A program made the position numbers and the translations under genes. Below are positions 1 through 64,000 of a DNA stretch of 64,000 nt, one piece after another. The stretch's first letter is position 1. Every line of letters begins with the position of its first letter. The DNA comes from Eukaryota sp. TZLM1-RC (lineage: Eukaryota; Protista; Metamonada: BaSk clade): contig JAUPSS010000004.1 in NCBI GenBank assembly GCA_040285825.1, positions 682,001-746,000 on the forward strand. The letters are read 5' to 3'. The notes under the pieces were generated by a model, which saw nothing but the letters and a program-made list of their open reading frames with translations, was not told the DNA's origin and made no database searches.

Positions 1-1114
1 TAATTAATTCATCTTTCTCCAAAATTTCGTGACTTTTTTGCTCTAAATCTTGGGACAACTGCTGAAGTTTGAAACTCTGATCAGAGATTTCTGATGACAG
101 TTTCCTATTTAATTCATCAGCCACTGATTTGGCTTCGCGTAAAGATTCAATTTCAATTTTGAATTGGTGATTCTCCATCTCAAGGCTGGAGTTAGATGAC
201 CGTAATTGCTGGTTTTCTTGAGTTAATTCCTGAATGTGCCTACTTAATTCAGTAATTCGGCTAGCTTGGCCCTGGCAATTCTGACAATATTCATTAGTGT
301 TGGGTTTGTTGACTGTAGGCAAATCTTCAGCATAATTTTCCAGCAAAGTCAATGTCTGAATGATATGGTCAATAGTTGGTCTGCTTGAGGGGTCATTTGA
401 CATGCATTGATTGACCAAATTTTGTAAAATTTCTGGATCCTCGTGATCAAATGGAAGCTCTTTGCCCTGATACTTGGCACCCAATAGGGAAAATTGAGTA
501 TTTAAACCCTCAAAAGCTACTTTATTAGTAAGCAATTCATATAAAATTACCCCAATAGAATAAATATCAGAGGCTTCTGTTATTCTATTGTCAAAAACCT
601 CTAAAGCAGCATATTTAGGGGTAAAGGTGAGTGAAGTGGAATTGGCAGTGTGATCAGCGATGATTTTTGAAGTTCCAAAGTCAGCGAGTCGAAGTTGGCC
701 ATTTACGAGCAAGATGTTTTGCGGCTTGAGGTCACCGTGGATGACAGATTTCGAATGGAGAACCTTCATGGCACAGCAAAACTCCTTGGCGATGGTGAGA
801 TTTTGTTTTGTTAAAGAAGAGGGAACACCAAGACAAGAGGTAGCAAGCTCCATTACTATCCCAATCATGTCGTCGATATAGGTGACTCCAAAAACACGGA
901 GAATGGCGGGACTGTTCAACATGGACAGGAGAGCGACCTCCTTCTTGAGTTTTGCCCTTCCTTCATCAGAGAGAAAGACGAGTTTGACGGCCACTGAGAG
1001 GGAGAACCATCTTGCAGAAAGGACAGAAGCAAAGCCTCCACGACCAATTTTCTCACCTAATACGATATCATGTGGATTGATTTCGGAGCAGGAAATCTGA
1101 GAGGGCGAAGACAT
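1..1114 (-). CDS. Ser/Thr (TKL-like) protein kinase with C-terminal coiled coil; 3' end runs off the window
   Basis: Manual translation from ATG 1114 gives MSSPSQISCSEINPHDIVLGEKIGRGGFASV...VAVK...IHGDLKPQNILL...ADFGTS...PKYAALE...SDIYSIG. The frame is open to position 1. It is absent from the ORF track because no stop falls in the window. Confidence 0.92.
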   Translation of the reverse strand, partial: MSSPSQISCSEINPHDIVLGEKIGRGGFASVLSARWFSLSVAVKLVFLSDEGRAKLKKEVALLSMLNSPAILRVFGVTYIDDMIGIVMELATSCLGVPSSLTKQNLTIAKEFCCAMKVLHSKSVIHGDLKPQNILLVNGQLRLADFGTSKIIADHTANSTSLTFTPKYAALEVFDNRITEASDIYSIGVILYELLTNKVAFEGLNTQFSLLGAKYQGKELPFDHEDPEILQNLVNQCMSNDPSSRPTIDHIIQTLTLLENYAEDLPTVNKPNTNEYCQNCQGQASRITELSRHIQELTQENQQLRSSNSSLEMENHQFKIEIESLREAKSVADELNRKLSSEISDQSFKLQQLSQDLEQKSHEILEKDELI

Positions 1115-1360
1115 GTTAGAAGTGAATGTAGCAACAATTAAATCTTGTTTTCCGAGACAAGGAGGTAAATTTATTATTATTTTGAATAATGACGTGAATG
1201 TCATTAATAAAACATTGTGTGTCTGCTAAGGGGTTATGTTTCTCCTATTTTATTTCTTCCTATGAATAGCCCATTAACTTTAAATGATTCGGAAATCATT
1301 GTCAAACATGGAACAACACTGGCATCAGATCACCCTAAATATTGCTGACAACGTAATAAA

Positions 1361-1433
1361 TATTTATTTTATTTTATTTTATTTTATTTTATTTATTAAA
1401 TATATATTTATTTTCTACAAAGAATCAAATAAA
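1361..1433 (-). mobile_element. Extremely 5'-truncated family A non-LTR retrotransposon 3' end plus AT tail
   Basis: 1405-1433 matches the reverse complement of 58744-58772 (element 3' UTR/tail junction) at 28/29 nt. It is preceded by a (TTTTA)n tract. Confidence 0.6.
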
Positions 1434-2799
1434 CAAGTATTCCTCTTTGGATTTATTAAATTATGAAATGATAGGTCAAAAAGAGGATATTTATGCCCTT
1501 GGTGTTATTTTATTTGAACTATTTTCCGGCAAATCTGCTTTAGCCGGACTCGAGGATGCCCAAATAATAATGGCAAAATCCAAGGGAAACAACCCAGATC
1601 ATGGTGGTTTACCTCAAGAAATTGCTGAATTAATTAATAATTGCTGGAATAATGATCCAAATAAAAGACCAAATATTTCTGAAATTAAAAAAGTTTTGGG
1701 TAATGTTTTATTTAACATGATTGGTTACGAAACTAGTGATTTTAATCCAGAATTAATTCTTCAACAAATCCATTCATTGAATGTTGAAAATGTTGAATAA
1801 TAATCAAAAATGAGTGATTTAAATCATTTATTAGAAGAAAAAAAGATCAAACTTGAATGTTCTTTTAAAGCAATAGAACGACTAAATTCTTTATTGGATA
1901 GTAATCAAAATCGGTCAATTGGTTAAGAATTAAATATTAATAATAATGAATTAATTAATTGCTTAAAAGAATCTTTGTTTTCGATGAAGAGTGATATGGA
2001 TATATTACCAAAACAAATGATTAATGCTATTGATGGCGAAGAAAGCAAAGTTGATATACACTGCGCTTTTTTTTCCGAAGAACATATTATTTCAATTGCT
2101 ATTTGTCTTGAAGAAAATGAGCATTTGTGAGAACTTAGTCTTGAACGTAACAGTATCAACAACACGGGTGCGATCGTACTCGCTCAATCATTAAAAGTTG
2201 ATTTAAAATTAGAAGAACTTTTCCCTGCATCGAACAACATCACCCATATTGGTTGTTTAGCTTTGGCTGATGCATTGGTAGTTAGTTCTACATTAAAGAT
2301 GCTTCGGGTTGATCAAAACCCTATTGGTGACCAAGGTATTCAATCCCTTGCTAATGGTTTGGAGTTTAATAATTCATTGGAATTGCTGATTCTGGAAAAA
2401 ACTAAATGCACCCCAATAGGAGTTTTTGCTCTAAGTCAAGCTTTAAAGGTTCATACAACGCTTAAAGTACTTCATCTCGATGACAATAATATTGGAGATG
2501 AAGGTGTTGCTGCTTTATGTGATGGTTTAAGGGTAAATAAGAATTTGGGACAATAAAGGTTGATAAACAACAATATTACAAGTAATGGTGCTATAAACTT
2601 GGCAAATACTTTATTAGAAAATAATTCACTTAATGGTATTGCTTTGAATTCAAACATAATAGATGATGCTGGTGTGGATGCGCTTGCTCAAGTTCTTTCT
2701 CAAAATACTGGAATTCAATTGGAATTAGAACAAAACAATATCACTAGTGAGAAGGCAAGATCAATCAAGAATTTATTTGAAGATCGAATAGTGATTTAA
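1434..2799 (+). pseudogene. Kinase C-lobe plus RI-like (NLRC3-type) LRR pseudogene
   Basis: KYSSLDLL...DIYALGVILFEL...CWNNDPNKRP is followed by 28-aa LRRs (NPIGDQGIQSLA, NNIGDEGVAALC). In-frame stops near 1798, 2128 and 2554. The kinase N-lobe is missing. Confidence 0.85.
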
Positions 2800-4743
2800 T
2801 TTGGTTTTTGTTGTAGTTTTTGTTTTGTGATGGTTTATAAAAGCAAATTAATTTAGAAAACATTATTAACTTTTTTCAAACATTGAACGTTCAATAGCAA
2901 ATACAATTACTTGCTTATACTCAAAGTTAGAACATTTTCGACACTTTAATCATTTGATTGCCACAAAACTATTTCTAAAATAGTTGAACCAAAAGTTTAG
3001 TATTTTGTGACTGTTTTGGATTGATGTTGTCGAGGAATTGACAGTTTACTTCATCAATAAATTTACTTATAGCTTCACGTCTTATAGCTTCAAAATCCAT
3101 CTCTCCCAAAATAAAACAACTAGATGCAACTCTCCTTATAATAAGATCTATGGCAAAGCAAAGCATAAGAAACCATCTTCAACACCCACTGATAAAAGAA
3201 AACACATTTCTATTTTGCCAAAACAATCTGGTGAACAGCTGTTTAATACTGTATGCAATGTAATTTATGGAGTAGGTTCAAATGAAATTTATGATGCTGG
3301 CGTAGATGTGCTTGTTCAGCATCATTTTCAAAATAGTAGAATCAATTTGAAATTAAAACAAAACAATATTTCCAGAGGTGTTGGCTTTCGTGCCCATAAA
3401 CTATAATAAAGACAGATGTTTATGGACAGATTTAAGAAAAGCAAACTATAAAAAGTACAAATAGAATTTAAACTATGGATCACGTGATAGGAAACGTGAT
3501 ACTTACCGAAACAGGTTTAGCCTTAGCTACCAGAGGTGGGCAAAATCAATCAAAATTATAGTGATTTAATTTGATTTTTGTTGTTGTTGAATTTGTTTTG
3601 TGGTGGTTTATAATTGCAAACAATTATAGAAAATAGTATCGAATTTTATCAAAAAATGAATCCTCAATAACAATTATAAATAGCTTGTTTATACTTAAAG
3701 TTTGATGCTTTTGTAGACTGAAACCATTTGCTTGCCGCAATACTATTTCGAAAAATAAGGAACCAAAAGTTGTGGATTTTGTTACTGTTTCGGATATCTT
3801 GTAAAAACAATCAAATTTCAAAAACAAACTACAGTTTTATGTTATTGTGGAATTTGTCATTTGTTAAATATTGTACCATAAAATTTTTTGTATTTATTGA
3901 ATTTGCACACTTATTCAAATTAACTCATAGCTAATGGGACGACTATCATTGAACCAAGATTTTCTCTACAAAATCTTGATCTGCTTGCTGTCTAGCTAAA
4001 GCTTCTCTTATTCGATTGAAAAACCGAGGTCCATAAAATTTGTCATTCCTCTCTTTTGCTAACCACAAGTAAACTTTAAATTTCTGTTGAGGATTCGTTT
4101 GTTTGCGGTCCTTGGAGTGTGGTTTACAAAAGTCACTGATATAACTTTAATGTAATGTATCTAAAGGGGTATGCACCTGGTGGAGTTCAGCGTTGACAAC
4201 ATTGACCTCAAAACGAGATAGGATCTGTTATGTAGACATTGTGGTGATTACTGAGCAAGGCATACATTATGAGGAAACTAGAATAAAACGTAAGGGTTTG
4301 GTCTCTGAATTCAATCTGTTCAGCTAATTTCCAGCAAGATCAATGAGTAGAGTCCATTTAATTCTATTTGAGTGAATTGAAAAAGTCTTCCGGTTTATAG
4401 AACTCTATGGAAAATACTTCTATTTTTGTAAGTGTTGAGAAGTACACAAGAATTTCAGAAATAACAAAAATACCAATAAAATAAAACGGTGAATGCAGAA
4501 CTTTTATGCTGGAGAAGAAAAAAATTAGTGTGAATGACATAAGTGTCCATTTGGTTGTCAAAACAAGAAATAATTGTTACCAGTTTCTCTGTATGATTTT
4601 GAAACAATTATAATGTCATGAATGATATTATACAAAGTTGACAAGTTTTTCAGTTATGTTGGATAAGAATATTGCATTCCTCACCACAGCTCCTGAGAAG
4701 AACAGAATCGGCAAAAGATGGTTACTTATCTTGTCAGAAATTG
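2178..4743 (+). repeat. Segmental duplication, copy 1 (LRR C-terminal module plus about 2 kb of downstream sequence)
   Basis: Highly similar to 11889-14366. Both copies end at CTTGTCAGAAATTG. Confidence 0.9.
3381..3529. mobile_element. 149-bp insertion flanked by a 9-bp direct repeat (putative TSD)
   Basis: CCAGAGGTG at 3372-3380 and 3530-3538. The insertion is absent from the paralogous position near 13140. Confidence 0.6.
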
Positions 4744-5299
4744 ACTTTGTTATCGTACACGAAAAAGGAGAAGACAAACACTGGGCTGATAAGATGTGAA
4801 GAAACATAGATACAAATTTAAAAAATCCGGAAATAAATCACATCAACTACCCACATGATCCCTTTTGGCACGGTGAAATACCCCCCCCCCGACGATGATT
4901 CTGATCATAAAAGTCCAGACCCAATCCACTTTTTCGAATTACCAAAGCACCCATATTTACCCATTTTTTCAAATTGGCTCTCAAAAGTCAGATCAGTGCA
5001 ATAACTTAATTTCAATATTTGTATTTGGAACTGTGTTGTAATAACACAAGCCTTCCAGTGCGCAATGGTCAATTATTAGAACCGGAATCATCATATCACC
5101 AATACTAAAACAAGATTGATTGTGAAAGTATTCTCAAAAGCACCTTATATTTCCAGTATACAAATCCAGTATAAATATATTCAGCAAATTTTTGTAAAGA
5201 TGGACAGGTTTCATTACAATACCATATAATACATTGTTTTCCCAAATTATTTTATTATTTTTGTTAATTAATTTTTTTATTAAATAATTATATATTATA

Positions 5300-6512
5300 A
5301 AGAATCAAATAAAAACAAAACAAACTAAAACACATAAGAAACTAAATTCTCCACGCCAACTCTTGATGAATCCTTATAAAGTTTAGACATCATTAAACTC
5401 AAGTACTTGGGAACACTTCTGTACAAAGCGAAAATGATACGATTTTTCCATAAATTCTGTGCAAAATTCTTACCACTTGAACGACATAAATTACCAAAAT
5501 CATTGATGAAACTCAAAGCGGATTGTCCAATGTTGCCAAAAATCGAAAAGGCAAAAGGAACAAACGAAAACTTCGAATAAAGGTTCTTATTTAAATCATT
5601 TAATATCTCAGTATATTTATCTCTCTTACGATCTTCAGCCTTGTTTAAATGACCATTAGTACTAAGTAAAACATCATCACGATAAACAAAAGCAAAGGGA
5701 TCAACTGTAGTGAAATCAACAACAACTTGAGAGGAATCCACAAAAGGAGCAATTAAATCACCTCGACGTGAATTAAAAAGATTATCATCACTATAATGCT
5801 TCAACAAAGGTTCTACTTTGCAACTAAAATTGTAACACTTGAACATCTCCTATGTCACATCACAAACGGCATTATGAAGAACTGAGCTATATTGGAGAAA
5901 TTTCTTACAACTCACAATATGACGAAAATTGGCAGTAGGTTTTTTGTTACAAATACAATAAGAATTGTCCAAAAGACCACTTGGATACATCCCTAATCTC
6001 AACCGCATGTTTTGTTTCCAAGCTTCATTTTTTAAGTGAAGACCAAATGGCCTTGGTTGCTGAGATATTAAACTAGTACAGTTCTGAATGTCTGATAAAA
6101 AGGCAGCAAAGACGGGATTAATAATCTTAGTCACACTAAGTCGTTTAGAAAAATCCAGGTCTTCAAAACCAATAAGAAAAGACTTCTGTAATTTTACAAC
6201 AGCAAGATGAAGGTTGGTGAAAGATCTCGAAGGCACAGCAGGCAAACTTGAAGGAAAACTCCTATTCCAAATATCATCAGGTAGTTCTTGCACCATTTTT
6301 TCAAGAGAAATTAATAAAGGATGTGATTCATTCAAAGGAATATGATCAAAACGAAGTTTCCATTCAAAAAGAAAATTTTTCATACCACCAATAAAAGCAC
6401 TTTTGCATAAATACTCTGCTTTTGAAAAACCAACTCCACCAAATTTAGGACTAAAAAATGCATGATAAGGAATTTTAGATGGACAAACTTCTACTAAATT
6501 TCCTAAGAAATT
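5300..6512 (-). mobile_element. Family A CRE-like non-LTR retrotransposon, 5'-truncated (zinc knuckle, RLE endonuclease, 3' UTR)
   Basis: Near-identical to 61036-62250. Motifs CICNKKPTANFRHIVSC, HNAV, EP, RRGDL, VVDFT, KRDKY. Premature TAG at 5850 where other copies have TAT. AT-rich tail at 5245-5299. Confidence 0.92.
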
Positions 6513-8487
6513 CATTAGTTTATCATTTTTTTGATTTTATTTGACATTGCATCAATCATTTTTTGTTTGATCTCGTTATTAACAGACAACATCGTCAACA
6601 TTATCGATGCCCTTGAAATCAATACCAAAATCGGCTCAGGTCAATCAATTTGTATAGTCTCATTACCCTCGTTAAATGTGCCGATAAATTTCAATATGAT
6701 CCGAATTCATATGATCTGAGTTGATTTGAGTGTTGACTCTGTACCTAATAATTCCAATGCTTCAATATTAGTCCCTTGTGCATTTACTTTGTTTTGAATC
6801 TCTTCGTTGCCTGGGGCAGTTTTTCTGATTGTTTTCTAGTTTTATTGATTGTTTTGCATAGTTTGATTTCAATTTTTTTGTTGATTATTGAGTCTACGTC
6901 TCGATCAATATTCTTGAAATTTCGAAATATGAGATAGATTGATGTTTCTGAATTAGATGCATCACAGAACGAACTTTCAACAATTTCTTCATGAACCTTA
7001 GCCTCTACACTGAATTTCTTTTTCCAAAGCGACTATTCTGATCAGGATCATTGCTATAAAAGAATTTTTCATTTGTCTTTTGAAACTAAAACAAAACCAT
7101 GGCCATAAATACTTGTGTTGTGTTGTGGGATTCTAGACGTTTGAATGAGCTCTTTCTTTCATGGATGAGCTTTTGTCTACTGTTCAAACGGCAGAGTTGG
7201 TGTCTATCTTGACAACTGTTTGTGCTGATATCAGCGTTGCTTGATATGAAGATCCTTGAGCCAACGTCTTTGCTACTCGAAACATATTTTACTCATTATG
7301 ACTAGATGATGATGCCATAATGACTCATTGCATAGAATGTATTCTTTCTATGTAGTTCTTAAGTACTGAAGGAACATGTTTGATATCTCCTGAGCTAATT
7401 CCCAAATCTTGATGCTTGAATGTTCAGGGACAAACCATGTGTTTCATGGTTGTAACTTGCCTTGACCATGGTTGTGGAGAGACAGCCATCAGGAAGGAGA
7501 GAGACAGGATATAAGGGAAGAGAGTAGGAGGAGAGGTGTGGCTGAGGAGTTATGGTACAGGAAGAGAGAAGAAGTGATGGAAAGGCTAAGGCATGAGACC
7601 ATGAGACAGCTATGGAAAAGTAGAAGAGCCAGTAGATAAACGTTCCAAGAGGTCGAATGAGTAAGGGTGGGAAAAAGGTGCTGGAAAAATGAGGTGACGA
7701 TTCAACAAACAACTTCAACAACGATTCAATCAGCCACCTGCCAACCATTGGATTTCTAATGAATGAAAGCATCATCGATCAAATGGAGCAGTTGCATGAG
7801 ATGTTTGGTTGATGGAAGAAAAACACCATATCTAATATCTTAGGGGAGAATCTTAATTAGGAGAGTAAAGTGGATATCAACATCTGCAATAAGGGTATTT
7901 TATTGAAAGAACGTATCAATTATAACATATTAAAGTGGTTCAGCTCCATGCATAACATCAGCTACAATTTTTACTCTTATCATCTGTTTGGCAGCGTTTT
8001 TATCAAGAGGAGCTCGGCTAGCAACTCTCTTTCTGACTACTTTCAACCGAGTTAACATCAGTTGGATGATTTCCATTATAATAGAGTCCATTATTGTCAA
8101 TATACTTTCATCTAGTTGAAATAAGTCTTGGGACACCTGCTGACCTACAATGTCAGATTCTTCGAAGATGAGATCATCATGAAGGTTGGGATTAGAAGGC
8201 ATGGAAGATCCATCTTGAGTTCAGTTAAGTGGTGGGCCAATGTCACTGATAGATGGATCATCTACAAGAGTGTAGATGCAGTTGTGAGACACGATAAAGT
8301 GTTTGTATTTGTGGAAACAATAGTTACAATAGTCGTTTGTAAGTACAATTTTACCATAAATTGTACATATTATTGTGAAAACAAAGCAATGACGTCGCAT
8401 TAAAATTCCGAGCGTGAGAATTTCACTCACAATGCATTTCTGAAGCCAATTCCACTCATTCAAAGCATTCACACGTTTGTTCTGTTG

Positions 8488-11400
8488 ATGTCTCTAAATG
8501 CCAATTCTACTCCAAATTCTCCTTGTGCAACGCAACCAACTACCATTACATTTCAGCACAGCACAGCACAGCACAAACAACGAGTACGAGTGTTGCAGAA
8601 TTATCTTCAAGAGTTTCTGGATGACCATCCCAATTTCTGTTCTCAACAATTACCAGACTGTGTTCGTGCGGTGTCAGACTTCTGCAACACGCCATCCGAG
8701 CAAATCCAAGACAATATGCTCATCGCTTTGTTAGAGACTGTCTTAGATGCAAGTCACAGCATAGTACTTCATGAGAAATACATTGGAGACCTCGTTCTGA
8801 TTGTTTATTGCATAAGCACCTGTAAAGGAAGCATCACTTCTGCCGATCTCGCTTTCCTTCGAAAGGAAAGTTTTCCTAGTCAAACATTTCGAGCTGCGCT
8901 AGAGACCTTTCACATATGCAACAAACTGCTTCCCGGTGAGTTCGACTTGGCCACTATCACGGATACCGTTAAGGATCTCTATTGTAGTGTAGAAACGAAA
9001 GAGAAACAACATTTTCTGAAAATGTTGATTAACACCATTTTGCAGAACTATAGTAGCAGTGGTGGTGAATGGGACTGTTTTTTCATCACAGACAAGTTTA
9101 ACCTTCTTCATTTTCTTGAAAATATGGATGAAACTTTATTATTAACCCAAGCTCCATTGTCTCAAATCAATAAGTATGTCTATGCATATCTTTTTGTCAT
9201 TTGGATGAAAGATTTTCGGGAATATTCCTCTGTTAAAGACAATGTTTTAGTTGATGAATTACACACCCTGTTTTTTTCATCTGAATCTTTTGATATTCGA
9301 AGTACAGATGACTTTATCACGTCTCTTTGTGAGCGCTCTAATCTGCCTCAACTTTATCCATTCAACGTCTTTGGTCAGGCATGGATACCGGACTTTGTGA
9401 ATTTACATAATAAGTTATCTGATAGTGATTTCCACATCTGGGATACTTGCAACAAAGCAATAACACACTCTTTTCTGTCTTGTTTTTCTGAGGAAGTAAG
9501 ACGTAACTTTTCCGATACCTTGTTTCGAATGTGCGATCAGCAGTTTGCCTTACCTTTCTCAAATGAAACGATGACTAATACTGCTGCTGATATTCAACAA
9601 GTACTAGGCTTATCCCGCCTTGCTAATGACCCAAAGCATGTCTTGAGTATCTTCTTTAGGGCTTTTCACCACTACTTTAACTCTATAAGTTCCCCTTCTG
9701 AATCGGTAGATACATCCAAAAGTCTGAACGAGATAGCAAGGGATTTTTGTGGCTGGTTCAAATCTCGCTTGTTCTTTAACAATCCCGAATCATTGTCACA
9801 ACACCATGACACCAATCAGTCTAGTAACAATGAAGAGGCTTTTCTCCCTTTAAAGCTTTGGGATTCTCTTAATTTCTCTTTTGAACATTTTTTTACTACC
9901 AGTTCCGACTGTTTCCAGATGCCTTTTATTTTGTTTGGTAACGGGGCTTCCCGTAATTTAAAATCTTTTGTAACCAGTGAACTGAAACCTCTAATGAATC
10001 ACTATTTGGACTATTGTAAAGCAACACTTCAACTATTCAAGGAGTATATTGATCTCTTTTTAACTATTGGGAAACAATTATCACATTCAGATGATATAAC
10101 CTCTTTCTTTTGGGTTTTTAAGTTTGAGAAAACTGGTGATTCTGTAGTAATTAAGATCCTTGAAAGTGAAGTCGAACCGAACGCACCCACATTTGTTATT
10201 CATCGTTTAAACTATAATGAAGTTGCTCAGCGATTTGATCTCTTAAAGTATGTTCATCCCTTTGTTAAAGAAGGAGAACGCTTATCAGCTTACTTGTCTC
10301 TCAAGTCTTTGGTTATTATTCTTTTGTGGTTGCAAAAAAAACCTGTTGGTTTGTTTTTGCTAGCAGATGAGAAGGATAAGGACCATTCATCCACTGTCTA
10401 TTATGCAATGAGACACGATAAGACAATTTTGGACCGATTTTTTACGAAGGATATTACAGAAACCTCAGAATCTGTCAAAAAGAAGAAAGAAGACGAATCT
10501 TCACCTGATAAAAAAGCTGATAAAGAAGACGAATCTTTACATGAAGCTATACTGAGTTTAGCCTGTGACAAGTATTGTTCTGAACGTGTTGATAGAGTAC
10601 TTCCCGGGACTGATTCTTTCTTCAACTTAAATTGGGGTGCTCTCTACAAGTCACAAGCAACTTCAACTCCGATGATGGATTACTACATTGCTGCAGAGGA
10701 GTTTAAGTTTGATGATGTCGGTCCTTCAAACATTCAGAAGCATATAGGAGATTCACTATCCATTCTTATCATTCTTACATTGATGGATCTCAAGTATTAC
10801 GAAATGCACAACTTTTTAGTCAATGATCAGAGCAATCTGGTGCTCGACTCTTGTACATTAAGCCAAGGTATTGACGAGTATGAATATCGAGATGGACTTT
10901 TGCGGTGGATGACGGAAAATCCTTATGGCAAAATTTTTAGTACCATTCAAAAATTCAAAAAACAGTATCTGGCCACTACTAATTACGACTGTGTCCTCGA
11001 GGGTTTAGTTCAACTTTACACTGGTAGACAGTGCATTAGTGCTATTCCACAAGCAGACGGTACTTACAATAATGCTATTCCAGAGGCTGGTGTTACTTCC
11101 TTGTCTGATCGGGTTGTAGACGATCTCAATCACGATTCCACCAATTCTGTTGAAGAAAATACTGACCCTGATTCTAAAGTAGACCCTGGACCTGGTGTTG
11201 TTGCTCATCTTCATGGAGTAGTTTATGATGCTGACTCTATTGTTCTATACTACTCCCAAGATCAGGAGTTGAAGATTAAGGCTGCAAGAGAACAAATTTT
11301 GAAGAATTGTATCACTGTTGGTCTTGGATTCTTTGCTGATCCTACCTTTAAACAGTTTTTAAAGCCAGAAAATTCTGGAAGTGTTGACAGATTGGTTATT

Positions 11401-12510
11401 ATTAGTGACCAATCTCCAAAGATTGGTGATATCAACACCTCATTTTTACCTAAAAATGTGTTCTGGTACAGAGTGTGTTCTGGATGTTATTCGGACCCTC
11501 TAGTGCTTTTCGTTGTAGAACTTGCTTTGAGAGTTTCTCCATGGTTTAATGATTTTTGGAAGAATTTTGGACGTGCAAATAGATTAAAGCTGTTGTCACT
11601 TCTCTTGAGAGACCATCAAGAGGAAGGAGCAACCAGAAAAATATCTGATGGTGTTTCTCTGGAGGATCAAAGCCAATTTAGAGAGTACTTGGATCAACCA
11701 GATTCCTTGGTATTTGAAGGTTATGTCACTGCTCTCCTTGATGCTACTCAATTGAACAGTCTCGATGAAGTCGACAAGAAACAGAAAGAATTAGAAACTA
11801 AACTTGACCGTATTCATGGTATTCATGGTAAAAATCGGCCTTTGAAAGTACTTCAACTTGATGGAAACTCTTTCAATGACCCGATTAAACTCGCTCAATT
11901 ATTAAAATTTTATTCAAAATTAAATGAATTTTCCCTTGCATCGAACAAAATCACCCACATTGGTTGTAAAGCTTTGGCCGAGGCTTTGGAAGTTAATTCT
12001 TCATTAAAGAGACTGGTGTTGGATCATAACCCTATTGGCGACCAAGGTATTCAATCCCTTGCAAAAGCTTTGAAGTTGAATAATTCATTGGAATTGCTGA
12101 TTCTGGAAAAAACTAATTGCACACCAACAGGAGTTTCTGCTCTCGGTCAAGCTTTAAAGGTTAATACTAAGCTTAAAGTACTTCGTCTTCATGACAATAA
12201 TATTGGAGATGAAGGTGTTGCTGCTTTATGTGATGGGTTAAGGATAAATAAGAATTTGGGACAATTAGGGTTGAAACACAACAATATTGCAAGTAATGGA
12301 GCTATAAACTTGGCAAATGCTTTATTAGAAAATAATTCACTTAATGGTATTGCTTTGCATTCAAACAAAATTGATGATGCTGGAGTGGACGAGCTTGTTC
12401 GGGTTCTTTCTCAAAATACTAGAATTAAATTGGGATTACAACAAAACATTATCACTAGTGAGAAGGCAACAGCAATCAAAAGTTTATTTGGAGATCGAAT
12501 ATTGATTTAA
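8488..12510 (+). CDS. Large protein: about 1120-aa unrecognised N-terminus plus C-terminal RI-like (NLRC3-type) LRRs
   Basis: Uninterrupted 1340-aa ORF (first ATG 8488). About 8 LRRs from aa ~1125 (LKVLQLDGN, LKRLVLDHNPIGDQG, LKVLRLHDNNIGDEG). Confidence 0.9.
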   Translation: MSLNANSTPNSPCATQPTTITFQHSTAQHKQRVRVLQNYLQEFLDDHPNFCSQQLPDCVRAVSDFCNTPSEQIQDNMLIALLETVLDASHSIVLHEKYIGDLVLIVYCISTCKGSITSADLAFLRKESFPSQTFRAALETFHICNKLLPGEFDLATITDTVKDLYCSVETKEKQHFLKMLINTILQNYSSSGGEWDCFFITDKFNLLHFLENMDETLLLTQAPLSQINKYVYAYLFVIWMKDFREYSSVKDNVLVDELHTLFFSSESFDIRSTDDFITSLCERSNLPQLYPFNVFGQAWIPDFVNLHNKLSDSDFHIWDTCNKAITHSFLSCFSEEVRRNFSDTLFRMCDQQFALPFSNETMTNTAADIQQVLGLSRLANDPKHVLSIFFRAFHHYFNSISSPSESVDTSKSLNEIARDFCGWFKSRLFFNNPESLSQHHDTNQSSNNEEAFLPLKLWDSLNFSFEHFFTTSSDCFQMPFILFGNGASRNLKSFVTSELKPLMNHYLDYCKATLQLFKEYIDLFLTIGKQLSHSDDITSFFWVFKFEKTGDSVVIKILESEVEPNAPTFVIHRLNYNEVAQRFDLLKYVHPFVKEGERLSAYLSLKSLVIILLWLQKKPVGLFLLADEKDKDHSSTVYYAMRHDKTILDRFFTKDITETSESVKKKKEDESSPDKKADKEDESLHEAILSLACDKYCSERVDRVLPGTDSFFNLNWGALYKSQATSTPMMDYYIAAEEFKFDDVGPSNIQKHIGDSLSILIILTLMDLKYYEMHNFLVNDQSNLVLDSCTLSQGIDEYEYRDGLLRWMTENPYGKIFSTIQKFKKQYLATTNYDCVLEGLVQLYTGRQCISAIPQADGTYNNAIPEAGVTSLSDRVVDDLNHDSTNSVEENTDPDSKVDPGPGVVAHLHGVVYDADSIVLYYSQDQELKIKAAREQILKNCITVGLGFFADPTFKQFLKPENSGSVDRLVIISDQSPKIGDINTSFLPKNVFWYRVCSGCYSDPLVLFVVELALRVSPWFNDFWKNFGRANRLKLLSLLLRDHQEEGATRKISDGVSLEDQSQFREYLDQPDSLVFEGYVTALLDATQLNSLDEVDKKQKELETKLDRIHGIHGKNRPLKVLQLDGNSFNDPIKLAQLLKFYSKLNEFSLASNKITHIGCKALAEALEVNSSLKRLVLDHNPIGDQGIQSLAKALKLNNSLELLILEKTNCTPTGVSALGQALKVNTKLKVLRLHDNNIGDEGVAALCDGLRINKNLGQLGLKHNNIASNGAINLANALLENNSLNGIALHSNKIDDAGVDELVRVLSQNTRIKLGLQQNIITSEKATAIKSLFGDRILI

Positions 12511-14366
12511 TTTGGTTTTTATTGTAGTTTTTTTGTGATGGTTTATAAAAGTAAATTAATATAGAAAATATTATTGACTTTTTTCAAACATTGAACGTTC
12601 AATAGCAAATACAATTACTTGTTTTTACTTACAGTTAAAACATTTTCGGCACTTTAATCATTTGATTGCCACAAAACTATTTCAAAAATAGTTTAACCAA
12701 GAATTTCAGTATTTTGTAACTTCTTTGGATTGATGTTGTCGAGGAAATGGCAGTTTACTTCATAAATCACTTATAGCTTCACGTCTTAATAGAATTTATC
12801 ATTCTATGATATTGAATAATATTTGTTTAGTGAACAACCTATAAATCAACATCAAAATAATCCATCTCTCCCAAAACAAAACAACTAGATGCAACCCTCC
12901 TTATAATGAGATCTATGGCAAAGCAAAGCATGAGAAACCATCTTCAACACCCACTGATAAAGGAAAACACATTTCTGTTTTGCCAAAACAATGTGGTGAA
13001 AAGCTGTTTATTATTGTATTCCATGTAATTTACGGAATTAGATTCCAATGAAATTGATGATGCTGGCGTAGATGTGTTTGTTCAGCATCATTTTCAAAAT
13101 AGTAGAATCAATTTGAAATTAAAACAAAACAATATCTCCAGAGATAAGGCAAAATCAATCAAAATTATGTTCGAAAGCGAAAAATGATTTAATTTGATTT
13201 TTGTTGTAATTGAATTTGTTTTGTGGTGGTTTATAATTGCAAATAATCATAGAAAATAGTATCGAATTTTATCAAACAATGAATCTTCAATAACAATTAT
13301 AAATAGCTTGTTTATACTTAAAGTTTGATGCTTTTGTAGACTGGAACCATTTGCTTGCCGCAATACTATTTCGAAAAATAAGGAACCAAAAGTTGTGGAT
13401 TTTGTTACTGTTTCGGATATCTTGTAAAAACAATCAAAATTCAAAAACAAACTACAGTTTCATGTTATTGTGGAATTTGTCATTTGTTAAATATTGTACC
13501 ATAAATTTTTTGTATGTATGGAATTTGCACACTTATTCAAATTAACTCATAACTAATGGGACGACTATCATTGAACCAAGATTTCCTCTACAAAATCTTG
13601 ATCTGCTTGCTGTCTAGCTAAAGCTTCTCTTATTCGATTGAAAAACCGAGGTCCATAAAATTTGTAATTCCTCTCTGTTGCTAACCACAAGTAATCTTTG
13701 AAATTTCTGTTAAGGATTCGTTTGTTTGCGGTCCTTGGACTGTGGTTTACAAAAGTCACTGATATAGCTTTAATGTAATGTATCTAAAGGGGTATGCACC
13801 TGGTGGAGTTCAGCGTTGACAACATTGACCTCAAAACGAGATAGGTTCTGTTATGTAGACATTGAGGTGATTACTGAGCAAGGCATACATTATGAGGAAA
13901 CTAGAATAAAACTTAAGGGTTTGGTCTCTGAATTCAATCTGTTCAGCTAATTTGCAGCAAGATCAATGAGTAGAGTGCATTTAATTCAATTTGAGTGAAT
14001 TGAAAAAGTCTTCTGGTTCATAGAACTCTATGGAAAATACTTCTATTTTTGTAAGTGTTGAGAAGTACACAAGAATTTCAGAAATAACAAAAATACCAAT
14101 AAAATAAAACGGTGAATGCAGAACTTTTATGCTGGAGAAGAAGAAAATTAGTGTGAATGACATAAGTGTCCATTTGGTTGTCAAAACAAGAAATAATTGT
14201 TACCAGTTTCTCTGTATGATTTTGAAACAATTATAATGTCATGAATGATATTATACAAAGTTGACAAGTTTTTCAGTTATGTTGGATAAGAATATTGCAT
14301 TCCTCACCACAGCTCCTGAGAAGAACAGAATCGGCAAAAGATGGTTACTTATCTTGTCAGAAATTG
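11889..14366 (+). repeat. Segmental duplication, copy 2
   Basis: Highly similar to 2178-4743. Confidence 0.9.
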
Positions 14367-14370
14367 TCAG

Positions 14371-14857
14371 AAATAGTCTGAGTGAGACTAATTTTGTCCT
14401 GAGTTTCTTGAACATTTTTCCAGTACTTTTTTCAAAAACTTATAAAATTTTGTACCAATCATTTTTTATTCAACATTTTCTCTTACTAATGAACCGGTTG
14501 TGATGAAGATATCTGGGAAGATGTGAGTGACGACGATGATTTCACTGAAGTACAGGGATTCGACGATAATTCAGAGGAGGAAATTCAAGTAACCGAAGAT
14601 CTGAAGCTGAAGGATGAAGAAGAGGATGAATGTTATATTTTAGACTAGATTGTGTGCTTTTTATTGATGAAGATGTTGTTTGTCTGGTGGTCAAAGGAAA
14701 TAAGGTCGAGACAAAATTAGACTCACTGCAAAATTAGTCTCAGTTCAGAATTAGTCTCACTGCAAAATTAGTCTGAGTGAGACTAATATTGTCCGGAAAG
14801 CACAAACAACTCAGTACAAAATTAGTCTGAGTGAGACTAATTACTGCCAACAGTATA
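14371..14857 (+). mobile_element. Probable end of a DNA transposon with palindromic subterminal repeats
   Basis: TAGTCTGAGTGAGACTA (self-complementary arms) occurs near 14374, 14769 and 14823, with partial copies at 14712-14765. An acidic ORF tail (DDDDFTEVQGFDDNSEEEIQ...CYILD*) lies at about 14520-14649. Confidence 0.5.
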
Positions 14858-15303
14858 AGTGTCAAGAATGAGATTTTGGCGAATCCAATATAACTTGTGG
14901 AATAATTGTAAGTAATTTATTGATGTTTGTAGGTTATCCTGTGAGCTTTAGACTGTAAAAAATATTGTTTTAGATTTTTGATTCTATATGAATCAGTCTG
15001 ATAATGAATCAAATTAAATGTAATCCAATCAAAAATTCAGTTTCAGAGAAACTGCATTAAATTGAGTGGGTCCTGGTTTACAGTTGTTCTATAGGGGCAT
15101 AAGAACCAACAAAACAAGAAAAGTCCCTTTGTTGATTGTTATCTATCTTGTGACGGGTAATAACTCCAATAATAATTTTGCTATCATGTGGACAAATAAT
15201 GAATTGCAAGGCTGATATGAAAGCAAATCATAAAACACTTGAATTTTGGCAATGGCCAACACCAAAATCTTTGGATTTAAAATTCAATTCACTACAAACT
15301 CTT

Positions 15304-16403
15304 ATGCCCGAAGCCATACTTCTTTGGTTTGTCTTCCAGGCCCCAGCACCTCTTATCTTAGTCTAGATAACTCTGAATACATGCGTAATGGAGATCTTCC
15401 TCCTAATCGTTTCAAAGCTCAATCATATGCTGCAGGAATGATAGCACGACGTACTGTCAATGACAACCATGAAAACGCAATCGGAGTACTCACAATGGGC
15501 ACCATCCATAACAACCCCTCCGTTGTCTACCCTCTCGGCCGAGATCTCAGCCGTGTATACAAGGAAATAGACAGGATCGAGCATTGTCCACATACCGATT
15601 TCACCACAGCCATGGAGAATGCCATTCTAGTGCTCAAGAACCGGCCAGGCTCTAACCAAAGGCAGCGATGCATTGCTTTTATTGGCTCACCACTACGTTT
15701 ATCTACTGAAGAAATCGTCAAAATTGGAAAAAAGCTTCGTAAACACAACATTGGAGTAGACGTGGTTAATATTGCCGAACCCAACAATACTGATTTACTC
15801 CAAGAATTTATTAATCAGGTCAATGTAGATGACAATTCTCACCTCATAACAGTACCTTCAGGACCTCATCAGCTCTCTGATATGATTACCTCTACTCCCA
15901 TATTTGGAGCTGGAGGAGGTGTTCCTGCCGAGGAAGAGATGGATGATGAGCTTAGAGCGGTGCTGGAGATGTCTAGGAGAGAAGCAGAGATGGCAGGACA
16001 AGTACCAATGGAACAAGCCGACTCAACTCCGTCACAACAGGAGAGTGTAGAGGGTGCAGATGATCGTGTAGTTTTGGACATTGTGAATAGAATAAGAAGA
16101 GGCGAGGATGTTCCTTTTGATAGCTTGACTGAAGAACAACAAACACAAGTAGCCATATTGTTATCAACAGAGGAAGAGCAGCAACAAGAACAACAGCCTT
16201 CCGACACAACCCCAACACAAGAACATGAAAGGAGTTCAAGGTCAAGTGTTAACGTAGATGATTCTTATCTATTGGGAGAAACAGGGGCGATGGAAGAGTT
16301 GTTGAGTAGTGTTCCTGGTGTGGATCTTAGCCATCCTGATGTACAGCAAGCGTTGGAAGAACAACGTAAGAAGAAGGAAGAAGAGGATAAAAAGGAGGGT
16401 TAA
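15304..16403 (+). CDS. RPN10: 26S proteasome non-ATPase subunit Rpn10/PSMD4 (vWA plus UIMs); intron 15327-15361
   Basis: Spliced start reads MPEAILLC|LDNSEYMRNGD. Also L-K-N-R...QRQR..AFIGSP, KKLRK, and the UIM MDDELRAVLEMSRRE. A 35-nt GT-AG intron restores the consensus N-terminus. Confidence 0.95.
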
Positions 16404-17859
16404 ATGTAGATGTCCTAATAAAACACTTTAAAAACTAGACTTTATTTACAAGAACCATAACAACAATGAAGAAGTGGAGAGAACTATACAGCAAAACGAA
16501 ACAGCTATTGTGACGAGGATTGGGGAGAGAGCTTGTACTCGAGTTGATCGAGCTTGGCTTTAAAGTCGTCTATGATCTCAGATTCTGTAAGTGATTTGTC
16601 TTGCTTTGGAGAGGATCGCTGAGGTGTGGAGATAGGAGTTTGTTGGCTTGTAGACATCGGCTAAGAAGATACAAATGACAAGAGATGGTAAAGCGTTGAG
16701 ATGGATGGATAGAGATGAAATGAATCAAGATTGTCTTTGAACTCATCGCTTAGTTTATAATTTATAATTTCAAATGAGGTTTCAAGATGACGTCGTGATG
16801 ACGTGGCACACACTTCAATGTTATGTATTCGTTTTATAAAAGTCTGTTTCGTCTTTTCACGTGAACAAGCAACCGATCTTTTCTTTCTTTGAATTGGATA
16901 TTTAGTCAAAGGGTAAGCAATGTCACAGGAGGTTCTGAAAGCCATTATTATCTTTGCAATGCACATTACATATATGTACAGTATACTGAGATCTCAAATG
17001 TAACTTCTTATTATATAATTGTAGTACCCCTACATTGTACTAACACAAAATCTTGATGTAGACTTCTTTAAAACAATTGGGACAGAACACAAGAGATTAT
17101 GGAATTAACAAAAATTGTTGAATGGACTTGATTTAAAAAACAGTTTTTGTCAACATTTCAATTGATTATGAGGATAGTGACTCGTTTCACAAATTTCCAC
17201 ATATTATGGTGTTGTGTTCAATGATCATTGATGTAAATCAGCCACAGTCATGAAATTTGAAGTCATGTAGGGTCCTTAATGGTTTTGTTTGTTGATACGG
17301 AAACAGCACATTGAAATATTTATACAATTGCAAATTGACTTCATCATATCACTCGTTTGTTCTCGATATTTTCAGAACGCATTTATGCATTATAGATAGA
17401 AGCCATCACATTGAAACTTTTACTAAACCTTCATTGCGGAAGTCATCATCACGGATGATGTGAAATAATGTTGTTGGGAAAAGTTGCTTTTTTCCAATCA
17501 AATGGAGATGAAATTCAGTTTTGGATTATAATATCACCATGAATCTAAATATAAAATAAAAATAAATATAATGAAAAAAAGGAACAATATCCGACATTGA
17601 ATTGGTAAAATCTACCTCCTTCATTTGCAGCTGGTACTGAATGAAAGCAATTTATGAACTTCATGTTTTTATCAATTAAAGATGTGACAGATAAAGTTTC
17701 ATATAAGAGTAGTTCCAAATAAATATCCATCTTCACATTCGTCACTCCTGATCTACAATTGATTAGTAATGATATCCTTCAAAAACCCAGCAGATGAATT
17801 CTTTATATTAGAATGCAAAAAACATTTTGAACCAATTCGAAAATTAACCTATATTGTTT

Positions 17860-18430
17860 TTGTTCAGGTTTATAACAATTGTTTTATAGCAATTTTTCTA
17901 CATTGCTGTAGGTCGGGACTTTCCTTTTGCCTACAGCAAAAATAACTATTTTGGCTTGGGGAAGGAACAATAAAGGTGTACTAGGTACATCTGATTTGAT
18001 TAAACGACCCATAACATCATTTGAATCTGAATTACATTGCAGTTTTCACAATGAAAAACAGAATGTTGATAGAAGGTTTAGTGGTCTCATCAAATTAATT
18101 CATTTTGAATATTTCCAACATTTGAAAATCTTTTGGTAATTATCCCAAAATAATTATCAGATGCTACTTCAATTGTTTAATCGGAAGGAAAAAATTTCTT
18201 AAAATGATGAACCTTTTGACGTTTTTGGATCTTTAAAAAGTCGTCAAGATCGAAATTTAAACAAAAATGTTTGTCTATTACATACATATAGTAGAAACAA
18301 GAATGTGCTATCAGAAAGTGTGGATGATAGTGTGAGAAATACGACCTGTTGGTAAATCTCCGATCCAACGTCCAACAAATAATTATTTTTAAGAATTGTA
18401 TTAACCTTGCAATTTAATATGTATATTGGT
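17860..18430 (+). pseudogene. Decayed paralog of the RCC1/LRR gene family
   Basis: AWGRNNKGVLGTSDLIKRP...DRRFSGLIKLIHFEY matches the 37614-39859 protein (WAWGRNDKGQLGTGDLIDRP...DRMFSGLIKFVYWEY). Contains stops and frameshifts. Confidence 0.75.
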
Positions 18431-19838
18431 TGCAAGGATAACATTGAAATAATATGTATCTTTTATACTACATAACTACATAAAATGGTAGCATATGATT
18501 TTCTCTTAACCACCACACGTTGTGGCCAAAAGCACTGTTGATGCTGATTGGTAAAAACGTATTCCACAGGTTTTAGAATTGTAAAAGCCAAAAAATGAGC
18601 AAGCAAAACATGTTCAAGAGTACGTGAATACTGTAGTTTTGAGAGGAAATTTTGAAATTGTTAACAAAACAATGCTGAAAAGCTACCAATTCAATGTGAA
18701 CCAATTAACAAAACCAGTCCGAAAGAGTAGTTTTAATAATCAATACTGTTCAACCAGTACAATATTTCTGTTTCACTAGTCAAAAAACAAACCAGAGGAA
18801 ACACTGGCCATTTCTCCATTGGTTGTCATTTACCGTAATTAAGAGTTATAAGGTTGGAAATGAATAACAGGTTTTTGTTACGCGTTTTTTTGGTGACGTG
18901 GCCATCAATGAAATATTCGTAGATATATATGTAAAATTACTAGAAATGAGGTTCGCATTCGTTAAATTATTCACCAATTTCGCTTTTTCATAAATTCAGT
19001 TAAAGGTAAAGAACTATTGAGCTTTTATTTACACTCCAATGAGAAATGAAATTTTGAAAAAAAGTGGTATTCTCAGATATTTTCGGTCTGTTGACATTGC
19101 TGGGAAAAAAGTTCTGTAGGATAAAGCTATACAACTAGTGTTTCTTGAAAAATCGGAGGTTCACTGCTTTTGAGATACGAACGCTAACTCATGTTAACAG
19201 CATCATTGACGCTCAAAGAAATTATACAGCATGGAATTTGTAGAAGTTGAAGTCAAATTTTCCCATGACATCATCCAACATGACTAAGAACATCAAGATA
19301 ACAAAAGGACTGTAATGGATCCTAAATTGGCCACCCATAAGTGCAATGTACCTCATTGATGTTGATCCATAAACCAAATCATCTAAATCTGATTCATGAT
19401 ATCCATATAGAAGAGAATTCCATGAATAGACTGAGAGTCATAACGTTCAACATGTATAAATGTTTGCAGATTCACTAAAGCTCATCCTTAAATTCACAAA
19501 ATAAAACAGGATTTATTGAATCAGGACTACCTCCCTTCAATGATTTGTGTATCTGATTGTGAAAATTGAGATCCAAAACGTGCAAAGTAGATGAGTGAGA
19601 AATACAGGAAAATTTGTTTTGAAACAACCGAAAATTTGTGAAACCATTGAATTAACCAATTCTTCAACTGTTGATTTATTAGGTTTATGTCCATCGGATA
19701 ATTGCTTTGAAGTTGAAGACAAATCTTCCCGTTATAAACGAAAATAAGACAACGAAATGTTTATCAAAAGACAAAGGGTGGAGGTGACAATGATGATTAC
19801 CCACAAGCAGGCTAACAGTGCAGAATCAAAAGCATAAA

Positions 19839-22007
19839 TTACAAATAATGTACAATTGAGTATTCGTCATTTTTATGGCGAACCCATATACCAAATACAG
19901 TACCTGAAGGAATTGGTTTGGTATCACTTCGTCCGTTTAAGCTAAAAGTAGCTTGATTGTTTTCAATATTAATATAAATAATATCTCCTTGGTTCATTTT
20001 AGGGAGGGAGAAGTTATTATCACGCGTATCACCATCAGTCTCATACCTAGTACCAGGATACAAGTCACCATTTCTAATATTATCCATTGTCCAAAACCCA
20101 ATAGCTTCATAACCACGGCTCCTATAAGTACATTTAATCGCAATTTTGAACATTTTAGGATTGAAATCTATTACTGCAAAATTACAAGGTTTAGAACCAT
20201 CACAACAATCATTTAAAACCCTTCTATTACCTTCTGAGAACACCATCCGAGAACCACTTTGATTTGTATTAAACTTCATGAATTTGGTTTCCCTACCCAA
20301 TAACTTTTGACATAGTTGATTAATAATGTCAAATGAACAATTACCAACAATAACCCCTTCCAACCATTCTTCCTTGTTTTTATTAATTGAATTAGAAAGA
20401 TTGAGGTTTAATAATAAATCACTGGAAATTGTAAAAACTTCTGGAATTGAACCAAATTCATAATGATCAATTGCCTTGCCTAATAAGCAAGAATTTGAAT
20501 ATTTAATTGAGTAATTGAACAGAGTTTTAAAGGCAATTTCACACAGGGTATTGAATTCTATCTTAGTAGTAAATGATTCAAAGTCAATTTGAGAAGTAAA
20601 TTCATTGCCAAGATTCAAAATCCAAATAAAATCCTGAACACTAATTGAATTAATATTGAAAATAAAATGAATAAACAATTTTTGTTTTAAGTCTTGGTTA
20701 ATTTTCAGACATAAAATCTTTTCTAATTGTGCCTTTGAAATTGGTTCTGTTAACTGAACAGTAAAAGCTTCAATAAGTTTTTCTTTCAGCTTATTGGAAT
20801 TTAAACGCTGAACTAATGAAATTACTGCTGATAAATGATTTGAAGTATTGAAGTCGTGAATAAAAGCATCAATAAAAGATGATTGAATATTTGTACCACT
20901 AAAATCAACCACATCATCAATCAAAATTGATTGAAAAAGATGACGTAGCTCCGTGCTGACCATTCTGGTTATCCCACAGCTTGATAATTTAAAACTTACT
21001 TTTTGAAAGGATTTTTCTTGAATATCTTCTAGCTTTTTTGCTTGAAAATTCTTACAATTCATGACATCAACTGAAAACGGAACTAAAATTTGGTAAAGTT
21101 CATCAAATTTTGATAAAGGGATCAAAATAATTTCATTCAAATCAGCAAAAGTAAATTGATGAAAATCAAATGAATAAAGACAATCTTCAAAAATTTCAAC
21201 ATTCCAATCAAAATTACATTGGATTTGATTGACTTTGCTTGAATATGACGTGACCAAGGTGTTGAGTAACCAATAATTAACTTCAGAATCATTTTGATTG
21301 TCAGATTTCAATTTTTTGAAAGTTTGAGGTTTGATTGAAATGGGATCGGCATTGATTATACTAAATTTTGACATGAAAGCTTTCAAATTTGCACTATTGA
21401 AATTTTCGCGATCGGCAAGCTCAATCGTCTCAACAAACCAATTTGGATCTCGATTTGAATCTTTAACACTTCCAAAACAATTAATAGAAAAATCAATTAA
21501 AATAATAGATAAAGAATTGTCCATTTTCAAGGGAGAAAAAAGTTCAAAATAAAGAAAGTCAAAATGAAGATCCTTGATTTCTAGCAAAGTCAACACATTT
21601 TTGACCTCTTCAACAGAGAAAATTTGGTCACTTGACCATGACTTTATGAAACTTTTAATCAACCACATCACGTGATTGATTGATTTTAATTGACCAGAAA
21701 GATTGATTAAAGTGATTGGTTTAAGCTCGACATGTTCACGTTCACCAAGGTCAAAAATTACAGGAATTTGGTTGGAAATTTCTTCAATCAAATGTGAATC
21801 AAATTGATTGGCAATTATCAATAACCAAAATAACCAATCATTTTTAGTTTTTGAAGATTCAAAATTTGGTAATAAATTGACTGAAAATTCCAACAAAACG
21901 TCAATTAAATCTTCAAATTTACCAAAAACTTTTACAACTTTATTCCAAATAAATTCAATTTCAATTTGTTTAGGCAAAATTTTGCCTACAAAATTTAGGG
22001 GCCGCAT
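19839..22007 (-). CDS. Hypothetical 722-aa protein, helical body plus SPRY/B30.2-like C-terminal beta domain
   Basis: Long ORF. The C-terminus (FSEGNRRV...AIGFW...GDIIYINIENNQATFSLNG) has a SPRY-like pattern; the domain call is by eye. Confidence 0.7.
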   Translation of the reverse strand: MRPLNFVGKILPKQIEIEFIWNKVVKVFGKFEDLIDVLLEFSVNLLPNFESSKTKNDWLFWLLIIANQFDSHLIEEISNQIPVIFDLGEREHVELKPITLINLSGQLKSINHVMWLIKSFIKSWSSDQIFSVEEVKNVLTLLEIKDLHFDFLYFELFSPLKMDNSLSIILIDFSINCFGSVKDSNRDPNWFVETIELADRENFNSANLKAFMSKFSIINADPISIKPQTFKKLKSDNQNDSEVNYWLLNTLVTSYSSKVNQIQCNFDWNVEIFEDCLYSFDFHQFTFADLNEIILIPLSKFDELYQILVPFSVDVMNCKNFQAKKLEDIQEKSFQKVSFKLSSCGITRMVSTELRHLFQSILIDDVVDFSGTNIQSSFIDAFIHDFNTSNHLSAVISLVQRLNSNKLKEKLIEAFTVQLTEPISKAQLEKILCLKINQDLKQKLFIHFIFNINSISVQDFIWILNLGNEFTSQIDFESFTTKIEFNTLCEIAFKTLFNYSIKYSNSCLLGKAIDHYEFGSIPEVFTISSDLLLNLNLSNSINKNKEEWLEGVIVGNCSFDIINQLCQKLLGRETKFMKFNTNQSGSRMVFSEGNRRVLNDCCDGSKPCNFAVIDFNPKMFKIAIKCTYRSRGYEAIGFWTMDNIRNGDLYPGTRYETDGDTRDNNFSLPKMNQGDIIYINIENNQATFSLNGRSDTKPIPSGTVFGIWVRHKNDEYSIVHYL

Positions 22008-22417
22008 TTTGAACTCATGGTTGACTCACTTTGTTAAAAGCGACAATGTTTGGTAGCAAAATGTAGCAAGATTGAGTTGCCATTGTTTACAGAAAAGATG
22101 AGAAAACACATTAGTTAATCACCTTCTACAGCTTTCTCCAGTATAGATGGAAAGTAAACAAAACAGATTAGAAAATGTTTATTATGGCAGCAATTAATTA
22201 GCATGAATAATTCTGTTCCAGGATTAGATTTACTATCACACTGAAATTAACCAAGGAGATGATATTTTCAAAAAATTAATCTTATGTTCATTTATGATGC
22301 ATGACAAAATGTAACACAACTTCTTTTTTAACTTATTCTATTCAAACGAAATTGTTAAAAACTAAAAAACAATTTCCTCAAACTCCACTTATTGAATTGT
22401 GATGAATGGTGTAGTAG

Positions 22418-23327
22418 TTATATATAGAAATGAATTTCAACATGGTGGTAAACAATATCTGTGATCATTCCTAGTGCTACTGTGATGAACAAGAAAGCTG
22501 CAAATGTCCGTAGTATCTTTGGTTTGGTTTTTTTATGACACGCAGCTCCTAGTTTGGCCATAGGAATACTAGGAATGACCAGAAACAAAAGCTTATCCCA
22601 AACCATCTGGTCACTGATGATTTTACCGGCAAGGGTGGTGGTAGAGGAAGCAAAAACAACAGGTAATCCACAAGCTAATGCTACTCTTGTGGGGACTAGA
22701 ATTAGTGAGAAAGTAGAATGAACGCACTTTGGAGAAGGTAAATGGACAATGGTGTTAACTAAAGTTAGAATGAAATGAAAGACGGTATACCAAGAATCCA
22801 CCCCCTGCTCCACTCATACCAGCAAAGAAACCAACAAAAGAAGCAGTGAAAAAGCACCCAACTAAGGAGTATTCAAGCTCTTGATCACCGTTAATGTCAA
22901 ACTCGTCTTTCTTGGGCTTCAACAGCATCATTGATGAAGATGCCAATAGAAGAACAGGGAATACAATCGCCAAAACCAGTTCATGAATAGATGCACTTAA
23001 AATAGAACCCAAGAATCCAAAGGCTGCAGCCGGAATTGCAAGGGTAATAATAAGAGGTCGGACACTTTTATGACCCAGTATATTCCCCATGGAAAGAGCC
23101 GCAGCAAGTGTAGATATCCAAATCAACCCAATACATAGAGCAGAAGCCTCCGACATGTCTACCTTTTCTCCACCCAATAAAGGAGGGCCATATATCAGTA
23201 GAGGCAGAAGAAAACCAGCACCTCCAACACAAAGAAGGCCTGATAAGAAACTAGCAAGTGTGCCAATAAGAAGAAACACTAAATGATTAATCTGGAAGAT
23301 GTATTCAAATATGTCTGACAAGCCCAT
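22418..23327 (-). CDS. TauE/SafE (TSUP) sulfite exporter family membrane protein; introns 22759-22790 and 22696-22727
   Basis: Duplicated motif SGLLCVGGAGFLLPLL / AGMSGAGGGFL|LTPL. Two 32-nt GT-AG introns join the ORFs as GGGFL|LTPLSIYLLQ|IPTRVA. Confidence 0.9.
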
Positions 23328-23649
23328 TCTTAAAGATATTGTCTAAAGGAGGGGAAAAGTATCTTCTTTATTGTTCTAGACTCAGTTTTTATACTCTGGA
23401 TTGAATTTTCCAAAGATACTGAAAACACTTTTGGTCAGTTTCTGACAATTTTCTGACAAAGGCACCCAATTTGGTGCGAACCCATATCAAACAAAAGACT
23501 TACAACTGCTTGATGATTTGTGTTACACTTTCATAAAATAAACCCAAAATATTGCACCTAGTTCAATTCACCATCGTTTACATTGTTTTATATACATTTT
23601 TTATTCAAACGAAATTGTGAACGTTTAAAAATCAGTTTCCTCAAACTCC

Positions 23650-24965
23650 GCATCCACTATTGAAAATTTACCTACAGCGATTTCTTCATAAAATCTTCCT
23701 AGTGATAACAACGAGCTAGAAACAAGGCTACAATTAAGAAGCCACATTTTTAGTGGTACAGATTTTGGTGGTGTTGATTTTCATAAATCAAGCTACCTTT
23801 GTAAAGCTGCATTTGTTGGATGTGGTACAAATTTTGTCTTTGAGGTTGCAAATCGCATTCCAAAAAAAATTGATCTCATTGAAAACTGTGGCAGCTCTTA
23901 TCCTATTTCTCTGCAACAGGAACTTGAAACTCTTTCACCAAATATTTGGTCTAAATGTTTTCCCTCTGATATTGTGAAACTTCCTTCAAGATGCTTGCTC
24001 TCCTTACCACTAACTTTTGCAAAATTGAAGGAAAAAATTTTCAAAGTTTTAGAAAACTTGGAGTATATTGTACGTCTCAGCTTGGCTAAAGGAAAAAATC
24101 CCATTTTTGCAAACTTATTGATTGACCTTGAAGACAGTTGCTCAAGTTGCCTTATCTCCCAAATTCCCAATTTATGGTCTTCTACCCAATGATCATCAAT
24201 GGACCACTGCTATGAGAATGAGATGTTTCTTATGGCCTTGTTCGTAACCAAATGACTGAATTTGTCGCTGCATGAATGTGGTTACACTTTTCCATATTGT
24301 AAACTGCAAATATTGTATAACTTATCGCTAAATTGTTCATGACTCAGTTCGTAATCAATTATATGTCATGTGCAATATATTATTATATATCAATATTGTA
24401 TCAGTATTGTTTCAATATAGAGGCATTTATTGAACCGTTAGTTCGTAAGCTTTCTCCAGATCAAACTGATGATTTTTTTGGTAACAGAAGGGCAGCTTTA
24501 GTAACTCCAGGGATGGATGTTGTTCTAAACGTTGTGGATATTGTCTTTGTAGATGTCTGCAAAAACTCTGCTGCTCGTTTGGTGAATTCCGCTCATACGC
24601 CGTCATCTAACGCCGAAAAACAAAGAACATAACAAATCATGAAGAACCACTGGCACAATTAAGTAGAGTCGAACATGTAAAATATCAGTTTGTACCGTTT
24701 GCAACTTCTCTTTTTGGCAATACTGGACCTTCAGGATTACAATTCTTTCAAAAAAATTTCAAAAAAAGTTTTACTAAATAGATCTCATAAAAAATGAATT
24801 CCACTTTCTGGTCAGTATTGTTTTTTGCATTTTCAAGTCTATTCATACAATGATTTCTACAGCTCTTCTACCTATTGGTGTAGAATATGAACGAAATGCT
24901 GTAGCTAGGTTTAGTAATAGTGATGCTCTTTTGGAGGATATTGAATATTAGACAGAATTTTAGTT
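23650..24965 (+). mobile_element. Decayed RLE-type non-LTR retrotransposon, family B (3' half)
   Basis: Fragments FGGVDF, IEPLVRKL...FFGNRRAALV...VVDIV, AEKQ, YQFVPFA.SLFG parallel family A. Many stops and frameshifts. Confidence 0.75.
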
Positions 24966-25099
24966 CAATAAAAACACAGATATTCAAAAAAAGAAACAAA
25001 GCTATGCATTCCCTTAAAAATATAAAATACAATTCTATTTTGCCAAAAAATGCGATCGAATATTTTGCCAGTTCTATTTTTGACAATTGATGAAAAATC

Positions 25100-25830
25100 A
25101 TCTATAAAAAATAACGTAGTTTTACTCAAGGTTCCAAATACCGAAAAAGCAAAAGGACAAAGAAAGTTTTAAGTGTTGTTGAGTATGTGAGTCGGAATTC
25201 AAATTATTGATTTTTTTCAGTATATTTGATAATTTTCGCTTCTTCAGCTCTACGTAAAGGTGAATTATAAGATTGTGCCATTTTTTCATTTGAGCTGTTT
25301 GATACATCAGTAGATCTGACATCAATTATGATCATTGATCCATCAAGTCCGGGAACTAGCACATCACCATGGCTGTCACCAAAAAAATTTCTGTCAGATT
25401 CATCAGCCAAATTTGAAAGCAAAGGTTCTAAAAAAGATGCAATTTTGTAGGACTTGAACATACAATAGAGCTGATCACGAACTGCATCATGCACTTTTGA
25501 TCTAAAAGTAATAAAACGATTACAATTAAATAAATGGGTTGGAGTGACAGACTTTGCACATTTACAAATTAATCCATGAGGAAGATTATCAGGCCAAATA
25601 AAAGATCGAAGACGCATAGATAACAAAAAGCAAGGGTCATTGGGAAACAAACCATAAATTACTGGTACTTGATTAATTAAACAAGAGGCAGAACTATCAC
25701 AAACATCCAGTACAAAATTTGCAAAAGCGGTATTTTTTTGCTTTGAAATGCCAGGACGTACTGCATAATCACAATGTAACACAACTTCAACTTATTTTAA
25801 GTGTCTTCTTAATATCAGGAAAAAACTATG
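25100..25830 (-). mobile_element. Decayed RLE-type non-LTR retrotransposon, family C (zinc knuckle plus RLE)
   Basis: MRLR...CKCAKSVTPTHLFNC...HDAVRD...LEP...HGDVLV...IIDVR...AEEAKIIKY. Confidence 0.85.
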
Positions 25831-26098
25831 TTCATTTAATTCCATACTGCCAAATGGTCCTGCTGAAGATTGTATTTGATTCTACAACATGTACTCATAC
25901 AACTAGAAAACACTGGTTATGCATGATCACTGATTTTCCTCAAAACAAAAATGCTGAATGAACAAATTCTGTGAGTGGACATGAAACAGCATCTTTTCAA
26001 TTTGATAGATAAAATGAGTAGACAGAAGGTGAGTAGACAGTGAGGATTTCATGCTTGAATAGTTTCAAAATATTGAAAGAAACAGTTTTGCCTTCCTC

Positions 26099-26278
26099 AT
26101 GAAATACCACTGTACCTTCCCTGGATGTGATGCCTCATATTCATCATCGAGTACTCGTTCCAATCATTATAACAGGTGTCACACCGATAAGTACAAGTGT
26201 GAGACTTGTGGAAAAGCAGGTGATATTCAACAATTAACTTTAGTGCTTTCAATCCGCTCCAAATTCAGTATTGTTTGA
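26099..26278 (+). pseudogene. Short C2H2 zinc-finger fragment
   Basis: MKYHCTFPGCDASYSSSSTRSNHYNRCHTDKYKCETCGK: one complete C2H2 finger plus a truncated second. Confidence 0.6.
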
Positions 26279-26365
26279 ATTTAGGGAAAAACTTTATACT
26301 CTAATTTTATTAAAAATGCTGAAATATGTATAAACAATAAAATACAATAACTTAAATAAAAAAAA

Positions 26366-27055
26366 TCAATCACTATCTAATTCCAATTCATCAATTACTG
26401 GGAAATCACCAACTTTAATCTTATCAGGTCGCACAAAAACCCCAAATTTGTGTTCACATTGGAAATACTCAACTCCACCAACACTACCATTGTTTTTACC
26501 AAGAGGTTCATCAAGCTCAATTCCGACATAAACACCCGAGCCATTCACGTCACCAATATACCTAATTGTACCTCTCTTAGCTCCCATGAGAACCTCACAA
26601 CGGTCTCCAATCTTGATATTCGAAGCCAGGGCAGCATAGTCAGGTTTAACGCAAGGACAACTGGAAAAGATTTTAACGTCAGGGTTCTTCTTCCTCCAGT
26701 TGCGGAAGGTATCCTTTCGCTGGTCATACTCCTCTTCCGTGAGTTCAAACTTTTCAACTTTGGAGAGGTCTTCAGTGACATCCAAGGTGGAAGAGAGAGG
26801 GTTGGAGTCAATAACGTGAAGACCCATGTCATTGGAAACGTTGAAGAAACCTAGTTGGAGGTCGTCGTCATCCAGGTCACAGAGGAAGGTACCATCAATG
26901 TCAAGAAGTTTAATCTTCATCCATTCTGGTTGTGTACCAGTATGTTTGTGCAGTCGTTGCTTTAGGTCACCAATAGTGAGAGAGAGTTCGAAACGAACTT
27001 CAGCAAACCGTTGGGGGAGGATGTTGTGAGTTATGTCTAATGCAACAAAGGACAT
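26366..27055 (-). CDS. TBCB: Tubulin-folding cofactor B (Ubl plus CAP-Gly)
   Basis: N-terminal Ubl domain, VEKFELTEEEYDQRKDTFR linker, and CAP-Gly GIELDEPLGKNNGSV...FGVFVRP. Confidence 0.96.
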   Translation of the reverse strand: MSFVALDITHNILPQRFAEVRFELSLTIGDLKQRLHKHTGTQPEWMKIKLLDIDGTFLCDLDDDDLQLGFFNVSNDMGLHVIDSNPLSSTLDVTEDLSKVEKFELTEEEYDQRKDTFRNWRKKNPDVKIFSSCPCVKPDYAALASNIKIGDRCEVLMGAKRGTIRYIGDVNGSGVYVGIELDEPLGKNNGSVGGVEYFQCEHKFGVFVRPDKIKVGDFPVIDELELDSD

Positions 27056-27124
27056 TGGCTAGCAGTAAAAAGTGTCAAATAGTAGTAACCCGTTGAAATT
27101 ACTGGAATAGGAAGACGAAATGAA

Positions 27125-27870
27125 TCAAGATGATCTTTTCAAAACTTGAGGTCATTCATTTCCTTTGATGTACAGATCCGCAACATCAACCATATCCAGA
27201 ACACCATTGACATTACGATTCCATAGATATTCACACTTCTTGCAAGTGAGTAACCCTTGTTCTACGACTGTTGGAGTCTTGCTCTCCTGTAAGGTCTTGG
27301 TTTAGATACTCTATTTTTCTTTACATTTTCACCCTCTTTTCCATCGAGTGCACATACATTACATCAAGAACTTGTTCTATATTCATCCAGCAGCAAGATA
27401 CGGAAGTTGCGTTTTTTTAACATCTTTCGTTAACCAACATTCTTTGTTGGTGCTTGATGGTTAAAATTGGTTTGCTTGCAATCAACCATCACTACATTGT
27501 TATCTCTGGACCTCCAAATTTATTTTCAAATTCATTCATCCATTTTGCTTCAAACCTCTCTGTGGTCATGAATCTTTGCAGTTTCATGACTCTCAATCCT
27601 TTATCAAAGTACAAAGCTCCAGCATGGTTAGAACAGTTGTGTTTTGCCTAGTTTAAGAATTCTTCATGATCTAGAGTTTTCCTTGAATATTGTTTTAGTT
27701 CTTCCCATTCCTTCACAGCATTGTTTCCATGATTCTTTAACATCCTTCTAGAATTTTTGGTGGTCTTTGTTCAGAGTTTCTCTTCGACTTTGAGGAGCAG
27801 TGAGCCTCTTAAAAGTAAATTCCTTTAGTTTTGTGTTCTTATTGTCATTTGGAGCAGGAGGATTATGGTG
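27125..27870 (-). pseudogene. Fanzor (eukaryotic TnpB/Cas12-like) remnant, C-terminal half
   Basis: Manual translation across frameshifts: KLQRFMTTERFEAKWMNEFENKFGGPE...NFNHQAPTKNVG*RKMLKKRNFRILLLDEYRTSS*CNVC...PRPYR...QGLLTCKKCEYLWNRNVNGVLDM...GNE*PQVLKRSS*. This covers RuvC-II, the Zn finger and RuvC-III. Confidence 0.85.
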
Positions 27871-28150
27871 TGAAGTCTAGAATCATTTGTTTTGTCCTTT
27901 TTGTCTTTTTCTTTCTGTCAATAATACCTCTATTTCTTCCTTTGTTTTCTTCATGACACCATACGTACAATTCTAGTTTTTGAATTGTATGCAACAAAGG
28001 ACATGTTGTGTGTTTGTGAAAAATAAGGATGAGAAAATGATGAATTGGTTTAAGGAGGATGATTCTTTTTGCTGATGTAATTGATTTGTTCTTTTAATTG
28101 ATGTTGCAACAATGTATGTTAAATTAGGAACAATTCCCCCAAACAATATG

Positions 28151-28217
28151 TAGTCAATAAAAGTCAATTTAGTCAGTAAAAGTCAATGCGGTCAATAAAA
28201 GTCAACGTGGTCAATAA
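28151..28217 (+). repeat. Short tandem repeat of GTCAATAAAAGTCAA-like units
   Basis: About 3.5 imperfect copies of an 18-19 bp unit. Confidence 0.7.
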
Positions 28218-28519
28218 ACTGATTTTCACCAAAGACAGGTCTCACTGACAACTCCAACCATTATTCATTTAGTGGTTTCATCTTAGTCAAATTGGTATAG
28301 ATTTTTAACAGTTCCAATTTATGGAATACTGAAGAGTGAAGAAATCAATAAATAATGTTTGTGCATGAAATGAAGAGAAAGCTGAAGAAGGGTATTCTTA
28401 GTGAGATCATTCACATTGATCAAGAGGGAAATACCCAATATTCACAGATTTCTCATTTGAAGGTCAACTATCGCCAACTAGCATCAACACTATGAAAATG
28501 GCTACAAAATAGGCTGGAG

Positions 28520-30790
28520 ATGCAAACAGAAGTAAGTCGAAAATCTTCAAAATCTGTGATGGATGGCCTCGACATCTGGCCATCTAGCTTCAATTGTGAC
28601 ATTCATGGATCACTCTTCATCCAACCCGTTGTTCTTGCTTGTGGACATTCATTTTGTAACGTCTGCATTACTGATTGGATCCAACGAAATCCAACCTGTC
28701 CTAAATGCAGGTCGCCTGCTCCAGGAAGCTCCAAGGTACGAAACTATGCCCTAGAACAAGTTCTTTTCGACATAACCAAGCCAAATATCATTCAATTGGA
28801 TGATCTACAAGAACTATGTTCACTTTCACGTTCACCCAGAGCATCTATCAAGTCTGCAATGCTGAATGGACGACCAGTTGTTTTAAAGACTCCAACTTGC
28901 ATCGATTCGCTCGCACAGGCCGAAATTCGTGAAAACATTGTTCAACTTTATCATATTATATCGTCATTGAAAAGCCCTCCTTGTATTGTCAACATTCTTG
29001 GTGTTACGTTAGATCCACCAGGACTGGTTACCGAACGTCTTTCATGTTCCATTGAGTGTATGATGAATGAAGAACACCACTTTTCCAATGAAGAAGCTCT
29101 TGTTGTTTTTGAGGACATTGCATCAGCATTACTTTGTTATCATGAGAATGAATTGGTTTATATGTCTCTATCCCCTAGCACTGTCTTTGTTAAAGTTAGA
29201 CACAACAAGATCATTGGAGCCAAACTTAGTCCTGTTTTTAGCACCCTTTATATGGGTGATTCCTTGCCGGAATCTGCTGAGACTGATGAGGAATCTATCT
29301 ACACAAGCCCTGAAATCATCTCAGGGGAGTGCATTAGAGCACATACATCGAGTGATGTTTTTGCTTTTGGGGTACTGCTGTTGATGATATCAACCAATCA
29401 CAATTTTGCTGTTGGGCAAGATGGGAAAGCTGATTTTTTGGGTTCAATGATGAGCTTGCTCTCAGATCCTTGGAAAGCTTTAATAAGTTCAATGGTTAGT
29501 TATGATATTGGCAGTAGACCTTCAATGGAAAATGTGTTAAATCAGTTGAGTTTGTTGAAGGATGTCCAAATTATTGAACCAGTAGATGATGCTGGATCGA
29601 ACTCTGGGTGTCTCAAGAGACGACTTGAATTAGAATTTGAAAATTTGTCAATGGAGCATGAAACTATCATGAAAGAAAAGAAAGCAACTGATGAGCAAAA
29701 TCAGCTACTACAGAGATTCATTGATAATTTGACAGCAAGGCAGGTTCAGTATCAAGGAATAATAACTGGACTTAGAACAGAGAATTCTTCTGCAATTGCT
29801 GATGCTGAACCAGTGGCAGATGAGCAAGTTGTTGATCTTCTCATGGATGAACGACAGAATTTAACTTGTGGAATGCGACTTTTTACTAGATGTTTTCGAC
29901 TTGATAATGTCATCGAAAGTTATCGACAACAAATATCAGATCTGAGCATCGATCTTTCAAGGACAAGAAATAATATCACAGCATTGGAGCGATCACACAA
30001 GGAAAATAGTGAAGCATATTACCAAAAAATCGAGGAGATTGGAAGAGTTTTACTAGAACAAGATCAGCTGCTGAACACTCTAAACACAAATTATAATGAA
30101 ACTATGAAAGTCAACAAGGATCAGTTGGAGAAGCTTTATGAAACTATTCGACATAAAAACAACTGTATACTGGAGCAGGATCAAACAATAGAAAAGTTGA
30201 TGAAAACAATTCAAATATTTAATCAGCAACCCCAAAACATTATTCCACGGCCAAGTTCACCGATTATTGATCCGATCATGAAAAATTTAGTTGCTACACC
30301 ACAAGTTAATTCTAACTTTGTAGCTCATTCCAATGCAGAGTGTATAATGAATCGCGTTTATTTTTCTAAAAAGATGAAGCATGTTGATGTCAGAGTTGGT
30401 TATAGAGCAAAGCATGCTTCAGGAAGAGGAGTTGTTCTGAGTAAACATGCATTTGCAACTAACAAGCTCCACAAATTCTCCATCAAATTTATTCAAGGAG
30501 AAGTAGATATAGGCATTGTTCCAATTTCTCAGGTTTCACTCGATTTTTCCAGCACACGGGCTTCTTATCGAATATTCTCTGATGGGGGAATGACAAATAA
30601 CTTGACTGGAAACAATGTAGTCTGGGACAAAGGACATGTTGTTACCATAACCATTGATCTGATTGAGAATCAAATTGTTTTTGGTGATGGAAAAGATATT
30701 ATTTGTTATGGTTCTCTCTCGCAATTGACGAATGATCAGTGGTATATGATGGTTGAGCTTGGTGGTGGAAGTGTTGTGGAAATCGTGTAG
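28520..30790 (+). CDS. RING finger - pseudokinase - coiled coil - SPRY-like protein
   Basis: RING motif CDIH...CGHSFCNVCI...CPKCR. Kinase fold has VVLK but YMSLSPSTV replaces HRDLKPxN and there is no DFG. Coiled coil at about aa 365-570. C-terminal SPRY-like strands. Confidence 0.88.
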   Translation: MQTEVSRKSSKSVMDGLDIWPSSFNCDIHGSLFIQPVVLACGHSFCNVCITDWIQRNPTCPKCRSPAPGSSKVRNYALEQVLFDITKPNIIQLDDLQELCSLSRSPRASIKSAMLNGRPVVLKTPTCIDSLAQAEIRENIVQLYHIISSLKSPPCIVNILGVTLDPPGLVTERLSCSIECMMNEEHHFSNEEALVVFEDIASALLCYHENELVYMSLSPSTVFVKVRHNKIIGAKLSPVFSTLYMGDSLPESAETDEESIYTSPEIISGECIRAHTSSDVFAFGVLLLMISTNHNFAVGQDGKADFLGSMMSLLSDPWKALISSMVSYDIGSRPSMENVLNQLSLLKDVQIIEPVDDAGSNSGCLKRRLELEFENLSMEHETIMKEKKATDEQNQLLQRFIDNLTARQVQYQGIITGLRTENSSAIADAEPVADEQVVDLLMDERQNLTCGMRLFTRCFRLDNVIESYRQQISDLSIDLSRTRNNITALERSHKENSEAYYQKIEEIGRVLLEQDQLLNTLNTNYNETMKVNKDQLEKLYETIRHKNNCILEQDQTIEKLMKTIQIFNQQPQNIIPRPSSPIIDPIMKNLVATPQVNSNFVAHSNAECIMNRVYFSKKMKHVDVRVGYRAKHASGRGVVLSKHAFATNKLHKFSIKFIQGEVDIGIVPISQVSLDFSSTRASYRIFSDGGMTNNLTGNNVVWDKGHVVTITIDLIENQIVFGDGKDIICYGSLSQLTNDQWYMMVELGGGSVVEIV

Positions 30791-31761
30791 ATGAGCAATT
30801 GGCTTTTCAACAATTGTCTGTGTCATGAGATTATTAATTCAACAGCACATCTTCAGATATTGGTCTGAATAATAAATAAATATCAATAAATATCATAGTT
30901 TAACCAACCTTCAGTTGGTCATAGTAAATTTCATTTTTCGTTCAACAAAATTGGGTAATGAACCCTATAATCTGACATTTTACCAAGTCTTTCAACAAAA
31001 ATGCATCATTAGTTAGCGTTTACATTTTTGAAAAGATATCTTATTGGTCTATTTTCAGTGTTGATGTTTGAAAATCTAAACTTGAAACTTGTAAATATAA
31101 CCACCTCCACTGACATGATGAGCATATTTCAGTAGAGAGAGCTGATCAAGATTTTTCCCACTGGTGTTTAGGTTACACGTGTCAGTTTTAGAATTCCAAT
31201 TAAAGTTCTTGAATGAAAATTTCATCAAATTTTTGTTATCCAAAATATGATCAAGACATCAAAATGTATCAACTCTACTGATTAACTCTAATATCTGATT
31301 CGGAATATGTTTCATTTTTCAATTATTTCGATCATGAAATTATTCAATGTGATTAAGATTATAATATCCAAAATGTTATTTATTTTATTTATTATTTCTT
31401 AATTTATGTTGTTGTGAATAACCCATTAAAGCACACCGCACGCACACTGTCTTGATCGAGAAGTGGTGATTACGCTAACGTTAACATTAACACTAATTAA
31501 ATTTTTCTGAAAGAATAGCCAAATAGAATAATGAAAGTATTTGTTGACATTATTGCTGAGTTTTTGAGTTGTTCACGTCTGAATTTGAACTGATCAAAAG
31601 AAAAGCTAAAAAAGAACAGATGCAAACTATAAAACTTCTATTTATCAAAAAGTTGAGTCTAACTAAAACCAAATATTTCGTTGTAGAAGATTAGAGTCAA
31701 AATAGTCAACAATCAAAAAAATAAAAAAATAGCCAAGATATGTTTCATTGACAACACACCA

Positions 31762-31796
31762 AACCCTAACCCTAAGCCTAACCATAACCCTAACCC
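31762..31796 (+). repeat. Interstitial telomere-like (CCCTAA)n, degenerate
   Basis: AACCCTAACCCTAAGCCTAACCATAACCCTAACCC. Confidence 0.6.
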
Positions 31797-31958
31797 AAAT
31801 TATAAAATCAAAAAAAAGAAAGCTATGTTTTATTAAAAAAGATACTGAAAATACTGAAATATAAATGTGAAAAAATGAATCATAGAGATAGCAACAAAGA
31901 TAATATGAATTAAACTAATAGAAATTGATAAGCATATTCCAAACTGTTTTAAAAAAAC

Positions 31959-32597
31959 CTACAATAAATCATGAATTAAATTCCAAAGAAATCTGGAGAA
32001 TTCTTGATTTTTATTGAGCTCTACCAAAAATTTGAACTGTTTGACAGTTTGAACAGCTCTAGGGCCCCTTACTTCCCTTACCTTGGCTATACTTTCATCA
32101 ACGCTAAACCTTCCTTCCCCCAACACCAACACCAAGGCAGCAACGACTACCCCTGTCCTTCCCAATCCCCCTTGACAATGAAGCAGTGGTTTGATGTTGC
32201 TGTTACGGTTAAGGTTAAGGTTAGGGTTAGGGTTGAAAGTGAAAATAAGGGAAGTAATTTCTTTGAGTTGGTGAGTGGAAGGTGGATGGCCATCCTCAAT
32301 TTCAAACAGAAAGGGGGTAATGTTAATGGATTCATAGCTTGATAAGAGGTTGTGAACGTTGTACTTTGACAATTCTCGCTTCTGAAGCAGTATAATGACA
32401 TGTGAGAAAGAGTGGGTTTGTATAGTGGCCAGGTCTGTGTTGAGACAGCGAGTGTAACCAGATCGTTGACACCCAGGAAGTTCCGTGAGACCAAGACGCC
32501 ATTCACGAGGTAATTTAGTACTGATTGTATGGAAATCAAAGTAGTCAATTTTCAGAGGAGAGGTTGTACAAGGTGTGGAAGAAGTGGTCATAATCAA
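31959..32597 (-). CDS. CDKN3: CDKN3/KAP-like dual-specificity phosphatase
   Basis: LGLTELPGC...RCLNTDL...ELSKYNV, IEDG, catalytic HCQGGLGRT, and RGPRAVQTVKQ. Confidence 0.85.
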   Translation of the reverse strand: MIMTTSSTPCTTSPLKIDYFDFHTISTKLPREWRLGLTELPGCQRSGYTRCLNTDLATIQTHSFSHVIILLQKRELSKYNVHNLLSSYESINITPFLFEIEDGHPPSTHQLKEITSLIFTFNPNPNLNLNRNSNIKPLLHCQGGLGRTGVVVAALVLVLGEGRFSVDESIAKVREVRGPRAVQTVKQFKFLVELNKNQEFSRFLWNLIHDLL

Positions 32598-33009
32598 CTA
32601 CTCACTGTTTGTCTATGAAGCAAATGCTGTTCAAGTGGAGGAATAAGTATCGTATCATCAGCGTAATTCCAAAATCTGTAATAAAACTTTTGATACATGA
32701 TTTGTGAAAGTTGTATTTGGTTTGTTCAAATGACAATAAAATAAAATAACCACCAACCTGATTCAAATCTTGTAAACTTACCAGTCTCTTATTTTGATGA
32801 CCTTGACCCTGATGATTATAGTGAAAAAAATGTAGTCTTTGGTGATCTTGGAAAGAGAGATTTAATTCAATTTGGAGCAAAAACAGATCAATTTGATGCA
32901 AATCCACTGAGAACATATAAATGAATGAGGCTAACATATGAATAGAAACCACCAACAAGTGTTACAATTTTGTGATAGATAAAATAATGGTCATAGTGAA
33001 GAACTGTGA

Positions 33010-33686
33010 ATGACCATTGAAGAATGGAACTCATGGTTACGTGAACATGATTCAAAAATTGTTAATAATCCCGAATTTAGAGAATTTATGTTGGATAAGT
33101 GTAAACATTACAATGAAACCAAACAATTCTAAGAATTTTTTGGTCAAAGTTTACTTTTATGGAAGATACGTAATATCTAGTTAATGTACGTAGGCAAAAA
33201 AATGAAGAAAGCATTGTTAATAACTTATTAATAGCATATAGTGGTTTAGACAAAATAGTATCGTGTATTGGGGACTTGGGTCGAAAACCAATCAGTATGC
33301 TCAAACATAGTCCACCAACAACTTCCAATAGATGGATTAGTTGTTTTGTTAGACAAAAATTTTCATACTGTTGTAATTGATGAAAGCCATACTTCTTCAA
33401 AATGTCTTTATTGCTTTGAAAAAGTATTTGAAACGACGATTAAAACAAAAAATAAAATACCTAAAAGTGCTGAAAAACACCGTTCAAGTCTCCACATGAT
33501 CTATTGGACTGTAGAAGTCACCATTGTATCAATGATGCGAAATCACGATGTAAAAAACCCGAAAATAGAGAAGTAATCAAGGCAAGGTAATGGAAAATGA
33601 ACAAGATGGCTTGTTTGAATACGTTGAATGTATTTGATCACCGGTTGTCTGGTGAAGAGGGAAGAACTGTTTATCTTAGAAATTAG
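33010..33686 (+). pseudogene. Fanzor remnant, C-terminal half
   Basis: MTIEEWNSWL...RRQKNEESIVNNL...IGDLGRKPISMLKHSPPT...VIDESHTSSKCLYC...LLDCRSHHC...WKMNKMACLNTL...GRTVYLRN*, with frameshifts and stops. Confidence 0.82.
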
Positions 33687-34967
33687 TTTACTTTTACTGA
33701 CTAGTACAATCTAGTCATAGTTGACATATCAGTCAAAATATAAAAAAATATCAAACAATTTTTCCTACAGCAATCAACAAGAAACTGAGATAACAACACC
33801 TTTAGGCCACCGGCCATCATGTTGCTATCACTCTACTCCATCAGAAAAACATATACTGGACTCTAGAGCAAAAGATGCGGTATGAGCATTTCAGAGTTTG
33901 AAGTGCTAAATGTTTACAAATGGTTTAGCATTGTAGACTTTGAAATAAGTAATTTGTTCGTCAACAAAATGCACCTAAAAGCAATTATTCCTCTTGCAGA
34001 AACTTACAAAACAATATTCAAATACAAAAATTATATTTGACAATGACAATTGACACTAATATTTCGTGCTTTTTTAATGGTTGTCTTCTACGGTATCTCA
34101 ATTCATCGGCGCTGTTAATTCACAAAACAAGACTTTATTCATTCTTAATTCATCTGGATCCATTTGGACAAAATAAGCTCAGGTCTTAACTCAGTCACAA
34201 GCAAGGGAAAATCAACATATTGATTTGTGTCAGAAAGTAAATCGCAGTAAACATCATAATGATCTAGGTGATGAACTAAAAAGTAAAATTGAATTAACTG
34301 TGCAATTAGATCTACCGTGTTTATATATAAATAAAAATCAAACTTTTCACTGTGTTCAAAAATAATTTTGTTCAAACATTTTTGAAAGATAAATTATTAA
34401 TCATTTCATGTAATTTGCACTCATTCTTATAACGCAACAATGCCAAACTTTTTTTCTGAACCATAAAAAACACTTGTAGAAAAACTAAATTTGGATATTC
34501 AACTTATAACAAAGATTTTGAAAATACTGTACTGAAACATTACTCAACAGTTACAAAACAATGTAGCCATAAAATAGATAGATTTATTGGTAACAACCGT
34601 AAGACTGAAAATTGGGCAGTAAATCATTGATGCATTTGAACATTTGAAAGCGAATGAGGAAAAGTATATTCTAAAGTGATAAGAACGTATTAGTGAAAAC
34701 ATTGATGAATACGTTCAAGCCACTGAATAGTTGTTAAATAATTGGTTTCAGATAGTTTTATTTAGTTGATTTTCAATAAATTGGGGGTAACTGAAAAATG
34801 TTTGAGCCTTGTTGGGTCGACTATCTTTACAAAAAAGATTATTGTTTATTTCAGAAAATTGATAATTGCCATTGACTCAAAAAATCATAACAAATAGAAT
34901 ATCTTACAAGTGTTGTCAAGGTTGCAAGTCTACCCAAGATTTTGCAATAAGATGGTTGGCCAAATGG

Positions 34968-35002
<35 letters not shown>

Positions 35003-35019
35003 GTGATTGATTGATTGAT
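34968..35019 (+). repeat. (TGAT)n microsatellite
   Basis: About 13 units. Confidence 0.9.
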
Positions 35020-35479
35020 CATTCGAACTGTGCTTCATTGTTTTGTATCGTTCCTTCCTTTACTCCAACAGAGTTACTGTTGTGAGCTAATAGAAGTATG
35101 TGAATACCAATGTGCCTCAAATTTAATAAAATGCCTCAAATTCATCTATATAATTTGATGAATCACTGCGAAAATGGTTCACTAAATAAATTTCAATAAA
35201 ACTTCATTTTCAAAAAAACTTATAAGGAAGCCTTAAGAAACTAGATCTTACTTGGCTTTTTGGGTTGCAAATAGCCATTCATTAGTTATATAACAAAGTA
35301 ATTCTCTTTGATTGTTACTAGCTAGGTACTGATGTTTCTACATTTACTTAAAGGAAAAGAAAGAAAAAATCACCAATAATCACACAATCAATCAACCTAT
35401 AAAACCTGGGAACTTGCAATCTAAAATTAACCAAATGGATGCATATTTGACTCTTCATAGTTACGAAAAGTATAAATCA

Positions 35480-36520
35480 CATACTTTTCAGCTGAATACT
35501 GAATCCACCATGGAAAACTAGATAATTCAAATAAATATTCATTCTTGATTAGTTTAACAGATTGAACTAAACCTTAATTAATAAGTTTTGTTGGGGATAG
35601 GGCAAAATGTGATAGAGTGTATTTGTTAGATTTAATCAATTGAATAAACTTCAGAGAAGGAAAGTTTTGTTCAGTGATATTGGCAGGAACCACACCATGA
35701 ATTAACAATTCCTTCAAGTTGGGTAATTGTATTTTAATATTGACAAGATCAAGCAATCGTACTTCCAATCTAACAATGTATTGAGGTAAAGTTATTCGTC
35801 CCTTTTATATTCTTTTTAAGATATTACGAGATAATACCACCAAATCATTCAATGAAGTAAGATAGCTTAAATCAACAACATCAAGGGCTCAATCTTCAAA
35901 TACTGGCTTCACTAGTGAACTGGGTAATTATAAGCTCTAGACATTTTTGTTTTGATGAATGCATCAAGTTTGGAGACCTTGGTTGAAATCTCGACCTTCC
36001 ACAAAGCTCAACAACCTCAACATTTGGGGTAAATGACAGTAATTGTTGACAGTAGATTTGTTGAATAATGACAATAATTGTGGATCATAATCAACTTCAT
36101 CATAGTAAACATCAAGTTTTTTAATTCTAGTATTAATTACTTTAGGGCCATTATAATCAGTAGATAATTGCAATTGTAAATCACAAATATTTTCATCCAC
36201 ATTTAAATCTTGAGGATCTTTTATATATTGAACACCATTAATCACTTGTTTAGCAAATTTAGCCACTTTGTTGCTGATTAAACATTTGGTATAGAATCTA
36301 GCTTTTGTATAAGGATGGTTGCTAAACATGTTTTTCCAAATATTGTAAATATTCAATAAAAATTAATTTGATCAGACCACTAAACATTCGATTAAGAACC
36401 TCTTAAATGAAAAGCGCCAAGTATCTCTGGTTTCAAATACTTTGACAGGTTGTGGTTGATCAATCAAATCACCTGTACCTAATTGACCTTGATAGTTCCT
36501 TCCCCAAGCCCAAAACGTAT
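35480..36520 (-). pseudogene. Decayed tandem paralog of the RCC1/LRR gene (3' part)
   Basis: HPYTKARFYTKC, LQLQLSTDYNGPKVINTRIKKLDVYYDEVDYDPQLLS and QLPNLKELLIH are shared with 37614-39859. Frameshifted. Confidence 0.88.
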
Positions 36521-37156
36521 GTTTGAATAACATCTAATTTCACGACTATTTGCTATCCTCAAGGAATTTCATTTTGAAGAATGAATCATGTCCATCACTC
36601 GGACAACAAATTTATTTCAATTTGGTTTATTAGCTTTTCAAAAACTTATCTAAATAGGAAAACTATAATCAAGGTTTTTATTCCAGGAAGGCAGAACAAT
36701 ACAGAGAAAAATATGCTCAAATCGCTGATTACACTGAGATTGGCTTATGCTCAAATGAAGTGTTAGATTATGTCGTTTTTTAACAAAAACCAAGTTTTTT
36801 TACCATCTTTTTGCAATAACATGTCATTTTGCAAAAACGGTCAACTTATGTGACCGATTAATAGATCACAGCTGGCATCATTTCGAAAAGTTGTTAGTGT
36901 AATCCAAGAATTTGCATTTTTTAAAATATAAGTAATTGAGGTAACTTCCACAATTATAAAATGAAATTGATTAAAATAACAAAACTAGTTGAATGCAGCT
37001 TCACCATTCTTTGCATCAAATTATGTCACTTGTTGTCTCAAAAATCAGACTTCCATTATCCAAGATTGAATGAAACCCAAATGGTAGCCTAACAACCTAA
37101 TAGAATGAATGTTGCTGGAAGCAAAGCAACAGCTGAAGTTCCTTTTAATTAATGCA

Positions 37157-37326
37157 GAAGAACAGAACTTCCTGACAATTTAAAAGCTCCTTTTAGACCA
37201 GTTGCTATGATAGTTCCTGATTATTCTTTGATTTCTGAAATTGTATTAATGTCTTTTGAAGGGTATTTTAAAGCCAAACTACTAGCCCAAAAGCTGGTCT
37301 ACACCTTTCAACTTGGTCCTCAACAA
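37157..37326 (+). pseudogene. Isolated dynein heavy chain AAA1-region fragment
   Basis: [53 protein letters not shown] matches the dynein heavy chain consensus [22 protein letters not shown]. Confidence 0.88.
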
Positions 37327-37613
37327 CGAAGACTGAAGAAACCACTCAACTAACAGTTGGCTTAAATTCAGACTTCCATTATCCAAGATCCCTGAATGAA
37401 ACTAATAAACTAACAGCTGGCCTTAGAGAATAAAAAAAACAATTTTCCTCCATTTATGCAACAAAATCACCAAAATGACAAAAAACAGAAACATATAAAT
37501 TCAAATAATTCACCATTTTCCTCCTTAACTTAACCTGCATTTTTCAAGACTAGAGCGCATGTTGAGGATTGTGTGAGATTTCATTCATTTATAAGAAATT
37601 TTGGGGACGCAAA

Positions 37614-39859
37614 TCATATTGTACAACACTCAGCAAGCAATTCACCGTCCGCAACTATTTCACCACAACTATTGATCAACTGCCTACTGCTTGGATACTG
37701 AATCCACCATGGAAAACAAAATAACTGAAATAAGTATTCATTCTTTACTAGCTTGACAGAGTTGATTAAATTATTATGAAATAGTTCTGTTGGAGATAAA
37801 AAGTTGGTGGCATTTTCCAGTGCGTCTTCACCAAGTTTTATTAATTGAATGAATTTCAAAGAAGGAAAATTGTGTTCAGTGATATTGGTAGGAACATTGT
37901 AATGAATTATCAACTCCTTCAAGTTTGGTAATTGGACTTCAATATTGACTGAATTTCCTAGATAGACTTCCAATCTATTAATGGATTGAGGTAAATGTAT
38001 CTCCCCTTGCAATAACCTCTCTGACAGTCCATTTAAGGCTAAATCTGACAACAGTACCAATTCTTTTAATGATGTAAGATAGCTCAAATCATCAACATTT
38101 GGATCACCAATATCATAACCTCTAACAACTAACTTCACTAGTGAAGTGGGTAGATAGTCTTTGTTACAAGGGTAGTCCAGCTCCAAAAATTTGAGATTTG
38201 ATAAATGTTCCAGGTGTAATGGAGGAATTGAATTTGACTTCATCCATCCGTCAAACTTAACAACCTCGACATTTGGGAAAAATGACAATAATTGTGGATC
38301 ATAATCAACTTCATCATAGTGAACATCAAGTTTTTTAATTCTAGTATTAATTACTTTAGGACCATTATAATCAGTAGATAATTGCAATTGTAAATCACCA
38401 ATACTTTCATTTAAATTTAAATCTTGAGGATCTTTTAGAAGCATCTTATTTTGAATTGGATGCTCATTAAATACTTCTTGAGCAAATTGAGCTACCCTTT
38501 TACTAATACCACATTTGGTGTAAAATCTTGCTTTAACGTATGGATGATTACCAAAAAGCTTTCGCAAATAATTCAAATATTCCCAATAAACAAACTTAAT
38601 TAGACCACTAAACATTCTATCCAATGGTTGTTTTGGATAATGAAAACTGCCAAGTATCTCAGAACCAAATACTTTGACAGGTTGAGGTCGATCAATCAAA
38701 TCACCTGTACCTAATTGACCTTTATCATTCCTTCCCCAAGCCCAAACAGTGTTTTTGTTGTAGGCAAAAAGGAAGTTTTCGTCAACAGAAACACCTTCTA
38801 TAACAGTGAGAGCATCAATACATCTTGGTTTCTCACTATCTTCATAAAACTCACTTATTCTGCTTAAATCACCCCAAACAAAAACTTTACCATCACCATT
38901 AGTTGAGACATAATAATAATAATAATGGAAATCAAAACAATCAATACCATAATAACCAACAATATTAATAGGGTCATGTAGCCCAAAAATTTTGGTGGGT
39001 TTGGATTTGAAATGATTAGTTCTAATAACTCTGTCAAACTTCCAAACCTCACCATAAATGTCTACAACAATAATACAATGTCCATCAAACAAAAAAGAAC
39101 CCTGGATTGGTTCTTTGGTTGAAATATGATCTAATACTGGAATTTTGGTAGTAGAAACTGATGTTTCAGCAAAACAAGTAGAGCCTTTGAAATTGACGTT
39201 AAAAACAATGGTAAAACAAAAGCTTTCATCAACTGCAACAAATGCATCACCAGAAACAGAAATACAAATAATATTATTTAATTCTTCAATTAATTCAAAT
39301 GATTCACAATCTCCCCACTTGACAACTTGGCCTTCGGGGGTCAAAGCAAATGAACAATTCTCGCCACGATAAACCTCCTTAATATTATAGGGAATGTCTA
39401 ATGGGGTGATTAATAGTGGTTCAAAAAGTGACTGAGGTGTTTCCCAATCAGGACTCCAGCCTAAAACATATACTATGCCTTGAGAAGAGAGGGCAAGGGA
39501 GTATTCACGTCCAGCTGAAATCGAAACAATATCAGTCAAAGGAGTTTTGATTGGTGCTTTGATGCTTAAAGGTCCAAAAGGAAGAATTTTGCCATAACAA
39601 TTGTCCCCCAGCCATATACTTCACCAGAATAGGTCAGGAGAAGGGTGTGCTGTTGATTGGTAGAAACATGTTTAACCCCTGTATCTCGGTCGGTCGAAAG
39701 CGTAGTGACAGAATCATTGGTTTGTGGAAGGGATTGAAATGTGTCCCAAGCATCGGGCAAGCAAGCGGTATGAGGGGTCAAAGAATCTGTTAGGGTGTGA
39801 GTGGGATGAGAAAAAGAAAAGGTAGAAGTGCCAATGTCTCCGTCCTGGTATTGAGTCAT
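37614..39859 (-). CDS. RCC1/BLIP-II repeat protein with C-terminal FNIP/LRR-like repeats; one frameshift in a G-run near 39607
   Basis: HTLLLTYSGEVYGWG/DNCYG, ISAGREYSLAL, WAWGRNDKGQLGTGD and LPTSLVKL repeats. Adding one G to the GGGGG run joins the two ORFs, consistent with a sequencing error. Confidence 0.85.
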
Positions 39860-39930
39860 TGCTACAGATGATATCTATAGACCAGAAATAAGTATACCTT
39901 TTTGGTATGTGGAGGGTCTGAGTTTTGGAA

Positions 39931-40130
39931 TTAAAGGTTGTGATATTTGTTTGATCCATCAGCGGTGACTTGTTGAAGGTATACCAGTTTATCTTCTCTT
40001 TTAACATGTGCTTTCATCACTGCCAACAAATTCAGTGAATCAGTTCGATCTCTATCGCACAAACCTTCCCTTGATTTAAACATGACAAGCCCATGAAGTA
40101 GACATTTCATGCCTCTTATTTGACTTAGGA
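39931..40130 (-). pseudogene. Fanzor extreme C-terminal remnant
   Basis: LLHGLVMF...LCDRDRTDSLNLLAVMKAHV...LVYLQQ matches the Fanzor HGLL-x-C...NRDxNAxxN...RPxYL region. Short and degenerate. Confidence 0.6.
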
Positions 40131-41019
40131 TTTCTTTAAGAGCAATTTTGACGATGGAAGTATTTGACTTTGACATCAAAGAATCAGGATTGTCTCCATT
40201 GGTTGAGTTGTTACAGTATTGATGTTGATGTTTCGATATTTGTAGTAGTTCATTATAACAAATAAGTGTTTGTTTCTCAGTGATGGTGAATAGCACGATA
40301 ACTGACAGAAGTGACAAAGTTCATTTAACAGAAAACAATGCAACAATGGTGATGTATTAAGAAGATGGTACCAATGAAATTGCGAACAGGACAAATTTTT
40401 GCAAAAACATTTGTGGATGGACTCAAATCTGCAAAATGGAAAATTCAGGTGATCATTTGATCATTCCATGATTATAATTTTCAGAATTTACCTATCAATA
40501 CATTTACCTTCAACATGAAACTACTGGTATCAGATACTGTGAATACAACCGTCATTATGATGCTTTTTCCAGACCATCAATTACATCTTTCAGCTCAATT
40601 TTGGAGCAGTTTTTTGTCAAACAAAGCATTTATTTCAACAAAACTTTCAGTACTTGTCCAAGACCAAAAAACCAAAAAGCTGCCCAAAGAATATCATTGG
40701 AACCATGCATACAGTAAGGGCCCTGTTTAAATGATGTTATTCTAGTATCATTTTACATAGCTATTGACCTTATACATGACTAACACTGAGTGGTCATGAA
40801 AGTCTTTATGTATTAACATCATAGCAATTGTTGGTTACTTTGTAGAGGATAGTGTTGGTGATCTGTCTTCATTGGGCTTTTTACAACAGTGAATTTGTGG
40901 CATTTTTGGATTTCTCCATCATCACATTATTCTGGTGAAAACCTTGAAACACTACCAGATATCCTCGCTGTAATGACTCCTGGCAAGCTAGTTAAAGCCT
41001 GCCATTGTCGTGGTTAGCT

Positions 41020-42477
41020 ATGCAAGTTGCAATATTTCTGCTATCACTGTGCATACTTGCCTTGGCTGAGAGTATTACAGATATCAACCCGATTCACATT
41101 ACAACATTAGACCCAAACAGTGACGTTACTACACAATGGTCCAGCCGATGCTACGAGAACACCCTCACCATCAGGAGCTACCCACGAATGCGAATGTTGC
41201 GATTGACCGTCAATTCTGAACGAACAGATTCCTTTTTCTGTACAGATTGGTACTTCCTTTCTTCTCACACAAGCTTCCGTACACGGTACAATGCTCTACC
41301 AGGAAGATCTACATGGACACTCCTCTACACCACGCCTCAATGGAACGACATTCAAGCACATGGACTTCATCTCTTCCATATTGACAGATCGGCTATTGAT
41401 TACCTTTCCAACGTTTTAAGTACAATCCAGTTATTCTTCAGTGATGCTTCTTCTGAAACCATTGCCAAGTTCCTCACCTCCAAGCTTAACGTGGAGTTCG
41501 TTCCTCGTGACGATGACCTAAAGTATCATATTGACAAGACCCTAATTAAACCAGGGGATTTGTTCATTCAAGCTTCCACAAGCCCTGGATCTGCTTTGAT
41601 CTCTTATGGTACCGGAGCATTCGTCAGCCATACAGTAGTCGCAGTCGAGATTGAAGGAGAGATTTACATGGCTGAGAGCGTTGATGATCACCCGTTTGCT
41701 GATCCTTCATACCATCCAAAAGGTTCAAGAAGAGGTTTCGTGGCATTACCATTTGATGAGTGGTATGAAAAAGAACAGAAGTTGAACGGGGTTACCTTGC
41801 ACATCCCATTACGAGAAGAATTATCCCTCAAGTTTAATAACAAGAAGGCGGTGGAGTGGTTCAAGGAGCACGAGCACACTCCTTATGGTTACCATTCTTT
41901 TCTTTATTCTTGGTGGGATACTCCTAATGATAACTTTCCTGATCAGTGGTCTGGGCAGTTCTTTTACCATTTGCTGATCATTGCGGAGAAAATTTACCCT
42001 GATATTGTTTATAAATCAATAGTAAAGGGAGCTCAGCATCGACTTGGTAATTATGAAGTTAAATCAGTATCAGAGCTTGGGTCTCTGTTGGCTGAAACAG
42101 GATTACATAGCTTTAGTGAGTTGATGTCCATTCCAGAGAGCGTGGAGTGGAGATACTCTAACAACCAAGGAAAACCAGATCGTTATGATTACGTTTGTTC
42201 AGCATTTGTTGCAAAGATTTGGCAACTGGGCGGTCTCTTTGGGGATTTGTCTATATCACCTGCGGAATTCACTCCAATTGATTTGGTGCAGCTTGACTTT
42301 TTTAAGGACAAATGGGAGGGAAAGCCACCTTATTGTGGTCATGGAACCAGCCCTGTGTGCCAGATTATTGGTAGTTTTCAGTATCCTTGGCCTTTACTCC
42401 ACTTTAGTAAGATTCAGCCATATGTTAATATGAATGAGAGGTGTCCCAGATGGAGACATTATAGTTTGTTGTGTTAG
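41020..42477 (+). CDS. Secreted permuted papain-like (NlpC/P60, YiiX/YebB-type) amidase-like protein
   Basis: Signal peptide MQVAIFLLSLCILALA. Motifs IKPGDL, SHTVVA...YMAES, PYGYH, YVCSAFVA, EFTPID. His precedes Cys, the permuted order. Confidence 0.8.
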   Translation: MQVAIFLLSLCILALAESITDINPIHITTLDPNSDVTTQWSSRCYENTLTIRSYPRMRMLRLTVNSERTDSFFCTDWYFLSSHTSFRTRYNALPGRSTWTLLYTTPQWNDIQAHGLHLFHIDRSAIDYLSNVLSTIQLFFSDASSETIAKFLTSKLNVEFVPRDDDLKYHIDKTLIKPGDLFIQASTSPGSALISYGTGAFVSHTVVAVEIEGEIYMAESVDDHPFADPSYHPKGSRRGFVALPFDEWYEKEQKLNGVTLHIPLREELSLKFNNKKAVEWFKEHEHTPYGYHSFLYSWWDTPNDNFPDQWSGQFFYHLLIIAEKIYPDIVYKSIVKGAQHRLGNYEVKSVSELGSLLAETGLHSFSELMSIPESVEWRYSNNQGKPDRYDYVCSAFVAKIWQLGGLFGDLSISPAEFTPIDLVQLDFFKDKWEGKPPYCGHGTSPVCQIIGSFQYPWPLLHFSKIQPYVNMNERCPRWRHYSLLC

Positions 42478-42791
42478 ATTTGATGGTTTAATAAATCAAG
42501 TTGAATTGTTTTGGGTTTTTTGAGTTTTTTTAAAGTTGAAATCAACAGAGGAGTATATTGTTATCAACTTACTGCATTTCGAACTAAGGACGTTGTTCCC
42601 TCATTATTCAATGGTTGTTACAATGAAACCGTTGGTCGAATGTTTCAATTTATTTTGGTTCAAATGTTGAACTTGTATCTATTTAAATAAGTGTCTAAAA
42701 AATCAACAATGCAAAACAAAATCATGTATTAAGCTGATAACTTTCTTTTACAACGTTCTGTGAATTAAAAAGCTTTTCAAGGATCAGCATT

Positions 42792-43450
42792 CTAGGACTT
42801 TTCGTACCATTCAATAGCTTGGCAAAGGTTTTTAGGTACACCGTAACCGTGTTCATAACAACTATTTAGATTGTACATTACAATTGTACTCATTACTAAT
42901 CCAAAAGCAGTTTGGTAAAAAAACATTGCTTGTGAATAGTGTTTTTCAACACCATTACTATCTCTATAATAACACTCCAAATTAGATTGTGCATTATTAC
43001 CCGCGGCTGCCTTGTTTTTCCAATAATATCCTTCTTTGTAATCCTGTTTGACACCAAACCCTCTAACAAAACAGTCACAAAGCCTATCCATATCCCCAGG
43101 ATGACCAGCATCAGCAGCTTTATGGAACCAAAAAACTGCTTCTTGGTAGTGTTCATCGATAGAAAATCTTGTTCTTTATTCATACATTTGTTCATTTTAT
43201 CATTGTAATATTTATTTGCTTTTTCAAACATTTGTTCAGGCGTATCATCATCACTTGACTCAACTTCTAAATTTTCAAACCCATCCTCCAAATTTTGGAC
43301 ACAATAACTACCATTGAACTCTTTTTGGTCCTCATTGGAAGAACTATCATCAGCTAATATTTAGTTAGGATTACCAGAATTCTGATTTTCTGTAATGTTA
43401 CTATTACAAATTTAAATTGAACTAATTTGTTCTTGTAATTCCTTTTCTTT
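42792..43450 (-). pseudogene. Sel1-repeat protein pseudogene
   Basis: GFGVKQDYKEGYYW..KAAAGN and GYGVPKNLCQAIEWYEKS. Frameshifted, with acidic/coiled-coil sequence upstream. Confidence 0.8.
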
Positions 43451-44529
43451 TTGGGAATTGTCATTTATATTTGAGTTTAAAAACTCAAAAATTAACCGTT
43501 AAATCGTTAATTTTTATTCTCAAATCATTTATCGATTGATCCATTTCAACCAGAGTTTGGCTTAATTCTTGAGTTGTCTGATTTCAATCAATAATAGAAG
43601 TTCAGAAATCTTTATGTTATTGGCACAAGTACTAAAAATTTTGTTCCTTTTGAGTACAATTTTATTGTTCACTCAATATTCAAATTTATTTAGTCATTTG
43701 ATTTGAAAAAATCATTCGACCTGCAAATATTGCGAAATCTCACGCACTTTTAACTTAATTACAAGTTTTCTTGGCTTTGAGCACTCAGCTGTGGTTTGGT
43801 TGAATATTTTGTTGGGTAATGTATCTGTAAAAAATCAAGTGTCACAATTGATTATTTGCTTGTATAACGTGACTTATCAAGAATGAACCACTTTATGACA
43901 AATTTTGCCAGTGGAGGCAATGAATTTTCTCTCAAACTTTTTTTATTTTAATAATTCGTTTTTAATATAATTCATTGAGCTTGTTATTCAAATTTACCTA
44001 AGAAATTAGGATTTAGAATCAACGTCACATTGGTCCAATCGTGAAAACTTAGTCAGTATGTCAAATAGAGAGGGGGTGGCGTTACCTGTTTTATTATAAT
44101 AAGCCAAATTAAGCATCGTACCAACAAAACTATTGATGCAAGTTAATTCAACTTTGCAAAATCAATTTGTTTATGTACTATTTTCATCTATATAATGATA
44201 TTTGGGGTATTTCAAAATATTGAGGTACAAGTCAAAAATTAACAAAATGTGTTGTATTTGTATTAATTGTTCAAATATAACTTCCAGGCAAATCAGTTTT
44301 ACAATGGGAATAAATTGCAACCTTGTTTTGCATTGTGCAAAATGATTCGTTTGTAAGTCATTCATAATGCACCATTTCGATGAAAATTGAAGTGATCATT
44401 TTACTATTCTACCATTCTACCATGAATTGTATTTATGACTGATACAATGTTTAACCCATTAAATTCAGGGTTGTCTTTAAAATTATCAAAAACCTGTTTT
44501 ACTTTTGTTTTTATTCCAGTGCACAATAT

Positions 44530-45330
44530 TTTTTCTGCGTGTTGCTTAAGCAGGTTCAATGAAAAAGCTAAAAAGATTTTATTACCCTTTCAATATGGTA
44601 TAAATACTAAAGATGGAGTCTCTTCAGCGATTTTTGCTACTGATGTCTTATTTCGTCAAAATGAATCCAATGTTTGCATGTCATTGGATTTTAGTAATGC
44701 TTTCAATTCACTAAGTCGTCGCAGTATCCATGGTGCTCTATTGCAATATATGCCGGAATTAATACCATATTTTCAATCAACATATTGCACATATTCTAAT
44801 TTACATTTTGGTGATAGCATTTTGAGTTCATCAAGTGGCGTAAAGCAAGGAGATCCGTTAGGACCTCTTTTGTTTTGTTTGGCCATTCATCCTATTCTAC
44901 TGCAAATTCAAGAGATGTTTCCTTCGCTAAAAATGATTGCATATATGGATGATGTTGTGCTTATTGGTGATTTAAATATTGTGAAAAAAGCAACTGTATG
45001 TTTTAAAGAATTATTTACCAAAATTGGTCTCCGACTTAATTTACTTAAAAGTGTTTTGTTATCGAATTCTCCAGTTTCCACAATAATTGATGATATTGAA
45101 ATTCAAGCCAAATTATATTCAATTGATGCTATTCGTCATTTGGGTTCATTTTTAGGAAATAATGATGAAATTACCAAAAAATTGTTTGAAAAGTTGAACT
45201 CAATTTCTGACAAAATTGACCGAATGATGAATTTAGATATAAAAAAACACATCAAATTTACCATTATAAGACTGTGTTTTAGTTCCAATTTTAATCATAT
45301 ATTTCGATCTACAAATCCTCTCGTCACTAG
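44530..45330 (+). mobile_element. Internal reverse-transcriptase fragment of a CRE-like non-LTR element (family D)
   Basis: PFQYGI, LDFSNAFNSLSR, GVKQGDPLGPLLFCLA, AYMDDV, GLRLN..KS, RHLGSFLG. Confidence 0.9.
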
Positions 45331-45374
45331 ACCTTCACGGATTCACGGATTCAATTTGCCATTATTAATAGATT

Positions 45375-45514
45375 ACCGCGGTTTTTCAATCGAATTAGAG
45401 AAGCTTTAGCTAGACAGCAAGCAAATCAAGATTTTGTAGAGGAAATCTTGGTTTAATGATAGTCGTCCCATTAGTTATGATTTAATTTAATCAAGTGTGC
45501 AAATTCAATAAATA
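45375..45514 (+). repeat. Dispersed repeat with a shared 3' end (also reverse complement near 3890-4030 and 13520-13650, and at 57286-57343)
   Basis: Shared core TGATAGTCGTCCCATTAG(T/C)TATGA...GTGTGCA, followed in three copies by TTCAATAAATA. Confidence 0.8.
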
Positions 45515-47576
45515 TAAAAATTCCAGTGCGCTGTTCCAAATATTGGCTTATGAATAATTTCAACAGTTTGATCAAGGTTTTCTACAGTGATGTTGTTATA
45601 TAAATACTCTTTTGAAAAATTAAAACAATGTTCAATAATTCCATAGTCATCTTTTGCCAGCATAGTTATTACCAATTTTTTTCGATAAAAAATCATGTGT
45701 ATAGAAACATGAATTCGATTAAAATTCGAAGATCGATCCAAAATCAATAATATCTGCTGACAACTGTGACTTTAATTCACCAAGTTTTTGTTATATTCTC
45801 TTGTTTGCAGTTCAAATTGTTCTGGCTCTTGTTTGGTTAGCTGGTACATCTTGGTATTAATGGAACCCAGGATACCCTTACCCAAACTGAAAAGTGCGCC
45901 CATGTTTTTACGATGTACTTGCAAATGTCATAATTGCTTTCCAATATGTTCCCAATAAACAATCAATTTTTGAATTATCATTATTTATTTTCCTCAGAAG
46001 AGAATATTTACATCGATTGAAAATTTTCTAATTCTATCTACATTTTTCATTCCAATATAATGATTGTTTTGCATTGCAATATAAAATGCAATACTTGGGC
46101 GAAATTTTGTTATGTTGTATTTTATATCAAAATAAAAAAATAAATTGCTCAAATGACATAAATTTAATGATGCCAAATTATACAACTGAAAATTGTTTGG
46201 ATTAATATACGTCTATTTTTGGTTTAAGGTTTAATATCCCTTGAACTCTAAGCGTAAAGCTTCAACAAAATCAAATACATGTTTATTAAATAGTTTTAAG
46301 GTAAATCCATCTCAATAGTCAAGTGAACGCTTTGTATCATCGCCATTGAATCTTTTTTTTTCAATGGTAAGATATCTTTCCACATAAATGTTGTCATATT
46401 CACACCATTAAAATTACTAACGTGATTCTAGAAAAACAGCTAACTCAAATACGTTGAATAGAAAAAAGTCTAAACAATATAAAAAATATACATCAAAAAT
46501 ATAAAAAAATCTTTCATGTATAATCGATCATTAAAAACGGTTATTAAAAATATATTTTGATTTTGTGAAATCTATATGATTTTATAAACCATCATGGTTT
46601 TGTACAAGTATAATATTGAAGTTCATGGTACCTTGAAAAATTTCTGATGAAATATTGAGTGCAACACCCTCTCTGATCTTTTCATTAAAACATTTGCTCA
46701 AGTTTCTTGAAATGGTTGACTCAATGAACATCTTCATTTAATGTTTGACGATTTTCAATTTTATAAACAATGTGATGTGTTTGTTCTTTTTGCAAATTAT
46801 ATTCATAATTGACTACATTTTTGAAAGTTGAATTGCAATTTCAAATGGTTTATTTTGAACGGTCAATATTTCACCACATTTTTTCATTTAAAATTAACTG
46901 CAGATTGGATATCAAATAAAATATTTTTCAAACTAATTTGATGAACAGTTTTCCACATATTGTGCAGGAAATGACATAACTAATTTACACCTTCATTTCA
47001 AAATTTATAATTGGAATTTAATTATATTTGCGTGCTGTTTGGTACCATTGCAAATGGAAAAACATTCTTCATTATAGTTAAATCTTTCTGAAATTGTTAA
47101 AATCACAACAAATTCGTTTGTGTTTTACAATAATGACTTTTTTTGAATAAAGTCTCATAAAAGATATTAAATAAAATAAAAATAAAAAAAATAAAAGTTA
47201 AAGGTGTTGAATGAACTGAATACGCCCACACAATTGCATTTGGTACAACAGGAATACCAACAATAACTAGCTTTATAAATAATATTTCATTAAACTATTT
47301 AAATCTATCAACAAGAACAATCAACATCTAAATAATCCATCTCTCCCAAACCAACACAACTTTCCCTTGGCGGAATCTAAGAGAAAGGACGGCATCAGAA
47401 ACCAACTTCAATATCCCCAACCAAATTATCCAACAATTTTTGAGCTTCTGGAATGTACTATTCCCTAATAATTTGGTCAAATAATCGGTCGTTAATGGAT
47501 AATGTTTGATGTGTGAGTCAGAAAAATTTGATTTATTTCAAACAAGGCTGTCAGAAAATGATAAATAATTAAACCT

Positions 47577-49880
47577 TTATGACAATAATTGACTTAAAAA
47601 AGTGCCCAAAACCTCTGAACCAAGGAAAGCATGCTTTCTAGGAGAATTTCGTCGAAGAACGCAAATGCCTTGCTCTTTCAAAGAATCTGCGGCTTTCTCA
47701 TAAACTTCTTCTTGGATACCTTTACTAATATCTGACCCGCACATTCCCAAACGCACAGATACTACCCAAACATTCTCAACATCCTTAGGAATGGAAGCAA
47801 CGCACTTCCAATATTCAGTTGCATAGGTGACTGCATCATTATTGGATAATTTGATATCAAATAGAATAGTCCAATCCTTCGTTCTCTAAATGAGATCAGG
47901 ACCACGGGCATCGGTAATGTTTAACTCGACTCTATTTAGAGGTACTAATGAGAATCGTTGTAATGGAGAACCACAAAAGGAAAATTCTTCTTTGTGAAGT
48001 ATGCCTTCAACACTATCGTGATAATTTCTAATACACTCAGGGCAAAAGAACTTCTTGCACTCTTTGCATTCCCAAGACGCTGCGTTATCACAACTTAACT
48101 TCCCTACACAGACTCTATTCGACTCACCATTAGATAGGTCCTTTTGAGACATCATTTCAAGTCCAATGATTGAACCCCTAGACTGTTCAAGCTGTGTGAA
48201 TTGAAGATCAAAAATACCATGTTCGTCAGGATTTGAATGAACACCCAGGGGTCCAAGTACCCGTACAACTGATCGATCTGCCAGATAACGCCACACGTAA
48301 TCAATTCTTAAATTAAATAGGTCACGTAAACCTGGTTTAATTCGTTGTCCCAATTCTTCTTTGGAATAACTGGAAGTTAGTAAGTCATAGCGTTGTCCAT
48401 AAGGAGAGTCACGGTTTCTGAATTTGATGGAAGCAACCAATGCATGACAGTAACGAGTCAAAACATGGGAGTGATTGGTAGATCTTTGGGATTTTCTGGG
48501 AGGTAAGGTCCAAGGAGCCAACATGATATTGTTACTACCTTCTAGTTCCTCCAGTAGCTCATTACCAATAACATCATCAAGCATTAGTGGTACTGAAGCA
48601 TCAGAAAGATTCGAGATTGATATGCTCTGTCTCTGTCTCATATCACGGTAACATCCAGAATCAGCCAGTTCAACAAGACCAAAATCAGTGCCATTATTTT
48701 TAGCATCTCAAAATGCATTCAAAAGCTGAACCATAATCCTTGGATTACCAAGACACTCTTGAAGTCTAGATTGAACAATTTCAATTTCTGCCTCAGATAA
48801 AGCAAGTTTATAAAACTCTGGAGAAGTTGAAATAAATTGATCAATATACTTTTGATGTAAAAGACCTTGTAATCTATAAGGCTTCAATTCGAAGAATGTC
48901 GCCCCTGTCAGTTTAACGGCCCTTTTCCTTTCATTGGATGCAAAGATTAAGAGACAATGTCCAGAAGCGCGTGCAGAGTAAAGAGCATTAATAAAATCAA
49001 TATTTTTCTCAACAACATGGATTTCATCCACAAACAGCAGAATCTTCTTCGTGGAAAATCGACTTGCTGTCCACTCAATGAGCTGTGGAAGGTTTATTCT
49101 GAAACATCAGCTGGAAAGTCAATTTCACATAAGCGGAGATGAGCTAGGATTTGAGAATGCAATTTAGAAGAAGGATCAACAGAAGATGAATATTCAGCTC
49201 GTAGTGTACATGGAAAAAAGGGTTTGGCCATGTGGAATAGAAGAAGCTTATCTATTGGAGTGATGGATTCTTGCTGACAATACCTTTCCAGTTGAGAAAT
49301 AGCAAGTGTGTCATTGAAAAGAGAATAAAGGAATCGACATGCAAAAGAAGTCTTCCCACTACCCGTGGCTCCTACAAAAACAGGAACAAGTAACTTGGCA
49401 TACACGCAAAATTGCATACACGCATCCTTATATTATGAAAAATTATACAAGAATTACATACTGATTACCCAATTCAGCAGCTTTTTGGTAATAAAACAAC
49501 GCTTGAGAATAGTCTTGTTCAACTCCGAGACCATGGTTATAACAATATCCTAAAGCATTCATAGCACCAACATCACCAGCATTAGCAGCTTTTCTCAACC
49601 AATAACAAGCTTGTTGATGGTCTTGATTAACACCTTTGCCATCTCTATAACAATAACCTAAATTAAACATAGCTACTCTATTACCAGCTTCAGCTGCCTT
49701 GCTATACCAATAAAAACCTTGTTGGTCATCCTTTTCTACACCAAGCTCATGGTTGTAACGATAACCTAATTGAGTCATAGCATCGGGATGACCAGCATCA
49801 GCAGCTTTTTTCACTCAAGAAAGACACATTGCTATTCTGCATGCAGATGCAAACCTAGCGTTGCGTACCAAACCCAACAT
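47577..49880 (-). pseudogene. Sel1 repeats - P-loop NTPase - B-box-like Zn finger - PD-(D/E)xK nuclease (Crinkler-like architecture), disrupted
   Basis: Three Sel1 repeats. A putative 31-nt intron at 49427-49457 gives AAELGNQY|DACMQF in frame. Walker A GATGSGKT, Walker B ILLFVDE, C..C...C.EC.KFFC.EC...H, and GPDLI*RTKDWTILFDIK. Stops at 49815, 48708 and 47886; frameshift near 49100. Confidence 0.72.
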
Positions 49881-49949
49881 TTCTGTTTAAAATTTTGTAT
49901 TTCCGGTGACGAAATTGCATTACACTATTTTATTAAACTCAAACTACTA

Positions 49950-51659
49950 CTACTGTTTCATTTGTTTACAAGTTTTCCCAACTTTTAAAGAAAGCAAGAA
50001 AGAGAACAACAACAAACCACTCATCACCATAAAAGCAACATCACTCAACCCCAAATCATTGAAAACCGCATAAATGTTGGGTCCCACCACTCCAGCCAAC
50101 CCACTGGATAAGAAAATCCAAGGGAACACAGTTGCAAAGTTCTCTTGACCCCAGATATCAACTAAACAAACCGGCATGGTCACATACATTGAACCATACA
50201 AACCACTGATAATGAAAGCAGAACCAATAAAAGTAACTGGATGAGCCGCAAGCCAGATAAAGCCCAAAATAAGCACGGATTGTATAATTAAAACCAATGA
50301 CAAAGTGTTGGATGAACCTATAACATCAACAACTTTTCCTAACGCGATTCTACCTATTCCATTACCAGCATTAAATGCTACAGAGGTCGCTAAAAATGTG
50401 AAAAACTGAATTTCGTCATCATCATAGTTGTTGTTGGAGAGAGCCTTGACCGGATATAAACGAAGACTGCCCAAAAACATAAATCCAATAGAAGTTCCAA
50501 AAATCATTATTGTAAAAGCTAGCCAAAATGTTTTTGAAGCGAAAAATTGCTTAATCGACATGAGCTCTTCTTTAATCTCTTCTTTTTTCTGACACTTGTC
50601 AGTTTCTTCCACCAAAATTTCATCTTCAACAGTGACTGGTACATCTACAGCAAGTTCACTAAGCTCTGTCACTGAAACAGTACTTGTCACTGATCCCTTC
50701 CTTTCAGCTTCATACTCTACAGTGGGGTCTACAGTCGAACTGATGACGTCACTGTTGTCGTCACCAACACTATTCAGTTCGGTTTCCTTTGTATTTGTTT
50801 TTGTCTTTTCTTCTGTTACGTCATCCTTTTTTTCGGAATTAGGAACCATAAAGATTCCAGCCAATAGGATAGCAATGGGGGCTGACAAAGAAAAAACCCT
50901 AAATACAACAGAAGGTGGATTAGTCTTTAATAATTCCTCCACAATTGCTGACCAAACTAAAGAACCGGTTCCAAAAACACCTATGGTTAGCAAGAGTTAG
51001 AAAAAAGTGAAAAAAGGTCTAATTTTGGAAACTTTGATGACATTTTTGAGAAATTGAAACAATATTATATCAAATTATTTTTGATAGTTTTAACAAGCGC
51101 AAATTGAAGCAAATTCCATTAATTTAAAAAAGTCAAAACATTATTCAAACCAAGAAAGAAAAAAACATACCGACTGAAATACCAGTAATTAACCCTTTAT
51201 TCTTTGGAAAGTAACTCATAGACACCCTCAAAGCCACTATATATGAAAAACCAATAGCAGCGGCAGCCATGACACCAGCACCTAGAGTTACAAATAAAAC
51301 ATCACTTCCATCGTTCAAAGAGGCAACAGAATATCCAGCAAACATTACCAGGCCAGAGGTTGTAGTGAGGAAGCGATATGAGTAGCGACGAACAGCGATA
51401 CCCGCGAGAATGGGGAAGATCCCGACCACAAGTACAACACAGGACCAAACGCGCTGGGAGACAGCAGCTCGCCATCCATAGTCATTGACAAGATGAGGAA
51501 TCAGCTGATGTGAGAGGAAGGAATGTGACGGACCGTGGGGAAAGAGTAGTTGATACCCAGGGATAGTTGAAGGAAGATGAAGGCAATGACTACAATATAC
51601 TTTCTTTTGATAAGAAGAGATCGAATGGCATTCTGACTGAGAGGTCCCTTACTGGACAT
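49950..51659 (-). CDS. MFS transporter, OFA/OxlT-like (oxalate:formate/monocarboxylate) family; introns 51505-51533 and 50981-51170
   Basis: Multi-TM pattern with large central loop. Motifs LGINYSF, YFPKNKGLITGISVG|, NGIGRIALGKVVDVIG, DIWGQENFA. Both introns restore the frame. Confidence 0.88.
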
Positions 51660-51819
51660 GATGGTGAAGGCTGGGGAGGAAGAGGGGAGGTTGAGGTTGA
51701 GGTTGATACAACCTTGTGAGATCAAATTGATAGGTCAAAAAGACATATTAAAAAGACTGTTGTTGACTAGTTTTTGTGATTAAAAATGATTTATTATCTC
51801 AACAACGATTGGACTAACA

Positions 51820-53211
51820 ATGGTGAAAGATACTCTTGATCTCAAGATCCTGAATGGTACGATCGTCACTCCTACTGAATCGTATGTAGGTGATGTAGGT
51901 GTCAAAGATGGTAAAATCACCATTATTGGTGAGTCTCTTTCTGATGTTGTCTCTACTGACACTGTTGATGCCTCTGGTAAACTTATCCTTCCTGCTGCTA
52001 TCGATTGTCACACCCATTTTGAAATGCCCTTTGGTGGAACAGTGAGTCGCGATGGTTACGAGTCGGGCTCTCGTGCTGCACTTTCTGGTGGCTGTTCATG
52101 TTATATTGACTTTGTTATTCAAGGTAAAGGTGAATCTCTCCGTGCCGCTCTAAAACGACGACAAGACTTGGCTGCCACAAAGTCTTGCTGTGACTATGCG
52201 TTTCACATTGCCATTACCGACCTGAACGAGTCTATTCTTGCTGAGATGGAAGAGATTGTTCAAGAAGAAGGTGTCAATAGCTTCAAAGTGTTCATGGTTT
52301 ATGATTTTGCTGTTGATGATGGTGTCTTATGCCAAGTTCTCCAAAGAGCTGCTCAAGTCGGAGGCCGTGTCTCTATTCATTGTGAAAACAAACCCTTGAT
52401 TGACTATAATGTCAAGAAGTTCCTCTCCGAAAACAAGACATCTCCATACTATCACTATCTCAGCCGTGATGAAGATGTAGAATCTGAAGCAGTGAAGAGG
52501 GTAGTTCACTTCGCAAAAGCGTTCAAGGCACCAATCTACATTGTCCATCTCGCATGTAAAGACGGGTTGAAAGAAGTAGAAAGAGCCCATGCCGAAGGGT
52601 ATCAAGACATTGTCATTGCCGAAACCTGTCCCCAATACCTTGCTTTCACCTCTGACGTTTACAAGCGAGATGATGGCCAGAACTTTGTACTATCACCTCC
52701 TATCAAGGGCCAAGAGTCCCAAGATGCACTCTGGGATGGTATTCAACGTGGAATCATTCGAACAGTAGCGACTGATCATTGTTCCTTCCTCTCTGAAGAA
52801 AAACTATGGGGAAAGAATGACTTCTCCAAGATTCCCAATGGTGCTGGTGGTATTGAATTGCTCTACCCTTATATGCTCAGTGAAGCCAATAAAGGAAGAA
52901 TTACCTTTAACAAAGCTGTCGAACTTTGCTCCGCCAATGTAGCTCAACTGTTTGGTATCAAGAACAAAGGCAGTATTAGAGTTGGTGCTGATGCTGATAT
53001 TGTGATTTATGATCCCTCTCAAGATTTCGTGGTAACAAAGGATAAGCTCCATGATGATAATGATCACATCATCTATGAAGGAATGGAACTCAAGGGCTGT
53101 GTTTCAATGACCTTTTGTCGTGGTGTTTTGGCATTTAAGGATGGTGAGTTTATGGGAAAGTCCGGTTTTGGCCGCTTTGTCAAACGTGTTCCTCTCAGTA
53201 GTTCAAAGTAG
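51820..53211 (+). CDS. hydA: Dihydropyrimidinase / D-hydantoinase
   Basis: IDCHTH metal motif, SFKVFMVY (carbamylated Lys), IHCEN, YIVHL, ETCPQYL, TDHCSF, KIPNG, GADADIVIYDP. Intronless. Confidence 0.95.
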   Translation: MVKDTLDLKILNGTIVTPTESYVGDVGVKDGKITIIGESLSDVVSTDTVDASGKLILPAAIDCHTHFEMPFGGTVSRDGYESGSRAALSGGCSCYIDFVIQGKGESLRAALKRRQDLAATKSCCDYAFHIAITDLNESILAEMEEIVQEEGVNSFKVFMVYDFAVDDGVLCQVLQRAAQVGGRVSIHCENKPLIDYNVKKFLSENKTSPYYHYLSRDEDVESEAVKRVVHFAKAFKAPIYIVHLACKDGLKEVERAHAEGYQDIVIAETCPQYLAFTSDVYKRDDGQNFVLSPPIKGQESQDALWDGIQRGIIRTVATDHCSFLSEEKLWGKNDFSKIPNGAGGIELLYPYMLSEANKGRITFNKAVELCSANVAQLFGIKNKGSIRVGADADIVIYDPSQDFVVTKDKLHDDNDHIIYEGMELKGCVSMTFCRGVLAFKDGEFMGKSGFGRFVKRVPLSSSK

Positions 53212-53869
53212 CTGTTAATTTGATTTGTATCAATAAATGTGCTTGTGATTGATTGGATGTGTTATCTTTGACCACATATTTTGACTAAATTTCTGAATTT
53301 GCAAAAATTTGAAATAACAATTTAGCATTGGATTTCGAAATAAAGCAAAATGTGATTTTCGTGTTCGGTTTTGGTCTAGAAAATTGCGGTATAGCTAACC
53401 TCTCCTTGCACACTATGTAGCTGAAAAATTGCAATTGCAGTTGCAACTGAGATGTAAGGTATTAATTACTGAGTAAAAACAAAATGAGTATCTTTAAAAA
53501 CAAAATACAAGTGTCGACAGATTTGTTTTATCTCGACAACAACGGCGGATATAAGATTGGAACTGTGAAAGAACTGGTAATGTTAGAGAAACAAAGAACA
53601 ACATTTTGGATGCACAAAAAGTGCATGATTGAAAAGAACGTGTTTGTTATTGAAAGTACAATGGTGCCTCATTGGTAAATACAAATACAAGATCAGTAAC
53701 CAATTGGCTTCCATTATCTGTTCTTGAAGAATCTGTGTTTATTCCCTGTGGAAATGAATTAACTCTCGGAACTCCAATATTTACTCTCCTATGTGAAAAT
53801 CTTGTAGACAAAGGTGTGCAATTCAGTCAGTAATTTGTGTTCCAATGATTTCAAATATAAACATTTATT

Positions 53870-54938
53870 TTACAAAGCATCCATCAAATCTAACAAATCT
53901 TGATCTTTTTCTTCCGTCTCCACATCAAAACTAGATAACAACTTTGCAAAATGCTTACTTTGTTCACCTACCGTACCAATACTTTCATTTACAATTTCCT
54001 CCACTTCAGAAGCCTCAACTACAGTATTCGAAAGATTTAAAACAACATTACCACTATTATTACCACCCAAACTCTTTGCCAAATCATTAAAACCTCCTAC
54101 ATTGAGGTTATTGTTATGCGTGTTTTGCGTGTTTGGTTTGGCGTTACTAATACCATTCTGGTTTAGGGGAGTTGGTCTATTCTTGTACAGATTGCGACCA
54201 TCACAGTATCGACAATCATGAGAGTTCACAAACGGGTTATTGAGCTTCATCTGGGGGTCAAAAATAACAGACTTTCCTTGACCCATAATTTTGATAGTTC
54301 CAGGACTTCGACACGTGTCATGACGATGATCTGTGCTAGGGATTACGAAATAACCACTATTTAACTGCAACTCTCCTACTAAAAGCAAGGAAACTCTAGC
54401 CTTGTGTTTAACTAAATAATTTAGCAAATTCTTCCTTATCATACACATTCTCCATGGTGAGGTTTGTGACTGGAAAGCCATAAGTCGGTTCTGAACGTCC
54501 TCCACACGGTCGGAAATGCCTGTACGTGAGGCAATGTCCATCATGTCATTGAGATGACGCCGTGTGACGGCAAAGATGTCACGGGGAGACAGCATTCGGG
54601 AAAGTTGGAATTTGAAAGTCATGAACTGTGGGTCAGGAGAAAGGAAAAGGTTGGCATACCATAAGGTCCAGGAGGCGGTCCATGGAATCAGAATTGAGTT
54701 TCATTATGCTTGAATGAGCGATTCGAATAAAAATGGACTTGATAGCATTAGTGTCATATAGAGGTTGTGGTACAAAAAGGTCGTCAAGAAAATCGGTGCT
54801 GAATGCTGCATTGATGAGATCTTTGAGAACACGGTCTGCTTTGTCTTTCTCAACAGATTGAGCCTCAAGACGTTGTTCAATGATGTAAACCATCTCACTG
54901 GCCATGTTTATTATGAGGAAGGGTAGTTCATTATTCAT
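53870..54938 (-). CDS. OSCP1: OSCP1 (organic solute carrier partner 1) homolog; intron 54626-54659
   Basis: LPFLIINMASEMVYIIEQRLEAQ...IAHSSIMKLNSDSMDRLLDLM|FMTFKFQL. A 34-nt intron restores the frame. Confidence 0.93.
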
Positions 54939-55005
54939 GTTGTTGTTACTAATGTAAATGGGAAATTCCCATAAGTACACGATCAATTTTCGTGTGCAAT
55001 AATTA

Positions 55006-55638
55006 CTAAAACTTTCTACTACACAGATACTGAGGCCTTTCATTACCACTCATTCTAGCTTAAGTAATTGCAAACATATTCAGACAAGCCAGCTTATTTC
55101 TATTGAAAAGCTTTGTTGAGCCTTTGTTACTGATTTTGCAACTCTCACTATTACAAGCTAATAAACCATGACATGTAGTAACTGAAATCTTTTCTCTTCT
55201 ATAGAATCTGGTTTTGGTAATCTCAAAAACGTAGCAACCTTTTTTAAAAACACAGGACATTTTGCTGAAGTGAAAGCTTCATTAATCATCAAATACTTCA
55301 AATCCATCTCTCTTCAGAAATTGAATCCATCCAATGCCTCTAGTAGGTCTCTGATGTTTCAAATTCTTAGCACCTTTTTTACCATAATCACCCATTAGTA
55401 TTGAAGTGTCTTTTGGATTGCCAAACTGCTGCACAAAATTTTTTAACAACCAACATTCAGTCTTTTGCTTGTGAATAAAAGCTTGCATTTTATGAGTGCT
55501 CCACAAGTCAAGACTGTAAAAGTCAATTGTCAAAAAAACTTGCCGAAGTTTGGCAATCACAAAATTGGAAAAGTCGATTAAAATTGTTGAATTGGCAGCA
55601 AACGCAGATAATTCGGTGTTTGCATGTTCGATTGTCAT
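55006..55638 (-). pseudogene. Fanzor remnant, C-terminal half
   Basis: KMQAFIHKQKTECWLLKNFVQQFGNPKDTSILMGDYG...KHQRPTRGIGWIQFLKRDGFEV / MINEAFTSAKCP...CHGLLACNSESC...FNRNKLACLNM...GNERPQYLCSRKF*. Confidence 0.88.
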
Positions 55639-55644
55639 ACTCTT

Positions 55645-55935
55645 TTGATGTTTTCAAAAAAAATTAACCTTGAAGGTTCACTATTGTCAAAAACAGAAAT
55701 TGCAAACGGCACAAACTGATATTTCACATGTTCGACTCTACCTAATTGTGCTAATGATTTTTCATATTTTTTTTTGATAGCGGCGAATCAGCAGAATACA
55801 CCAAACGAGCAGATGAATTTTTGCAGACACTACTACTGAGACGACATCCACAACATTGAGAACACCTTCGATCTTTGGAGCTACTCAATCTGCCCCTCTT
55901 TTACCAAAGAAATCATCGGTTTTATCTGGAGACTA
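55645..55935 (-). mobile_element. Family B RLE retrotransposon fragment
   Basis: KYEKSLAQLGRVEHVKYQFVPFAISVF; nucleotide match to about 24460-24745. Confidence 0.75.
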
Positions 55936-57570
55936 TACTAGTTGTCATGCATATGCAAAAAAACCACATGAATTGAGGGTAGCATCATTGGGCAAGGAGA
56001 AACATATGCGACTGTTACTACGGAAGTGATAAATTGTCAGACATTCATGTTATTAACTTCATATTATAAATGTATTATTTATCATTATAAAGGTATCATT
56101 TTATAGATGGAGTGATTTGTGATTCATTATTCAATGCCTTCAACCACAGATTCAGAGATAACTCATTTTAATAGGTCTTAACAGAGATTCATGTGTCTAT
56201 TGCTCAGGGGAGACCTCCATTTGTCGCAATCAAGCATATCAATTATTTTGATGAGTCCCGATGACAATGTAAAGGTCAAAAAAGTGGAGATTTCAATAAC
56301 GCAATCGAAAAAAAACGCAGCTTTTTTCACATGATTTGACCTGCTTTAATGCACCAAACTGTTGGCATCACATCAAATATATATTATTTCATTTAAAATA
56401 ATGAACTTCAATGCTATAAAAATCTTGTAACCTGTATTGTACAAGGTGAATATGCAGAGCTTTGCTGTTTTAACAAATACTAATTACAACGAATTGAAAA
56501 ATTGGGCGTACATAATGAACATCTTTTATTATCACTGAAAACAATTCCAAATTAGAAACTAAAATTGTAAAGCAGAATAAACAGGAAAGTTGATTTCATC
56601 AATACAACCGAGTTTATCACCTGGGCCAATATATTTCAACTAAAGTAAGATATACATTACACGTCTCAGAGGGTCTTTCAAAGTCAACATCCGATCACAA
56701 AATATCCCCAATAGCAATAAGAGGCATTTCATTTACTAATAAAATGCTAACACAAACCTCCAAAACTAATTAAAACAATGCAGCTATAGTTATCAAACTA
56801 CTGTTTGAAACTACCGCTAATCTATTGGAATGATTGTGTTGAGACCTATTCAATGTACCCTGTACTATAAAACACTTTATTCAATTCTCTCCATCTATAT
56901 TTTTGTTACTGGTTTTATATATATATATATAAATAGTATATATATAATATATTTAAACAATATAGATACAAAAATGCAAAAAGAACATAAAAAATCGCTA
57001 TTTCCCAGTTATGGTCCCAATCAATCAAGTTCTATAAACTCTGCTGCTTGCTCCTTATTCCACTATGCAGACAATTCAATAAAGTCGAGAACGGAAATTG
57101 GTTTTATAGAAAAAAATTTTGAACTCCCTAAATCACCTGACATAGCTGAAACCAAAAATCTCTCTATTGTATAGTAATTAAACCACAATTATTGATGTTT
57201 TTACACCATTACAGTTAAGGAGGGAATTTTATTTTGACTTTCCTAAGTGCGACTTGAAAAATGTTACAAAATTCATTTGGACTGAATGATAGTCGTCCCA
57301 TTAGTTATGAGTTAATTTAATTAAGTGTGCATGTTCAATAAATATGTTTCTTTAGACTGAAATTGCAAATATAGAAAGTCCGTGTCCACTAAACAATTGC
57401 GAAAAATTTGGGCCCAAAAATGGTATTGCGGATAAGGAGGGATTTTAAGCAAAGAGGTGGCGGTTATAGTGGTTCTTATGAACCGAGGTTTTGTATTTAT
57501 TGGAATTTCCCATATGTGAATTTTATTTCAAGCAATTGCTAATTAAAAGAGTCTTACAGTATTTCTCTTT

Positions 57571-58657
57571 ATGTCTCTCAGTACTTATCTGCATGAGAAC
57601 AATGTGGCAGGCCTTTTCCGTGACATTGTTTCTGCTTTAATTACTCTTAAACCAGAAGAACCTGCTCACACCATTGTACAGCTCCTTGAGAACCAAATCA
57701 CTGCTCCCCGGATTATCCTTCCCTCTCAAGTCTCTCAACGTCTAGATCGCCTTCTCATGTTTTCGATCGACCCTCAACGCTTTGAAATCGTACAAAACGT
57801 CCGTTTCTTCTCCTTCCTCGATCCTTTTCTACGTCGTATGTCTTTTCACATATCCTTCTCTCACTTCAGAAGACGTCGCTCTTAACCTTCAACTCCGTTC
57901 TTTCTCAAAGGACGAGGTCATCATAACACAAGGTCACCACGATCCATCCCCTTCTTTCTTCATTGTAGAACAAGGTAGTGTTGATTTCTTTTCCGAACCT
58001 GACGGTGAATCAGATCATCAAGCACGTAATCACAAGGGAACTGCCACTAGGTTTGATTACTTTGGCGAACTATCTTCTCTTACTTCACCCCCACGTCCTC
58101 GAGCTTGTACTGTTGTAGCCAAGGAAGATGGAACTTTACTTTGGGAATTAGATCATGATACATTTACCAAACACTTGGCTCCAGTCATCAACTCTCTGAG
58201 ATCCAGGATATCCCCTTCATTGTCAAAAGTTGCCCTCTTTTCAGGTTTGTTTCTCATTTATTAACTTACCCAAGGTCTTGATGAATATGTGAGAACTCTG
58301 ATAGCTGATTGGACAGAGCTGAGAACATTTGAAACAGGTAGTGAAATTGTAGTTGAAGGTGATTTGGGTAAGGAATTTTTCGTTATTTTAGAAGGAAACG
58401 CAATGGTTTTGAAGAATGATCAAGGTCAGCGTGAGGTTATTGGTGAATTACATGGTGGAGATTATTTCGGTGAATTGGCGTTGTTGTATAATCATTCTCG
58501 GTTTGCTACAGTTATAGCATCAACTTTGGTGGTTTGTGCAGAGTTTGGCTCAAAAATGTTTAGGAAATTGATTGACCGCACCAATTGTTTGGAGATTATG
58601 CAGGAAAAAGTAAGTGCGTATGGGTTGGAAAAAAGTGTTGGAGAGATGGAGTTGTAA
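57571..58657 (+). CDS. PKA regulatory-subunit-like protein (RIIa D/D domain plus two cNMP-binding domains); introns 57836-57869 and 58245-58274
   Basis: YLHENNVAGLFRDIVSALITLKPEEP; PBC-A YFGELSSLTSPPRPRACTV; PBC-B YFGELALLYNHSRFATV. The 34- and 30-nt introns restore the frame. Confidence 0.9.
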
Positions 58658-58709
58658 TTGGTTAGGATAAATATTGAATATAATTGAAGAATAAATAAAT
58701 AAATAAATA

Positions 58710-58758
58710 AATTTAGTTTCTTATGTGTTTTAGTTTGTTTTGTTTTTATTTGATTCTT
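58710..58758 (+). mobile_element. Family A element, 49-bp 3'-terminal mini-copy
   Basis: Identical to 62202-62250. Preceded by (TAAA)5 and followed by a long repeat tail. Confidence 0.9.
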
Positions 58759-58763
58759 CGTAG

Positions 58764-62800
<4,037 letters not shown>

Positions 62801-62843
62801 TATATAAATAATTTTTTTTTAATATTAATATTTATTTTATATA

Positions 62844-64000
62844 AAGAATCAAATAAAAACAAAACAAACTAAAACACATAAGAAACTAAATTCTCCACGC
62901 CAACTCTTGATGAATCCTTATAAAGTTTAGACATCATTAAACTCAAGTACTTGGGAACACTTCTGTACAAAGCGAAAATGATACGATTTTTCCATAAATT
63001 CTCTGCAAAATTCTTACCACTTGAACGACATAAATTACCAAAATCATTGATGAAATTCATGGCGGATTGTCCAATGTTGCCAAAAATCGAAAAGGCAAAA
63101 GGAACAAACGAAAACTTCGAATAAAGGTTCTTATTTAAATCATTTAATATCTCAGTATATTTATCTCTCTTACGATCTTCAGCCTTGTTTAAATGGCCAT
63201 TAGTACTAAGTAAAAACATCATCGCGATAAACCAAAGCAAAGGGATCAACTGTAGTGAAATCAACAACAACTTGAGAGGAATCCACAAATGGAGCAATTA
63301 AATCACCTCGACGTGAATTAAAAAGATTATCATCACTATAATGCTTCAACAAAGGTTCTACTTTGCAACTAAAATTGTAACACTTGAACATCTCATATGT
63401 CACATCACGAACGGCATTATGAAGAACTGACCTATATTGGAGAAATTTCTTACAGCTCACAATATGACGAAAATTGGCAGTAGGTTTTTGTTACAAATAC
63501 AATTAGAATTGTCCAAAAGACCACTTGGATACATCCCTAATCTCAACCGCATGTTTTGTTTCCAAGCTTCATTTGTTAAGTGAAGACCAAATGGCCTTGG
63601 TTGCTGAGATATTAAACTAGTACAGTTCTGAATGTCTGATAAAAAGGCAGCAAAGACGGGATTATTAATCTTAGTCACACTAAGTCGTTTAGAAAAATCC
63701 AGGTCTTCAAAACCAATAAGAACAGACTTCTGTAATTTCACAACAGCAAGATGAAGGTTGGTGAAAGATCTCGAAGGCACAGCAGGTAAACTTGAAGGAA
63801 AACTCCTATTCCAAATATCAACAGGTAGTTCTTGCACCATTTTTTCAAGAGAAATTAATAAAGGATGTGATTCATTTAAAGGAATATGATCAAAACGAAG
63901 TTTCCATTCAAAAAGAAAATTTTTCATACCACCAATAAAAGCACTTTTGCATAAATACTCTGCTTTTGAAAAACCAACTCCACCAAATTTAGGACTAAAA
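62844..64000 (-). mobile_element. Family A element in inverted orientation; continues beyond the window
   Basis: Near-identical reverse complement of about 61091-62250, with a few substitutions (AFLSDI vs AFLADI, NSNC vs NSYC). Confidence 0.95.

Follow-up and report, generated by a model that had tools for sequence, protein, structure and literature searches.

The 64-kb window, by which we mean the whole stretch of DNA analysed, holds remnants of Fanzor1 elements, designated copies A to E, all of which are truncated at the 5' end. Copy A (27056..27988, minus strand) is a decayed element that retains a RuvC-II Glu (27384-27382, motif DEYRTS at 27387) and carries Asn at the RuvC-III position (codon AAT, 27214-27212, motif WNRNVNGVLD at 27223); its family is that of P0219 and does not fall in the main Asn clade described below. 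Copy B (32712..33686, plus strand), a decayed Fanzor1 of the Asn clade, has a RuvC-I Asp (32844-32846, motif VVFGDLGKRD), which the initial annotation had not recorded, a RuvC-II Glu (33382-33384, motif DESHTS at 33379) and a RuvC-III Asn (codon AAC, 33600-33602, motif WKMNKMACLN at 33591), and is 71% identical over 184 columns to P0177, an exonuclease-fused protein of the same family. The coding remnant of copy D (55012..55638, minus strand), also of the Asn clade, contains a RuvC-II Glu (55280-55278, motif NEAFTS at 55283), a RuvC-III Asn (codon AAT, 55098-55096, motif FNRNKLACLN at 55107), two frameshifts and one stop. Copies A and D are both truncated before RuvC-I.

Copy C (39964..40116, minus strand) is a short tail of a canonical Fanzor1 with Asp at RuvC-III (codon GAT, 40050-40048, motif CDRDRTDSLN), and copy E (40800..40862, plus strand) is a 21-codon 3' (C-terminal) scrap in which the catalytic codon is not preserved; it comes from a further family of the Asn clade (76% to P0015). 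A tblastn search with database Fanzor1 proteins gave E values of 9e-101 for D, 6e-62 for B, 2e-12 for A and 1e-3 (weak) for C, and on these values the matches are not due to chance. The initial annotation had read Asn at RuvC-III at 27.2, 33.6 and 55.1 kb, a retained RuvC-II Glu in the same copies, and DRD in the 40.0-kb remnant (copy C), and had taken the copies to be pseudogenes; we confirmed each of these readings, with stops and frameshifts present in A, B, and D. No exonuclease or protease sequence is left in any window copy.

Copy A is flanked by a perfect 16-bp target-site duplication. Its upstream copy (27989..28004, minus strand) starts with the original ATG of a tubulin-folding-cofactor-B-like (TBCB-like) gene, and its downstream copy (27040..27055, minus strand) provides the present start codon of that gene as well as the would-be guide of copy A. 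A 16-bp match was reached by none of 150 random window pairs, and no duplication of at least 12 bp was found for copies B, C, D, or E. Past the stop codon of copy B, two short hairpins (33698..33735, plus strand; folding z -1.95, weak) may be a remnant of an omegaRNA or right end, and the 3' end that D-family copies have in common (54958..55011, minus strand) likewise has two hairpins, a putative omegaRNA scaffold or right end (folding z -1.43, weak). The D-family copies part ways beyond about 54958, and the ATG of an OSCP1-like gene (54938) lies 20 nt past the conserved 3' end of copy D. In contigs of one public sample, this conserved end is followed by several differing 3' flanks, and one contig copy in the same sample lacks the frameshifts and stop of window copy D; among sequencing runs, a search turned up two DNA runs from a single sample, each with a small share, and no RNA run. 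When the flanks of A and D were searched against the 64-kb window, the one further 16-nt match was the duplication of A itself. The would-be guides of the window copies are insertion flanks, rather than the promoter-adjacent guides proposed earlier.

In all, 86 proteins of the Asn clade and 132 proteins outside it were examined. The clade, whose members come from three related protist genomes (automated gene models, three assemblies), has 100/100 support in a tree built without the catalytic column, and includes window copies B and D. Asn occupies the RuvC-III position in 50 of the 51 clade proteins that cover it, including intact ORFs, and in 5 of 118 proteins outside the clade. Where RuvC-I is covered, 41 of 43 clade proteins have its Asp, with DLG as the motif in family B, and the RuvC-II Glu is present in 53 of 55, across families that are 28-62% identical; among family representatives, the CPxC of the zinc finger never varies and the second Cys pair hardly does. 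The Asn-clade elements are multi-copy and mobile, and at ≥90% identity they group into clusters, the largest with 11 members, that are spread over many contigs. B and D belong to one clade and A branches apart, so the three copies are not one homogeneous group. The earlier proposal is partly supported, in that the Asn marks a real lineage. We first took the Asn of copy A to have arisen independently, but in an AU test a shared origin with the main clade was not rejected. The idea that copy A is a decayed Asp-type copy was dropped, since its single database relative, P0219, also carries Asn.

A profile search of solved structures gave PpFz1, SpuFz1, and GtFz1 as the only matches passing E 1e-13. 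The best were PpFz1 (PDB 9cf0, E 1e-43; PMC11423790) and SpuFz1 (PDB 8gkh, E 4e-43; PMC10432273), which resemble the clade in the C-terminally shifted RuvC-II Glu, the C4 zinc finger, multiple copies with partial copies among them, and the lack of a cis transposase, and differ from it in having Asp at RuvC-III. The clade shows the other Fanzor1 features, namely a DPG/DPN-type RuvC-I Asp and the shifted RuvC-II Glu, after which come TS and the C4 zinc finger, whereas the RuvC-III "RD" of the Bao and Jurka motif is RN in 50 of 51 proteins. This state does not exclude Fanzor1 membership because an accepted member, Guillardia theta GtFz1 (PDB 9cer; PMC11423790), is also RN. The clade Asn shares an aligned column with WNRNVAG of GtFz1 (N658) and WNRDMLS of SpuFz1, and GtFz1, which shares DPGKRD at RuvC-I, has the same Asp-Glu-Asn triad, although it is distant in sequence (profile E 4e-14). 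GtFz1 with N658 cleaves DNA and its N658D mutant is less active, D606N raises the cleavage of SpuFz1 above the wild-type level, and TnpB and Cas12 show no gain of activity from D-to-N (PMC11423790). Asn at exactly this position is therefore active in one enzyme and raised cleavage in another, which leaves the earlier label "nuclease-dead" unsupported. By analogy, intact Asn-triad members are likely to be active nucleases and not dead repressors; cleavage with Asn is demonstrated for these two other Fanzor1 proteins and predicted for the clade. Structure prediction gave models too poor for active-site geometry, with mean pLDDT 52 for P0191 (12 sequences) and 36 for the exonuclease alone; a fold search with the low-confidence P0191 model returned solved Fanzor1 proteins first, which is no more than a lead.

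Database gene models that are full-length encode, in this clade, polyproteins of 900-2000 aa, with a 2A-like motif, one or two Ulp1-type protease domains, a basic linker, a predicted PolB-type 3'-5' exonuclease, and Fanzor1, in that order. Exonuclease and Fanzor profiles both matched 16 proteins, ExoIII occurs together with the D-E-N triad in 14, and all three Exo motifs, comprising all four acidic exonuclease residues, accompany D-E-N in 10. Pfam PF03104 was matched at E 1e-13 to 1e-16 by most fusion proteins and at 3e-8 to 7e-7 by some, and PF02902 at up to E 4e-20; matches in the PDB were Pol delta (1e-5) and SENP8 (2e-6). The exonuclease domain resembles that of the proofreading family-B DNA polymerases such as Pol delta, but is joined directly to Fanzor1 with no polymerase domain, and the protease domain resembles the SENP8/Ulp1 proteases. 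Families D and A yielded no member that carries the exonuclease. Some gene models are plainly chimeric, namely P0009 with a nucleosidase and perhaps P0160 with a DEAH helicase. No transposase was identified, and the fusions are computer gene models; searches of viral and metagenome contigs for DNA of an intact element found none, one viral-contig search matching 2 stretches but yielding 0 loci.

The 2A/protease/exonuclease/Fanzor1 architecture was not found in the literature searched. No exonuclease or protease fusion is described for GtFz1 in the portion of the report consulted (PMC11423790), and no polyprotein is described for CRe-1/2/3, the Chlamydomonas Helitron2 elements carrying Fanzor1 (PMC3627910). 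The CRe elements frequently have 5' truncations and intact 3' ends, with variable target-site duplications of 7-19 bp on truncated copies; the window copies are likewise 5'-truncated, although a duplication (16 bp, copy A) is seen for only one of four. SpuFz1 consists of one ORF of usual length between 30-nt inverted repeats, and such repeats were not found here.

These data bear differently on the possible readings of the Asn. Independent pseudogene decay, with a chance Asp-to-Asn change in each copy, would need a single G-to-A change in a window of 34% GC, and copy A has one relative only. However, Asn stands in 8 of 8 rows of family D and 7 of 8 rows of family B, against background Asp-to-Asn frequencies of 12/227 cells (5.3%) and 1/126 (0.8%), respectively. 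Intact members are thus not all NRD, nor is the change at background (50/51 against 1-5%), and P0219 shares the Asn of A. Decay is refuted for B and D, whose clade has inherited its Asn, and as an account of all the copies its probability is negligible. Nuclease-dead repressors resembling TldR, in which Asn abolishes cleavage and flank-derived guides direct the protein to host promoters, would fit the fixation of Asn throughout a clade, the termination of three of the four copies (A, C, and D but not B) about 0-110 nt from a same-strand host start codon, and the match of the would-be guide of copy A to a site directly behind the TBCB-like promoter. TldRs share the TnpB-family fold and a changed catalytic residue with the clade, but none of their other features, active-site deterioration (at least two changes in the discovery screen), frequent zinc-finger loss, and non-transposon gene associations (10.1101/2023.11.30.569447), was seen in it: one of three catalytic residues is changed, and conservatively, the zinc finger and C-terminal RuvC are intact, and instead of a location outside transposons with a host or phage gene there are multi-copy clusters with variable flanks and one target-site duplication. 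Since the same Asn is active in GtFz1, the match of A is its own duplication, the flank of D has no second match in the window, and every window copy is broken, we consider the TldR-like proposal highly improbable.

A weakened RuvC or nickase, in a Fanzor whose main task is to carry its fused 3'-5' exonuclease, guided by RNA, to targets in DNA or RNA, would account for the joint occurrence of Asn and exonuclease in five families of one clade and for the 10 proteins that keep all four acidic residues, and GtFz1 is more metal-selective than SpuFz1 (PMC11423790). Asn nevertheless occurs without a detected exonuclease in four Coemansia proteins and GtFz1, and published Asn versions equal or exceed Asp versions in activity; we regard this reading as unlikely. 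The Fanzor could also be active and the fusion an artefact of gene prediction, in which adjacent ORFs within a larger Helitron2-like, virus-derived or retroposed element were joined, considering that every fusion comes from automated gene models of three assemblies and that chimeric models exist (P0009, perhaps P0160). In opposition, five families that are 30-60% identical have a colinear ExoIII-to-Fanzor junction, with the same short linker and the last exonuclease helix continuing into the first Fanzor strand, and ExoIII lies 428-484 aa from RuvC-I in 14 proteins, which makes an artefact very unlikely. The reading we favour, with good though not full confidence, is that the remnants in the window are dead copies, cut short at the 5' end, of multi-copy Fanzor1 elements. 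Intact members of these elements have an inherited Asp-Glu-Asn triad, are likely active nucleases, and join Fanzor, in full-length gene models, to a predicted PolB-type 3'-5' exonuclease.

By analogy with SpuFz1 and GtFz1, an omegaRNA would be read across the 3' end of the element, flanking host DNA would supply the guide, and the complex would cut the matching empty site on the homologue or sister chromatid. The 2A motif and protease would free the exonuclease-Fanzor part from its leader. The least certain step, to which we give slightly under an even chance, is that the fused exonuclease trims the 3' ends of the break and repair then copies the element in, a homing-type maintenance; the main alternative role would be trimming of the omegaRNA 3' end. 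If A-type guides are used, the 16-bp duplication of copy A would leave a guide-matching site beside the original flank, which is awkward for a fully active nuclease. More tentatively, we propose that a transposase-less eukaryotic mobile element, encoding a single polyprotein that processes itself and is made up of a 2A skip motif, a SUMO/NEDD8-type protease, a proofreading 3'-5' exonuclease and an Asn-triad Fanzor1, may spread by guide-specified cutting and its own end trimming, as a natural RNA-guided cut-and-resect enzyme and counterpart of engineered exonuclease-Cas fusions.

Asp-to-Asn at RuvC-III does not mark a Fanzor1 as dead; here it is fixed throughout a clade that comprises about ten families. 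Descriptions of the Asn triad have so far come from one natural enzyme, and the clade adds dozens of natural versions with which to ask whether Fanzor1 favours Asn. Should the exonuclease fusion be confirmed, nature would have an RNA-guided enzyme with two nucleases, and the clade bears on the role that Fanzors play for their elements and on editors that require end trimming.

The RuvC-type motifs listed in the initial annotation are all present, each where it had been placed, in a window that is eukaryotic, gene-dense and 34% GC. The Fanzor1 remnants are copies A (27.1-28.0 kb, minus strand), B (32.7-33.7 kb, plus strand), C (40.0-40.1 kb, minus strand) and D (55.0-55.6 kb, minus strand), with RuvC-III codons AAT, AAC, GAT and AAT, respectively, and a fifth scrap, E (40800-40862). 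Stops and frameshifts interrupt A, B and D, the 5' part is missing from all window copies, and RuvC-I is kept by B alone; the window contains only relics. Non-LTR retrotransposon copies or pieces lie at 5325-6536, 23692-25791, 44426-45409, 55651-55932 and 59595-63490, with RVT_1 matches at 44.4 and 59.6 kb; one piece, at high depth in sample contigs, adjoins the truncated 5' end of D. Long (ATTT)n arrays (58492-59621 and 62250-62868) stand beside retrotransposon copies. Degenerate TTAGGG-like tracts in inverted orientation occupy 31759-31794 and 32202-32234, the latter within a CDKN3-like phosphatase ORF, and an RCC1-repeat gene region (35400-39860) is tandemly duplicated with approximately 2.2-kb spacing and 74-95% identity.

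With the longest open frame of D as query, 10 of 39 candidate proteins matched, all from Eukaryota sp. TZLM1-RC. A profile from eight D-matched proteins retrieved PpFz1 and SpuFz1 among solved structures, and a wider 12-protein profile retrieved PpFz1, SpuFz1, GtFz1 and nothing else up to E = 1; as judged from these matches, the D-related proteins are Fanzor1. A full HMMER search returned 931 proteins at E ≤ 0.001, and the top group among the best 150 of the 931, which were analyzed, traces to three named genomes, TZLM1-RC, TZLM3-RCL and GEM-RC1. We take TZLM1-RC and TZLM3-RCL to be skoliomonads. The available text of PMC11316075 places "Skoliomonas sp. GEMRC" among free-living metamonads.

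The RuvC-III Asn could be a product of background Asp-to-Asn decay, the alternative named in the initial annotation. At Asp-majority columns, this background amounts to 12/227 cells in the family of copy D and 1/126 in the family of copy B, against Asn at RuvC-III in 8/8 and 7/8 rows, respectively, and decay fails to account for the difference. Among the 86 proteins of the Asn-clade group, 51 have RuvC-III, with Asn in 50 and Asp in one, P0173, the sole such clade member; the 132 other Fanzor1 rows include 118 with RuvC-III (111 Asp, 5 Asn, 1 Gly, 1 Glu). Asn therefore marks a true lineage (50/51 within, 5/118 outside). A FastTree phylogeny, constructed without the catalytic column from 161 of 188 rows (RuvC-III present and at least 110 residues, plus the window copies), contains a single clade of 41 rows, 40 with Asn, at support 1.0. 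In an IQ-TREE phylogeny of 58 manually chosen rows (12 from the clade, 2 from the A family and 44 of the 132 others), the Asn clade is supported at 100/100, with the bootstrap short of full convergence; B adjoins P0177 and D adjoins P0004, both database proteins. Copy A has a single database relative, P0219 (one of two candidates, 78% identity), which reads WDRNVNA and so also has Asn. The pair falls outside the Asn clade in a poorly resolved region of the IQ-TREE tree, and a tree joining it with the clade is not rejected by the AU test (p-AU 0.65, against a quick tree only). In contigs of one public sample, the Asn codon of D appears with no other letter among the matches listed, at full depth the stop codon of D reads otherwise, and gaps fall at both frameshift sites in one 1127-nt contig. 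On the counts, the trees, P0219 and the sample contigs, decay can be ruled out for B and D and is improbable for A; the RuvC-III Asn is almost certainly inherited.

In excerpted accounts of Fanzor/TnpB-type enzymes, the guide is whatever sequence adjoins the element 3' end. Sample contigs agree with D up to a hairpin ending at approximately 54958 and continue into several distinct flanks, as expected of a mobile element with a conserved 3' end; the lineage is multi-copy, with truncated members. A perfect 16-bp repeat (27040-27055 and 27989-28004) brackets copy A, a length reached by 0/150 random window pairs (longest 14). Because the repeat begins at the ATG of a tubulin-folding-cofactor-B-like gene, the insertion of A took place at this start codon, which was duplicated in the process. 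With the insertion (27040-28004), the former upstream region is now separated from the intact ORF by about 930 bp, and three to four degenerate, TGAC-rich 19-bp tandem repeats (28148-28218) lie upstream of the duplication. For the CRe-1/2/3 Fanzor elements, part of PMC3627910 describes truncated copies whose 3' ends are intact and which carry duplications of 7-19 bp, and a passage of PMC10288648 speculates that Fanzor cleavage causes them. An OSCP1-like ATG lies 20 nt beyond the end of D, and an RCC1-like ATG about 110 nt beyond that of C; no start codon of this sort neighbors B. Of the promoter-adjacent guides proposed earlier, the proximity to host ATGs stands for A, C and D. The D flank has no second match in the window, and at 16 nt the A flank finds nothing there but its own duplication. 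In a compact genome, four copies do not demonstrate promoter targeting.

The inherited Asn had been read as a hint of a nuclease-dead, TldR-like system. In our alignment, it falls on WNRNVAG of GtFz1 (chain residue 1068) and WNRDMLS of SpuFz1 (residue 1000), presumably N658 and D606, as reckoned from protein lengths of 690 and 638. The available text of PMC11423790 reports that GtFz1 naturally has Asn at this position yet cleaves, that N658D lowers its activity, that D606N raises that of SpuFz1, and that the equivalent change brings no rise in TnpB or Cas12 activity. DPGKRD at RuvC-I is common to GtFz1 and the Asn clade. SpuFz1 has an extra RuvC-I-region Asn, N385, essential according to part of PMC13434818; since GtFz1 is active with DPGKRD, this residue type is dispensable for activity. 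RuvC-I Asp is present in 41/41 motif-matched clade proteins (two degenerate rows have Asn and Glu), RuvC-II Glu in 53/55, and the zinc finger is retained across family representatives only 28-62% identical. Conservation of this D-E-N triad and zinc finger despite divergence suggests selection for a working active site, and a similar inference is drawn for conserved RuvC-III changes in TnpB branches in a portion of PMC10691335. The TldR discovery screen, as excerpted from 10.1101/2023.11.30.569447, required at least two active-site changes, and the zinc finger was often lost, whereas the Asn clade keeps the Glu, the RuvC-I Asp and the zinc finger. One point against an active nuclease is the duplication around A, which, were A-type guides in use, would provide a self-target. 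Nevertheless, we read the lineage as most likely a Fanzor1 variant of the active type rather than a TldR in eukaryotes, and intact Asn-clade members, by analogy with GtFz1, probably cut DNA.

Long clade members are polyproteins in automated gene models. P0190 (1846 aa) and P0195 (1905 aa) open with a short leader, followed by DGDVEANPGP and a pair of Ulp1-type domains carrying His and Cys motifs; after a low-complexity basic stretch come a PolB-type exonuclease and, last, Fanzor1. We take DGDVEANPGP to be a 2A ribosome-skip signal; 12/86 clade-group proteins carry it or a close variant, and P0177, of the window B family, has a 2A-like motif together with exonuclease and Fanzor parts. A profile made from five of the exonucleases matched 24/219 proteins, each from one of the three named genomes, and 16 of the 24 also match the Fanzor profile. 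ExoIII accompanies a complete D-E-N triad in 14 proteins, and ExoI, II and III are all present with D-E-N in 10. The junction from ExoIII to the first Fanzor strand is colinear across five families, and Pfam, PDB and Atlas concur on the exonuclease identity. An exonuclease-region query against proteins of 602-1918 aa, able to detect close relatives only, matched 5 of 3280 candidates, all from the same genomes. On the gene models, the fusion is very probably real. P0160 has a DEAH-type helicase ahead of exonuclease-Fanzor, and P0009, a Fanzor piece with a nucleosidase domain, is probably a gene-model chimera. A separate Asn-triad Fanzor1 group from Coemansia (P0033, P0075, P0093 and P0147; FastTree support 0.975) gave no exonuclease profile match. 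No trace of the exonuclease/protease part was found in copies A-E, no exonuclease-bearing member of families D or A was seen among the proteins examined, and no transposase was found for clade elements in the gene models and truncated relics.

Searches of the openly available literature turned up neither a fusion of Fanzor to a PolB-type exonuclease, nor a 2A/Ulp1/exonuclease/Fanzor polyprotein, nor a report of Fanzors in metamonads. A term search found no "exonuclease" in PMC10530073, 10.1101/2023.08.09.552727, PMC3627910 or PMC10432273, and the exonuclease passages of PMC6338049, PMC13434818 and 10.1101/2025.08.27.672191 describe no natural Fanzor fusion. Unlabelled sequences in the supplements may contain such fusions.

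By analogy with SpuFz1 and GtFz1 as described in part of PMC10432273, omegaRNA would arise from the element 3' end, flanking sequence would supply the guide, and empty-site cleavage would aid element persistence. The exonuclease might trim broken 3' ends, favoring copy-in repair, or might instead trim the omegaRNA; that it acts on the DNA break is slightly less likely than not. Exonucleases favor copy-in repair during phage intron homing. The Asn triad is already known, D606N having been treated in the Fanzor literature; the chief point of interest of this lineage is its exonuclease-fused polyprotein form.
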